Of a stretch of 64,000 nucleotides of DNA, positions 1 through 64,000 are shown piece by piece (within the stretch, counting starts at the first letter, position 1; each line of letters begins with the position of its first letter). The DNA is taken from contig NW_025963779.1 of NCBI RefSeq assembly GCF_023055435.1, positions 70,866,001 to 70,930,000 on the forward strand, in the 5' to 3' direction. The notes beneath the pieces were generated by a model. The model did no database searches. It was not told the origin of the DNA and was given only the letters and a program-made list of their open reading frames with translations. The translations under genes and the position numbers were made by a program. This DNA is from Haliotis rufescens. Lineage: Eukaryota.

Positions 1-95
1 GGAACATACATGAGCAAATGAGCATTATATGACATATGACATCTATATATATTAATTTTGGATAGTCCTGTCTACTAGTATGTCATATGTTCAAG

Positions 96-3000
96 GTAAT
101 ACGACCCCCGTTGACCAACTGAACAACAATGGGAAAGATGCCTCGTTATCCACTGATATCATAAAAGAGAGCAATAGAACTTCCCTTTTACGAGCTCGAG
201 CGCCAAGTCATTCGGCACTGTCGCGGGATGATAGCAGATCTGTATTTGGTTTTGACCCTCACCCATGTCACGTGACTGACACGTCACACCCAGACAGTGC
301 GTGGTCAACGGAAGTGTCCGTCCTAAATCTGAGCACCTATGTTGAAATTATGAGGAGGACTGGTGGTTTCTCTGCACACTGTGCTGTGAGTGATTTCTTT
401 TTCGTATTGTACAGTAAATAGACAGAAAACAAAGAACTGATGACTTTAAACTTTTATCAAACTGATTATAGGCATCGTTTCTAATACTGACATAGTTTTA
501 CCACTTGCATTAATCTGGTATTTAAACACAATGAACATAACACTTTCATGTTTCCGGGCCTGCCTAAGGACCTTCCCCGTGGCAAGCTTGGGTCCTGTCA
601 TGAAGCCGAATTACCAGAAAATGCTTTCAAAAACAGATATAGCAATATATTACCCTGTAAGTATCAGTAACATTTTATTTAGACATTTCTGTTCACTTCC
701 AGCCAGTTAAAGAAAAATCGAAGAAGAAATATATATTTTCTAGAAAGATGTTGCAGTGCATATAATTTCCTTAGTGACAGCTCCAAATTGCCATTCGGTA
801 CTCTGATGGAGGTTTGCTTGCTGTAAAGTAACTATGTTGTAAATTATCATGCTATTACAGAACATTAACACGTAGACTAAACCGAATGCTTTCCTTTCAC
901 ATTGGATCTTTGTGTGTGAGACGTTTTAGCTTTGTCCTCCGAACAGTTAAGGAATATACGTGTAAAGTGGAATGACCAAGAACATTAAACCCCACGTACC
1001 TTCCACGACAAAATAGTCAGTGAGTCAGTATGGTTTTACGCCGCTTTAAGCAATATTCCGGCAAATTCACGGCGGGGACACCAGAAATGGGCTTCACACA
1101 TTGTACCCATGCCGGAAATCGAACCCGGGTCTTCAGCGTGACGAGCCAACACTTTAACCACTAGACTACCCCCACCGCCCCCAAAATAGTATGAAAACAT
1201 AATTTGATTTATGCTTATGATATATGTCGACATAATTAAACAATACATGTTGCTATAATTGTTTCAGATGATCATTGCAGAGTCAAACTAACCCCTATCC
1301 CCAACATCCCTGGATCCGACTACATCAACGCTAGCTACATAAACGTAAGTCCATCGCGAATGAGTTGATACTTAAGGCATCAGATCAGGTCTTTGAAAGG
1401 CATTTCTCCTGATAAAGGAGTAAGCATATACTCCAAAACCTTGTGTTCTTCATAATAAAGAAGTTTGCATCCATATATTCTCTTCCTTAAGGCATCAGAT
1501 ATTCTGCAGCAATTTGTGGTAATTTCAAGGCAATAGACTATCTTTTGTAACATACATTATAACGTCTAACTGTCCCTGTTAGTTTTCATTCTTTAAGCAG
1601 TTTCCCTTTATAGTTCATACTTTTATTAATTTGAGGATGCTGTATTTTGAAAAATTGAGATTTAGTTGCATTGCACATGAAACATTCTTTTATGTAAATA
1701 TTTTAAGTTTGGAGAATATTAATGTGAGTTGTCTCTAACAATGATTGTTTTTAAGGACGGAAGAGGGTTATATATAACAGAGAGTCACACATCTGTTTCG
1801 GTTTACCCGTTTCTCTTTATTTCAGGGATATGGGGCGTCACAGGAGTTTGTAGCTACACAAGGTAATATTTCTTGTTTGATTGTTTCCGGTTTACATGGC
1901 GCGTTTGTTTCAGTTGACACTTGTAGTACATGAACTATTTATTAACCTACAATTTATTTCTCGAAATATTATTTTATATTCCCAGGACCTTATGGAGACG
2001 TCATACGAGACTTCTGGAGAATGACGTGGGAAATAGATGCGAGTAAAATAATTATGCTGACAAATTGCGTAGAAAACAGAAAGGTATTAATAAACAATGC
2101 AATTATCGCTATTTTATCAATTGCAAATAAAAAAGTTATAATTATATGTTGCTTTCGTTTCACGGATTATCACGATACTATTATAGATATCAATAAAACA
2201 TGTATGAATGTGTTCACTATTAGATGCCATTATTTGCTGATGACCCGCGAAGATCCGGGGTAGAAAAGGTCTTCAGTAACCCATGCTTGCCGTAAAAGGC
2301 GACTATGCTTGTCGTAAAAGGCGGGTGGTCAGGACCGCTGACTTGGTTGATACACGTCTTCGATCCCAATTGCGTGGATCGATGCTCATGGTATTAATCA
2401 CTGAATTGTCTGGTCCAGACTCGATTATTTACAGACCGCCGTCATAGAGCTTGAATATTGCTGAGTGCGACGTTAAACAACCAACCAATAAAATCCATCA
2501 AAGCTGGTGATTATTTACAGACAAACTATGTGAGTGTTGATGTAGTATTTAAACAACATACTGACATGAACATATCCCCTTCCTTTTCAGGCTAAGTGTG
2601 AGAAGTACTGGCCCGACTTCGGCCAGCCATGTTCCAACTACGACGATGTCCATGTTCAGTGTGTGGCCGAGGAGGAGATGACGGACTACACAGTCAGGAC
2701 GTTCTCTATACACAGGGTACTGATACATGTACATACAGTCTCTCCACTGTGATACTCTCGCATACTGTGAACAGCGAACATATCTCACAATCTTCATTTG
2801 ATGGGAGATTTTCACTGAAAGAATAAAATGAAAAAACCCATGTGCTTTTCAGGAGGCGGAGTTACCTAGGACACTGAAGCAGTACCACTTCACTGCATGG
2901 CCAGACAAAGGAGTACCAGAGGATGTCAGGGCGCTGGTGGACGTCTACAGACTGGCCAAGAACGCACCGTCGATTGGAAAAGGCCCAACGGTCGTCCATT

Positions 3001-5193
3001 GCAGGTCTGTCGTGCATAGTCTTGAATTTTTTACATACATCTGGGGCCATTATGTCCCGACCTTGTGAATCCCTGATGTCGAATGATACTGACAGGAAAA
3101 CGTGTGTCATTTATTTCGAGAACACTAACTCGGTGTCGTCCTTGTTATCACAGTGACGTGTTTAATATCACATATACTCCATTCCTTCTATCCAGCAGAT
3201 ATACCTGATGAATTACCGATGGTACTGACGACAATAAGTGGATATTTTATCAGATGAGTTCCACATGTATTGCATTCAGTGAAATACGTAGCATGTGTCT
3301 CAACGGGAGTGGCATTCTGCAGTGCCGATGTAGGTCGTAGTAAACTTGATGGTGGGTAGGGATGACATCCTTTGGGATTTTGTTGTAATGTTTTTCTATT
3401 TTCATGTGTTGATACCAATGCAGGGAATGGAAACCGGGTTAACCAAAGGGTCAAACCAACTGACTACCCCTACCTCTTCGTATGTCTTGATACAAAACTG
3501 GGGCGGTCGGGTAGCCTAGTGGTTAAAGCGTTCGCTCGTCATGCCGAAGACCCGGGTTCGATTCCCGACATGGGTACAATGTGTGAAGCCCATTTCTGGT
3601 GTTCCCCGCCGTTATATTGCTGGAATATTGCTAAAAGCGGCGTAAAACCATACTCACTCACTCACTCACTTGATACAAAACTGAACATGTAGTACCTGTG
3701 GCCTTCAACTTAATATTGACCAATGTAGCACTTGTTGTTGATTATATGGTTACTAGGAAAAGAACATGAGCTCGTGGAGTTTATATTCCCTGAGTAAGTA
3801 AGTTGTATAATTCAGTGCTGGCGTGGGCCGGACTGGGACGTGGATCGCTCTGGACTATTTGATTGAACAAGCCAAGGCGGAAGGTGCGGTGGATGTCTTT
3901 GCGTGCATTGTTCAGCTCCGACATCAGCGAATGAATGTAATACAGACACAGGTGAGAGGTCAAGGAGATAAACCTTCTACTGATACATACAATTATTACT
4001 CGTGTGTCACAATCTAATTTAAAAACTGAGCATTCTGATGTCATATGGATATATACTTGATGTAGAGAGTGAAGAAACATAAAAAAAAATCGAGCATAAG
4101 ATCACATAGGTCTTGTACTCCCGAGGAAGCAGCTCTTGCAAAGCGAATTCAGCTGCGTACTACAGGACCTATAGCTACCCGTACCCTCAGACCTAAATGA
4201 AGTTTATTATGAAATTTTGAATTTCCCTTTCTTTCGATAGATCATCTGTTCCTGGGTGTTTCTTGGCTGAAGTTTGATATTTCAGATCACAATGCTCATA
4301 TGTTACACCCCGTTTTATTTTCTACATATTTATTTTTCACCAGGATCAATACATATTTCTCCATGAGGCCCTGATGGAGGCTCTCCAGTCAAGTGACAAG
4401 GAGGGACAATACGACAGAATGAGGTCCAGCTGTGTCGACATCGGTAATGGGGATTGCGAAGTCTTGGAGGTGAATTGATATGATATAAAATGATATGCAT
4501 CAGTGTGTAAATGAATGAATGGATGACTGGGTGGATGGGTGGATGGTTTAATGGATGGATCGATGGAATTATTATTTATATTTCTTTGAGACTACATAAC
4601 GCTGCAAGGAATCCATTTTTGTATCAAGAAACAGCTGTACATCACCATGGCAACAACCTACTGCAGACATTCCCCTGCGAAGCTATTAGGATAACCGTTT
4701 TTATCAGCACAGGCACCAGGTGACGGTGGGTGGATCCACCATATACATGCAGGCGTGCCTAGGGGGGTCACCATATGACTCCTTCAATTTTAAGTAAGAC
4801 ACTGCTTTCTAAGTACGAAGCATGTGGCTTGCTCGAACCACACGCTACTGCTTGTACTCACCCAGACTAATGCCAGCGTCACAGTGCAAGTCCACTGAGA
4901 TACCATATGCATGCCGCAGTTTAACATGGATTCCACACTCAGACACATAGAACTGACTCTGAGCTGACAAGTCCCTCTTCTATTCCCTGTATGTCGAGCC
5001 CGAGGCAGGGTATCATTTGACGCGTTTTGGTATAAGGCGGACGGGGGTCGAACCTCCGCTATCCGGGCAGACGCTCCATCCGGACCACAGATGCATGACT
5101 CATGAGAGACATCTGATTAGTTTGATTTGTCCTACAAAAGGGTATTCCATGATTCTAATGTTTTGTGTTTCATTTCAGGACAAACGCAGTTGA
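96..5193 (+). CDS. Receptor-type protein tyrosine phosphatase, 3' part (juxtamembrane plus a single PTP domain); 5' end is upstream of the window
   Basis: GT-AG exons in compatible phases: 96-385, 569-656 (KNRYSNILP), 1268-1344 (YDHCRVKL..SDYINASYI), 1826-1862 (FVATQG), 1986-2083 (DFWRMTWE..IIMLT), 2591-2716 (KCEKYWP), 2853-3004 (YHFTAWPDKGVP..VVHCS), 3816-3951 (AGVGRTG..QRMNVIQT), 4344-4469 (DQYIFLHEAL), 5179-5193 (DKRS-stop). All classical PTP motifs are present and catalytic HCSAGVGRTG is intact. Confidence 0.93.
1017..1182 (-). mobile_element. tRNA-derived SINE, family 1
   Basis: Reverse complement of the element at 3501-3668 (A box TAGTGG, B box GGTTCGATT, ACTC-type tail). Confidence 0.85.
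1386..1485 (+). mobile_element. Short Penelope-like terminal-repeat remnant with degenerate hammerhead ribozyme
   Basis: Flanked by 15-bp direct repeat CTTAAGGCATCAGAT (1371-1385, 1486-1500). Contains CTGATAA-[GGAGTA..TACTCC stem]-AAAAC then AATAAA, the layout of Penelope hammerheads but with core mutations. Confidence 0.55.
2242..2489 (+). mobile_element. SINE with V-domain-like core (family 4)
   Basis: CCATGCTTG(C/T)CGTAAAAGGCGACTA core and 3' GCTGAGTGCGACGTTAAACAACC. Degenerate copies at ~18580-18745 (-), ~24845-25072, ~25995-26155 and ~31280-31440. Confidence 0.7.
3501..3668 (+). mobile_element. tRNA-derived SINE family 1, full length with TSD
   Basis: Pol III A/B boxes, (ACTC)n tail, 15-bp TSD CTTGATACAAAACTG at 3486-3500 and 3669-3683. 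Other copies at ~12293-12452 (-), 13128-13285 (-), 36684-36787, 48255-48380, 55507-55617. Confidence 0.92.
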
Positions 5194-6344
5194 CAATGAC
5201 GAAATCCCACCAATCTGCATAACCCTGTCATGGATATCTGGACACAAGCTTCAAGAGCGACAGAGTTATGTTTAATCCTTGCTTTACTAAAGAATGTTAC
5301 ATCAATGTTAATAGCAATCAATAGTCTATATATGTTGTATGATGTGATTCCTTGAAGCAAATCATAATATTAGTCGTTTTGCTGGTCTTTATTTTCATAG
5401 TATTTTTCAAACAAAAGGATGGAATATATTCCCAATCACTCCACTGTACATTTGTTTCCCAGTTACCCCACGGTTGCTTTATTGACCACCTCCCTAACTT
5501 TCAGTGGTCAAGACAAATTGTGTTGTCCGAATGTTTATCCTATACGTCAGCAACAGCTTGATGTTCAGCTTCGATAAAAAAAAAATGTGAATATCGAGAG
5601 AGAACACTATATGACTTTATTCTAAATCGTATCCTCGATTACTCTCGTATAATACAGCTAACGCCCACTGAGGACGTGACTAGCCTGTTGTCATAGACAT
5701 TTGTATACGGGAGTCATATGGCAAGGGGAGTTGAGAAGAAAGAGGCTTAAGGCAAACTTAATATTTTAGATTAATTCAACCGCTTTACCATGATGACATT
5801 TAAACCCAGATTTCAACAGTGAATAGATTACGTGACGTTTTATGCAAGCATTCGAAAATATTAAACGTAAATACGCACATATATCTGGAAAAAAAAGTTC
5901 ACAAGAAAATTATTCTTATTCATAAACCACCTTGTGACAAAATATGGATACGACAAAAAAATTATGTGTTAGTTTCGGTTTGAACAAGGGTCATTTGTAT
6001 GTGTGCTCGACTGTGGGTATTCTGCCCTAGTTTCATATCGTGGATCTTCACCTCGGTTACCAACATGTCAATGTGACCCTCAGCAGGGTGACGGGAGTGT
6101 GTCAGTGGAAATATGTCCTGCTTAGACGGCTTTGAAACTGATCCTATTGTACACATAATAACAGACCCGTTTAAAGTTATCAAAAGAAGAAGAAATTCTT
6201 TTGTTCAGCCAGCAGTTTATTGATGTGAGGAGGCGTCTTCCGGGTAAATGACAAGTTCAGGATATTTGAACTTATTTAACGACGTGCTTGTGTGTGACTG
6301 ATCGTACCCGTCCGGACTTACATGTATGTCGGTTTCTTAGAATA

Positions 6345-6740
6345 AGTATACCAAAAGACGTTAAAACATGGTACTTGTTGTTACCCTGTCTGGCGCTCGG
6401 CATTAAGGGGCTAAAACAAGGACTGGTCGGCTCGGAGTCAATATACTGTGTCTGAGTGGGGTATTCATGTTAAACTGCGGCATAGTATCTCAGTGTGCTA
6501 GCACTATAAATCGGCCGTCCGGACTTACATGTATGTCGGTTTCATAGTGCTCGTACAATGAGATACCATGCCGCAGTTTAACATAGAGACCCTACCCACA
6601 CACTGCTTCTAAGCAGACCAGTCGTGGTTTAATATCCGTAATGTCGAACACCAGTCAAAGTAACCACAAGGACAATTATTCAATGCAGTTAGACCGGGAG
6701 ATCGAGCCACCGACTTTCCGCTCTCCGGGCAGATGCTCTT
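6345..6740. mobile_element. Fragments of Meta-domain-like SINE (family 2) in both orientations
   Basis: ATACCAAAAGACGTTAAAA..TGGTACTTGTTGTTAC..CTGTCTGGCGCTCGGCATTAAG matches the element at 32306. An inverted degenerate copy follows. Confidence 0.7.
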
Positions 6741-9700
6741 TTCACCAAACCAGGATGTTGTCAGCTGAGATAGATATCATAATTGCGTTTTGTGTATGGA
6801 CTATGTTTTGTTGAAAATTAAATGCAAGAACAAGTCTTGGTTGATGCTGTGAAACATACACGGTATTGTTGCATGCCCTTGATAAAAAATCATTTTCTAT
6901 TTCCGGCTTGGCATGCTTCCAAACCACATATGCTTTTCGAGAGGTTGTTTTGATTTCATATATATATGTATAAAATATACATAAACTCCGGACACCGATA
7001 TACCAAAAGGGTAAATTGTAAACGAGTTCCCACCCTAGGCTACTTGATGTGTCCTTTACGTGACACCAAGCATTCAAACCTTTTCCACGTTTACCGAGTA
7101 CAAAACTGTAAGATCATGATATATATTTCAGCTAAATGACCTTATTGCGATCAAATTCGACAAATAGTAGATCTTATCTTCTTGGACACATCCTAGATTT
7201 GCTAATTTGCATCCCTATTAATGATACATCCGTCACACCTTCGACCGACTAACATCCTTGATACCTGAAACTGACTGTTCTACGCATACCTGGAATCAAC
7301 TAACCTCAGATCAGGAGCAGAGTAACCAAGTTACTACGCATATACATGCAATATAAAGACATCCTTTCTTAACGAAATTGAAATGTCACACAACCTCCCC
7401 ATTTGTTATCATTTATAAACATTTCTATGGTATAACCATTGGGTTCATCCAATGGATTCTCTGTGTTCTCTGTAGTTTACCCTACAGTTTTGTATACAGA
7501 ATGTGCTTCCTTCTTTTTTGCTCTCTGTACTAATGTATATAATTTTACTTTTACTTTTGTGTAGAAAGTTGTCTAGAATCGCAAGTAAAACATCCAACAA
7601 CTGCCGGTGTAGAAGGTATAATCATCATTATGAGGGAGCACAAGTGGCCCAGTCATCTAAGGCGCTGCAATTCGCTGTGCTGAGTTGCTTCCCTTCGATC
7701 GGTGGGCCAGAAACCTATAATCGTTAGTACGGATCATAGATTGGCCCTGTTAATAAGTCATGCTTTGTCAACCCCAATGGAATTAGATATATGAAATTAA
7801 TTTATCTAACTTGATAGTGTTGGTGCACTAAATCACGACTGATCATAACGAAGCTGCTAACAATTGAACAATGTGTAAGATATTTGTCACTTCCACATTT
7901 CATATATCCTAAACTGTATGTAAATGTTATGATAATACCACGGGGTCAAACCTTCTTTAGAAAATTACATAAAAGGGAAATAACCTGTACCACAATGGCT
8001 AATAATATAATATACTGGAATAATATCAGTGCTGTCAGTGATGGACACAATATATGACTTTGGTGAAGTGTATTCAAGGGTGTATGTTAAAGTAAAATAC
8101 CACGATGAGGTCAAAAAGCGAAATACGCTCAAACAATATCATAAATTTATCATATTACATATACCTTGAATTTGCCGTATATAAAATATATGTATATGCA
8201 AAATAGCAGAGAAATGGAGAGAGAAAATAATTAATACAGCTTTTATTGTGCCAGAATTCAGATCAGAATTCACAAATGAAGTTTTAGACACCTTTGCTGA
8301 GATGTTATACCTTGGAGCCTTAGGCCTTTAGTTCAAAACAGATGACGACGACTTACGGCGAGTGACAACACTCCACGACATGACATTCAATATGACTGTT
8401 CCAAAAAGTCAGGGGGTATGTTTAATATTAAGACACGTTTTAGAGACACCAATACCAGGGTCATTTATGATAAAGTTTCAGTAACATGGGACTTGCTGTT
8501 GGTATGCGATAGTGTAAAATGTGACATTTAGATGGTTGTACGGGCGATAGCCAGTATACCTACTACTCAGGGCATTTTTCACTGTACATGACGCAGCATC
8601 CATCAAACAGTAAGGTTCTTATAAGACCCGGTTCTAATTTAGCACCGACCTTTAACAAACGCCGACGCTAATGTCATGGACATGTTTATACTCCCAAATT
8701 CCCTTAGCTATAAAGCGCCCTATTATATTTCGTTTAACTTAATTTGTAGTTATACAACATAATCATAGTGCGCAAATGAATTTTACAAAAATTAGCAAAT
8801 GTATTGATTAAAAGTTGATGTGAAAGATAAAGTATGGAGAAATTACGGAAACAGTAAAGAGCAAAATAGATGTGAAACTCATGTCTCCTTACCTCGTAAA
8901 AATACATTTTAGTCCAATATAGTACTTTTAGTGTTAATGTAAAATTACGAACCGGAACACGCGACCGAAACCAGGCAGAATAAAAAAAGCAGAGGATGCA
9001 ATGTAAATAGCGCACGAGAGTCTCAAAAATCTCCCCTCGCGACCTCCCACGACAGGGCTTGAAGGATTGTAGTGAAGGATTTGTTCGTTGTTTAAAGCCG
9101 CATTGGTAATGAGTACCATGCTTGTACATGTAAGATTTCAGGGTAACATCATGTCATTATCGCTGTTCAAAATTCAAAACTTTGTCACTTTATACATTGA
9201 AGGAGAGGGCGTAGGAAACAAACGTGTTCCACATATGGGTAGGGCTTACCCTTTTTGCGAGCATCTGGTGCCATCACTGATTTTCAGTGATCCGTGTATA
9301 TATTTGTTACAACTGTTTAGCCCTTTATTCCTAATATAATCGGGTTTTCTCTGTATAAACGAGACTGCTTATTCTTTGGCCTTGTTGGTTTATATTTTAT
9401 TCTATAATTTTGCAGTGTTCAATTTTTTAAAGAATGTTGTAACTGAATTACATTGTTTCTGTTGAAGTTCATGGCATTGTGTTTTGACATAGTGCTAGCT
9501 AATGATAGCAGTGGTGTGGTAGTTATATATATTTATATGCTTTTGGAATCAAGTATAATCTTGAATCTTGAAACAGGTAGACTCATCTCGCACTGTATTT
9601 AACATTTTGGACGGTATTTAGACTATATACTGTGGTCAAGAGCGTGCCTATCTGATATCAATTTACATCAACACCAGCGGTTGTGTGAAGATATTTGATT

Positions 9701-10129
9701 TCACCCTGGATATCCAGCCTATTTTGAAACCTTGACCACTGTTACTGCTAGGTGAATATTATAACCACATGACTGCTATTATATTTTATACTGCCGTTGT
9801 AGTTCTACTGCCACTGGATTTTGTACTGCCACTCTACTGTGTACTACCAATGTAATTGCTGTGCAGTACTTTGTATTGATTTGTACACCTAATTAATATT
9901 ACAATACAATTTTTAATTGTATACTATTTCTTTGTTGTTTGTTTGTTTGTTTGTTTTATACTGATTTTATTTACGTATAGATTTCTGGGTTAACTTATTA
10001 TATCAATTTTGAAGTCTACACGTAACAATCCTGAAACAGATCCCTTAGAAAAAAATCAAGAAACTAACCCAACAATGCATGTCGAAAAGGAGATGCAAAT
10101 ATATAAAAGCGACTAAAATTTCTGCCCAA

Positions 10130-10835
10130 AACAGTCGATTGTACGATTCCGACTACATCATGAGCATGTGTTTATAAATCACTATCAAATAGTAATGATA
10201 CTAGGTGTTCGCGAAATGTTGAGCGTTTCCTGCCCAACCGGGCAACCCGTCACAGCAAAACATATCAAAACATAGCACAGTCAATTGTTCACCTCAAAGA
10301 GGCACGGGCACATATCGTTCAAGTCAATATGGGGAATTGCATCGGACATCATGAATGTCACTGATGCGTCAAATTTGGCCTTGAATGTTGTAACCTTGAT
10401 CAAACTCAATATGAACAAGAGTTGTAAGACGCTCCTTGAAATTTTGGAAGAAAGAGCACGCTCGATTTTACCTGCAGGAGTATTCCTTGACATCAAGGGA
10501 AAGTTGAAGTAATCCCTCTTGTCATACAGTCTGGTGGAGAGTGTTTTGTCACTCTGAATCTTTCTGCATACATCTAAATATGAAACGCATGAGGCGGTCT
10601 CCTTTATTTCTCGTTCAGGTGGGCAAGATAATGGAAGGGAATTTGGTCATTTGATGGATATTGCACAATATCAGATCATCGATATACCTAAAGCTTAAGT
10701 TAAACTTCTTGGCCAAATTACCTTGTTTTGACTATGCCAATCCGAGCAGAAATTCATATTAACACTCGCATAAAGAAACAGATGCGCAAGGGGGGGGGGG
10801 GGGGGGAGCAATTGGTGTCCAAGGGGAAAGCACGT
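10130..10835 (-). mobile_element. Degenerate Penelope-like retroelement (reverse transcriptase fragment)
   Basis: Minus-strand, frameshifted peptides FPLDTNCSP..LAHLFLY, LAKKFNLSFRYIDDLI (YIDD at 10675-10686), SYLD..TRLYDKRDYFNFP and RACS..QGY are typical of Penelope-type RT. Related non-coding pieces occur at ~13700-14050, 15150-15480, 29570-29840, 30550-30820 and 49440-49800. Confidence 0.8.
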
Positions 10836-11149
10836 CCAACCATACAAAAGTCTGCATTACATGGTCTTCTCTAAAGTCGCTTTACTCTCAAACAAAGACA
10901 TTAAACTAAAGACACGATGCCCATATATTATCTTGCAAATTTAAGACTTGTGTGTGGTTATTCGAATTAGTGTTTGAATTGTGTCAGTGTCAATCCCATT
11001 AAATTGTGATGTTTTTTGACAATTGTAAATTTTCATAAGGTAATATGTTCCGTCTGTACTTTTCTTCATTTCCCACACGGAAGTAATGGGTTCGTAACAG
11101 TTTAAAAAAAGTATTGCCGGAAATAGGGAATGAGTGAGTTGGGTTTAAC

Positions 11150-11398
11150 GCCGCTTTTAACAGTATTCCAGTTATATCGCGGCGTGTCAGCTTTATGTGG
11201 GAGGACAGCCCGAAGGTCTTAGACGTTTACCACTTCGGTGAAACCCACGAGCACGGGTATGGTGCTGACAAACCTAGAAACATAATCGGGGCGAACCGGG
11301 ATTCGAACCCACAATCATAGGTCTCTGGCATGCCAAAGGGACGCAACTCTGCACAGCGAATCGCGGCGCCATAGACGACTGGGCCACCCGTGCCCCCT
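11150..11398 (-). mobile_element. tRNA-derived SINE family 3
   Basis: Reverse complement of 31765-32030 (GGTGGCCCAGTCGTCTA A box, GGGTTCGAATCC B box). Partial copies at ~7635-7725 and ~44440-44570. Confidence 0.75.
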
Positions 11399-11614
11399 GC
11401 TGGAATTATACTTCATTGAGAGCAATTGCACATTTCCGTGTATAGAAACGTATTTTGATGAACGTTGATACATTTTTATTGCCAGCATACATTGCATAAC
11501 TGCCAACAATCGACCCTGCACAATCGACCCTGCTTTGTGTAGAGATTTCTATTGGATATGGAAAGGGTTTTGTCGCTTTAATTAAATTGTTAATTAATTA
11601 ATTTTATGTTCCAG

Positions 11615-11810
11615 AAAAAGGTGAACTGGACCGCAAAGGGGCATATCTCTCTCCCCTGTCCGAACTGACCACCTTATTTCGGCTGAGATTTCACTATAAG
11701 TTCAGTAAGAACGGTGGACAATCTTACACCGAAACAGTTCCAGAAGATTCACACACGGGTACACAGCTCTGCCGCCGTCGGTTGACAAATGTCCGGGGGG
11801 CAGGAGGCTA
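11615..11810 (+). pseudogene. Orphan degenerate copy of the gene A cytoplasmic (ITAM) exon
   Basis: Acceptor ATTTTATGTTCCAG and body (CTCTCCCCTGTCCGAACTGACCA.., GGGTACACAGCTCTGCCGCCGTCG) align to 46719-46962. In-frame TGA at the third codon and the YEAL segment is deleted. Confidence 0.85.
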
Positions 11811-14800
11811 TTTGTTTAAAGCCACATAACTTTGTTTCATATGTTGAGTTGTGTGTTGAGATGTTTTATTTTCCGTCATTTGCATATCCTTTAAATTGTA
11901 TATTATTCCTGTTTTAATAAATATACAAATGTGTATATCACCCAGTTCAACTCACTGGAGCGTATTGGTTCATGTACAGTCAGTCGTCAGACCGCCTTCA
12001 GTCAATCATTTGAATAATAAACTCTCCCACTGCGATCTCTGTCCCACTGACACGCAATGGTATTATTTAGATAGTATTCACAATTGCGTAAAATCCTATG
12101 TGTATGTTGACATGAAAAGTAGTGTTGACAAAGTGCTTAGACAATGTACGCAAGTCACAACCTGTCCCAAGTGCAGACCTCAGACCTTTCGACGTAGTGA
12201 GGTTAGCGATTCATGACAATTTTAATATTCTGTACAAACAATAAAAGAACTAGGGACCGCGACGTGGGTCTATGCGGCTTTTTGCTGTCGAGGTGAGTAA
12301 GTGAATTTTACGTCGCCTGTTTGCAATATTTTAGCTATATGACGACGGGGCCAACAGAAGTGGACTTCTCATATTGTACCCATGTGTGGACTTGGAACCG
12401 GGTCCTCGGCGTGAGGAGCGAACGCCTTAACCAGTAGGCTACGCCACCACCTTACAAGCGATTGAGATTGATGTGACTTTTAAGATATGGAAGCGTACGT
12501 AAATTAAGTACACATACGTCTCAGATTCTTAAAAAGTATCAACGGACTCGACAATGAATTTAACTTTCAAAATAAAACGGTTTTTTTCAAAAGGGATTCA
12601 TTATCTACAATTACTCGTAGCCGAGGTCTTATGCACAGCGTCATGAGCTAATGAAAATAACATTTTGACTTCCACCCAAAAGGTGTCAAATGTGAATATA
12701 TGGTCATACGTTATTGATATATTCAAAAGAAGTTTACCTTCAACAAAACTGCCTACGTGGTATGTTGATGGTAAACTTGTGTCATCCATATCAACCGTTA
12801 TATCGGACAAAGAAAACTGAAAACCATTTCCAGTTGCATGCATGGTAGTTATTTTAAACAAGAAACAATGACTAATATGTTACTTGGTTATTCACCAAAG
12901 TGGTAAACTTCTAGGACCTGCATCACTTTAGGTTTCCTACAACATCAACCTGATACCCCCAACATAACTAAAATACTGTGTAAAGCGGCGTCAAACAGAA
13001 CATTTAATCCCTTACGTGTAATACAATCTGCTCACAATATCAACGTTTTAATGTCAATTCAGTGCTCGAAGTAGAGTCACAAGAAAATGATCAGGTTACG
13101 GAATAGTATTTGCCTTTATATACGCCTGAGTGAGTGAGTGATTATGGTTGTACGCCGCTTTTAGCAATATTCCAGCAATATAACGGCGGGGGACACCAGA
13201 ATTAGGCTTCACACATTGTACCCATGTCGGGAATCTAACCCGGGTCTACTGCGTGACGAGCGAACGCTTTAACCACTAGGCTTCCCTATATACGTTTGAA
13301 GGAGCGCTTTCTGGAAAAAAACAACACATTCTTCAAAATGATTGCTGAAGATCTTTTCAAACCCTGTTGTCCACGTGTAGGAACACAAATTGAGTTGGCA
13401 AGACAACTTGCCAGTTATTTTAAAAAAATGGTTATGATAGATGGAATGTTAAACCATTTATTAATTTATTTCTCTGTAGTCATTCTATGAAAAACGAAAA
13501 TACAGAATGAAACATAAACATGTCCATTTTCCAAATACATAGGAGTCATTGTACTCATTGATAGCAAAGCCTACTCAAATAACAACTGCCTTATTTTCAT
13601 AGTTTTTTATCATAATATTTACACTCAGATCCAAATATGGTATATTACAAATCTGAATTATCAGCATGTATTTCTCAATGAACATTGACCACAATCGAAT
13701 TTGCAATAAATCAAAGCGACAAAACCCTTTCCATATTCAAAAGAAATCTCTGCCAAGAGTCGATTGTACGATTCCGACTGCATCATGAGCACGTGAGTAT
13801 TAATTACTATCAAATAGTGATGATACTAGGTGTTCGCGAAAAGGTGGGCGTATTCTGCCCCACCGGTTGCACCATTTACAAATACGTTCAAAGGGAAGTC
13901 AACCTGAGAAAAGCGAACGAACATATGGTACAAATCAAAATCAGAAATTGCACTGGACATCATATTTGACACTGATGCGTCAAATTTGGAAATGTACTCC
14001 ATATAACTACCACAAAACATTTTGAAAGCTTTACTGAGGATTTGAAGAAATCACACAAAGGCGTGTTGTTTTGAAAGGTGAAATAAGGCACTGTAATAAT
14101 GTACACGTTAATGATAGAAACAATATTATATATACACATATAAGAACGAAATTGACATAGGGCAATATATTTCCATGACTAGTTTTAACATAACGTTCCA
14201 ACTACTATTTCGCGATTATCCGATTATAAGGATAAGGATTTCTGTATGAACCTCCTTTGACTCAAGTCAGTAGTCATGTGAAGATCGTGTGCCAAGAGGA
14301 AACGATTCTAATACCTCGGAATATGTCCCCATTACTGAATTTCCCCATTGTTTCTAATAATGTCAGTAACATTCACAATGCTAATGATCTACAACGTAGT
14401 TGTAAAAACTCATCAGTCCGTGCAGAGGTTCCCTTAAGTCTGTTATAAGATCAGGAAATGTACAAGAAATGTGATAAGTGTAATAAAAAATGAGGACCTT
14501 AAAATCAGTATGTGTCACCCGATGGTGAGTTCTGGAGGAAACCTGTTCCCAGTTCCTCATGTCTGCCATGCAAGGTGTGACCTGACTGATTGTGTAGCAT
14601 CGTACCCGTCGCCTCGGGTCGTGACACACGCTATCATCCAGCCGTTGACTCAGTGACATTCATCTATTTACAGGTCTACGTGATATAGCCCGTAGTTTAA
14701 CATACCATTCACTCCGTTCACTCAGTACAAGCTTTCATAAAGACAAATACTTACACAATCACATGTATAAAACAATACCTTTACATCTACAGATTGAGTA

Positions 14801-17800
14801 ACTTTAATGCGTTGTCTCTGTGTTGCGAGGAACTAAAAAACTGGCAATTCATACAAATGGTCATCGTGCTCCTCAGTTGACTGTTCAGTGGGGTTACTCA
14901 TGTACCACATTTGAATGCACTCATCAGCTTGGGAAGGATAAGCACGGGAGGGTGGAGCAGGGGTTTGTCCCATAGTGCTTATATTAAGTAGGCGGGGCAA
15001 TGGTCTGTGGCCGCGCGGAAGATCTTGGGTCGCCTGGCCATATCGACTGTGTCGTATTGATCGATGCTCTGCTGTCGAGTACGTCGCTTTCGTCTGTTAA
15101 AGATAAAACCAAAATAAAACATTTCCATAAACATAATACATATCTGTTAAAGGCAGACTCCGTCGTACTATTCCGACTACATCATAATCGATTCTGTCTT
15201 TATGAATCACTATCGATTGGTAATGATTCTAGATATTCGCGATAACATAAAAAGATAAAAATGCAAAGACAAGTGAAATGTTCAACAGAACAAACACGGA
15301 AATATATTTATGGTACAAGTCAAAAAATAAAAAGGGGAATGCGTCAAATTTGGAAATGTCCTCCATATGACACTCCTTAAAGCCTTACAATGGCTTTGAA
15401 TGGTGTACCCTTGATGAAATAACCTCTGAGCAAGAGTCGTATGACGCTCTTTGAAATTTTGGAAGAAAGAGCATGCTCGATTGTGTATGTATAAATCTAA
15501 TGGACACCAGCTTGCACTGACATATATAGAGACAATACACTTCCAAAACTAGTGCTTAAACAATTATGTTTATCTTTGCTCAGTTAGCATATTATCAGGT
15601 GGATTTGTGTAGATGGATTATAAATATCAAAATTAGGGAAGTGGTAATATATTTAAAACGGATGCTATAAATGCTATAAATATATATTTGGTGATTATCT
15701 GGTTCTAAAAGATACCCCTACACACACACCTCTGTGTTATATCAGATCCGATTCCGATCGATTCCTCAATGAACATTCCCAAGCGCTTATTGGTTGGTAT
15801 ACCACAAATCATAAACACAAAGATATATAAGATTCAAACGACGATCAGCATCAAATACTATCAGAAAATGTTAATGAATGGGTAACGTACATACATGCTG
15901 GTTTATTAAACCCTACATCAAACCACAATGTAATCAGCTAAATACGAACTATACCAAAGCTCTATCAATGTAATATCCAGCACATAGTTTGTACTCCGCT
16001 ATATCCCCTTACATTAGTTGATAAGAGTGTAATTTTACCTTTTATCGTTACACCTTAAATTTGAATATTATAGCTTGTTTGTTGTTCAACGCCGCACTAA
16101 ACAATGTTGCACGTGTATGACGGCTGCTCGTACATAATCAGGCCATTACCAGGTAAATCAGAGATTGATATTGTCAGCAACGATCCACACGGTCGAGGTG
16201 CGATGGTACGCAATCAACACGAGACACGGTGTACATGATATCCCTTCTTAGTGTTATTGTTATTAATTCATATACAATTTGTGAACTTTTTGTTGACGCT
16301 GTCCATAAAATAACAGATTTGTCATGAAGTAAATCAGCGATCCTACCCACACAGCCACCGAGGCTTTCACAAAAATGCTTTCGGCCATGGGAGCTGTGCC
16401 AATTTACACTTGTCAGAGGGGTACACAAAATACGTGATCTGGACTACCAGTTGTCGGATTTTCATTTTTGTGAAAGCCTCGGTGGCTGTGTGGGCTTGAT
16501 CGCTGACTTTGTGTGCTGGCGATTAGTTGCCTCAGTCTGGCAGTGTCGGTTCGAATCCCGGAATCGAGAATCTGTACTTTAATAAGAAAGGTTTATCCCA
16601 AATATAACATTTGTTACATTTGACCACTTTCTAAATGACATTGTGTGTTCATAGCTTTCTGCCATTGGAGCCGTGCCGTTTAACACTTGTCAGAGGGGTA
16701 CACAAAGTACGTGATCTAGACTCCCAGTTTACAGACTTTCATTTTTGTGGGTTAGATCGCTGACTTCGTGTGTCGGCGATTGGGTGCCCTTATGACCTAC
16801 TATTTTGATGTTTTTAAGCATTGCTACAATTATCATCACCTTCAAAAACATTAACATAATCGACTACCATTTCTCAATAAGCAGTTTTCGTCAAAATTGT
16901 TCTTTTGGGTGTGGGGGTATTTCGTTTTCTGTATGGAATAGAACAGGCACTCTGTGATATACAGTTATAGTGGTTTTATTGTCATAATTCAATGGTATTA
17001 GTGTTTTACCTTCTCACAAGTTTTGAAAATGAAGTTAAAAAAAACATCATTTTTATCAATGTTTTGACTGTGAACTAGAATAACTTTTAAAATGAAACAA
17101 AATGTTTGCCAAATTCAAATAACCTAACATATTGCCTGTTATCGAAAACATAGTTTGGATAGTTTGATGACTTAACAACAAATATGTTACAGCCAATTTT
17201 GCCAAGTTATACATTGTCCCTTCAGTTTATGCAATTTTGACCCCCTGAAAATCAATGCACACACTTGCAAGCTCACCCCCCAATGAAAGGTGTGTACAGT
17301 TACCTCCTTTATGAAATAGAAAAGGTTGTAGGTATACAGGAAAAGTGGGAACGACAGTCCAGCTGACTATTCAAGATGGCGGCCATCTTGAATTCAAGAT
17401 GGCCGACAACAACTAAATGTTCAAAAATAATTTGTATTTAATCAAATAAGGCTTTTTGAGACATGAAAATACTGATAAGAATGAAGACAAAAGCATATTT
17501 TAACATGTACTTTCTCGCCATGACAACAGCCTGCTGTCGTTTGTGTAAAAAAAGACAACAGACCCCACCCCCAAAATTGTGCAAAAGAAATATATTTGTC
17601 CAATCTTTATTTTCTTTGGGTTTATTCTATGGTGACCAGTAAGTAACACCCTTCTGGTGAGTTTAAACAAAAAATTGACCAGTTATCAGAAATGTCCAAG
17701 TCCAATGCAATTTCTACTGGACTGAGATGACATTTGCTTTCATTTTTGACAAAACACGTGTTAATCACATTCAAAGGTATTTCATGTTGAACTTTGAACA

Positions 17801-19059
17801 AGTGCTGTTAATGTACATAAGATGAGAAGGTCACATGACATTACCTGGAAAGTACGACTGCGGCAACAATTATGGCGATGATGACAAGTAGGACAACAAC
17901 CCCAGCTGACGCTCCAATAACTCCAACTGAAATAATGGTCGTGTTTTGGTTAATGCATGGTTCGCTGGAAGCTCGTGGGATTGATATGAATACCTTCACA
18001 TCTTTACTTGTAATGAGATACAAATATGCTCATTGGTGATACTTTTTTGAATGAAATGGCCAATAAATTGTGACGTTCAATTATGTCTCTGTCACTTAAT
18101 CTTATCTGCTTATAACCACACAATGTCATTTACTTAGTAATACATTCGTTGCATTTCCCCCGAGAAAACATGTTTTTATTTGAAGACTGGTTACATTTAA
18201 AGGTTGGATGAACTCGGACGATGTAAACATAAGTGTTTATACATCTCTTACTTAGAAGAGATGTGTTGTTTGTCTCAGCCCCGGTTTCACCTTCATCTGG
18301 AATGCCAAGAGCAAGAAGGAAATTGATACATCCTAAATTCCTATCCATGAAAGAACGTATTAAAATCTGCATTCTCTATTACTGTAAGGGCAAGATCACA
18401 CAAAAACGTAATTATCCGTGAAGCTATTAACCTGAGAGATAACATATCATTTATTACCTATCAAAAGTATAAGAAATTGATTCTGAATACGTCTTTTATC
18501 AACTTCCTCATAAAGATGTATTTGGCGGCAACTGCTTGATTCTTAAATGTATTTTCCGAATATTTTGTAGTTGGTTTTGTTTGTTTGGTTTGTTGTTTAA
18601 CACCGCACCCAGTAATATTCCAGCTATATGACGACGGTCTGGACAAGACAATCCAGTCATTGATTTCATGAGCATCGACTAGGATCCATGGCATGCATCA
18701 ATCAAGTCAGCGAGCCTGACCACCCGATCCCGTCAGTCGCCTCTTCAAGGAGGGTATATATTTTATATGTTTTCCTTTAGTTTATGTTCAGATGGTTTAA
18801 AAAACAAAATGGTCAGTGGTCAAGTTGTAGGTGAACCCTAAAGAATAATCATATAGGTGGAACTGTTAACTACTGAACTGCTATTCAATATCCTTTCCTG
18901 TTCACAAATATTTGATTGCTTCTCAAAATAGAAATACGAATTGACAGGATGATTAAAGACACAACATATATTATACAATTATATATTCACACGAGGTATT
19001 CTGATCAAGAGCATTCCTTTACTTACGACGAACAGTGTTATATTTCCGGAACAATATGG

Positions 19060-22000
19060 AGGCGGGTGGAATAACGGCTTCCATAGTCGCCTTCTATTTT
19101 ACCTTCCTTTAGTAATACCAATGACTGTTTTGAATCATCGTACCCTCGTCACATTTAGCGCATCTCCATCCCTGTTGACAACCTTCCGGACATTGACCAG
19201 TCAACTGATGACACACACTTCCTGTTTTGCAGTGGGAGCAAAGTGATAGACATCCTGCTCCGTGTGTGCCAGGAATACAAGCTAGAAATTGAAAAGGCAT
19301 TTGTCAATAACATACATTTGCAATAAGTTCTATACTTTACTTTCTACAATTTGATTTGTTTCAAATGTGTATTCCCAAGTTTCAAAAGTGTTTATAAATG
19401 CATTTTACATGATGAAAATGTAGGAATTCAGTGAATCCAATTTGTAATGGCAAAGATCTAAAAAAAATTGAAGATTTTGACGAAAGTGTGAAACATTGAT
19501 CGCCTAAATATCTATTTCTCTGACGTATTTACGTTCATATAATTTTCAAAGCCATTCTTTCAAGGGCATGACCTTCAGTATTACATTGACACGAGTTACC
19601 AGCATCCCTTAAAGGGCTATAAAGGCCTAATATTTCTTTCTTGGGTTGTCAAAGTCAAGATTGTTTAAAAAGCAAAATGCAGAAGCGGCCACGGTCAAGT
19701 TCTAATCACTTAACTGCTCAATCTTCTCAGACATCATCGCTTACTACCCAGAGAAACTTACGTACAGAGTACGGGTTAACAGGATAATTTGTGATGCTTC
19801 AGAAATTATGGAATTTTGTATTTTACAATTTTATTTGCAAAGTACAAATGTGTTGTCACTAAGAAAACATGCAGAAGCATTCCGATCATGGGATTCTTTT
19901 ACGTTTTACATTTATTCTTCTGGAACAAAACAGTGTGGATTAACGGGTTCCATAGTCGTCTTCTATTTTACCTTCCCTCAGTAATACCAATGAGTGAACG
20001 TACCCTCGTCACATTTAGCTCCCCTCCATCCCTGTTGACAACCTTCCGGACATTGACCAGTCACCTGATGACACACACTTCCTGTTTTGCAGTGGGAGCA
20101 AAGTGATAGACATCCTGCTCCGTGTGTGCCAGGAATACAAGCTAGAAATTGAAAAGGCATTTGTCAATAACATACATTTGCAATAAGTTCTATACTTTAC
20201 TTTCTACAATTTGATTTGTTTCAAATGTGTATTCCCAAGTTTCAAAAGTGTTTATAAATGCATGTTACATTATGAAAATGTAGGAATTCAGTGAATCCAA
20301 TTTGTAATGGCAAAGATCTAAAAAAATTTGAAGATTTTGACGAAAGTGTGAAACATTGATCGCCTAAATATCTATTTCTCTGACGTATTTACGTTCATAT
20401 AATTTTCAAAGCCATTCTTTCAAGGGCATGACCTTCAGTATTACATTGACACGAGTTACCAGCATCCCTTAAAGGGCTATAAAGGCCTAATATTTCTTTC
20501 TTGGGTTGTCAAAGTCAAGATTGTTTAAAAAGCAAAATGCAGAAGCGGCCACGGTCAAGTTCTAATCACTTAACTGCTCAATCTTCTCAGACATCATCGC
20601 TTACTACCCAGAGAAACTTACGTACAGAGTACGGGTTAACAGGATAATTTGTGATGCTTCAGAAATTATGGAATTTTGTATTTTACAATTTTATTTGCAA
20701 AGTACAAATGTGTTGTCACTAAGAAAACATGCAGAAGCATTCCGATCATGAGGATTCTTTTACGTTTTACATTTATTCTTCTGGAACAAAACAGTGTGGA
20801 TTAACGGGTTCCATAGTCGTCTTCTATTTTACCTTCCCTCAGTAATACCAATGAGTGAACGTACCCTCGTCACATTTAGCTCCCCTCCATCCCTGTTGAC
20901 AACCTTCCGGACATTGACCAGTCACCTGATGACACACACTTCCTGTTTTGCAGTTGGAGCAAAGTGATAGACATCCTGCTCCGTGTGTGCCAGGAATACA
21001 AGCTAGAAATTGAAAAGGCATTTGTCAATAACATACATTTGCAATAAGTTCTATACTTTACTTTCTACAATTTGATTTGTTTCAAATGTGTATTCCCAAG
21101 TTTCAAAAGTGTTTATAAATGCATGTTACATTATGAAAATGTAGGAATTCAGTGAATCCAATTTGTAATGGCAAAGATCTAAAAAAATTTGAAGATTTTG
21201 ACGAAAGTGTGAAACATTGATCGCCTAAATATCTATTTCTCTGACGTATTTACGTTCATATAATTTTCAAAGCCATTCTTTCAAGGGCATGACCTTCAGT
21301 ATTACATTGACACGAGTTACCAGCATCCCTTAAAGGGCTATAAAGGCCTAATATTTCTTTCTTGGGTTGTCAAAGTCAAGATTGTTTAAAAAGCAAAATG
21401 CAGAAGCGGCCACGGTCAAGTTCTAATCACTTAACTGCTCAATCTTCTCAGACATCATCGCTTACCACCCAGAGAAACTTACGTACAGAGTACGGGTTAA
21501 CAGGATAATTTGTGATGCTTCAGAAATTATGGAATTTTGTATTTTACAATTTTATTTGCAAAGTACAAATGTGTTGTCACTAAGAAAACATGCAGAAGCA
21601 TTCCGATCATGGGATTCTTTTACGTTTTACATTTATTCTTCTGAAAAAAACAGTGTGGATTAACGGGTTCCATAGTCGTCTTCTATTTTACCTTCCCTCA
21701 GTAATACCAATGAGTGAACGTACCCTCGTCACATTTAGCTCCCCTCCATCCCTGTTGACAACCTTCCGGACATTGACCAGTCACCTGATGACACACACTT
21801 CCTGTTTTGCAGTGGGAGCAAAGTGATAGACATCCTGCTCCGTGTGTGCCAGGAATACAAGCTAGAAATTGAAAAGGCATTTGTCAATAACATACATTTG
21901 CAATAAGTTCTATACTTTACTTTCTACAATTTGATTTGTTTCAAATGTGTATTCCCAAGTTTCAAAAGTGTTTATAAATGCATTTTACATGATGAAAATG

Positions 22001-22760
22001 TAGGAATTCAGTGAATCCAATTTGTAATGGCAAAGATCTAAAAAAAAATTCATTTTGAAGATTTTGACGAAAGTGTGAAACATTGATCGCCTAAATATCT
22101 ATTTCTCTGACGTGTTTACGCTCATATAATTTTCAAAGCTATTCTTTCAAGGGCATGACCATCAGTATTACATTGACACGAGTTACCAGCATCCCTTAAA
22201 GGGCTATAAAGGCCTAATATTTCTTTCTTGGGTTGTCAAAGTCAAGATTGTTTAAAAAGCAAAATGCAGAAGCGGCCACGGTCAAGTTCTAATCACTTAA
22301 CTGCTCAATCTTCTCAGACATCATCGCTTACCACCCAGAGAAAGTTACGTACAGAGTACGGATTAACAGGATAATTTGTGATGCTTCAGAAATTATGGAA
22401 TATTGTATTTTACAATTTTATTTGCAAAGTAAAAATGTGTTTTCACTAAGAAAACATGCAGAAGCATTCCGATCATGAGGATTCTTTTCCATTTGAAAAA
22501 CAGTGTCAGTTATTCTTCTGGAACAAAAAAAGAAGCGTGTGGATTAACGGGTTCCATAGTCGTCTTCTATTTTACCTTCCCTCAGTAATACCAATGACTG
22601 TTTTGAGTGAACGTACCCTCGTCACATTTAGCTCCCCTCCATCCCTGTTGACAACCTTCCGGGCATCGACCAGTCACCCGATGACACACACTTCCTGTTT
22701 TGCAGTGGGAGCAAAGTGATAGACATCCTGCGCCGTGTGTTCCAGGTGTGCACGCTACAA
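19060..22760 (-). repeat. Tandem array of ~860-bp exon+intron units, each with a 138-nt phase-1 EGF-like exon (5 exon copies)
   Basis: Exons at 19144-19281, 20004-20141, 20865-21002, 21724-21861 and 22617-22754 (CIPGTHGAGCLSLCSHCKTGSVCHQVTGQCPEGCQQGWRGAKCDE). Spacing 860/861/859/893 bp, introns nearly identical. Confidence 0.95.
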
Positions 22761-24555
22761 ATAGATACATTATTTATCAAAAGCATAGCGTGAAGAACCC
22801 TTACATTTACTTTTGATATCATCAACACGTTCTATACTTAACAAGGATATGTCAAATCTTTGTTCTTTTTAAATTTGATGTTTCATATGGTCATTCCCAA
22901 GTCCACTGTTTATAAATGCATGTTACATTATGACATGGTAGAATTTAGTTATTTGAATTTGAAATTGAACACATTTTTTATTTATTTGAAGACTTTAACT
23001 AAACGAAAATACAAATCACTCAAATATTTTGTTTACCTACGTGTTTTACACAGAGACCCACTCCAGCCTTCTTGGCATCCAACTGAGCAGAGCCCTGAGA
23101 TCTTGTCACAAGGAACACCACCAGCACACTGACCGCATGGTTCACAAGAGCTGTGAGTATTTGGGAGACATGCTGAATTGACATACATAAATACTTTCAG
23201 ATGATTGATCATAATGTGAAAGTTGCATATACTTAGTTTGTGCAGTGCACCTTTTCCCGAGCAGTCCTAAAAGATAAAATGTGAAGAAATAATGTTATAA
23301 ATAATAAATTTGATTATTATACATTAAAGGGCAAGTTCACACGGAAATGAACCTATTTTTCTTGTACTTTTTCCACATTAAAAGTGTTAACCTAGTAGTG
23401 TCATAGACAAAAATATAAAAATATCACAATTAATTAACTTATGTTTTGCATTAAAACGATTTATATTTTTCACATTTACCAAGTGTTCTATTTTCATAAC
23501 AAAAACACCATGGCTTATGCCCCATTGTAGCTACAGGAATAAGACTTCATGTTTTAAGATTGATTTGTATTTTCGGAAACTGGAAGCCTGTCACGAAACC
23601 CGAAGAGCATGTAACTTTCTCATTAACGTTGTTAGAAGCATAGGGTATTTCTGTTTTAAAGTCGCACTTATATATACTTTCATCGGATATGCATTGAACC
23701 TTCTTAATAATGCAGCAATAGGCATGAGAATTGATTGTATTGTATTTTCCGAAAAGCCCTGTCCTTAAACCGGAAGAACATATAACTTTCTCTTTAACGT
23801 TGTGTTCGCGGCATAGGACGTTCTGTTTTAAAGTGGCACTTTGCAAAACGTATATATCCCGGGGGTGCATGTAACTTTGTTGATAATGTTGTTACCGACA
23901 TGATACTTTCTGTTTTTAAGTTGTTTTGCATTAAACATGTGTATTACCAAACCGGAAGTGATATCATTAGGTAATGGTAGCACACCGGAAGTAAATGGCG
24001 GTATGAAAAGTTTCCAGGGAATTATTTTAGAAATGTGGATGCAAAAACGTTACTAGTTGTATCGTACCATCTCTGCAGTAGGCTCCCAGGTAACCAGGGC
24101 TACATCCACTCATACACAGTCCAGTGGTCTTCTCACAGACGGATCTTTCCCTACAGTTCCCGCATGGTCTACAGTCTGCCCCAAACCGACCCGCAGGACA
24201 CGCTACAACACTCGTAGTATTAGTTAATATTGTACAGAGAACATACAGAACGTATCAAAACCACTTTAATAGTTGATATATCAACACCGCAGTCCGCAAT
24301 ATTCCAGGTTTATCGCGGTGTCACCCTTCAATGCTACCTTGGTACAAGGACACCTTCGCAGCCAAGTCTAAGATCCTGGCCAATCGGTTCCAACTGTTCC
24401 AATTCTAATTTCGGATTGACAAGCATCAGGTACTAGTGACCTTGAATCGCCACCATAAGGACAACTTCCCTTTGGCCAATTAGTTAGTCCAGCTGTCAGA
24501 AGCACATACGTGTACCTGTTCCTAATTATTCAGTAGGCACTGGAATATATCCCAA

Positions 24556-24728
24556 NNNNNNNNNNNNNNNNNNNNNNNNNNNNNNNNNNNNNNNNNNNNN
24601 NNNNNNNNNNNNNNNNNNNNNNNNNNNNNNNNNNNNNNNNNNNNNNNNNNNNNNNNNNNNNNNNNNNNNNNNNNNNNNNNNNNNNNNNNNNNNNNNNNNN
24701 NNNNNNNNNNNNNNNNNNNNNNNNNNNN
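24556..24728. other. Assembly gap (N run)
   Basis: Run of N. Confidence 1.
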
Positions 24729-27428
24729 ACTAACACTAACACACACTAACACTAACACACACAGATCGACAGTTTAGAGTTCTGTATATTTTTTGTAGTT
24801 CTAGTTATGTCGTTATTATTTTCATTTTTTAAGCCATTGCATGGTGATTCCGGTTTAGAATAGTTATCAACCTAATCAACATATGCTGATCGTAAGAAGC
24901 GACTTAGTGGATCGAGTGGTCAGCCTCGGTGACGTGGTTGGTTAGATTTAATCGTGACCCAACGGCATGGGTCGTTGTTCTTGTTATCAGTCACTGCATT
25001 TTCTGGTCAAACACGATTATTAACAGGTTGCCGTCATATTGCTGGAATACAGCTTAGTGTTGCGGTAAACAACTACTTTTTCATTAATTAAAGAAGCACA
25101 GTGACATGTCCAGGGTTACCACGTGTCCTAAGAATTTTTTCATCCGTTTATTCTGCCGAGAAATGTACCCATAAAAGGTAAATTATAATATCCAATATCT
25201 TCCAAACTGTGAGGAAAAACCTTCCAGGGAACAGATTAACTTTAAAGATAGCGCAACTACTTCGCTATACAGTGTAAAACTATGAGTTTTAGCATCCGCT
25301 ATTCGTAAACAGAAATTTGGTAAATAAACGCATACACAGTGAAAAAAGACCGTACCTTTGTAGAAAGTTCAGAACTTTAGTGAAACATCGCGTCCAGGGC
25401 GAATAATGTTTTAATATAATATATCATTATGTGACATTACCATCTAACCATAACTCCTTTATCCGGAATTTTTTTGTGACTGTGAACGATTTTTCTGGAA
25501 TGGTACCGTCCGGATTAGTCGAGTTTCTATGTAGATCTACCCTATTTTTGTACCGTACAAGTACCAGTCAGACAAGACAATAAGCTGATGTATATGTCCA
25601 ACTGTTCACACAAGCTTTTCCAAGGACTAATATGGCTCTCCTTTAACTCATTTGAAACTAGAGAAAAGATAAATATGCTTGCGCAAGCTGTCATATATTA
25701 CCGGAATAGTTCCTGTTTGAGAAGACATAGATGTCTATAGCATGCGTGATACCTTTCGACGCCAATACGCTTGTGCTACCTCCCGTTGACGGCAAGATGA
25801 TAATACCCCTGAAAAGATGACCATATTAATTAATTATTTATTGATGATTGAAGTCTTAATTGACGTTTCTCCGGTTTCATTTAATAATACACGAACAATA
25901 ACATTGATCCCCTAGATCATACTCCAATTGTCATACATTACATGGTGAGGATTTGCAAGGAGGAATAGGTTCCTCAAGCTCTGTATCGTACACTGTATGC
26001 TTCTAAGAGGCGACTAAAGAGGATCGGTGGTCAGATTCCGTGACTAAGCTGATTATGTATCATCATGACCCAATAAGCCATGGTTTGACACTGACCAAGA
26101 CTCGATTGGATATAGTTACAGGGCGCAGTGGTATTGCTGACCAAGGCAAAAAACAACAGCATTAAGCGGACCCGGGACGTTGAAGTAAATGTAAAGTTAC
26201 CTTCCATTCAAGTAGGTGAAGTAGAGCACTCTTTCTCGAAAGAAAATATTTAGGTAGGTTTTTCCAGGATCATGCAGCAGAGGTTTTCTCTGTGAACCAT
26301 TGATTCTACTCTGTCTGTCCTGCCGTCACACCAAAAGAGGATTCCATCTTCAGGTGTACAGAATAACATAAATTGTGTGTAACTTAATAATGTAAATCAA
26401 AACAACTTTAATTTATGTTGATAAATGGTATGCAAAATTGCTGTGGGTATTCTCTAGTTTAGATTTACATCGGTTCTTGTAATACTCCTTCAATATAACT
26501 GTAGTGGACACATAGAATAAGCTTCACACATTGTCGAAACCGGGTTTTCGGCGTGACAAGTAAACGCTCTAACCTTGCAACCACTCCCACTGCGCACCAA
26601 AATCACGAGACGACTCCACATTTTTTTTAAATTCAAAGCTTTTGAATAATATAGATGTTCCCCTGAATTCAAATTAGTGAGCGAAAAAATGAATAACGGT
26701 TCAGTATATGGTAGGAAACTTCCAGAATAAGGTGTTTGACCACATGTCCGGACAATTATATAGCTGCTATAGAAGTAGTTACATTAACATTATTTCAAAT
26801 ATCTATCTTATTTAGTCCCCTTATTATAGCCACGGTCTGTCTTTTCGCGAACACCTGGTGTCATCACTGATTTTCAGTCATCCACTCATATACTTATCAG
26901 CGCAATTTTGCCTTTTACGCCCAACAGAATCTGTTTCGGCGGTTAATCGAGACTGGTTATTCTCTGGTGATGACGCTCTATATTGACATAACCCATGATT
27001 GGTCACATGATCTCACCCTTTTTATCAATTGTCAGCGTTCGGCCATCCAAGGCCTGTAATGACGATCTTTTTAATGTTTGTACCGTCATAATCAGCTGAT
27101 GCTATATAGGGGTAAAGCCCCCCGTCAGTCCAGTACATCTTCCTGAAAAGAAGTTTTATAACCTTGTAAAAATTGTGTTTTCAAAGATTTTCATAACTGA
27201 TCCTGGTGCTATTTCGTAATGGGATACTCCCCTGTTGGTCCAAATAATTGTGGTTAATTGAGTTATGTGTGGAAATGATCTTTGTTCTTGCACACTCTAT
27301 GCATTGTAAGAATACAAACATTCAAATGGTTAACGTCAATAATGCACACCTGTTTTCCTCGTGTAGAACAATGGCTCTGGGTTTGTCAAGCCCATTGTTT
27401 ATGACAGTCACACAATTGGTCCCATTTA

Positions 27429-29046
27429 GGGAGCGACCATTTGATACCTATGGGGGGGGGGGGGGCGGCGGAAGTATTTACAAATGAATAGTTTGTTGGA
27501 GATAATCAGTAAAATAAATAGAATGTTTACTACTGTGAGAAAAATGAATAGTTTGTTTCCAGATATAATTTTGCATGTCATTGCAACATTTATCTATTAA
27601 ATTAAAGAATTATTCCAGCATTATAAACGTAAAAATTTTCCGCCGCATTCGGCGCAACATCACTATTACTTTAATCTTATTTGTTGCTATTTCTGTATAT
27701 GAAGTTAATGGCTTCAGTTCAGCACATTTTGCTATTTAAATGCATGTACAAATATTCAGGCGTCCAATTTAACAATTTCCAAAAAGAAATAACCAAGCTA
27801 CAATGTTGTAAAAGAACACATTTATTCACTGATAAATGTTGAACATATTTATATTGTGGTTTGTTTGAGGAATGGTTTGAAATACAAATAAACCATATGT
27901 ATTAAATGAAAAGGTATCGGTATGAACAATTTTCACCAAAATCCTTTAAATAAAACGATATTATATGATCTTTGGATATGACCTGGTCATATTATAGAAG
28001 ATGACATCCGACTGACGAACACCTGTCTTATTGACAACTTTTATATTTTTTCCACATTTTGTTCACATTCAGAAGAGACATCTTGAGAAATTTTCAGAGA
28101 ATTATAGAACCATTTGCGCTTAAATTGCTGGAAGTTCACACACTGTTTAAAGAGAAACACTACGCTGATGGAAAAATATGCTGGCTACAACAGTTTGATG
28201 AATTTTCCGAAGACTCACGACATTGGAACTGCTATGGTGGACAACAGGAGAGAGTATTTTCTAAGATGAAACCTCTCGTCACCACTGAATTTTCATCAGA
28301 ATGTAGTGCAAAAGATGACTGTGAGAAGAATCCAGTCATTCACAGAACAAGTACTGACATCTCTTTGTCGTGGGAGGAAGGTCAACACACTACTCTTCAG
28401 GAGAAGTTATATTCATGGATTGCCAATGAACATGATCCTCGACCATGCCTGTTTCAGGGTAAAGACTCCAATGAGAATTGTTCTGGTGTCCGAACATTCT
28501 CTTCAAGACTGTTCACCATTGATTCCCCACCAGTAGTGTACATAGAGATAGACAATTGTCCTCTCACCAGATACCCCAATGTTATTCAGATGAATGAACG
28601 AGTATATACACTATTTGCTTTAGTGTATGGCAATGGGGGTCATTTCTTGGGATGTGTGTGTGTGCCAGGCAAAGGTTGGTACAGTTACGATGGCTTGGAA
28701 GTATACCACCGATACGGGCCGGGACTAAAGAAACAGCTATTACCGCGTCCTCCACCAGGCTACAAACAGGACTACTGTATTTATGTCAGGGAATGAAAAA
28801 GACTATTATAACGGGTGTTCTATAGCTGTTCATGTTATAATACACCACAGGCTGCATTTGCTGAAATATGATTGCATATTTTACTCTGTAATAAAATTGC
28901 AAAATTACCATCTGAAATGAATAGTTTGTTCAGCTGTATGTTACAAAAAAATAGTTTGTTAGAAATGGCTTCAGAAAAAAAGTTTGCTGAGAAAACAACC
29001 CCCCCCCCCCCCCCCCCCCCCCCATAGAAATCAAATGGTCGCTCCC
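27429..29046. mobile_element. Non-autonomous TIR DNA transposon with TWA TSD (PIF/Harbinger- or Zator-like) inserted in a coding exon
   Basis: TIRs GGGAGCGACCATTTGAT(AC/TT)CTATGGGGG.. at both ends and TTA TSD (27426-27428, 29047-29049). Removing it restores ..ALNINGTNCVTVINNGLDKP.. in the host exon. Confidence 0.92.
27985..28796 (+). pseudogene. Transposon-borne cysteine-protease-like ORF (USP/peptidase C19-like fold), frameshifted
   Basis: LTNTCLIDNF (Cys-box-like, Cys codon 28024-28026) lies one frameshift upstream of ORF 28059-28796, which ends YTLFALVYGNGGHF..WYSYDG..YCIYVR (His-box-like). Confidence 0.55.
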
Positions 29047-30976
29047 TTATGTTGAGGGCAGCAATGACCCTATTTCCCTGGTCTGTGTAAAATATCTTCC
29101 TGGCGATAGAATCAACAGCTATTCCATATAAATCAGCACCTGTAACAAGATGTAAATGCAAGTCATTGCCCTATGTAGACGTGAAATATGCCGAATATAT
29201 TGAATGTGTGTCTTCTCTGTTTTGTAAACACTAGACATACAAATATTGCATATTTCATACGGCGCCTACCTGTTTATATGTCTAGTGGCTTGTGTTGGTG
29301 GTCAAAGCACAATCTGATATAATAGATGACCGTGTGGTCGTAATTACCTTAACTTGGTATTCATGACTTTTTCATTGGGTCCCGGGGCATGAGAGACCGG
29401 CTATTTAATATCTTGAGGCGATCGTGAATACTAGATATAATTCTACCTCAGATTTTACACACAAATATAATTTAATCGATTAGACATAGTGGATGTCCTG
29501 CAAAAGACCATATACATGTATATGCGTTGATGCAGTGAATGATAAAATATAACGTCATCAGTAAGAAGTTGTTTGGTCAAGTTTACAACGTTCAAGGCCT
29601 CAGTAAAGCTTTCAAAATGTTTTATGGTTAAAAGAGGACATTTCGGAAATGTGACGCATCAGTGACAAGAATGATGTCCGATGCAATTCCCTATTTTGAC
29701 TTTACCATTTGTTTCCGTCTTTTTTATTATATGTAAGCAATTGACCTTCCTTTGTTTAATGGTGATTCATAAACACATGCTCATGATGAGGTCGGAAACG
29801 GACAATCGACTCAGGCAGGGATATCTTATGAATATGGAAAGTGTTTAAGTTTTATAGGGAGGTATATCAGTATAAACAATAAGATTTCGTTTGTACCTCA
29901 CGCTTACACTGTTTTACGATCACATACTTGCATTGAAGGACATGATGAGTTCCTCGGTGTTCTTTTTCATGTTTCTTGCTTTGATCTTCTCAGGAGCCCC
30001 CCATAGAAATCAAATGGTCGCTCCCTTATGTTGAGGGCAGCAATGACCCTATTTCCCTGGTCTGTGTAAAATATCTTCCTGGCGATAGAATCAACAGCTA
30101 TTCCATATAAATCAGCACCTGTAACAAGATGTAAATGCAAGTCATTGCCCTATGTAGACGTGAAATATGCCGAATATATTGAATGTGTGTCTTCTCTGTT
30201 TTGTAAACACTAGACATACAAATATTGCATATTTCATACGGCGCCTACCTGTTTATATGTCTAGTGGCTTGTGTTGGTGGTCAAAGCACAATCTGATATA
30301 ATAGATGACCGTGTGGTCGTAATTACCTTAACTTGGTATTCATGACTTTTTCATTGGGTCCCGGGGCATGAGAGACCGGCTATTTAATATCTTGAGGCGA
30401 TCGTGAATACTAGATATAATTCTACCTCAGATTTTACACACAAATATAATTTAATCGATTAGACATAGTGGATGTCCTGCAAAAGACCATATACATGTAT
30501 ATGCGTTGATGCAGTGAATGATAAAATATAACGTCATCAGTAAGAAGTTGTTTGGTCAAGTTTACAACGTTCAAGGCCTCAGTAAAGCTTTCAAAATGTT
30601 TTATGGTTAAAAGAGGACATTTCGGAAATGTGACGCATCAGTGACAAGAATGATGTCCGATGCAATTCCCTATTTTGACTTTACCATTTGTTTCCGTCTT
30701 TTTTATTATATGTAAGCAATTGACCTTCCTTTGTTTAATGGTGATTCATAAACACATGCTCATGATGAGGTCGGAAACGGACAATCGACTCAGGCAGGGA
30801 TATCTTATGAATATGGAAAGTGTTTAAGTTTTATAGGGCGGTATATCAGTATAAACAATAAGATTTCGTTTGTACCTCACGCTTACACTGTTTTACGATC
30901 ACATACTTGCATTGAAGGACATGATGAGTTCCTCGGTGTTCTTTTTCATGTTTCTTGCTTTGATCTTCTCAGGAGC
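29018..30976. repeat. Near-perfect 979-bp tandem duplication including a solo transposon TIR and exon copies
   Basis: 29021.. recurs at 30000.. (offset 979). I saw one mismatch (GGGAG/GGGCG). The first copy truncates the 30907-31137 exon at 29996. Confidence 0.92.
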
Positions 30977-31764
30977 AGCATTTGTCCGATACAGTTTCTG
31001 CTCCACGGGGTCGTAGTCAATAGATACAGGAACCGTGCCTGCAGCTACAGGGGCTACTGATGACTGTGGTGGACTGACAGATAACTTGTCAATTCCCCCT
31101 GGTTTACTGAATAGTATAGTTGATGTTGGGTTGTCCACTGTAACGAAATATTTCATAACTATCTACTAAAGGTATTGTGATATAATCACTGAATTCATAG
31201 TTTGACAATTTCATATATCAAAGGATTATTATACCGTTTACATATTTCCAAATTGTTTTATTTTACACCACGGTGAGAATAGGGCACCCAACACTATCGC
31301 TTGTTTAAGAGGCAAGTGGGGCAGATGGTCAGGCTCTGTGACCGGCTTGATTGCGTGTCACAATGCCCCAACGGCGTGGTATGCTGTTCATAATATCAAC
31401 CACTGGTTTGTCTGTCCAGACTCCATTATTTATGGCCTCGGTTACAATGGTGAGGTGAGATGAAATGGGATTTCACGTCGAGTTCAAGGAGAGGTTATAC
31501 TGGTTATACTGGAATATGTGCTGGTTATACAGCCAGTTCTTATCAATAATGTAAAAAGACATACAATTGAACATCCTCGTCCTGGACCAGTTATTTTAAC
31601 GATAGTTTTGAATAGGTCCTGCACTGGCCCTTAACCAGGACAGGGTCACGGCGCCACCCGTATTGAAAATTGACTGCATAAATATGAATAATGGATAAAA
31701 ATTAATATTGTTCCCTATCATCTCACTGTATATACTTCTATGGTATTTAGAAATTCATTAAGGG

Positions 31765-32030
31765 GGTTCGGGTGGCCCAGTCGTCTAGTACCGCGATTCT
31801 CTGTGCAGAGTTGAGTCCCTTGGGCACGCCAGAAACCTATGATTGTGGGTTCCAATCCGGGTTTGACCCGATTATGTTTCGAGGTTTGTCAGCACCATAC
31901 CCGTGCTCGTGGGTTTAACCGAACTGGTAAACGTCTGAGATTTGCATCACTTCGGGCTTTCCTTCCAGATTAAGCTGACACGCCGGGATATAACTGCAAT
32001 ACTGTTAAAAGCGGTGTTAAACCAAACTCA
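31765..32030 (+). mobile_element. tRNA-derived SINE family 3
   Basis: A/B boxes and 3' GTTAAAAGCGGTGTTAAACC; homologous to 11150-11398. Confidence 0.75.
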
Positions 32031-32305
32031 ATCAGTAGATATTAATTAAGGGCCACTGGTAACGTTATCATGTACTGTAACCATAATATTCCTTTTAGCT
32101 GAAATGATGTTCAATACATTTTAGATCTATCGTCAGAGTGTTAATTTTGCTTTACACGACACACAGCAATTTCCAGCAAAATAGAACATTGAACCTGTGA
32201 GCATAGGCGTTTTCCTGCTGTTGTAGTCAAACAGTGGCCAAAGCAATGTAACCTGGAAAGAAATTGCCTTGTCTCGCCATCTGCCTAGCTTTCATCACAT
32301 CACTT

Positions 32306-32574
32306 GAACCGCCTCCGTGGTCTAGTGGTTGAGCGTCCGCCCGGAGAGCGGAAGGTCCGGGGTTCGATCCCCGGCCGCGGCATACCAAAAGACGTTAAAA
32401 GATGGTACTTGTTGTTACTCTGTCTGGCGCCCGGCATTAAGGGGCTAAAACAAGGACTGGTCGGCTCGGAGTCAGTATACTGTGTCTGCAGGGGGTATTC
32501 ATGTTAAACTGCGGCATGGTATCTCAGTGTGCCAGCACTCTAAATCGGCATCGGTCCGGACTAGTACAATCAGC

Positions 32575-32607
<33 letters not shown>

Positions 32608-32634
32608 ATGCACGTCGCAATATAAGTGCAATAA
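32306..32634 (+). mobile_element. tRNA-derived Meta-domain-like SINE (family 2) with (CA)n
   Basis: GGTCTAGTGG A box, GGTTCGATCC B box, CATACCAAAAGACGTTAAAAGATGGTAC core. Copies at 33740-34025 (spanning the gap), 40407-40757 (-), 47145-47463 and ~49880-50092 (-). Confidence 0.85.
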
Positions 32635-33841
32635 CCTTCCGGAAGTGTTCAATTTTACAACCAACGGGACACCACTGTAACCATTGTTAAATACGACCGA
32701 AAAACATAAAGAGGCCTGCATGAAGTCTGCTATATGATAATGTACTGTGTTGTCTGTAATCCTCTCGTGTATGCACGTCGTTTACTGCATATTATTGCGT
32801 ACGAGAGCATGTGGGATTTGGCATTCACCTCATGTCTCATGCGGCTCCGTGAAATAGTTTCTCAAGTTTCTGTCAAACATTCACTCAACTTATTGTGCTT
32901 TCCCTGGTTATTCGTGAGAATTTAGAACATCGTATTTAATTTAATTTCGACACATAATGCTACTGCTTACTTTGGTCAGGGTTGAATTTATGGCAAATTT
33001 AAAGTATCATGAAAAATAGTAATGGATTTGTTTTACATCATTATGTAGCCAGTATGATGTACAATACAATGGCCGAGAAAAAATGTGAAAGCGTAAAGTT
33101 AGCAGTGTTGCCCATAATTAAACGTATCTATTTTGAGGTCTGTATTAGTAACAACAAAAACTAATCTTAAGAGCGCGACCGTGGTTTAACCACCAGCCGG
33201 GTACAGATAATACGCGATCGTTTCAATATTTGTGGGGAGACCCGTGCTATATATATAACACTGAATGGATGCCATGTATGTCAAGAGCATGGCTAGTGAG
33301 GGTAAATGACGTGGAATGACAAATGAATGTTACACTTCGACAACCGCAGCAAAGACTAGCGACCCGGAACTGCTTCCTCAAAGGGGATTCCCCGTGACCT
33401 CGCGCTAGTTTGAAACAATTCTCAAAAATAGTCGGGAACTCCCATGTGCTATAAAATTGCGAGGCCCTGTTATCACCTACCAATACATCTGTTAAACAAA
33501 GTCTTTAACAATGTTCAAGAGAGCATATTATAATCAGGTAAACTTTAATTTTATTTTGCTAATTTCTGTGGCGGTCATATTGTACAAACTGTATGCGGAA
33601 GTAATGGTCTGTATGTGGTTTACTGTGTAATCTTGCAGGCCATGACATCAGGCCACTTATCGCGAGTATAAAAGTGTTAGCTTCTTAATTCATCCTGTTG
33701 AGAAAACTGAAATGCATGTCAAAGTATTCATTTAATAGCGAACCGCCTCCAAGGTCTTGTGGTAGAGCGTCCGCCCGGAAAGCTGAAGGTCAGGAGTTCG
33801 ATCCCCGGCCGTGTCATACCTAAAGACGTTAAAAGATGGTA

Positions 33842-33982
33842 NNNNNNNNNNNNNNNNNNNNNNNNNNNNNNNNNNNNNNNNNNNNNNNNNNNNNNNNNNN
33901 NNNNNNNNNNNNNNNNNNNNNNNNNNNNNNNNNNNNNNNNNNNNNNNNNNNNNNNNNNNNNNNNNNNNNNNNNNNNNNNNNN
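33842..33982. other. Assembly gap (N run) inside a SINE
   Basis: Run of N flanked by the 5' and 3' parts of a family 2 SINE. Confidence 1.
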
Positions 33983-35977
33983 GCAAGTGATCTTGGACGC
34001 GACGTTAAACCCTATTTCACCTCATGAGCTAAAATGGAGGACTTCGGGGCACCTTGATACTGTTTTATGGCAGTGTATTTTATTGTTGAACAATAATTGT
34101 AGTTGTGTTACATTTTTTCTGTTGAGATTTGGTAGACGCTAATTGCATTGTTTGGACAGTGTTAAGTCGTCAGGAATGTAGTACTATTTAACGTAAGTAG
34201 TCGTTAGAAAGTTACTATATTTAGATGCTAGTGTGGTGTGTAAACTTCCGGTTCGGTATACCGCCGACGGTGATAGTGTGTTGAAGAAACATGTGGAATG
34301 CTCTAGTACCACTGGTGAGGGCACTGTTTAGAAGTTTCCAGAAGCTAGCTGGACTGTTTATCTATTGGTATAAGAGCATGTTACGCATCTCTCACACAAT
34401 ACATCACAGCAAGACCAGTTTTCGTGTGAGGATCACTCATCATCCCTGATTGCCTGCCTAAACCAACTCGCAAGCTTGACCACCGTCGCCGCTGGGTGAA
34501 TATGCTATTGTCACTGGTTGTTGCTATCACCAGTGTATCTTTGTATTTGATACTGACCACTACCATTATATTATTTATTGCTATTGAATATTGTACAACA
34601 ACTCTGTTGTGTACTGCCATTGTAATTGCTGTGCTGTAATTTGTGTCGATTTGTAAACGTTGTTTTGTAATACAATAATTTGTTAATTGTATACCTTTTG
34701 TTGGTTGTTTGAGGGTTGACACTAAGTTCTTTTACACACAGTATTCTGGGTTAACTTTTTGTTTCAATATGGGAATCGACACGTGACAATACGTATTAAC
34801 CCAAATCACAGAAGCTGATAGCTGTCCAAGTCATCGGCTCTTACAGCAAACATGAGGTACTAGGGATCTCTACTGACCCAGAATGTCCACAGGGTTAGTC
34901 GTATAACTGCAAACAAACATATTCGGTATTTGTAGTCTGATATCCCGTACAGTTGATATATAACTTACCTTTCGCGTAAACCTGGATAAGAAGACAGATA
35001 TATCCACACAAACGAGAATATCTCCCAACCATTTTGCCCTGAAGTATGTAAGTGTGCTTTGGTTGATGTACATCCTTGTTCAGTATGTATAAACCATCTG
35101 GAACGTCATCCCATTGTTCTATACGGGGTTTACTCATTGTAGCAGCTATTTTGAGTCCATCAAGGTGAAAGCTGACATACGGAAATATGAAAAGGTGCAC
35201 CCGAGAATTATAGATTAAAAATCCATTCGTTGAACATAGGATGTTTTACATGTATACATATTAAGTGCGTTGTGGCGTAATCAACAGAGCTTTGGTACCC
35301 GTCAGGAATTGCCCTATAAATTCGTTTTAATCCGTTTGCTAAATTAGATGCACACTAACAAATTGTAGTTATGATGTCCATGAAATCATGACAATATTAT
35401 TTTGACACTTTAATTCAAACACATGTACACCATGACAACAACAGTATATGTCTCTATAGCAAAGTGTAAATGTGGCGCGATATTGCAATGAACAGCGACT
35501 CCCTTTTTAATTTGGACAGTTACATATCTTAGAAAAGGTTAAATACTTGTACTTTTGGCCTCTGAACGTCCTTGATGGTTGGGGACTGTCATAGTTTTAT
35601 TGATTTGTACATTTTCCCCTATGCACAAGTACATGAGACATCACGTATTTGACATCATAAGTTAACCATTAAAAGTCCACGTGGATGATGTAATAATGTC
35701 TCTCCCAGGAAATATTTCATATCATAAAATAAATATATTGTGAGAATATTCAAAGTCTCACCCCGATATCATTCCTGCCTTGTCTCAAAAGGCTAGTGTT
35801 TGGTTTTGCACCACATTGGCAGAAGATAAATACGACCGGTTCATAATACATAAATCCTCCCTGATGAAGGTATTATATACGTGATGGGCAGTGACCGGGC
35901 TTTATGCCGACGGTTATATCATATCAAGTTATATTTGGAAAGTGGCACAGGTCTAAGAAAATTATCGCTTTGATGGT

Positions 35978-36138
35978 GTGAGTGAGTGACTATGGTTTTA
36001 CGCCGCTTTTAGCAATATCACGGCGGGGGGCACCAGAAATTGGCTTCACACATTGTACCCATGTCGGGAATCGAACCCGGGTCTTCGGCGTGACGAGCGA
36101 ACGCTTTAACCACTAGATAGGCTACCCGACCGCCCCGC
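35978..36138 (-). mobile_element. tRNA-derived SINE family 1 with TSD
   Basis: TSD ATCGCTTTGATGGT at 35964-35977 and 36139-36152. Confidence 0.9.
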
Positions 36139-38059
36139 ATCGCTTTGATGGTACCAGATAGCATTGGTATAGATCTGACCAGTAACAATACCAAGTTATA
36201 CTGATGTAGCTCTTACGCTCTGTGTGGACAGATTACTCGGACAAAATAAAACGAAACACCCACGAGAATTTATCGTTGGCACAATACGAGTAAATACCGG
36301 CCCACCTTTTCCTTTCGTGCCCTGAACCCCCTATGTATGATCAGCACACTACACCACGATGGCAGGGTTCACAGTAAGTTCCTCGAAATGACAAAATAGC
36401 GAACATAAATTAATGTAAGGTATTTGTGGGGTCGCGTGATTCTCTTTCTTTACGTAAATGCACAAGTATCCTGAAATATTTGAAATAGTTAAGAAGCAGG
36501 CGGATACGTACACGGTATATTCTAACTCTCAGCCACAATATAGTAATAATTAAATAAGTGGAGCAAGAATGAACACAGTTTTAATTGGCTAGCGCTTTCA
36601 ACATGTATCACGTACGAGTCTCATCAGGCGATAACTGAATAACGGACATGAAATGTTATGACGTCACGTAACTATATGTTACACCCGACATGGGTACTAT
36701 GTGTGGAGCCCATTTGTGGTGTCCCCCGACGTGATATTGCTGGAATATTGCTAAAAGCGGCGTAAAATCAAACTCACTCACTCACTCTACTGGGGTGATA
36801 GGAGTAGCTTTAAGCCTGAGGACGACTGTGTTGTGTGTGTCTGTTTCTACGGTCCTAAAGCACTTCCCTGTTTAAAAATGTTTAAATAATCTGACCTTAC
36901 CAACCGTAGTGTATAATATCCCGCTACTGAGCAAATAAACGAATTTCCCGTTTCATAAAAAATATCCCTGGTGTATCTTATTTGAAGGATTTTCGAAAGA
37001 GGGAAGTAATTCTGCGTATAGCTTTCTTCCGTCTTTCTACGAACATACGAGTAGTGCAAGGCCTAAGTCGTTTGTTTATGATCGCATGTACGCGTACTTT
37101 GGAAATCAAGAGTCACATATTTTGCATATGTCTGGACATATAACAGACAACTCATCACCTGTTTCCTCAGCCAAAGGAAGTTTCTCTTATTCTCTGTCCG
37201 AGGGTGAGCATGGAGATGAGAAACACTCTAAATATACAGACACCTGCTAGTCGAACTTGTTTGGCCAAGTTATCGACAGTTGTTGTGAGTCGGTAACATT
37301 AGTTTAGAGTCTGTTTTCTGGCTGAACAAGGAGTGTTAAGAAATCTATGTAACATTGATTCACAATAAATAGTACTTAACTATATTAAAAGTATTTTTTG
37401 TTAAAACATTAACAGTATAAATTTAGTAAATAAGTTTTTCCGCATATTTTGAATATTTCACCTTATAGGTGTGTGCCGATATGGAAAACTGAAATGTCAA
37501 TTCACTGACGTCATGCTCAAATGACGTCATCACCGAGCTGTGTTGTGACAAATGCTTACATTTTCTATGGATGAAATATGTCCGCTCGTCGTCCTAATAT
37601 TAGGGCAAGGTCTCTACATCATTCATTTTTGCCATAGGACATGTGTAATCGTTATTTTGTATGAGTTCGTATGTTTATCAAATAAGTAGGATTTTGTTTA
37701 AACAGAGAATAATGAATTACAAATCTATAGCGACATAGCGCACTTTCGTGTTTATATCTGGATCACGTGACTTAAACTTGAACGTCACCCCAAAATTGCA
37801 TGTACTTCGCTGAAACATATATTATATTCCGTATAATCTGAACTGTTAAATTAGATTTTACTTTTTTAATTTGGATTTTCTTTTAAATAACTCAAAAGAA
37901 TTAGTTTAAGCAGGTCAAACACGCAAGCTACTCAGGAGTGGAGGTTCGGTCATATGACTCGAAATAGTCAATGTTTGTTAGAGGGACATTTAGGTAATAC
38001 TTCACTATGGCGGCTCTAGTTTGATACACATCGTAATATGTCTTCTAATTTAAACATGC

Positions 38060-38194
38060 CTTCATCACCTTGTCTCCTTCCTATCCTGACTGAGAGCCAT
38101 CCGGGTACTGACCCGTCAAGTGATTACACACTCTTCCCACCATGGGGGCAGAGTTACACACATACCACACCGTGTATGCCAGGAGCAACACATG
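38060..38194 (-). pseudogene. Orphan degenerate EGF-like exon
   Basis: After a TTTCAG acceptor: CVAPGIHGVVCV*LCPH..VCNHLTGQYPDGSQSG*EGDK. Homologous to the 138-nt repeated exon, with stops and frameshifts. Confidence 0.7.
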
Positions 38195-39776
38195 CTGAAA
38201 CGAGTAAATCAATTATTTACTAGGGGATATTCCAGCATTATACTGTAAATGCTCTAATCTTGTCCAGGCAAAACAGTTAATAATAGCACAAAAACAATCC
38301 ACCCCAAACGTTGTGTACGATGACACACATTCACTCTTGTCATACTTTGTAAAAAAATCGACTAGCAACAATACAACATTTTTCAAATACGCGACAAAGT
38401 GTAAAAAGAGAAACGAAAAAGATTGAAACAAATTGTCGTTGGTGACACAAACTACAACTCGGACTCACGAATTCGGCCACCCTCGTATCCATGAAGGTAC
38501 CTTCAGTATCACTCTTCTGGACACAGTTTATGTGGAGTGCACATGGTTTAGATCAATTATGATTAAGATACATGCTGAAATGTTGAAACATTACATATTC
38601 CATCATTAACAGAAATAAAGAGCTGTGGGTGGGGACAAATAATACGTCAAGTCTGTGATGGCATTCCTGTTTGGGGATGAGTGCTTAGTACAAGTGACAA
38701 ACCGAAGGTGTATGAGTGAGTGACTGAGTGTTCTTAACGCTGAGGTCAGCAATATTCCAGCTGGAATAAATGAATGAATGAATTTTCTTTATTTCCTCCG
38801 ATAGTTGGAGAGTGACATATATTTGTAATCACGTTAATAAATGCGACAAACCCCTTTCCATAAAGATAAGAAATCTCTGTTAAAACATTATGTAGAGAAA
38901 TAACTTAAATTATATTCATGGCTTCTTTTGTTCAGCCTAGCAGTTATTATTGTAGTAAAACAAGTAGGCTTGGCAAGTGGAGGCATGTTTGATGGTATTT
39001 AGTATGAATGAAAATGGTCTTTTTCAGAGTAATTTACAGCAAGCACAGCAATAAAGATTGAAACTTACTGACAGAATTAGGAATCAAAGTTTCCTTTGAG
39101 CTTGCACTTTGTTTTTGAAAAATATTGCTTATAAATTAAGACAAAATTATACTTTGATGCTATCACAAAAGCATTTGTTTCTTTCAGTGTGGAATACAGT
39201 AACGCTCCCGGGGTAAAATTAATATGATCGCAAACAGTTCACGACTCTGAGTATCATTACATTTGTAAGTAGACCACGCCCACTCATGTCATCAGTGACA
39301 ATTTGAGGTAAATTTTGTACAGTTTCTAAAAAGCATGCTTAAAATGTGTATATATGCATGCTTGACATTTTCTCTTTCATAGAATACATGTGGTATGTTA
39401 CAATTGATAACAGATGATTGCAACAGTTGAAATATATGGTCACATGCCCATCCGTGTCATCGTGACAATATACGTCAGCGTTTTTGTAATTACTTGAAAG
39501 CAAATATCTACTTTTTAATGCCATGTTTAAAATGTGTATATATACATACATGCTTTAGAAGCAGTAACATGGTTGTATCATGTATAAATATTAGGTTAAC
39601 ACAGACAATTAATATAGCAAAGGTTAACCCATATTTCTTCCGTGTTGATGATTTCTGTTTCTGTGATAAATCTATTCCGCATTCTGTACAGGGAAACATT
39701 TGAAATCACAAACAACGCATGGTGATTCTTTCTCTGTTGCTTATATTACACTCAGGACGCTGTATAAGCAGAAAAC

Positions 39777-42700
39777 ATGAAGGTAGGTGCTGTACATTAT
39801 GATTCTTAAGATATGGTTTCTTCTTACGTTTGATTACTTGATTGCGAAGTATTGCTTCCTTCATGCATTATGTTGGCGGTCGGGTAGCCTAGTGGTTGAA
39901 ATGTTCGATCGTCACCCTGAAGACCGGGGAAGCCCATTTCTGGTGTCCCCCGCCGTGATATTGCTGGTATATTGCTAAGAGCGGCGTAAAACCATATTCA
40001 CTCACAATGCATTACGCTTTAAAGCTGGCCATGAATACACTGCCCGTAGTCATAGTGTGCGAAATGAACAACTTTGAACAACCTTAGTCTGTTAATTCCA
40101 GTATATTGCATCATTGTGTTTGGTTGATGCTGGTTATTTATTATCGTGTCTTGTCACGGCCTTCAATCTGTGCAGTGAGATGAGCCATTATCATCTGAAA
40201 TAATCATGTAAAATAAACTGCCTTTCAGGTGTGGGTTGTGCTCTTCGTGTCTGCATGCATGCTGGTGGAAGCTGAATCCGGTCTTGCTAAAGGTACATCA
40301 CTCTGCATGTCATTGTGTCAAAAAATACGTCTATAGTCTCCAGGATCTATTGTCCTGTAGAAACTGCAAAAAGCAAAGTCATAACAGTAACGTTAAAGTA
40401 ATACAGGTGAGGTGAAATGGGGTTTAACGACGCGTCCAAGACTATTGCACTTATATAGCGACGTGCATGTACATGTGTATGTTTGTGTGGCTGCTTGTAC
40501 TAGTCCTGACTGATGCCGATTTATAGTGCTAGCTCACTGAGATACCATGCCGTAGTTTAACATGAATACCCCACTCAGACATAGTGCACTGACTCCGAGC
40601 CGACCAGTCCTTGTTTTAGGCCCTTAAAGCCGAGCGCCAGACAGAGTAACAACAAGTACCATCTTTTAACGTCTTTTGGTATGACGTGGCCGGGGATCGA
40701 ACCCAGGACCTTCCGCTCTCCGGGCGGACGCTCTACCTCTTGACTACGGAGGCGGTCTAAAGTAATACAGACGCTGACTGTTTTCCTTATGACTTCAACA
40801 TCAATATATCTTGCACATGATTTTGTTTGGTTAATATCTTTCAGACAATTCAAAATGCCAGGATGCATTAGCTTGGTGTAAAGGCGTCAACTGTGACAGC
40901 CCTGGAATGGCAGATACGTGCCCGGTGACGTGTGGACGCTGCAACCCCACAGGTTTAATGTTTTCTTCTATCTGATGTAGTAGAGCCATGTGAATGTACA
41001 TCGACCTTGAACTAAACTGAGGGGCAAAAGAAAGTATACTGAGTTTGCTCTTGGAACTGGAACATGAAAGAAATTATGCTTAATTTGATTATGTCTATTT
41101 AACAATCACTCATTCCTGCAACGCTTTAAACCTAAATTGCTTCAATGTAGACTGGGGTAAGAAATATATTTGCAACCACATGACCAGTACCATGTTTGAA
41201 ATATAAATGTTTGCCGATGAAAGCAAATATATTGATTTTCTAAGATATGATGTCTAAGATATCCATCAGCAGTTGTGTATTTAACGAATGTAACTTTTAC
41301 TATATACTTCAATGTGAAAGACTGAGGTTTCCGAAGTTGAGAAAAGTGTTTTTTTTCATTGCAGTGAACATAACACTTGATATTTCACAGCAGTGAACTC
41401 AACACTTGATATTTCACTGCATTGAACATAACACTTTGACGGAACCATTGTCATACGAGAGCTGCCTCCCCCTAAATGTCTCCCTTCGTCGTAAGTGACT
41501 AGCTCGTATACAAACTACTGACGTTCTATTTGACGTGAGGTCCACATTGACAAGGCAAAATAATGACAGACGATCGTTTATGGAGCTAATGTCACTTCTT
41601 GCTGTTTGTTATTCTCTCGGAAATGTTTCCTTGTCAATCGAGACTGTTCGTTTTGCAAAGGGACAATTTTATTACTTGACAAGAGTGTATTCTTTCGCTT
41701 CCAACAGCGGTCTCCTAGTTTTCAAGAATATTTTTTGTTAAAGTTGATTATGTTTATAATCATATTTAAATTGATCACATCATCAGCTATCAATACCATT
41801 AAATGTGTTGGATGAACATCATGCTTGATACTATTTGTTTACCAAAAGTGAAAACAACAGTTAATTCAACGTTCGAGTTGTCTTTAAACTACATTAACAA
41901 CCATGACATGTCAAAGCTCTAAAAAAAATTATCAAATGTATTTCATCACTGTTTACTGTTTACTTTTTTAATCACCAACTATACTTCATTTGGAATATAT
42001 GCTAACGGTACGAAGAGGGGAATATTCTGTGACTTGTTCGAAGGGTGGTTTTTGCAGCCCAAATCGTTCGGACGGAGGTTAACACAACTGCACTTGGCAT
42101 ACTCTTACTCAAATACAACATCGTGTATAAAATCTAACAACATTATCAATGAACTTTAGATTTAATTGGCTTAATACCACGAAAATAACATTCTTCTATT
42201 TTGTAGACTGTGGACCTGGTATGTACTGGAATGGCACCACTTGTGCACAATGCTTGGACGGGCTGCCTGCTGAAAACAAGGGAAGTTGTCCATGTATCAT
42301 ACCAGGCAGATGGGGATCAAAGTGTGAACATCAGTGCAACAAAGGGTGTTCGGGTGGTACATGCCACCCACTGTCTGGAGAATGTGAAAACTGTAAACGG
42401 GACAGGTATGGCAAGTCCTGTGATAACACATGTGATGCCAACTGTAATAACTGTACAAATACATCCTCAAACTGTCACCGAACAACTGGAACCTGTCTGT
42501 GTGGATGTAGACCAGGCCTCTATGGAGGTACATGTGAACTACAGTGCCTTGACAACTGTAGATTCAAGACATGTAATTCCTCTGGAATCTGTGTTCATGG
42601 TTGTAAGGAAGGATACTTCGGACCAAAATGTGATGAAAACTGTGGAGAATGTGTTAATCAATCTTGTTCAAGAATAGGTACATGTTTGAAAGGTTGCAAC

Positions 42701-45700
42701 AGTGGATGGCACGGTTTGAAATGCAAAACCCGCTGCAGTTACAACTGTGAACATTCAAACTGCCATCAGAACGGAACGTGCATGGCGTGCATGGGTGGGT
42801 TTCATGGCGACCAATGCAACAAAAACTGTTCTGCTGGATGTGCCACGAGACAGTGTAACAGAGATAGCAATGTAAAGTGCCTTAATACAAGTTGTAGTCA
42901 GACCTCTGGGGAATGTGACTATGGTTGTGTAACGGGCTGGTATGGAGCCGCGTGTAGTGACACATGTCCGGACAACTGTTCTGCTGGCACATGCAACAGA
43001 GATGGTGGATCGTGTCTATCTTGTAGGGAGGGATTCAGAGGAACACACTGTAACATGTCATGTCCTCCAGATTGTGTTGAATGTCAGCAGAATGCCAGTA
43101 ACTGCACATCATGTGAACCTGGTTATTTTGGAAACACGTGTAAAAAAGAGTGCGACGGTTGCCTGGATGGGAGGTGTAAGATCTCAGATGGGTTGTGCAT
43201 AGCCGGCTGTAAACCAAGCTTGTATGGACGCGAATGTCACTACACCTGCAGCAGAAATTGTTTGAGGCAAAATGGTGCCTCGTTGTGTTTTCCAAGTAAC
43301 GGAACCTGTGTTTACGGTTGTAACACTGGATGGTACAAGGCAGAGTGTGATACTCCATGTCCCCCAGGGTGTAGCGGGACTACGTGTGATAACTTCACTG
43401 GCAGATGTTCAAATGGTTGCACAGACGCACTGTATGGTCCACACTGTGATCAGTTATGTCGCTGTCTGATGTCCCGATGTAACGCGACGGGCTCATGTAC
43501 GGGGTGTCAGAATGGCTACTATGGCCAGAGCTGTTCTTCAACATGTCAATCGAGATGTGATACCTGTGAGCAGTACACCGGCGACTGTGTTACCTGTGTG
43601 GAAGGCTGGCACGGTCAACTGTGCAAAGGTAAGAAGAGTGATGTGCTGATATTGGAGTCAATTCTTAGTTGTTCAAGCTACTGATCGATCATTTCTGAAA
43701 AGGTTTAAAATTTACATTCAGGATATTGTCCCGTTTATTTAAGTCACCGCCCGATGGACCCATATTGTCATCTCTGCGTCTGTAATTTGTCATTTAAGCT
43801 AAAGGGCCTGTCACACACTACCGATGTACCTCGCCGGGACTAAACCGGAGCAAAAAATTAACAACGGCGAGAAAATCGGCGGAGCTCCGGCGAGAAAGCA
43901 CTTGAAAAATCAAAATTGATAGTAGCAATACCGATGTAGTACCGGCGTTCCCGTTGTGATACCGTTGTTCTACAGTTGTCCTACCGATGTAAGGATGTAC
44001 AGAATAACACGTTTCTGTCACCTTAGTGTTACCGATGCGCCGCCGATGTTATACCGATGTACCGCCGTTGACCGGAGCTATAGCGGAGTGATACAGTTGC
44101 GCTGCCGATGCACTACCGATGTGCTACTATGTGTACATCGGAAGGACAACGGTGTGACGGTGGAGCTCCGGTATCACATCGGCGGCGCATCGGTACTACT
44201 TCGGTGATATTCGGTAGTACTACGGTATCACATCGGTACCAGTACGGTACACATTGAAGCCACCGGAGAGCCTGTTCTTAGCGATGTGATATCGTTGCGC
44301 TGCCGTACTAGTACCGATCCCCGAAAATCGCAAATTTGTGCTCTGGTATAGCTCCGGCGACCCAAATCGGCTAGGTGTGACAGGCCCTTAAGCCAGTGAA
44401 TCAGGCTCACCCTCGCTTCAGACATATAAGGACATGTCAGCAGTATGTCCTTATAGTACTGAAGTGATGCGGGTCTTAGACGTTTTCCACAGTGGTGAAA
44501 CCCATGAACATCCGAAACCTACAAAACATTAGTAGAGTGAACCGTTATTCGAATCCACGTTCATAGGTTTGCGACTCCTTAGATAACTTCTCCCATTCCC
44601 TCTTCAACCTCAACACTCACCCTCACCCTCACCTTAAACCCATCTCCCACCCTCACCCTCACACTCACCCCATCTCTCACCCTCGCCCTCAACACTAATC
44701 CTCACCCTCACCCCATCTCTCACCCTCACCCTCACCCTCTCCCCATCTCTCACCCTCGCCCTCAACACTAATCCTCACTCTCACCCTCAACCAATCTCCC
44801 ACCCTCACCCTCACCCCATCTCTCGACCTCGCCCTCAACACTAATCCTCACCCTCACCCTCACCCCATCTCTCACCCTCGCCCTCAACACTAATCCTCAC
44901 CCTCACCCTAAACCCATCTCCCACCCTCACCCTCACCCCATCTCTCACCCTCGCCCTCAACACTAATCCTCACCCTAACCCTCAACCCATATCCCACCCT
45001 CAACCTCACCCCATCTCTCGACCTCGCCCTCAACACTAATCCTCACTCTCACCCTCATCTCTCACCCTCGCCCTCAACACTAATCCTCACCCGCACCCTC
45101 AACCCATCTCCCACCCTCACTCTCACCCTCACCCCATCTCTCACCCTCGTCCTCAACACTAATCCTCACCCTCACCCTCAACCCATCTCCCACCCTCACC
45201 CTCTCCCTAAACCCATCTCCCACCCTCACCCTCACCCTCACCCTCACCCCATCTCTTACCCTCGCCCTCACCCCATCTCTCGACCTCGCCCTCAACACTA
45301 ATCCTCACCCTCACCCTCACCCTCACCCCATCTCTCACCCTCACCCTCACCCCATCTCTCGACCTCGCCCTCAACACTAACCCTCACCCTCACCCCATCT
45401 CTCACCCTCGCCCTCAACACTAATCCTCACCCTCACCCTAAACCCACCTCCCACCCTCACCCTCAACCTCACCCCATCTCTCACCCTCGCCCTCAAGATT
45501 AATCCTCACCCTCAACCTCACCCCATCTCTCGACCTCGCCCTCAACACTAATCCTCACCCTCACCCTCAACCCATCTCTCACCCTCGCCCTCAACACTAA
45601 TCCTCACCCTCACCCTCACCCCATCTCTTACCCTCGCCCTCACCCCATCTCTCGACCTTGCCCTCAACACTAATCCTCACCCTCACCCTCACCCCATCTC

Positions 45701-46962
45701 TCACCCTCACCCTCACCCCATCTCTCGACCTCGCCCTCAACACTAATCCTCACCCTCACCCTAAACCATTCTCCCAACCTCACCCTCACCCTCACCCCAT
45801 CTCTCACCCTCGCCCTCAACACTAATCCTCACCCTCACCCTCAACCCATCTCCCACCCTCACCCTCACCCCATCTCTCGACCTCGCCCTCAACACTAATC
45901 CTCACCCTCACCCTCACCCCATCTCTCATCCTCGCCCTAAACACTAATCCTCACCCTCACCCTCGCCCTCGCTTCGTTCTCACCTTCACCTTCACCCTCA
46001 ACTCCACCCTCAACCTCAACCTCAACCCCACTCTCACCTTTACCCTCAACCCCACCCTCACCTCAACCCCACTCTCACCCTCAACTTCACCCTCATCCGC
46101 ATCCGCATCCGCATCCGCATCTGCAACCTCACCCTCATCCTCATCCTCACCTTCACCCTCATCCCCACTCCAACCCCTACTCCCATCTCCAGCTTCAATC
46201 CTTTATCGACACATTGAACTTAAGTCTCTTCTGTTCATAATTCCATTTTAACAGAGCTGAATGATATTGTCATATTCCGAAACATGTTGATCTATATATT
46301 AACAGTTGGTGAATTATGTACCCTTACTAGTTTGTTTAGCTACATGAATGTTCCACTTTTGCAGTGTCATACGTGCAGTCACTTCGTCATCGGGTCCGTG
46401 TTATGTCAACATGCATTGGAGTTGTCCTCTTTGGTGTTGGAATTGTAGTGGCCTTCATTATCATCAGGTAATACATCCTTTGTTCTTATATACAAGAATG
46501 TCCAGCAGTGCATGAAGAATAAGTAACCTAAGTATCTGCAGGTATAGACTTAGAATGCATTGAAATGTATGCTAAAAAAAATATTAATGTTTCAACATGG
46601 TCAATATCATAGCTTGTTAGGAATAAAGTGTCTTCCTTTATTGACAGTAGATCATAGTTTTCATTAACAAATACTTGATCGTGACTTGAATAGCTAATTA
46701 ATGAATTTTATGTTCCAGAAAAAAGTGCACTGGATCTCTCAGGGGCATTTATCTCTCCCCTGTCCGAACTGACCATCTTGTTTCGGATGACATTTCACTC
46801 CAAGAGTTCAGCGAGGACGGTGAAAGTGGACAATCTCACTATGAAACTATTCCAGACGATTCCCTGGGAGTATATGAGGCGCTTACACCTTCAACTTCAC
46901 GTACTTCCGGGTACACAGCTCTGCCGCCGTCGCTTGATAATGTCCGGGTGACAGGGGTCTAA
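39777..46962 (+). CDS. Gene A: ShK + multiple EGF-like (MEGF10/Draper/SCARF-type) type I receptor with ITAM tail, 648 aa predicted
   Basis: Exons 39777-39782 (MK), 40229-40292 (VWVVLFVSACMLVEAESGLAK, signal peptide), 40845-40952 (CQDALAWCKGVNCDSPGMADTCPVTCGRC, ShK pattern), 42207-43628 (474 codons, ~13 EGF-like repeats), 46365-46467 (TM CIGVVLFGVGIVVAFIII), 46719-46962 (tail with YETIPDDSLGVYEAL, SGYTAL, stop). All introns GT-AG, phases compatible, total 1947 nt with no internal stop. Confidence 0.88.
40407..40757 (-). mobile_element. Family 2 SINE inserted in gene A intron 2
   Basis: 13-bp TSD TAAAGTAATACAG (40394-40406, 40758-40770). The paralogous site in gene B (~51138-51150) is empty. 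Confidence 0.92.
43803..44388. mobile_element. MITE with TAA TSD (PIF/Harbinger-like)
   Basis: TIR AGGGCCTGTCACAC / GTGTGACAGGCCCT with TAA on both sides (43800-43802, 44389-44391); internal ACCGATG subrepeats. Confidence 0.9.
44600..46200. repeat. (ACCCTC)n-derived complex minisatellite in gene A intron 4
   Basis: ~1.6 kb of CCCTCA variants with a higher-order unit ACCCCATCTCTCACCCTCGCCCTCAACACTAATCCTC. Confidence 0.95.
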
Positions 46963-49900
46963 TTATTCTATCTGTTTCATACTTTGAGTTTTGTGTTGAG
47001 TTAAAACTTTCTATTTGACGTTCCGTCTTTTGCCTACCACATAATGAAACCGGCGTTGACTATAGTAAACGCATAGGGCAGATGTTTAACATACTCTGTT
47101 ACCTGTTCTATCAAGTCGGAGGAATTCAATCATAGCCTTATGAGACCGGAGAGCGGAAGGTCCGGGGTTCGATCACCGGCCGCGTCATACCCAAAGACGT
47201 TAAAAGATGGTACTTGTACGGCTCGGCTCGGCTCGGCTCGGCTCGGCTCGGCGCTCGGCTTTAATGGGTTAAAACAAGGACTGATGTACTGTGGCTGAGT
47301 GGGGTAATCATGTTTAACTGCAACATGGTATCTCAATGAGCTAGCACAATAAACCGGCATCAGTCCGGACTAGTACAAGCAGCCATACTCACACACCTGT
47401 ATGCACGTCGCTATATAAGTGCAATAATCTTGGACGCGACATTAAATCCCATTTCACCTCACCACCTTCAGTTCTCACCACGAATGTATTGGACCACGAG
47501 CCTGTATATATCTATACATTGCTTATAAGGTGCAAAACTTTGCTTCCATCTCCCCATATATGTGTAAGGTATAACGTTGGGCAGTCAAGCTGTATGTGCT
47601 GATCCCCTAAACTCTGTACAGTTGCAAGTTAAGCAGTAGTTTGGCTTATCGCCATAGGTTCTTCTGAGCTTGACCTTGGAGATCATAAACCAGAAACAAT
47701 GAGTTCTCATTTCACCATCTGAGCGCTGTAACAAATCCATTTTATTTGTTTTTATTTAGTAACAACATATAGTAGTTTACATAAACATATTGTTTGTGTT
47801 TATGAAACTGCTTTTAATTCAATAAAATCAATTTTCAATACATTGTTTCTTGTTTCAATTAACAGCATGCCTGCAACAAAAATTTGTTTTTAGTTGTCTT
47901 TGTCCGTCTTAGATGCAGATACAGAAGTTGATATTGATGACACACGTTAACCATCAACATACAAGGAAGGCATACTATATCAATAACGTGTATGTATGTA
48001 TTCACAGTTAACATCATTCAGAACTGTCATTCTTTTTTTCTCTTAGCCAATTCCTACGTTGTGTATGATACGTGGTCTACGAGTAAATGCAGATAATAAA
48101 CCCCTCTGGAAATAGGCCTTTTAATTTGAAAGTTAAGTTCATTTTCAAATCGCTTCTTCGATTTATGGACCAAAAGCGTATGTGTACATCACTTACATAC
48201 GTTTTCCTCCCTTAACTGTTGTATCATTTTTTTGTCGTTTATATGGCGCTTACTCGTCTCATCAAAGACCCGGGTTCCATTCCCACTGGGTACAATGGAT
48301 GACATCCATTTCTCGTTGCCCCGCAGTGATATTGTTGGAATATTGCTGAAGGTGTCGTAAAAGTCAATGACTCACTTACTCGACTATATGCAGCATAACC
48401 ATTGCATCTATCAATGCTAAGGTGGAAAGACAACTTTTAAGCACAAAAGTCTTCTCACGACATATTCTCTAAGTATTGTTATTGTCAGTCTTTAATCACC
48501 AACCTACTAACCCACTAAACTGCCGGGCAAACTAAAGAATACACCCGTGTTTGATCGTGGCGAAAAATTAAGCAAACCAGAAATTGTTATTGGATGTTGA
48601 TAAATTTGATCCGGGTGTCATAGTTGTGTTTTGGAACTTAGTTTGCAATGTTTAGGTGACACAAGTAACGCTTTGATAACGTTTGTAATTGTTTGGGTCA
48701 AATACGTGTGACGTCATGTTTACACTGACAGCTATACAAAAACAGCTGTATCGCGGAATAACATAGTTCCTCAAAAAGAGAGACATGAGCGTGTGTATGC
48801 ACATCTTGCTCTTCAGAAACACCTGACAGAACACTTGTATTCAAATTATATCACCATTAGATGAGAAAGGATGAGATGAGGACTGTTAATTAAGAACTAC
48901 CTCAGTAAGTCAGTCACAATGGCAGAGGGTCATAATTATACATTTACAGCAACTACAAGACACGAAAATGGCCGACACGAAAACGTGACGTTGGAGATTT
49001 CGGAAGTTGTTAATGAACCTGTGGCGGTTGCATGTTTTAGTCATCACTGATCAATTGGGTGATCATTTAAAGAGGACAAAAGATGTATCAAATAGACACT
49101 AAGATAAATTCATAGACTGCTGTAGACTGTCACTGTTAGCCTAGACACGGATTGAGTCAATGCTATGATAGTTTGAATGTGCATTTCTTCGATTTGTTCA
49201 CTAGGATGAGTCGCAGCGAGGATATTCGTGAACGATCATGCAGTCAAACTCTTAATTCAAGACGAAAGGGTCTCAATTAACGTAAAAAACGCTTCTGTAT
49301 GTATTCATGCTTCGGAATTGTAAGGGGTTCCCACAGGAATGTGGAAGTAGTCCGTCAGTGTTTACGTCATTACAAGAACACGGTCAATTCCGCAGTCATG
49401 TGGAAAAGACGTATATCATGTAAACTTCAAATTTATAAATTCTTATATTGATAAGACCAGGTGTTCGCGAAATGGAGAACCTATCCTGCTCCACTTTAAA
49501 AAAACACGGGAACATCAAAATGGAAATCATATTTCTCACTGATGAGTTAAATTTGCATAATGTCCTCCATACATATGCTGTAAAACCTTTTGAAAGCTGT
49601 ATTTGGGACTTGAATGTTGTAAATATGACCAAACAAGGCTGGAGCTGCTGTAAATTTGCACGACATAAAGGCAAAGTTGACTAGTGGAACGTTGAAGTCA
49701 TGCCATTTCATACAGTCTTGTGGATAGTTTTTGCCACTCTGAATCTTTATGCAAAGATCTAAGTAAAAACAGAATATTGTACATGAACTGCCAGGGACGA
49801 GCTCTTTGCAAAATGTTACAAATTCACATAATGTTACAAATTCACATATCGTCTCAAATATCCCATCCGTGCGTGTGCGTGTGCGTGTGCGTGTGTGTCT

Positions 49901-50522
49901 GGACTAATGTGTTGTGTATATTCTAGCCCACTAAGATACCGTGCGGCAGTTTCACATAGACACAACACACAAACACAGTATACAGACTCCAAGCCGACCA
50001 GTAGTTGCTGCAGCCAGGGTCACAACGAGTACCATCTTCTCACGTTTTTTACTATGACGCGGCCGGGGATCGAGACACTGAACTTCCGCTCTCCATCATT
50101 TTGTGCAATTCCGGCAGCACAGTATTATAATTGAATTGAATTTATGGTATCATAGTAGCTTGAGGCAGTTGCTACTTTCATAGAATACTTATGGTATGTG
50201 ATAATTGATAACAGATGATTGCAATAGTTCACTTAAAAAAGAATTTGTCAGAATATATGGTCACATGCCCATCCCTGTCATCGTGAAAATACACGGTAAC
50301 GTTATTGAAAACTTGAAAGCAAATTTCAATTTTTTTGTATGCCATGCTTAAAATGTGTATAGCTACATACATATTTCTTCCTTGTTGATAATTTCAGTTT
50401 CTGTGATAAATCTATTCCGCATTCTGTGCAGGGAAACGTTTAAATCAGTATACACACACAGCGTCTGGTTATTCTTTCTCTGTTGCTTATATTGCACTCA
50501 GGACGCTGTATATGCAGAAAAC

Positions 50523-53500
50523 ATGAAGGTTGGTGCTGTACATTATGCTTCTTAAGATATGGTTTCTTCTTACGTCTGATTACTTGATTGCGAAGTATTG
50601 CTTCCTTCTTGCATTATGTTGGCGGTCGGGTAGCCTAGTGGTTAAAGCGTTCGATCGTCACTCCGAAGACCCGGGGAAGCCCATTCCTGGTGTCGCCCTC
50701 CGTGATATCGTGGAATATTGCTAAGAGCGGCGTAAAACCATACTCACTCACTTAATGCATTATGAGTTAAAGCTGGCAATGAATACACTGTCCGTAGTCA
50801 GAGTATGCGAAATGAACAACTTTGAACAACCTCACTCTGTTATTTCCAGCATAATGCATTTAGTTAATCCTGACTTATTATCGTGACTCGTCGCGTCCTT
50901 CAATCTGTGTAGTGAGATGAGCCATTATCATCTGAAATCATCATGTAAAATAAACTTAAGTCTACCTTTCAGGTGTGTATTGTGCTCTTCGTGTCTGCAT
51001 GCATACTGATGGAAGCCGAATCGGGTCTTGCTAAAGGTACATCACTCTGCATGTCATTGTGTCAAAAACTACATCTATAGTCTCCAGGACCTATTGTACA
51101 AAAGAAACATCAAAAGTCAAAGTAATAACAGTAACGTTAAAGTGATACAGACGCTGACTGTTTTCTTTATGTCTTCAACATAAATATATCTTTCACATGA
51201 CTTTGTTTGGTTAATATCTTTCAGACAATTCAAAATGCCAGGATGCATTAGCTTTGTGTAAAGGCGTCAACTGTGACAACCCTGGTATGGCAGATACGTG
51301 CCCGGTGACGTGTGGACGCTGCAACCCCACAGGTTTAATGTTTTCTTCTATCTGATGTAGTGGGGCCATATGAATGTACATCGAACCTGAACTAAACTGA
51401 GGGGCAAAAGAAAGTATACCGAGATTGCTCTTGTAACTGAAACATAAAAGAAATTATGCTTAATTTGATTATGTCTATTTAACAACCAGTCATTCCTGCA
51501 ACACTTTGTCTGGGTACTTTGGTGTTAACCTAAATTGGTCCAATGAAGACTGGAGTAGAAATATATTTGCAACCACATGACCAGTACCATGTTTGAAATA
51601 TAAATGTGTGCCGATGAAAGCAAATATATGGATTTTCTAAGTTATGATGTCTAAGATATCCATCAGCAGTTGTGTATTTAACGAATGTAACTTTTTATTA
51701 TATACTTCAGTGTGAAAGACTGAGTTTTCCGAGGTTGAGAAAAGTGATATTATAATTGCTGTGAACACAACACTTGATATTTCACTGTAGTGAACATAAC
51801 ACTTTGACGGAACCATTGTCATACGAGAGCTGCCTCCCCCTAAATTGTCTCCCTTTGTCGTAAGTGACTAGCCCGTATACTAACTTCTGACGTTCTTTTT
51901 TACGTTAGGTCCACATTGACAAGGCAAAATACAGACGGTCGTTTATGAAGTTCATATCACTTCTTGCTGTTTGTTATTCTCTCGAAAATGTTTCCTTATA
52001 AACTGTAAATTTCTCATTTGATTCGTCAATCGAGACTGTTCGTTTTGCAGAGCGACATTTTTATTACTTGACAAGCGTGTATTCTTTCGCTTCCAACAGC
52101 GTTCTCCTAGTGTTCAAGAATTTTTTTTGTTAAAGTTGATTATGCCTGAGACTGCTCCCGCTGTCCGGCCCCCACGGTAGCATATTTAAACGCTACCATT
52201 GCTTGGCAACTCCAAAAGCAGCTCCACGCTGCTGGCCTAAGTCAGACTACCGCTGCCCGGCCCCAGGTAGCCGGCCAAAGCAGATCCCACTGCCCGGCCC
52301 CATTAGCAAAACCATTGTGCGGCTCCCGCCGCGGACCCAACTGTCAGCTACCGCTTGACAAGACGACTTCCGCCGCCGGGCCCATATACGTGGCAACTGT
52401 TTGCCCCAACGTATGTTATTCTACGATTCCCCGGCTGAAAAGTCGGGAAAGACAAGGTTCCCACTGAGAAGCAGGTAACCCCGGAAAGGTTCCCGCTGAA
52501 AAGCAGGTAGCCTTAAGCACGAGTATTAATTTGGAAGCAAGTTAATTTGTTACTAGCAGTGTAGCCCACAAGAACCCCGCACACCTCGACATAGTTTATT
52601 GTTGAGACAGGTATTGCATATATACAGATATACAGCTATTAAGAAGTCATGTTTATTTACATATATCAGAATCGTTTAAAAGTATGTACATATATACAAG
52701 TGCTCTGAAAACCTATTTTAGATATGTACAGGTTTATTTACATATATACAATCTGCTCTGCTGGTACCTGTAATAGAATAGACGCTGAAGAAAAGAAGTG
52801 ATTAGCATTCCAGGTGAAGAGGACACGTCAGGCTGAAAAAGGAAAGAAAAAGGAGTGGCAAGCTGGGTGGGTGGGTGGGTGGGAAAGCGATTAGATACAG
52901 TGACACACGTGTGTACTTGGGGAAGGGCTGCTCGCGAATGACGGACTAACAAAGGGCGGGATGATGCTTGCGCGGGATTATTCCCCGGGCACGGTGCCGA
53001 GTGGTGGCCCGGGGTGATGGAGTTACGAGGGGTGATTGGGTTACAGACGTAATTAGCCCATGGTTTGGATACGCGCGATAAAGTCATTTAGTAGTTAGTA
53101 CTAAATGTAATTATTCCGCGATATGCCAAGGAGAGGCACGGGCCACCGAGCCGTGGATGCCCGTGCCTGTAATAAAACAGAAGATGAGATTGGGTTAAAT
53201 GGCCGAGGGTGTGCAGGTACTAGTGGGCTACTTAGCTGCTAATTGTATATACCACAAATGCTACCGTTGCCATGGCCACGCGCGTGGCCGACGGCGATTG
53301 CAGCTAGCGCTGCTGGCCTGAGACTGCTCCCGCTGTCCGGCCCCCACGGTAGCATATTTAAACGCTACCATTGCTTGGCAACTCCCACGTTGCCAAAAGC
53401 AGCTCCACGCTGCTGGCCTAAGTCAGACTACCGCTGCCCAGCCCCAGGTAGCCGGCCAAAGCAGATCCCACTGCCCGGCCCCATTAGCAAAACCATTGTG

Positions 53501-56500
53501 CGGCTCCCGCCGCGGACCCAACTGTCAGCTACCGCTTGACAAGACGACTTCCGCCGCCGGGCCCATATACGTGGCAACTGTTTGCCCCAACGTATGTTAT
53601 TCTACGATTCCCCGGCTGAAAAGTCGGGAAAGACAAGGTTCCCACTGAGAAGCAGGTAACCCCGGAAAGGTTCCCGCTGAAAAGCAGGTAGCCTTAAGCA
53701 CGAGTATTAATTTGGAAGCAAGTTAATTTGTTACAAGCAGTGTAGCCCACAAGAACCCCGCCACAAAGCACCAGAGTGCTACCCCACACCCACGGCCACG
53801 CGATACGCGGAGATAGCATTGTTGCCCGGCTTGCCTATGTACTGAAAGGAAACACTAACCTGTGGAGATAATATCCTTACTGGCGCAAAACGAGCGCCAG
53901 GGCATGCAATAAATTGTCCGTAAACACACACAGTCCTTTATCACTGAGGTGGACGCCCTCCCAGGCGTACCATGTCTTGTCTGATGCCAGGATCTGGGGA
54001 TGTGGCACTGTTGTACCGCCGAGCTCTTTGACTCGGTTGGTCAGTCGGCGGTTGATATTCTTCCGCATCCCCTCGATCTTTCGTGGATCCCTGGCATCGT
54101 GCCAGTAGCGCCTAAAGCGATTAGATACAGTGACACACGTGTGTACTTGGGGAAGGGCTGCTCGCGAATGACGGACTAACAAAGGGCGGGATGATGCTTG
54201 CGCGGGATTATTCCCCGGGCACGGTGCCGAGTGGTGGCCGGGGTGATTGAGTTACGAGGGGTGATTGGGTTACAGACGTAATTAGCCCATGGTTTGGATA
54301 CGCGCGATAAAGTCATTTAGTAGTTAGTACTAAATGTAAATTTTTTTTAAGATTTTGCAAACACGAAACTTCTTTTTAAGTCGCAAAAACAAGGGGTGAT
54401 AAACCGTCCCTGTGTGTTAGGTAGGGAAATTTGCTTTTCAAGGATTTACATTTGTAAAGAAATACCAATTTTCTGGTAGACAACCACATAAAAAGTATCA
54501 AATAAATGGGATATTCCATGAGTAAAATATCCAGTTTCTCTCATCTCGTGACGGGAGAAAAACAGATATTTTCACTCGTGGCGTATAGAATATTTAGAAG
54601 TGTTAAATCAAATCATATTTTACAAAATATAAACATGTAATATTTTGTGAGTGCAGACTAATCGCCAGAATAATATAATATTGGTAGCTTAAGATAAGTT
54701 TACTTGAAAATCAAAATATAATAAAATCAACTGAGGTATGTAATCTTTTGCTCATCAGTTTATTTTCATTTTAAGTCATTAAGTCTTAATATGCATTTTG
54801 ATGGAGTATTACGGAAAACTACGGATTATTTTTAATTCATTTACGTATGCATATATTTGGCCGGCTGATTCTATTTTTGAGTGCACTGATACGTGGTTGA
54901 TGTTACATGCAATTACTGTTTGATTTCGATTATGATAACTGACATTTAGCAAGTCAGTATAAGTATAAGAATGAGGAAGGTAACATTGCTGTACTTCTTT
55001 GTACTTGCGACAGTGTCCACATTTCATGTAAATATCTGTCGAGTTCATTAGTGTCTCACTGGGTTCCATTCCGGTATTCTTCACGATTATGATCGTGGGT
55101 CTGTTGGCCACAGACAAGAACTTATAGGTTTCTCCGAAGTGGTATACTTCTACGACTTGGGTTCGATTTGGATCTCTTCGACAGACATGATGACGTCATA
55201 AAGCTTAACGTAACGTCGTTCATTCACAATTGACTCTTTTCCCACGATTAATAAAACATCTGTTTTACTCCTAATGATTAACGTATTTTATGTGTCAGTG
55301 GATTTTGCTGGAACTTAAATTTAGCTCGTAAAATTCCGTAGAATCCTTTGCATCACACTGTTAGATTGGATATTTTTGTTTGTTGAGTTTCAAAACAGTA
55401 AATTATGACAACACAGTGTTAAAGGAGCACCTATTCTCATTACATCACATTTCGTTTCAATTCACACCTACCTTTTTCAAAAGTAACTAAGTGCTTTGAA
55501 GTCCTGTGTTCGATTCCCGACACGGGTACAATGTGTGAAGCCCATTTCTGGTGTCTCCCGCCATGATATTGCTGGATTATTGCTAAAAGCGGCGTAAAAC
55601 CATACTCACTCATTCACTTGTGTGACCCCGACATACCATTTCATAATATGCTCACATGATCAGCTATCAATACCATTAAATGTGTGGGATGAAAACCTTG
55701 CTTGATACTTTGTTTACGTAAAGTGAAAACAACAGTTAATTCAGCGTTCGAGTTTTCTTTAAACTAGATTGACAACCATGAAATTGCAAAACTCTAAAGC
55801 TTTTATCAAATTTATTTCATCACTGTTTACTGTTTACTTTTTTAATCACCAACTATACTTCATTCCGATTGATATAATTTATATGCTAACAATCCCAGAT
55901 GAAATATTCTGTAAGTATGAACTAGTTCGGAGGCTGGTTTTTGCAGCCCAAATCGTTTATAAACGTTCGGACGGGGGTTAACACAACTGCACTTGACAAA
56001 CTCTTACTCAAATACAATAACATCGTGTATAAACTCCAACAATATGATCAATGAACTTTAGAATTCATTGGCTTAATGCCACGAAAATAACGTTCTTCTA
56101 TTTTGCAGACTGTCGACCTGGTATGTACTGGAATGGCACCACTTGTGCACAATGCTTGGACGGGCTGCCTGCTGAAAACAAGGGAAGTTGTCCATGTATC
56201 ATACCAGGCAGATGGGGATCAAAGTGTAAACATCAGTGCAACAAATGGTGTTCGGGTGGTACATGCCACCCACTGTCTGGAGAATGTGAAAACTGTAAAC
56301 GGGACAGGTATACCAAGTCCTGTGAAGAGACATGTGCCAACTGTAATAACTGTACAAATACATCCTCAAACTGTCACCGAACAACTGGAACCTGTCTGTG
56401 TGGTTGTAGACAAGGCTTCAGTGGAGGTACATGTGAACAACGCTGCCCTGACAACTGTAGATTCAAGACATGTAATTCCTCTGGAATCTGTGTTGATGGT

Positions 56501-59500
56501 TGTAAGAAAGGATACTTCGGACCAAAATGTGATGAAAAATGTGGAGAATGTGTTAATCAATCTTGTGCAAGAATAGGCACATGTTTGAAAGGTTGCAACA
56601 GTGGATGGCACGGTTTGAAATGCAACACCCCCTGCAGTTACAACTGTGAACTTGCAAATTGTGATCATAACGGAACGTGCATGGCGTGCTTGGGTGGGTT
56701 TCATGGCGACCAATGCAACAAAAACTGTTCTGCTGGATGTGCCACGAGACAGTGTAACAGAGATAGCAATGTAAAGTGCCTTAATACAAGTTGTAGTCAG
56801 ACCTCTGGGGAATGTGACTATGGTTGTGTAACGGGCTGGTATGGAGCCACGTGTAGTGACACATGTCCGGACAACTGTTCTGATGATACATGCAACAGAG
56901 ACGGTGGATCGTGTCTATCTTGTAGGGAGGGGTTCAGAGGGACACACTGTAACATGTCATGTCCTCCAGATTGTGTTGAATGTCAGCAGAATGCCAGTAA
57001 CTGCACATCATGTGAACCTGGTTATTTTGGAAACACGTGTGAAAAAGAGTGCGACGGTTGCCTGGATGGGAGGTGTAACATCACAGATGGGTTCTGCATA
57101 GCCGGTTGTAAACCAAGCTTGTATGGACGAGAATGCCAGTTTAATTGCAGCAGAAATTGTTTGAGGCAAAATGAAGTCTCATCGTGTTTTCAAAGCAACG
57201 GAACCTGTGTTTACGGTTGTAACACTGGATGGTACAAGGCAGAGTGTGATATTCCATGTCCACCAGGGTGTAGCGGGACTACGTGTGATGACTTCACTGG
57301 CAGATGTTCAAATGGTTGCACAGATGCACTGTATGGTCCACACTGTAATCAGTCATGTCGCTGTCTGATGTCCCGATGTAACGCGACGGGCTTATGTACG
57401 GGGTGTCAGAATGGCTACTATGGCCAGAGCTGTTCTTCAACATGTCCATCGAGATGTGATACCTGTGAGCAGAACACCGGCGACTGTGTTACTTGTGTGG
57501 AAGGCTGGCACGGTCACCTGTGCAAAGGTAAGAAGATTGATGTGCTGATATTAGAGTCAAGTCTTAGTTGTTCAAGCTACTGATCGATCATTTCTGAAAA
57601 GGTTTAAAATTTACATTCAGGATATTGTCCCGTTTATTTTAAGTCATCGACAATTAGGCCCAGATGGACCCATATTGTCATCTCTGCGTCTGTAATTTGT
57701 CATTTAAGCTAAAGGGCCTGTATCACACTACCGATGTACCTCGCCGGGACTAAACCGGAGCAAATATTTAACAATGGCGAGAAAATCGGCGGAGCTCCGG
57801 CGAGAAAGCACTTGAAAAATCAAAATTGATAGTAGCAATACCGATGTAGTACCGGCGTTCCCGTTGTTCTACCTTTGTCCTACCGATGTAAGAGCCGATG
57901 TGCTACAGAATACCACTTTTCTGTCAACTTAGTGTTACCGATGCGCCGCTGATGTTATACCGATGTACCATCGTTGACCGGAGCTATAGCGGAGTGATAC
58001 AGTTGCGCTGCCGACGCACTACCGATGTGCTACTATGTGTACATCGGAAGGACAACGGTGTGACGGTGGAACTCCGGTTTCACATCGGCGGCGCATCGGT
58101 ACTACTTCGGTGGTATTCGGTAGTACTACGGTATCACATCGGTACCAGTACTGTACACATTGAGGCCACCGGAGAGCCGGTTCTTATACGTGATATCGTT
58201 GCGCTGCCGTACTTGTACCTATCCCCGAAAATCGCCAAATTTGTGCTCTGGTATAGCTCCGGCGACCCAAATCGGCTAGGTGTGACAGGCCCTTAAGCCA
58301 GTGAATCATTATTGTAACCCACTGTCTGGAGAATGTGAAAACTGTAAACGGGACAGGTATACCAGATCCTGTGAAGAGACATGTGCCAACTGTAATAACT
58401 GCATAAATACATCCTCAAACTGTCACCGAACAACTGGAACCTGTCTGTGTGGTTGTAGACCAGGCCTCTGTGGAGGTGCATGTGAACGACGCTGCCTTGC
58501 CAACTGTAGATTCAAGACATGTAATTCCTCTGGAATCTGTGTTGATGGTTGTAAGGAAGGATACTTCGGACCAAAATGTGATAAAAAATGTGGAGAATGT
58601 GTTAATCAATCTTGTTCAAGAATAGGTACATGTTTGAAAGGTTGCAACAGTGGATGGCACGGTTTGAAATGCAACACCCCCTGCAGTTACAACTGTGAAC
58701 ATTTAAATTGTCATCAGAACGGAACATGCATGGCGTGCTTGGGTGGGTTTCATGGCGACCAATGCAACAAAAACTGTGCCACGAGACAGTGTAACAGAGA
58801 TAGCAATGTAAAGTGCCTTAATACAAGTTGTAGTCAGACCTCTGGGGAATGTGACTATGGTTGTGTATCGGGCTGGTATGGAGCCACGTGTAGTGACACA
58901 TGTCCGGACAACTGTTCTGATGATACATGCAACAGAGACGGTGGATCGTGTCTATCTTGTAGGGAGGGATTCAGAGGGACACACTGTAACATGTCATGTC
59001 CTCCACATTGTGTTGAATGTCAGCAGAATGCCAGTAACTGCACACCATGTGAGCCTGGTTATTTCGGAAACACGTGTGAGAAAGAGTGTGACGGTTGCCT
59101 GGATGGGAGGTGTAATATCACAGATGGGTTCTGCATGGCCGGTTGTAAACCAAGCTTGTATGGACGAGAATGTCGGTTCAATTGCAGCAGAAATTGTTTG
59201 TGGCAAAATGATGTCTCATCGTGTTTTCCAAGTAACGGAACCTGTGTTTACGGTTGTAACACTGGATGGTACAAGGCAGAGTGTGATACTCCATGTCCAC
59301 CAGGGTGTAGCGGGACTACGTGTGATGACTTCACTGGCAGATGTTCAAACGGTTGCATAGATGCACTGCATGGTCCACACTGTAATCACACATGTAGCAG
59401 CAACTGCAGGAATAGTAGCTGTCAAATGGATAGCGCTAACAGAACTGTACTGTCCTGTACAGTTGGATGTGAAGATGGCATGTGGGGCGACTACTGTGCC

Positions 59501-62500
59501 AGTACCTGCCCTGGCCACTGTCCAAAATGCAACAGAACCTTTGGTTCCTGTGTGAAACGTGAGAACCATAGATACCTTATATAGATAGAAGGATTGACAC
59601 ACTAGAGCTCGGCACGCCGACTGTCATACAAAATGTTTAAACGACCAATAATAAAATATTCCTATCTGTTCTCAGTACATGAATATGCTCGATAGTCAGT
59701 AGAAAGCGTTAACCCTCCATGTACTTAAAATAAACTGTTAGTAAAGATTAGTATTGATCTGCACATCGTGACGTCACATTTTCCACTTTTCCCTTTAACT
59801 TTAAATGTTGACCAAATGCAGGTATGGCTTGTATTAAACTAATTAGGATTTATGCAAACAAGATGTAATGAGCGAGAGCGGAACCAAAACAGTAGATCAA
59901 GACAGTAGTTTCTTGTATCTATCGTGGGGGCGGTCGGGTAGCCCATTGGTTAAAGCGTTCGCTCGTCACGCCGAAGACCTGGGTTCGATTCCCGACATGG
60001 GTACAATGTGTGAAGCCCTTTCATGGCATCCCCCGCCGTGATATTGCTGGAATATTGCTTAAAGCGGCGTAAAACCATACTCACTCACTCACTCACTGTA
60101 TCCATCGTGGTACGTCGAGAGATCATGCATTGTCACAGCAATCATCAGGCTCTATAACGGGTTTGGCTTTATAGTGACGAGGCTAATAAAATGAAGTATA
60201 TTTTGATATTATTTGAAAACAGATATGGTTTTTTGATATTTTGGCACCACTTCTTTGCATGAAACATTTATATTGACGAAAACTATAACATATACACGTA
60301 AACATTAAGAGACCAAAAGTAACTCCAGTTCAGATAGTGTTTAGAGGTAAAATAATGTACATTTGAGTTAATTTATTTAGGAATATACTGAGGAAGTATT
60401 AAGATGATGGGCAACAAGCATTTATACATAACGTCTGCATGTACTTAACGTTTTATCAGATAGGTATTTCTAAAATCTTTGTTACATAATGTAACTGTAC
60501 GAATGAAAAATGACGTGTGCATTTTATTGCGCTAGCACTTGTTAATATTGGGAAATCGTTGACCATGTTAACAGTTTCGGTTAAGTAATGTGGTTAGAAT
60601 ATTAAATACATTTTAGCTACACATCTAGGTTAATAGTTTATTCATTAGGAAACAATACAATATGTGCATGTTGGTGTGATATGTTTACTGCAAATAGATG
60701 AGAACGTGCTCATTTATGTATTTCCCTCAGGGTCACTTCATGGATGACGTCAGAGAGTTTCATGTCACGCAACGCAGTTACAATGCAGTGACGATAATTA
60801 AAAAAGCGTTGAGGCACTGCTCGCATAAGCATTCGCACATGTCCTAAAATGGGAAATAACATGATTTTTGTGTAAAGGAAAATATTCTCGCCCATGGGCC
60901 AAACCTTTTTCTCGCCAATGGGCGAAATATTTCAATATCGCTATAAAATCGTTGAATTAAGCTAAAATGAGTTAAATTTTGTGTCATGATACTTGAAGGA
61001 AAACAAGTTAAGTATTTGCCAAACAAAAACATGAGTTTTGTGTAAAGGAAAATATTCTCGCCCATGGGCCAAGCCTTTTTCTCGCCCATGGGCGAAATAT
61101 TTCAATATCGCTATAAAATCGTTGAATTAAGTTAAAATGAGTTAATTTTGTGTCATGATACTTGAAGGAATACATCTACGTATTTGCCAAACAAAAACAT
61201 GAGTTTTGAGTAAAGGAAAATATTCTCGCCCATGGGCCAAGCCTTTTTCTCGCCCATGGGCGAAATATTTCAATATCGCTATAAAATCGTTGAATTAAGT
61301 TAAAACGAGTTAAATTTTGTGTCATGATACTTGAAGGAATGCATTAAAATATATTTGCGAAACAAACACATAAGTTTTGTGTAATGGAAAATATTCTCGC
61401 CCATGCATGGGCGAAATATTTCAATATCGCTATAAAATCGTTGAATTAAGTTAAAATGAGTTAAATTTTGTGTATGATACTTGATGGAATACAAGTTAAG
61501 TATTTGCGAAACAAAAACATGAGTTTTGAGTAAAGGAAAATATTCTCGCCCATGGGCGAGATGGTGTAAATATTGAGTTTTTAAACTCTTTTTTTTCTTC
61601 TTTTTTTTTCCCTTAGTATGTTACCATGAAAACAGCATGCTTATTTTTGTAAATACCTTTGACCGAGACTGGGAAAAGACCGTAGATTTTCTGGACTTTT
61701 GGGTTTCCAGAATTAAAATTGGACGTGTTTTCTCTTTTTGTTTCATATGTAACACTGTATCATTTAAATTGGACTTTTAGTCTATGATTCACGGTTTCAC
61801 TGCCACAGAAGGGTGACAGATTGACAGTATGACCTTAGAACACTCCCAAACTTGGCATTATGAACGAGCAGATGCCATAAAATCATAATGGTATATGCAT
61901 AAATAGATTAAAGAAGTGAAATTAGACAATGTTCGCGAATCAACTTAATATTTTTACGAAATATTTATGTCCACTTATATCTCCAAAGAAAATTATCAAG
62001 TGTAAAATTTCTTCTAACATTGTACGATACCGACTATGTTATAAGTATGTGTCTAGGAATCACAATCAAATATTCAGTGAGGATACCAGGTGTTCAACAT
62101 GAGGTCAGAAATTATTATCGAAAACTTTCCTTTACGAAAAAGTTGCTTATTTTTTCATTTATTTGAAGACACATTGCTCTAATCTTTCTACATTCTCAGC
62201 AACTATTCGTGCCGTGTCTTATGTTTCCATTTAGAACTGGGAATCTACAATAAATTCTTGCTCTTGATGAATATGCGCCAACAATGCAACGTTTGGTCCA
62301 CAGACATAATTATTTAATGGAATGTGCCATAAAATATAAAGGATAAAAAACATATGTACAAAATATTACGCAATGCAATCATAACCTACGTTTGTCTTTT
62401 GTGGAAAGAAACAAATAACTTCTATAAATACTGTCGTGTATTTCATATCATGCATTACAGAAACACCTCAAACCAACACTGTTGTCCCTTGGCTGGTGGT

Positions 62501-63851
62501 TCTGTTTGTGATCATCATCATTCTTCTTATAATGGCTCTATTTGTCGTAAGAAGGTAAGAACAAACAAACCGCATGGTCAATCTTATCTCTAATACGAAT
62601 AGAAACATGATTTCACAGCTGACCAAACCCAAGTGTCACAGTAACCGAAGACTTGCATCATGTGCAGTTTATTCTTACATTTTAATACTTTTTCAGGTTC
62701 TGGTACTGATTGTTATCCTGGGTTTTTTTTCAGGAATAAACCCCACAATATCCTGAAATGGAGATACACTGTCAGTCATTCTCCAAGCAGCACGACTGTA
62801 ATGTCCCTAATCAATCCTTCGTATCAGTCGACGCCAAGAGGTAACTGGGTATTCGTGAATACACGGTCAATCATAAGATGACTTAAAAATGTCAGCATTT
62901 TTTTGGTATTAAGAATAACACAATGATGATCTTCTTTGAACAATATATAAAAACAAAATAGATTGCATTGTACTCACAGTTGCTATGATCTGTGTCCAAT
63001 TGTGATAGTTGTGAAGGCGACTGTACTCCACTGGTTAAACATATCCAGTATAGGTCCAATTGTTCCGATTGGTGTCATGTGTGATGCTTAGACAGTATCT
63101 AGTTGTTTTAAAATATCGCTAAAACTGCCAACTCCTTATAATGTGTTTCAGGTTCCAGAACTCCTGAGGATTCTGACTACCAAGAGCTAGAGCCACTGAC
63201 GAATACAGTCAGAGAGGATGATTACATCACACCAAAAGATACAGACGATGCTTACACACTTACGTCTAGAGCCAGTCACCTTATCTCCCCCAATGAGTCC
63301 GGTAATGATGGGGGATTTACACCTGACCGTAGTCCTCCTCCGTGTCATGTGACAGACGATTCACATCCGAACACCATGTTGTCAACAGAAGTGATGGTGC
63401 AAGGTCTGAGACTCTACGTCGAACAGATGAAGAGGAGTGGTGGTTTCACAACGCAGTGCTATGTATGTCAGTTCTTGATTCTATTTGAAGGCATGCAGGG
63501 TATGGTATATCAATCATTTACGAATACCTTCCCTACGTTTAAAGGTAGATTTAAAATTTTCAATTTCAGACTTATCCACATTAGTCTTTTGTGCATAATA
63601 TATCCATATGTTATTGTTATTATATTATTATACTCAGTTAATAAAACCATATATATCTATAGCCATGATAATCATTCGTAAACACGAATACGTATGACCT
63701 TCAACGTTTTCTCACATTCACTGGTCATTCCTATTTCTGATATTTGAACATGACATGTATTAGAACCTTCCCTGTGGCAAGCTTGGCCCCTGTGACGAAG
63801 CCGAGTTACCAGAGAATGCTTCCAAAAACAGATACAGAAACGTATTACCCT
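50523..63851 (+). CDS. Gene B: ShK + EGF-repeat receptor-type tyrosine phosphatase (runs off the window)
   Basis: Exons 50523-50528 (MK), 50973-51036 (signal peptide), 51225-51332 (ShK), 56109-57527 (473 codons EGF), optional 58302-59558 (EGF), 62461-62554 (TM VVPWLVVLFVIIIILLIMALFVV), 62734-62840 (..INPSYQ..), 63152-63462 (SDYQEL..CHVTDDSHP..GGF, paralogous to exon 96-385), 63764-63851 (ENASKNRYRNVLP, paralogous to 569-656). Phases are compatible. The ectodomain-to-TM link is inferred, and the catalytic site lies outside the window. Confidence 0.75.
52144..54339 (-). mobile_element. Internally deleted Ngaro-type (DIRS order) retrotransposon with split direct repeats
   Basis: Repeat X 52144-52580 = 53316-53761 and repeat Y 52884-53110 = 54114-54339. 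On the minus strand the order is A1-ORF-B1-A2-B2. ORF remnant 53877-54113 ends EGVHLSDKG (SGNH hydrolase DxxH-like block). Absent from gene A intron 3. Confidence 0.7.
57713..58293. mobile_element. MITE with TAA TSD, paralogous copy of 43803-44388
   Basis: Same TIRs, TSD and flanks, so it was copied with the segmental duplication. Confidence 0.9.
58302..59558 (+). CDS. Third EGF-repeat exon (C): 5'-truncated copy of the A/B exon with a different 3' end
   Basis: Open frame of 419 codons. 58317-59388 aligns to the B exon, 59389-59558 is divergent EGF sequence, and there is a phase-1 donor AAAC|GTGAGA. The acceptor CCAG at 58301 is in phase but has a weak polypyrimidine tract. Confidence 0.6.
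59928..60096 (+). mobile_element. tRNA-derived SINE family 1 with TSD
   Basis: TSD TGTATC(T/C)ATCGTGG on both sides and (ACTC)n tail. Confidence 0.9.
60855..61560. repeat. ~170-bp tandem satellite (about 4 units) with CGCCCATGGGCG palindromes
   Basis: Units start near 60858, 61028, 61196, 61366 and 61516. Confidence 0.9.
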
Positions 63852-63874
63852 GTAAGTATGAGTAGACTTGTTTC

Positions 63875-63957
63875 TACTATTACAGTAATACTATTACTAT
63901 AACAGTAATACCATTACTATTACAGTAATACCATTAATATTACAGTAATACCATTAA
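63875..63957. repeat. 20-bp minisatellite (about 4 copies)
   Basis: TACTATTACAGTAATACCAT variants. Confidence 0.85.
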
Positions 63958-64000
63958 CCATAGAGTTTTGAGATACTGCTTTATGTACATGTCTCTCCGC

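What the first reader, a model, noticed from the sequence alone, without database searches (positions are those of the whole stretch)
39777..63851. Candidate invertebrate paired-receptor system: the same ShK-EGF ectodomain wired to an ITAM tail (gene A) or a tyrosine phosphatase (gene B)
Seen: adjacent co-oriented genes share signal peptide, ShK exon and a 1.4-kb EGF exon (about 46 differences in 474 aa by eye, ~90% identical) but have unrelated TM and cytoplasmic exons. A ends in YETI-x7-YEAL; B continues into NPxY, SDYQEL and a PTP domain. Established: paired receptors (KIR, LILR, SIRP, Siglec, PIR) use similar ectodomains with opposing ITAM versus phosphatase-recruiting tails, and Draper/MEGF10 signal through ITAM and Syk/Shark. 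Inference: an activating/inhibitory pair for the same or related ligands (immune, allorecognition or phagocytic), in which the inhibitory member carries its own phosphatase rather than recruiting SHP. I do not know of this arrangement being described, but I could not search.
Basis: partly seen in the sequence, partly recalled or inferred. Interest (0 to 1): 0.92.

Follow-up and report, generated by a model that had tools for sequence, protein, structure and literature searches.

The report
Abalone ITAM/phosphatase paired receptor cluster
In red abalone, neighbouring receptor genes share almost the same ShK-EGF outer part but carry either an ITAM-like tyrosine tail or their own tyrosine phosphatase; this looks like an invertebrate activating/inhibitory receptor pair, though "gene B" itself is a recent deletion chimera not shown to make a whole receptor.

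Summary
The window is Haliotis rufescens chromosome DNA. Gene A (39777-46962) is an intact, phase-consistent ShK-EGF-TM gene ending in YETI-x7-YEAL, and RNA contigs carry A-specific letters. Gene B shares A's 5' module, introns included, and runs into an intact single PTP domain beyond the window.

Three corrections:
- **B is a chimera.** An ITAM-type 5' half is joined at 58308-58318 to a PTP-type gene from about codon 38 of its own EGF exon (B2, to 59558).
- **No transcript links B's ectodomain to the PTP.** NCBI's model of B (463 aa) starts inside the TM exon. RNA contigs confirm only TM-cyt1-cyt2 splicing, B2, and sequence just upstream of the TM exon.
- **The pairing is a family property.** The locus alternates ITAM-type and PTP-type genes. 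The intact PTP partner is gene E (NCBI model, 1024 aa).

ITAM/PTP pairs with near-identical ectodomains recur in three subfamilies and four Haliotis species. The H. asinina pair matches at 198 of 200 residues, against 64-67% for same-type proteins between species. The AU test rejects grouping ectodomains by tail type.

Opposed signalling through shared ligands is inferred, not shown. I found no description of it in the held papers: a new variant of paired receptors. The scan's other notes on this stretch agree.

The parts
39777..39782 (+). Gene A, coding exon 1 (ATG AAG, then GT donor)
   Evidence: It matches the first two residues (MK) of NCBI's model of paralogue C (P0001).
40229..40292 (+). 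Gene A, signal-peptide exon (hydrophobic core VWVVLFVSACMLV), ends in phase 1
   Evidence: It aligns with the signal peptide of P0001.
40845..40952 (+). Gene A, ShK-domain exon, phase 1-1
   Evidence: Pfam ShK PF01549 scores 21.0 bits against a cut-off of 20.9.
42207..43628 (+). Gene A, single 1422-nt exon of MEGF/laminin-type EGF-like repeats (474 codons, 88 Cys), phase 1-1
   Evidence: It is 88% identical to P0001, named 'draper-like' by NCBI.
39630..43452 (+). 5' module shared with PTP-type gene E (promoter, signal-peptide and ShK exons, introns, most of the EGF exon). Homology stops sharply about 175 nt before the end of the EGF exon.
   Evidence: blastn of A against E: 91-96% identity, introns included.
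44604..46167 (+). C/T-rich 49-nt tandem array inside gene A's intron between the EGF and TM exons; not coding
46365..46467 (+). Gene A, TM exon (no charged residue in the helix), phase 1-2
   Evidence: It is 94% identical to P0001.
46719..46962 (+). Gene A, cytoplasmic tail exon ending at the stop. Conserved tyrosines: IYLSP, YETI, x7, YEAL, x9, YTAL.
   Evidence: Copies of 93-95% identity lie in genes C and D, and the tail is conserved in three other Haliotis species.
50523..51332 (+). Gene B, 5' exons copied from an ITAM-type gene: ATG exon 50523-50528, signal-peptide exon 50973-51036, ShK exon 51225-51332
52144..55638 (.). 3.5-kb insertion in B's intron that is absent from A. It has internal 1.2-kb direct repeats and no Pfam hit.
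56109..57527 (+). Gene B, EGF exon B1: a full ITAM-type EGF exon with an ITAM-type 3' end, all 88 Cys kept, phase 1-1
   Evidence: No RNA contig specific to B1 was seen.
57528..58308 (+). Remnant of the ITAM-type intron that follows the EGF exon (homologous to A 43629-44403)
58308..58318 (+). Deletion or fusion junction: ITAM-type intron sequence joined through about 9 filler bases to the middle of a PTP-type EGF exon
   Evidence: Alignment of B with A's intron and with the 5' ends of the E and B1 exons
58302..59558 (+). EGF exon B2: the PTP-type gene's own EGF exon, lacking its first ~38 codons and its native acceptor, with the PTP-type 3' end. A possible cryptic acceptor CCAG|TG at 58302 is in phase 1; the donor follows 59558.
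   Evidence: B2-specific RNA contigs were found: X9 at 59013-59145 with 1 mismatch where the paralogues differ at 7-12 sites, and X3 at 58593-58984.
62461..62554 (+). Gene B, TM exon, phase 1-2. NCBI's 463-aa model P0133 starts at the Met inside it.
   Evidence: The GT..AG joint 62554|62734 appears in runs X1 and X3. Contig X2 at 62424-62555 runs unspliced across the acceptor.
62734..62840 (+). Gene B, juxtamembrane exon with NPSY
   Evidence: Joints 62554|62734 and 62840|63152 are seen in RNA contigs.
63152..63463 (+). Gene B, exon with SDYQEL (ITIM-like S-x-Y-x-x-L) and the start of the PTP domain
63764..63851 (+). Gene B, first PTP-domain exon (KNRY). Seven further PTP-domain and C-terminal exon segments lie beyond the window, up to G000:C1:70934032.
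164..4475 (+). 3' half of the upstream PTP-type gene U (subfamily 2): juxtamembrane and PTP exons with intact motifs
   Evidence: It matches NCBI model P0016.
11602..11826 (+). Degenerate, frameshifted copy of the ITAM-type tail exon (pseudo-exon)

Best explanation
**What the locus is.** The window is part of a supercluster on one Haliotis rufescens chromosome, spanning about 70.61-70.98 Mb. Its genes are single-pass receptors with a signal peptide, one or more ShK domains and a long run of MEGF/laminin-type EGF repeats.

**Two cytoplasmic forms.** The genes alternate along the DNA, usually as ITAM, ITAM, PTP.
- One form has a short tail with four conserved tyrosines: YLSP; YxxI; YE(A/Q)L 6-13 residues later; YTxL 8-9 residues after that. 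These are ITAM-like.
- The other has a juxtamembrane region (NPxY, and SDYQEL in this subfamily) followed by one catalytically complete PTP domain.

**How the ectodomains stay alike.** Recombination between neighbours keeps the 5' module nearly identical between the two forms within a species, while it diverges fast between species. The module covers the promoter, signal peptide, ShK and about 85% of the EGF exon. The membrane-proximal EGF modules, TM and tails stay form-specific.

**The genes in this window.**
- Gene A is an intact, expressed ITAM-type member.
- Gene B is a fresh product of this recombination. A deletion fused the 5' half of an ITAM-type gene to a PTP-type gene inside its EGF exon.
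- The intact PTP partner of A, C and D is gene E, 38 kb past the window's end.

**Inferred mechanism.** Both forms bind the same ligands. Ligand clustering lets Src-family kinases phosphorylate the ITAM-type tails, which recruit a Syk/Shark-type tandem-SH2 kinase. The PTP-type twin is drawn to the same ligand patch instead of being excluded, dephosphorylates those tails and so sets the threshold.

**Shown:** gene structures, cluster order, mosaic homology, discordance between ectodomain and tail, motif conservation, intact PTP, expression of A and of B's 3' part.
**Inferred:** ligand sharing, ITAM function, opposition of the two forms, and any full-length product of B.
For: **Organism and gene models.**
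- P0001 and other hits lie on a contig of 94,228,061 bp, the length of C1.
- NCBI models confirm both architectures: P0001 (C, ITAM-type, 665 aa), P0135 (E, PTP-type, 1024 aa) and P0016 (U-type).

**Cluster map.**
- tblastn with each exon gives the order i1, p1, i2, i3, p2, i4, i5, U, pseudo-tail, A, B, C, D, E.
- A third subfamily lies at 70.616, 70.630 and 70.642 Mb.

**Mosaic homology.**
- A, B1 and D match E at 90-96% from the promoter to one common sharp boundary inside the EGF exon, at A 43452, D 93954 and B1 57358, all opposite E 104661-104668.

**Ectodomain versus tail.**
- In the ectodomain tree the tail type needs 5-6 changes, as many as shuffled labels.
- ITAM/PTP pairs are sisters in H. 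asinina (100/98), H. rubra (100/97) and H. rufescens subfamily 3 (100/100).
- The AU test rejects a PTP-type clade: p 7e-142 overall and 2.7e-7 within subfamily 1.
- The H. asinina pair is identical at 198 of 200 residues, against 64-67% for same-type proteins between species.

**Selection.**
- Ectodomain dN/dS is 0.42-0.95, yet none of the 46 A/B1 replacements hits any of the 88 Cys.
- The cytoplasmic part of B against E gives dN/dS 0.31, with 7 B-specific and 7 E-specific changes.

**Motifs.**
- The tail tyrosines are conserved in three subfamilies and four species.
- The PTP motifs of B are intact.

**RNA.**
- The GT..AG joints 62554|62734 and 62840|63152 are present.
- Contigs carry A-specific letters at the 7 diagnostic sites called in organism-A runs X1, X3 and X9, with none contradicting.
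- B2-specific contigs exist.

**Background from papers.**
- An ITAM receptor recruits Syk in oyster (PMC6994640).
- Draper signals through an ITAM and is triggered by exclusion of a transmembrane PTP (PMC6219719).
- Draper-II carries an ITIM that binds the phosphatase Corkscrew (PMC9008705).
Against: - There is no functional data of any kind: no ligand, no phosphorylation, no Syk binding, no PTP substrate.
- The YxxI-to-YExL spacing is 6-7 only in this subfamily. It is 11 and 13 in the other two, outside the canonical 6-8, although Draper's ITAM tyrosines Y934 and Y949 (PMC6219719) imply x11.
- Near-identity of 5' modules could be a neutral by-product of unequal crossing-over in a tandem array.
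- Co-expression of the two forms in one cell type is untested. The RNA contigs are short and shallow (depth 2-12), and their tissue is unknown.
- Gene A itself was not returned as an annotated protein.
- For B, no contig joins any EGF exon to the TM exon. NCBI's model has no ectodomain. RNA also covers the 'intron' just upstream of the TM exon (62221-62381 and 62424-62555), which fits an internal start.
Confidence: 0.55

Rival explanations
1. Neutral by-product. The ITAM-type and PTP-type genes are two unrelated receptor classes, for example a Draper-like engulfment or adhesion receptor and an ordinary receptor PTP. They happen to lie in one tandem array, where unequal crossing-over and gene conversion homogenise their 5' halves. 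They would not work on the same ligands in the same cells, and there would be no activating/inhibitory logic.
For: - The array is highly recombinogenic. There is a 38-kb tandem duplicate at 99.93% identity and the B deletion chimera.
- It also holds decaying members: i2 and i4 have lost Cys and have a truncated frame, and a pseudo-tail lies at 11.6 kb.
- Homology between the forms is as high in introns as in exons, as plain conversion would give.
- EGF-rich receptor PTPs without known ITAM twins are common in bivalves.
Against: - The same pairing is kept in three subfamilies and four species that differ by 35-50% in the ectodomain. This is hard to maintain by accident.
- The conversion boundary is the same for all pairs of the subfamily and spares the form-specific membrane-proximal modules.
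- The Cys scaffold is under selection in all copies.
- The tail tyrosines and the PTP motifs are conserved.
Confidence: 0.3
2. One reading: gene B makes a full-length receptor in which the A-like ectodomain is joined to the TM and PTP exons. That ectodomain would be B1 alone, or B1 plus B2 through the cryptic acceptor at 58302.
For: - B1 to TM, B1 to B2 and B2 to TM are all phase 1 and in frame.
- B1 keeps all 88 Cys and its signal-peptide and ShK exons.
- B2 is present in RNA, while its flanking introns have no cover.
- B's PTP part shows no more change than E's.
- The pyrimidine content of the cryptic acceptor (0.47) equals that of the genuine acceptor at 63764.
Against: - Four runs show no joint into 62461 from 57527 or 59558, and no joint into 58302.
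- The contigs with called differences on B1's 3' end carry A's letters; one low-depth X1 contig (about 2.5) carries letters shared by B1, C and D, so B1 is not excluded.
- NCBI's evidence-based model of B starts inside the TM exon (P0133), whereas E received a full-length model.
- One RNA contig runs unspliced across the TM exon's acceptor (X2, 62424-62555).
Confidence: 0.3
3. B is functionally broken. The deletion removed the PTP-type gene's signal peptide and ShK exons. Its remaining transcripts start at or after B2, or just upstream of the TM exon, and encode at most an ectodomain-less phosphatase. B1 would be an orphan 5' fragment: silent, or a secreted ShK-EGF decoy ending in intron read-through.
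For: - NCBI model P0133 (463 aa) starts at the Met in the TM exon.
- RNA contigs lie at 62221-62381 (exact match) and 62424-62555.
- No B1-specific RNA was seen.
- B2 lost its native acceptor.
Against: - B's cytoplasmic exons show purifying selection and no excess of changes over E.
- B1 and B2 frames are fully open with Cys intact, though a very recent deletion would give the same picture.
- Short, shallow contigs cannot show absence.
Confidence: 0.45
4. Assembly artefact: the 50-58 kb block is a mis-placed haplotype or collapsed copy of gene A or D, and the B1/B2 junction is a mis-join.
For: The region is repeat-rich, and a 99.93% identical 38-kb duplicate lies nearby.
Against: - B1 differs from A, C and D by 5-6% in the exon and 8-12% in introns, which is not allelic.
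- The junction joins non-homologous sequence (intron to mid-exon) with filler bases, as a real deletion does, and not at a repeat.
- B2-specific and B-cytoplasmic-specific RNA contigs exist.
- NCBI annotates B's 3' part as its own gene, beside E.
Confidence: 0.03

Closest known systems
Vertebrate paired receptors (KIR, LILR/PIR, SIRP, Siglec, Ly49, NKG2)
   Same: Linked multigene clusters whose members have closely similar ectodomains but opposite signalling ends. Ectodomains are homogenised between activating and inhibitory members by recombination or gene conversion, and they evolve fast between species.
   Different: - The ectodomain here is ShK plus MEGF-type EGF repeats, not Ig or C-type lectin.
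- The activating member carries the ITAM-like motif in its own tail. There is no charged TM residue and no DAP12/FcR-gamma-type adaptor.
- The putative inhibitory member is itself a receptor PTP rather than an ITIM that recruits SHP-1/2.
- Function is untested.
Drosophila Draper-I / Draper-II (CED-1/MEGF10 family)
   Same: An EGF-repeat receptor signals through a tail ITAM to a Syk-type kinase (Shark). A second form with the same ectodomain engages a tyrosine phosphatase (Corkscrew, through an ITIM) to shut signalling off (PMC9008705, PMC6219719). NPxY and further tyrosines are present.
   Different: - Draper's two forms are splice isoforms of one gene. Here they are separate genes.
- In abalone the phosphatase is fused to the receptor, not recruited.
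- There is no EMI domain: Pfam finds only ShK and weak EGF matches.
- NPxY sits in the PTP-type member, not the ITAM-type one. NCBI's names 'draper-like' and 'MEGF10' rest on EGF similarity only.
Receptor PTPs that oppose ITAM signalling (CD45, CD148, Drosophila Ptp69D)
   Same: A transmembrane PTP with a classical active site (KNRY, WPD, HCSAGxGRTG, Q-loop) acts on membrane-proximal phosphotyrosines.
   Different: - Those PTPs have bulky, unrelated ectodomains and work by being excluded from the ligand contact (PMC6219719).
- A PTP wearing the ITAM receptor's own ectodomain would be recruited to the contact, which is the opposite logic.
- There is a single PTP domain here. Many RPTPs have D1 plus D2, including bivalve EGF-rich ones (P0038) and H. 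rufescens P0030.
Molluscan EGF-rich receptor PTPs (annotated 'RPTP kappa/mu/T-like' and 'cell death abnormality protein 1-like' in oysters, mussels and abalone)
   Same: Cys-rich EGF-like ectodomain, TM and PTP. They match at 30-33% identity over 85-90% of the H. asinina PTP-type protein.
   Different: In the two proteins inspected (oyster P0038, abalone P0030) there are two PTP domains. P0038 has another N-terminal domain and no ShK, while P0030 keeps a ShK-like start. No ITAM twin was looked for or is known to me.
Oyster CgIgR-CgSyk pathway
   Same: A molluscan surface receptor with a cytoplasmic ITAM binds Syk and drives haemocyte responses (PMC6994640). This shows that the downstream machinery exists in molluscs.
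   Different: It has an Ig ectodomain, is a single gene, and has no phosphatase-bearing twin described.

Membership tests
ITAM-bearing receptor | Cytoplasmic YxxL/I-x(6-8)-YxxL/I | tested here: met
   - Gene A has YETI-x7-YEAL; genes C and D have the same.
- H. asinina has YETI-x6-YEAL.
- A second pair, YE(A/Q)L-x8/9-YTxL, overlaps the first.
- In subfamilies 2 and 3 the first spacing is 13 and 11, outside the canonical range, while the second pair has x8.
ITAM-bearing receptor | Both tyrosines conserved among relatives | tested here: met
   All four tail tyrosines are kept in three subfamilies and four Haliotis species.
ITAM-bearing receptor | Phosphorylated motif binds the tandem SH2 domains of a Syk/ZAP-70/Shark kinase | not testable with these tools
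   Only the oyster precedent is available (PMC6994640). An abalone Syk was not searched for.
Paired (activating/inhibitory) receptors | Closely linked genes with highly similar ectodomains and different signalling ends | tested here: met
   Cluster map. Protein identities between the two forms: A/E 82% and C/E 84%; H. asinina pair 99% over 200 aa; H. rubra pair 91%; subfamily 3 pair 85%.
Paired (activating/inhibitory) receptors | Ectodomain history discordant with tail history (exchange between the two forms) | tested here: met
   Tree, AU tests, a common sharp homology boundary, and chimera B as a caught event.
Paired (activating/inhibitory) receptors | Same or related ligands, opposite effect on the cell, co-expression | not testable with these tools
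   No ligand, cell-type or signalling data.
Classical receptor protein tyrosine phosphatase | PTP domain (PF00102) with KNRY, WPD loop, HC(X5)R P-loop and Q-loop | tested here: met
   - P0017 scores 264 bits on PF00102.
- B's exons read KNRY, WPDKGVP, VHC|SAGIGRTG and QTE|DQY with no stop or frameshift.
- NCBI model P0133 is the product of B's exons.
Classical receptor protein tyrosine phosphatase | Signal peptide, ectodomain and TM joined to the PTP in one product | tested here: inconclusive
   Met for gene E (P0135, 1024 aa) and for H. cracherodii P0017 and P0134. For gene B no joint into the TM exon was seen, and NCBI's model lacks the ectodomain.
Draper / CED-1 / MEGF10 | N-terminal EMI (and NIM) domain before the EGF repeats | tested here: not met
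   A Pfam scan of P0001 and of the exons gives ShK and weak EGF_TEN matches only, with no EMI. The N-terminal domain is ShK.
Draper / CED-1 / MEGF10 | Tail with NPxY plus ITAM/YxxL in the same protein | tested here: not met
   The ITAM-type tail has no NPxY. NPSY is in the PTP-type juxtamembrane exon.
ShK domain (PF01549) | Six-Cys ShKT pattern reaching Pfam's gathering score | tested here: met
   21.0 bits against a cut-off of 20.9, so marginal, with all six Cys present.

The most novel reading that the evidence does not exclude
Abalone have an invertebrate counterpart of the vertebrate paired-receptor clusters, built from non-Ig parts. ShK-EGF receptors come as ITAM-bearing activators and as twins that carry their own tyrosine phosphatase. 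The ligand-binding halves are kept matched by recurrent recombination while racing between species. The phosphatase twin would be recruited into the ligand contact, the inverse of kinetic segregation, to set a self/non-self or eat/don't-eat threshold. Gene B would show how a new inhibitory specificity is minted in one step, by fusing an activator's ectodomain to a phosphatase gene.
Probability: 0.4. Interest if true: 0.88.

Novelty: new variant of a known kind. Interest (0 to 1): 0.78.

Why it matters
Paired activating/inhibitory receptors are a hallmark of vertebrate innate immune recognition, and they are thought to arise from host-pathogen or self/non-self conflict. An independent, non-Ig version in a mollusc would show that the design principle is convergent. 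The key difference is that inhibition would be hard-wired as a fused phosphatase rather than a recruited one.

It would also give a natural test of kinetic-segregation models, because here the phosphatase shares the receptor's ectodomain.

It would point to candidate recognition genes for abalone disease work, such as withering syndrome and Vibrio infection. Finally, the locus offers a caught-in-the-act example, gene B, of how ectodomains are swapped between signalling classes.

Tried and rejected
I used the listing of cluster members instead.
- **Reads.** The single read-laying run (57250-63249, four RNA-like contig runs) gave no joint into the TM exon or into B2. The contigs are short (58-493 nt among the pieces listed in the tool's table 8), so this does not show absence.
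- **Cross-mapping.** The contigs on B1's 3' end that showed called differences proved to come from gene A. Most contigs on B2's 5' part come from paralogues.
- **Searches.** The search with the juxtamembrane exon found only 5 representatives. It was useful only as an entry to P0012.
- **Pfam** found nothing for the tail, the juxtamembrane exon, the 253-aa ORF at 28035-28793 or the ORFs of the 52-55 kb insertion.
- **Joined models.** Spliced models of A and B were not sent to any search or fold.
- **Draper/MEGF10 orthology** was rejected: there is no EMI domain, and NPxY is in the other form.
- **Haplotype or mis-assembly** was rejected as the main reading because of the divergence, the nature of the junction and the copy-specific RNA.
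- **An odd tool figure.** The 'open_frame_aa 1178' given by the genome search for B1 and B2 is not a real open frame. The ORF listing and my translation show stops between them.
- **Literature.** Searches found no description of ITAM/PTP paired receptors or of this abalone family. The library is partial.
- **Not done.** I did not look for an abalone Syk/Shark homologue.
- **N runs** at 24556-24728 and 33842-33982 were left untouched.

Full report
**1. What the DNA is**

The window is G000:C1:70866001-70930000 of a 1.33-Gb genome. Protein hits on a contig of exactly C1's length (94,228,061 bp) identify it as Haliotis rufescens, the red abalone. Two N runs (24556-24728 and 33842-33982) were left alone.

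**2. Check of the observation**

Gene A:
- ATG AAG|GT at 39777
- signal-peptide exon 40229-40292
- ShK exon 40845-40952 (phase 1-1; Pfam ShK at the gathering score)
- one 1422-nt EGF exon 42207-43628 (phase 1-1; 88 Cys)
- TM exon 46365-46467 (phase 1-2)
- tail exon 46719-46962, which ends with a stop

The tail reads IYLSP ... YETI-x7-YEAL-x9-YTAL.

Gene B repeats the first four exons: 50523, 50973-51036, 51225-51332 and 56109-57527. It then has a different TM exon (62461-62554), an NPSY exon (62734-62840), an SDYQEL exon (63152-63463) and the first PTP exon (63764-63851).

A and B1 are 95.2% identical in DNA and 90.4% in protein. The duplication also covers promoter and introns at 88-92%.

I fetched the next 60 kb. 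B's PTP domain is complete there, with no stop or frameshift: KNRY, DYINAS, WPDKGVP, VHC|SAGIGRTG and QTE|DQY. So the "dead or truncated PTP" refutation fails.

**3. What this finding's text left out**

A third EGF exon copy (B2, to 59558) lies between B1 and the TM exon. Alignment shows the following:
- After B1's donor, B follows the ITAM-type intron for about 780 nt (57528-58308, matching A 43629-44403).
- At 58308-58318 it switches, through about 9 filler bases, into the middle of a PTP-type EGF exon, around codon 38.
- From there to the end of the window, B is collinear with gene E at 91-94%.

B2's last 60 or so codons are the PTP-type membrane-proximal modules. They are 90% identical to E and unrelated to the 3' end of A and B1.

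B is therefore a deletion chimera: the 5' half of an ITAM-type gene fused to a PTP-type gene. The event removed the former's TM and tail exons. It also removed the latter's signal-peptide exons, ShK exon, acceptor and first EGF codons. In the neighbouring intact triplet (C, D, E) the equivalent deletion would span about 8.7 kb.

**4. The surroundings: an alternating array**

tblastn with each exon over 260 kb and genome-wide searches give this order:

i1, p1, i2, i3, p2, i4, i5, U | pseudo-tail (11.6 kb) | A, B, C, D, E

Here "i" is a gene with an ITAM-type TM and tail, and "p" is one with PTP exons.
- U's PTP exons fill window 164-4475.
- A to E form one subfamily. The upstream genes form a second, about 35% identical in the EGF region.
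- A third subfamily lies 240 kb upstream, at 70.616, 70.630 and 70.642 Mb. More distant relatives sit near 19.1 and 78.9 Mb.

NCBI models confirm both architectures:

| Protein | Gene | Length | Form |
|---|---|---|---|
| P0001 | C | 665 aa | ITAM-type, "draper-like" |
| P0135 | E | 1024 aa | signal peptide-ShK-EGF-TM-PTP |
| P0016 | U-type | 821 aa | PTP-type |

P0019 (H. rufescens) and P0018 (H. rubra) are read-through models. Each strings an ITAM-type gene and the adjacent PTP-type gene together.

**5. Ectodomain against tail**

A, B1 and D match E from about 1 kb upstream of the start codon through the introns, up to one common point about 175 nt before the end of the EGF exon. That point is A 43452, D 93954 and B1 57358, all opposite E 104661-104668. 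Beyond it the two forms are unrelated.

I built a maximum-likelihood tree of 18 ectodomains from four species.
- Tail type needs 5-6 changes, the same as shuffled labels.
- ITAM/PTP pairs are sisters in H. asinina (100/98), H. rubra (100/97) and H. rufescens subfamily 3 (100/100).
- The AU test rejects one clade of PTP-type ectodomains: p 7e-142 overall and 2.7e-7 within this subfamily.

The H. asinina pair is identical at 198 of the first 200 ectodomain residues. Same-type proteins of H. asinina and H. rufescens are only 64-67% identical. Their cytoplasmic parts are 75% identical.

This is the signature of repeated exchange, or concerted evolution, of the ligand-binding half between the two signalling classes. 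B shows one way such an exchange happens.

**6. Selection**

- Ectodomain dN/dS among A to E is 0.42-0.95, with dS of only 0.045-0.12.
- None of the 46 A/B1 replacements touches any of the 88 Cys. About 8.6 would be expected at random, giving P of roughly 1e-4.
- No copy has lost a conserved Cys.
- The scaffold is therefore held while surface residues change quickly.
- B's cytoplasmic exons against E's give dS 0.063, dN 0.020 and dN/dS 0.31.
- With H. cracherodii and H. asinina as outgroups there are 7 B-specific and 7 E-specific changes, all conservative. B's phosphatase half is thus not decaying faster than E's.

**7. Motifs**

The ITAM-type tail keeps four tyrosines in all three subfamilies and four species: (I/V)YLSP; Y(E/A/D)(T/V)I; YE(A/Q)L; YT(A/P/S)L.
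- The first YxxI-to-YExL spacing is 7 in A, C and D and 6 in H. asinina. It is 11 in subfamily 3 and 13 in subfamily 2.
- The YExL-to-YTxL spacing is 8-9 throughout.
- So at least one ITAM-spaced pair exists in every member.
- For comparison, Draper's ITAM tyrosines are Y934 and Y949, which I work out as x11 (PMC6219719).
- The TM helix has no charged residue, so no adaptor of the DAP12 type is implied.

In the PTP-type juxtamembrane region:
- NPSY is kept in subfamily 1. Subfamily 3 (P0019b) has NPTF and a further relative, P0022, has NPSY. Subfamily 2 has changed it to YPSN/YPSH.
- SDYQEL, an ITIM-like S-x-Y-x-x-L, is specific to subfamily 1.

**8. RNA evidence**

One search and one laying were allowed. 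The four runs behave as spliced RNA, because exons and repeats are covered and most introns are not.
- The GT..AG joints 62554|62734 (X1, X3) and 62840|63152 (X1, X9, X2) confirm B's TM-cyt1-cyt2 splicing at about 99% identity.
- Contigs laid on B1's 3' end carry gene A's letters at the 7 diagnostic sites called in organism-A runs X1, X3 and X9, with none contradicting.
- One of these, X3 record 16 (493 nt), stops exactly at the exon's donor and runs on elsewhere. Gene A is therefore expressed and spliced. This was not shown for B1.
- B2-specific contigs exist. X9 at 59013-59145 has 1 mismatch where every paralogue differs at 7-12 sites, and X3 at 58593-58984 is a second. The flanking introns have zero cover.
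- No joint enters 62461 or 58302.
- RNA also covers 62221-62381 exactly. One contig (X2, 62424-62555) crosses the TM exon's acceptor unspliced.
- NCBI's model of B (P0133, XP_046345609.1, 463 aa) begins at the Met inside the TM exon and has no ectodomain.

Splicing of B1 to B2, B1 to TM and B2 to TM would all be in frame. The cryptic acceptor is weak but within the range of real ones.

My odds for B:
- full-length chimeric receptor: about 0.3
- ectodomain-less or otherwise broken product: about 0.45
- the rest undecided

**9. Mechanism**

Shown: the gene structures, the array, the mosaic homology, the discordance, the motif and active-site conservation, and the partial expression.

Established elsewhere:
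- ITAM-Syk signalling works in a mollusc (PMC6994640).
- The EGF-repeat receptor Draper signals through an ITAM to Shark and is triggered when a bulky transmembrane PTP is excluded from the contact (PMC6219719).
- A Draper isoform with an ITIM binds the phosphatase Corkscrew and antagonises Draper-I (PMC9008705).

Inferred: the abalone ITAM-type and PTP-type twins bind the same ligands. The PTP twin is drawn into the contact rather than excluded, and it dephosphorylates the ITAM-type tails, setting the threshold for haemocyte activation or engulfment. Fast, matched evolution of the ectodomains suggests ligands under conflict, whether pathogen, allogeneic or altered-self.

The main rival is that homogenisation is a neutral by-product of a recombining tandem array, with no functional opposition (0.3). 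Mis-assembly is unlikely (0.03).

**10. Comparison and novelty**

In logic and genomic behaviour this works like vertebrate paired receptors and like Draper-I/II. It is not a member of the Draper/CED-1/MEGF10 family, for two reasons:
- There is no EMI domain; ShK takes its place.
- NPxY is on the other form.

The PTP half is a classical receptor PTP with a single domain. It is related to the EGF-rich receptor PTPs of other molluscs. The two of these I inspected, oyster P0038 and abalone P0030, have two PTP domains.

Searches of the held literature found no description of ITAM/PTP twins or of this family. The scan's other first-reader notes on this stretch (s1-811113, s1-811169, s1-811199) agree with what I found.

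**11. Limits**

- DNA reads across the junction, A's own joints, tissue of expression and an abalone Syk were not examined.

Noticed in passing
L011-L019, G000:C1:70780818-70819000 versus 70823144-70861321 (window -85182..-47000 versus -42856..-4679): A 38-kb block holding one PTP-type and two ITAM-type genes is repeated in tandem at 99.93% identity. This is either a very recent 42-kb duplication or an assembly duplicate. Two of the ITAM-type copies (i2 and i4) have a truncated EGF frame and lost Cys.
   Followed up: partly
window 59850-60250; also 39880-39990, 40575-40760 (-), 32289-32504, 47130-47360: Copies of a tRNA-like SINE (the GGTAGCCTAGTGGT... type) are scattered through the introns. 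The copy in B's intron collects RNA-contig depth of 10^5 in all four runs, so the element, or its relatives elsewhere, is very abundant in RNA.
   Followed up: no
window 44604-46167: A 1.5-kb C/T-rich tandem array (49-nt unit built of TCACCC-like hexamers, GC skew -0.68) fills gene A's intron between the EGF and TM exons. A shorter version lies in gene C's intron.
   Followed up: no
window 19066-22762 and 29018-30976: Two further tandem repeats lie in the intergenic stretch: about four 861-bp units at 93-97% identity, and two 980-bp units at 99.9%.
   Followed up: no
window 28035-28793 (+): A 253-aa open frame has no Pfam match. It is the longest non-receptor ORF in the window and may be a transposon remnant.
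   Followed up: partly
L006/L007, window-equivalent 88681, 89092, 91398: Gene D has three ShK-exon copies in a row. Subfamily-3 model P0019 also has three ShK domains in its first (ITAM-type) half. ShK number therefore varies within the family.
   Followed up: no
L004, window-equivalent 68250-70370, and L005, 73580-74980: Two long coding-looking satellites lie downstream of gene B's last exon. They are open in all three frames and repeat units of about 20 codons.
   Followed up: no
window 11602-11826: A frameshifted relic of the ITAM-type tail exon lies alone, 7 kb after gene U's last matched PTP exon, with no EGF exon near it. It may be what remains of a deleted ITAM-type gene at the border between the two subfamilies.
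   Followed up: partly
No annotated protein identical to gene A or gene D was returned, although both look intact and A-specific RNA contigs exist. NCBI's set appears to hold only C among the three ITAM-type genes of this subfamily.
   Followed up: partly

Follow-up and report, generated by a model that had tools for sequence, protein, structure and literature searches.

A gene for a receptor protein tyrosine phosphatase (PTP) near the end of a 64,000-nucleotide stretch of the Haliotis rufescens genome (contig NW_025963779.1, positions 70,866,001 to 70,930,000; hereafter the window) raises the question of what an EGF-array receptor with its own phosphatase does. The initial annotation inferred an engulfment receptor of the CED-1/Draper kind with a phosphatase fused to it, and noted an NPxY motif and an ITIM-like SDYQEL motif ahead of the catalytic domain.

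The phosphatase-bearing gene

Exon modelling of this gene, referred to as type B, and of a second type-B gene in the window gave the following features.

62461..62554, + strand: type-B transmembrane (TM) exon (exon model; presumed-RNA contig)
62734..62840, + strand: type-B juxtamembrane exon with LINPSY (exon model; 107-nt gap in contig X3 record 17)
63152..63462, + strand: further type-B juxtamembrane exon, which carries SDYQEL, DDYITP and DAYTL and in which the wedge region begins (exon model; X3 record 17)
63764..63851, + strand: first type-B PTP exon, containing KNRY (exon model)
L001:3003-6032, with the final exon at L001:9068-9082: remaining type-B PTP exons, outside the window (exon model)
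164..4675, + strand: 3' part of a neighbouring type-B PTP gene, subfamily SF2

The four exons in the window have AG/GT borders throughout and compatible phases. As the initial annotation stated, NPSY (62813-62824), SDYQEL (63172-63189), DDYITP (63217-63234) and DAYTL (63247-63261) lie between the TM and KNRY exons, and all are inside spliced exons. The WPD and HCSAG motifs that it proposed to look for are present downstream of the window, where WPD, VHCSAGIGRTG and QTEDQY complete the PTP domain. All ten catalytic motifs are found in the exon model, which is that of a classical receptor-type PTP (single TM, KNRY, WPD, HCSAGxGR, Q-loop) with predicted phosphatase activity and, in this copy, an uncertain connection to an ectodomain; the reading frame is intact. 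The Pfam profile PF00102 covers residues 1-234 of 234 in the orthologue P0001, and the top matches among solved structures are PTPRS, LAR, PTPRA, PTPRE and CD45. Most receptor PTP subtypes have tandem D1-D2 domains; the type-B gene has a single PTP domain followed by a short stub and a stop. A survey of 157 proteins, from which 2 without PTP, 15 without TM and 6 too short ahead of the PTP were dropped, left 52 EGF-type receptor PTPs (EGF-RPTPs) and 82 others, and most of the other EGF-RPTPs have two PTP domains. The identification as an EGF-array receptor PTP with a complete set of catalytic motifs is supported. The combination of EGF and PTP is not new, being known from Biomphalaria in the available text of two reports (PMC12297450, PMC13712769).

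The juxtamembrane motifs are unevenly conserved. In shuffled versions of the 159-aa juxtamembrane segment, NPxY arose in 4.2% and the ITIM consensus in 23%. NPxY is present in 13 of 23 close type-B paralogues and orthologues and NPxF in another three; it is conserved in subfamilies SF1 and SF4, changed to NPxF in SF3 and lost in SF2, and beyond the close abalone clade it occurs in 3 of 43 EGF-RPTPs. Conservation among paralogous tails therefore holds in part for NPxY, in two of the four subfamilies, and fails for SDYQEL, which is found in 6 of the 23 and only in SF1. Both motifs are missing from the SF2 proteins examined. ITIM matches numbered 13 among the 52 EGF-RPTPs, against 8.8 expected. 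With a near-chance frequency, restriction to SF1, and the consensus arising so readily in shuffled sequence, the reading of SDYQEL as an ITIM was rejected. The single YxxL-type sites of type B are likewise limited to SF1, and the conserved ITAM sits on the neighbouring genes.

The presumed-RNA contig X3 record 17 spans the TM exon, the juxtamembrane region and a later PTP exon; its two gaps, 107 and 298 nt long, match the total length of the exons in between. In the juxtamembrane exon it carries all five letters that distinguish a sister copy from this one, and so lends support to the exon structure of the subfamily and not to this copy. The contigs relied on have a depth of 2.6-9.9 and resemble the sister copy, and their RNA nature is a guess.

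PTP-less neighbours with ITAM-type tails

Upstream of the PTP gene lie type-A units without a PTP domain.

40229..40952, + strand: gene A1 signal-peptide exon (40229-40292) and ShK-like exon (40845-40952)
42207..43628, + strand: gene A1 giant EGF-array exon, its 3' end matched by the loose end of an X1 contig
46365..46467, + strand: gene A1 TM exon
46719..46962, + strand: gene A1 tail exon of 80 aa, YETI-x7-YEAL-x9-YTAL (ITAM-type), then a stop, with no PTP; spliced in X1 and X3
50973..51036, + strand: cassette A2 signal-peptide exon
51225..51332, + strand: cassette A2 ShK-like exon (PF01549, 20.7 bits, cut-off 20.9)
56109..57527, + strand: cassette A2 giant single EGF-array exon, 473 codons

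Exon modelling of cassette A2 did not locate its start-codon exon. The ShK profile PF01549 matched all three N-terminal exons scanned, at 19-21 bits against a cut-off of 20.9. The A2 EGF exon has no match to PF23301 (EGF_PEAR1L) or PF00053 (EGF_laminin), and neither have P0001 and P0122. The EGF exon had no matches at 1e-5 in a PDB sequence search; the best ESM Atlas score, 0.88, is a lead only.

The 16 type-A tails examined are homologous, and YxxI, YExL and YTxL are kept in 16 of 16. Each contains at least one YxxL/I-x6-9-YxxL/I pair, an arrangement that arises in 0.7-3.2% of shuffles and whose spacers fall inside the ITAM consensus of x6-12 given in the consulted text of PMC6994640 and PMC13358205. 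The SF1 and SF4 tails are without an acidic residue at tyrosine -3, and the final spacer in SF1 is 9. NPxY is absent from all 16, and the tails have no similarity to the type-B juxtamembrane region (best E 0.38), so homology between the two was rejected. A Draper-like ITAM does exist at the locus, on the PTP-less neighbours.

Runs X1 and X3, whose RNA status is guessed, contain spliced contigs of both types; run X4 has no match to the type-A tail. Because the upstream cassettes own TM and tail exons that are spliced in presumed-RNA contigs, a protocadherin-like model, in which several cassettes feed one PTP region, was rejected as a general rule.

Between cassette A2 and the type-B copy, ~8.6 kb is missing relative to the sister unit.

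57712..58315, no strand: MITE-like element (57712-58294, in a type-A intron) and deletion junction 13 bp beyond it, with 8-nt filler
58313..59570, + strand: type-B EGF exon, 5'-truncated; its acceptor is deleted and it has lost the donor that the sister copy uses

The truncated exon is likely skipped in splicing, and the phases of the giant A2 EGF exon and the type-B TM exon agree. Given the deletion, this copy would encode either a chimera of the A2 ectodomain and the PTP or a form without an ectodomain. P0273, the public model for this copy, is 463 aa long and lacks an ectodomain, and two contigs (X2 record 9 and X3 record 17) enter the intron ahead of the TM exon. A different public model, P0270, links the first exons of A2 to A3 across the PTP gene.

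Matched ectodomains on different tails

A and B units alternate along the array. Every unit has ShK and EGF exons to itself, and the signal-peptide, ShK and giant-EGF exons are of the same types in A and B; the tails differ. The ectodomains fall into four subfamilies, SF1-4, every one of which contains both A and B members. Identity between A and B ectodomains is 0.66-0.94 inside a subfamily (24 pairs) and 0.35-0.48 between subfamilies (74 pairs). On the ectodomain tree, built without P0010 and P0015 (exon start not found), the tail label requires 11 changes, not fewer than with shuffled labels; the ectodomains group by subfamily and not by tail.

In H. asinina, one A protein (P0271) and one B protein (P0003) have 2 differences over the first 262 residues and diverge past ~340, whereas A-A and B-B orthologues between species are ~60% identical over that N-terminal region (automatic gene models in the case of H. 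asinina and H. cracherodii). A clade of type-A members was rejected (p-AU 3.7e-48). This near-identity against the distance between orthologues points to gene conversion, a signature of paired receptors, and A and B ectodomains appear to be matched by it. At the DNA level, A and B units are 89-91% identical over 5' exons and introns, with introns and flanks as similar as exons. The dN/dS ratio is 0.60-1.19 for the ectodomain (10 pairs) and 0.25 for the PTP domain (1 pair), which is under purifying selection. Upstream, a 42-kb duplication has 99.5% identity, and broken A copies are present. A second EGF-RPTP cluster, on contig C583, has the same layout as the first: an ITAM-tail gene adjoins a PTP gene, with 220 of 241 residues identical over five EGF exons.

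A phosphatase as the proposed brake of a receptor pair

Since a nearly identical outer part is joined to a PTP domain in one gene and to an ITAM-type tail in the other, the two likely form a matched pair of immune receptors, one "off" and one "on", and not a single Draper-like engulfment receptor. As in paired receptors, the genes are closely linked, their ectodomains are highly similar, their tails differ, and the candidate activating member carries an ITAM in 16 of 16 tails; the candidate inhibitory member has an intrinsic PTP in place of an SHP-recruiting ITIM. On this sequence evidence we lean towards the PTP gene being the built-in brake of a set of paired activating and inhibitory receptors, its ITAM-tailed neighbours having the common ectodomain. 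A and B would bind one common ligand through the ShK and N-terminal EGF region. Clustering of A would lead a Src-family kinase to phosphorylate the ITAM and so to recruitment of Syk; an oyster ITAM receptor recruits Syk, in the consulted text of PMC6994640. B, brought in by that common ligand, would act directly as the phosphatase of A or of A's kinases, with no ITIM-SHP recruitment. The NPx[YF] motif of B is likely a PTB/endocytic sorting signal, dispensable in one subfamily.

Receptor PTPs such as CD45 and RPTP-alpha can also activate Src kinases, so that anatomy does not decide whether B acts as a positive or a negative partner. B could instead prime A, the common ligand bringing it beside A to remove the inhibitory phosphate of a Src-family kinase. 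The same A/B anatomy fits, and the PTP is of the classical receptor type, with PTPRA, PTPRE and CD45 among its solved matches. We nevertheless think priming unlikely: there is no obvious need for it to re-match ectodomains in every subfamily, and the non-ITAM partner of described pairs is typically inhibitory, acting through a phosphatase, in the available text of PMC13358205.

Less probable still is the absence of any functional pairing. Tandem arrays homogenise even without selection, and the 5' halves of an unstable array could have been homogenised by unequal crossing-over, this copy being a decaying allele, in keeping with the duplication, the broken A copies, the deletion, and introns and flanks that match as well as exons. 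Yet two tail types have been retained over four subfamilies with ectodomains only ~40% identical, the tail tyrosines do not vary, purifying selection acts on the PTP, its frame is intact even in this copy, and the layout recurs in a separate cluster.

The fused engulfment receptor of the initial annotation, signalling through NPxY-CED-6/GULP and an ITIM, has the EGF array, a LINPSY kept in SF1 and SF4, eight matches to PTB-domain exons in the genome and automatically assigned labels ("cell death abnormality protein 1-like", "protein draper-like" and the like) in its favour, but is very doubtful, as the N-terminus is ShK-like and not EMI, no EGF_PEAR1L or EGF_laminin repeats match, the NPxY is rare outside the close clade, changed in SF3 and lost from SF2, SDYQEL occurs in SF1 alone, and the B tails are unlike the ITAM tails. 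EMI and PF23301 profile searches of the genome did not identify a true Draper orthologue: the sole EMI match is on a different contig with one EGF-type exon within the surrounding 100 kb, and the PF23301 matches lie elsewhere, below cut-off. EGF_PEAR1L or laminin-type EGF repeats are typical for most members of the MEGF10/Draper clusters listed.

The proposed arrangement has parallels, described here from the consulted parts of the published accounts. The avian Trojan family (PMC4372362), made up of Mystran (a receptor PTP), Thracian (ITAM) and Trojan, comes closest. Like the abalone receptors, these are encoded by adjoining genes with a common ectodomain plan, an intrinsic PTP on one and an ITAM on another; ectodomain gene conversion is found, and the extracellular part evolves faster than the intracellular. 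They have CCP and FN3 ectodomains, two PTP domains and three genes, in contrast to ShK and EGF and one PTP domain in abalone, and their largest conversion, in chicken, is between Mystran and Trojan (Mystran and Thracian are 44.8% identical), whereas in abalone the apparent conversion runs directly between PTP and ITAM members and recurs in four subfamilies. The likeness implies no homology. Siglec-5/14, Siglec-11/16 and PILR (PMC13358205) and the Xenopus CEACAMs (PMC5112662) also combine linked genes, conversion-matched ligand-binding regions and opposing tails, but these vertebrate pairs are Ig or C-type lectin proteins, unlike EGF-array receptors, and the inhibitory member recruits SHP-1/2 via an ITIM where the abalone phosphatase is within the receptor. 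CED-1/Draper/MEGF10 (PMC8092387) resemble the abalone receptors in the EGF-array ectodomain, NPxY (type B) and ITAM (type A). CED-1 and Draper have an EMI domain where abalone has ShK, Draper and MEGF10 carry on one chain the NPxY and ITAM that abalone splits between two genes, and the abalone phosphatase is intrinsic, where Draper-II brings in a phosphatase as an eraser.

Among gastropods, the Biomphalaria SudRes1 MEGF/GBD receptor PTPs (PMC12297450) and the LG5R scavenger-class-F-like receptors of subgroups 1A-1C (PMC13712769) are likewise clustered, single-pass EGF-array receptors. In the text consulted, some members have PTP domains, most are short-tailed with tails described as having no identifiable signatures, haplotypes vary structurally, and parasite resistance is linked to the clusters. 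The Biomphalaria receptor PTPs carry a galactose-binding domain and two PTP domains in tandem, in which they differ from the abalone type-B gene. The term ITAM does not occur in the main texts of the two papers, and the literature searched, which took in few subscription papers and no supplements, yielded no account of a molluscan ITAM/PTP pair.

In molluscs, automatic "Draper-like", "CED-1-like" or "MEGF10" labels are no proof of orthology. If the pairing is true, paired receptors extend past the Ig and C-type lectin families, and the abalone set would be a second, independent case of an intrinsic phosphatase in such a set, after the Trojan family. We tentatively propose that abalone, and probably other molluscs, have a large innate system of EGF-array pairs, with at least two EGF-RPTP clusters, in which repeated conversion keeps a PTP-bearing inhibitor matched in ligand to an ITAM receptor, and on and off tails exchange ectodomains by recombination, this copy being an example. 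In molluscs, receptor PTPs and EGF-array receptors have undergone large expansions, and in snails they map to parasite-resistance loci; the signalling logic offered for the Biomphalaria receptors in the consulted text is only that the PTP may signal (PMC12297450, PMC13712769). A matched ITAM/PTP pair gives a testable logic of one ligand with opposed outputs, resistance arising from the A:B balance or from ectodomain swaps, and, if true, the same logic would explain the mixed clusters of short-tailed and PTP-bearing receptors at snail schistosome-resistance loci.

A tandem array of phosphatase and ITAM-tail genes

The region consists of tandem units that open with exons for a signal peptide and a ShK-like domain, followed by a giant EGF exon that holds the whole EGF array in ~1.4 kb. 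Type-B units continue with transmembrane (TM), juxtamembrane and PTP exons. Type-A units have another TM exon instead, and end in a tail of 80 aa and a stop. The following features lie in the window (G000:C1:70866001-70930000).

11601-11789: decayed relic of a type-A tail exon, interrupted by stops and by an internal deletion
23036-35245, minus strand: frames of exon size, EGF-like and propeller-like in content, which apparently form a gene of their own between the two subfamilies; we take the propeller-like frames to be of LDL-receptor type
40229-46962: type-A gene A1, a 646-codon open frame, start exon not located, tail YETI-x7-YEAL-x9-YTAL
43803-44389 and 57712-58294: MITE-like element of ~580 bp, bounded by terminal inverted repeats and located in the intron that follows the type-A EGF exon

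The A1 TM-to-tail splice (GT..AG, 251 nt) is present in contigs of sequencing runs X1 and X3, from two studies, and the X1 contig extends into the EGF exon. Full-length type-A proteins are found in H. cracherodii (P0122), H. rufescens (P0270) and H. asinina (P0271). The A tails are homologous in 16/16 examined, with three tyrosine motifs kept; in ectodomain subfamilies SF2-4 the last pair reads YExL-x8-YTxL, preceded three places earlier by D/E in SF2 and SF3. The P0270 model ("draper-like") links the signal-peptide and ShK exons (50973-51332) of the type-A cassette A2 with the EGF exon of the A gene that follows (L002:9429 onward), across an entire PTP gene; the ShK exon of that following gene contains stops, and the join is either a mis-annotation or genuine long-range splicing. 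Upstream of the window (G000:C1, about 70780800-70865100), the SF2 unit is duplicated in tandem over 42 kb at 99.5% identity, which reflects either a recent change in copy number or an artefact of the assembly.

The PTP domain of the type-B gene under study (SF1) is complete beyond the window, with 10/10 motifs, then a short stub and a stop; SF1 B proteins end in a stub that looks like the beginning of a second PTP domain, since lost. Contig X3 record 17 (presumed RNA) spans the TM, the juxtamembrane region and a later PTP exon; its two gaps, 107 and 298 nt long, equal the summed lengths of the intervening exons. It carries all five sister-copy marker letters of the juxtamembrane exon, and therefore backs the exon structure of the subfamily, not of this copy.

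This copy lacks ~8.6 kb relative to the downstream sister unit, including the TM and tail of A2 and the first exons of B itself, although the gap may be an assembly error. The junction runs from 13 bp past the MITE-like element in the A2 intron (the copy at 57712-58294 adjoins the breakpoint) into the type-B EGF exon, which also lacks the donor that the sister uses. If the A2 EGF exon is spliced to the TM exon, as predicted, the open frame would run to 1017 codons. The public H. rufescens model P0273, identical to our exon model from the TM end onward, begins within the TM and lacks an ectodomain. Contigs X2 record 9 and X3 record 17 reach into the intron that precedes the TM exon (L001:400-460, window 62400-62460), reflecting either intron retention or an intronic start of an ectodomain-less PTP.

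Tyrosine motifs of the juxtamembrane region

All four motifs of the initial annotation, NPSY (62813-62824), SDYQEL (63172-63189), DDYITP (63217-63234) and DAYTL (63247-63261), are in place, inside in-phase exons bounded by AG/GT. Their distribution was surveyed in 23 close type-B proteins of four subfamilies, which are non-independent (orthologues and isoforms). NPxY occurs in 6/6 SF1 and 7/7 SF4 proteins and NPxF in 3/4 of SF3, with neither in SF2 (0/6); DAYTL is found in 4/6 of SF1. Shuffling the 159-aa juxtamembrane segment yields NPxY in 4.2% of cases. Among 52 EGF-array RPTPs, NPxY is present in 8, against 1.0 expected; five of the 8 belong to the abalone clade under study, outside which the count is 3/43. 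Because of this subfamily distribution and these counts, NPx[YF] is a genuine clade motif, yet a dispensable one. The Y-to-F change points to a possible PTB or sorting role independent of phosphorylation, and unphosphorylated NPxY may bind PTB proteins (PMC8092387).

The reading of SDYQEL as an ITIM did not hold up: it is restricted to SF1, the consensus arises in 23% of shuffles of the same segment, and the 52 EGF-array RPTPs have 13 matches where 8.8 are expected. Downstream of the PTP domain, one tyrosine motif is retained in most B proteins (GDYEVL, GDYENV or YAVV; L001:5622-6032, paralogues P0002-P0015).

Ectodomain matching between the two tail types

Four ectodomain subfamilies each contain A and B genes: at this locus, upstream, at C1:70.61-70.65 Mb and at C1:19.1-19.2 Mb. 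Within a subfamily, A and B have an identity of 0.66-0.94 across the first 250 EGF-exon codons, versus 0.35-0.48 between subfamilies. A tree of 29 ectodomains resolves the four subfamilies and leaves the tail label unclustered (11 changes; shuffled mean, 10). Because the A tails are homologous throughout and the label is unclustered, the two tail types predate the subfamilies, though ectodomains match inside each. The clearest case is H. asinina, where A and B have 2 differences in the first 262 residues and diverge after about 340, while each is ~60% identical to its own H. cracherodii orthologue over that region; a constraint uniting A rows was rejected (p-AU 3.7e-48; LG+G4 on 11 rows, with a warning of a long branch at the outgroup). 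In H. rufescens, A and B DNA is 89-91% identical across 5' exons and introns. By simple counting on few pairs, the EGF exon has a dN/dS of 0.60-1.19 and the PTP one of 0.25; seven non-synonymous and one synonymous TM and juxtamembrane changes are too few to interpret.

A second cluster, at G000:C583:57820001-58110000 (L072-L100), has five PTP genes interspersed with PTP-less genes, with small EGF exons. A YExL-x9-YSE[LI] ending was found in 5/6 translated PTP-less tails; tails of this type give 29 matches over three contigs, with related tails on C279 and C410. In this one sampled cluster, an ITAM-tail gene and the next PTP gene have five common EGF exons (220/241 residues), and three of these match a more distant PTP gene at 89/143 residues.

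Relationship to known receptors and possible function

That paired receptors can have gene-converted ectodomains is well established (PMC13358205, PMC5112662), and Botryllus receptors bear ITIM or hemITAM tails (PMC12582321). The avian Trojan family likewise combines a receptor PTP with an ITAM-bearing protein on a common ectodomain plan, but the largest conversion described there involves the non-ITAM member (PMC4372362). EGF-array RPTPs, present in abalones, bivalves and another gastropod, were already known from Biomphalaria, where the available text describes short-tail subgroups alongside PTP ones and does not mention ITAMs (PMC12297450, PMC13712769). Our literature search found no account of an ITAM/PTP receptor pair in molluscs.

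Type B could be a CD45-like priming partner of type A, which we consider unlikely. Neutral homogenisation of the tandem array, with no functional pairing, would also leave ectodomains matched and seems less probable still. Most doubtful is the Draper-type receptor fused to a phosphatase proposed initially from the NPxY and ITIM motifs: the first domain matches ShK and not EMI, and domain scans of the abalone receptors gave no match to EGF_PEAR1L or EGF_laminin, the marks of most members in the MEGF10/Draper clusters compared, so that, judged by domain content, type B is probably no CED-1/Draper member. The sole EMI match of a genome search (G000:C594:21212465, L061) precedes one EGF-type exon and is no more than a candidate Draper orthologue.

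The anatomy, the splicing, the conserved motifs and the matched ectodomains are demonstrated, and from them we lean towards a paired-receptor model. A and B would bind a common ligand, and A would signal through Src/Syk; recruitment of Syk is described for an ITAM receptor of oyster (PMC6994640). B may act as a brake on the ITAM-bearing type A by direct dephosphorylation.
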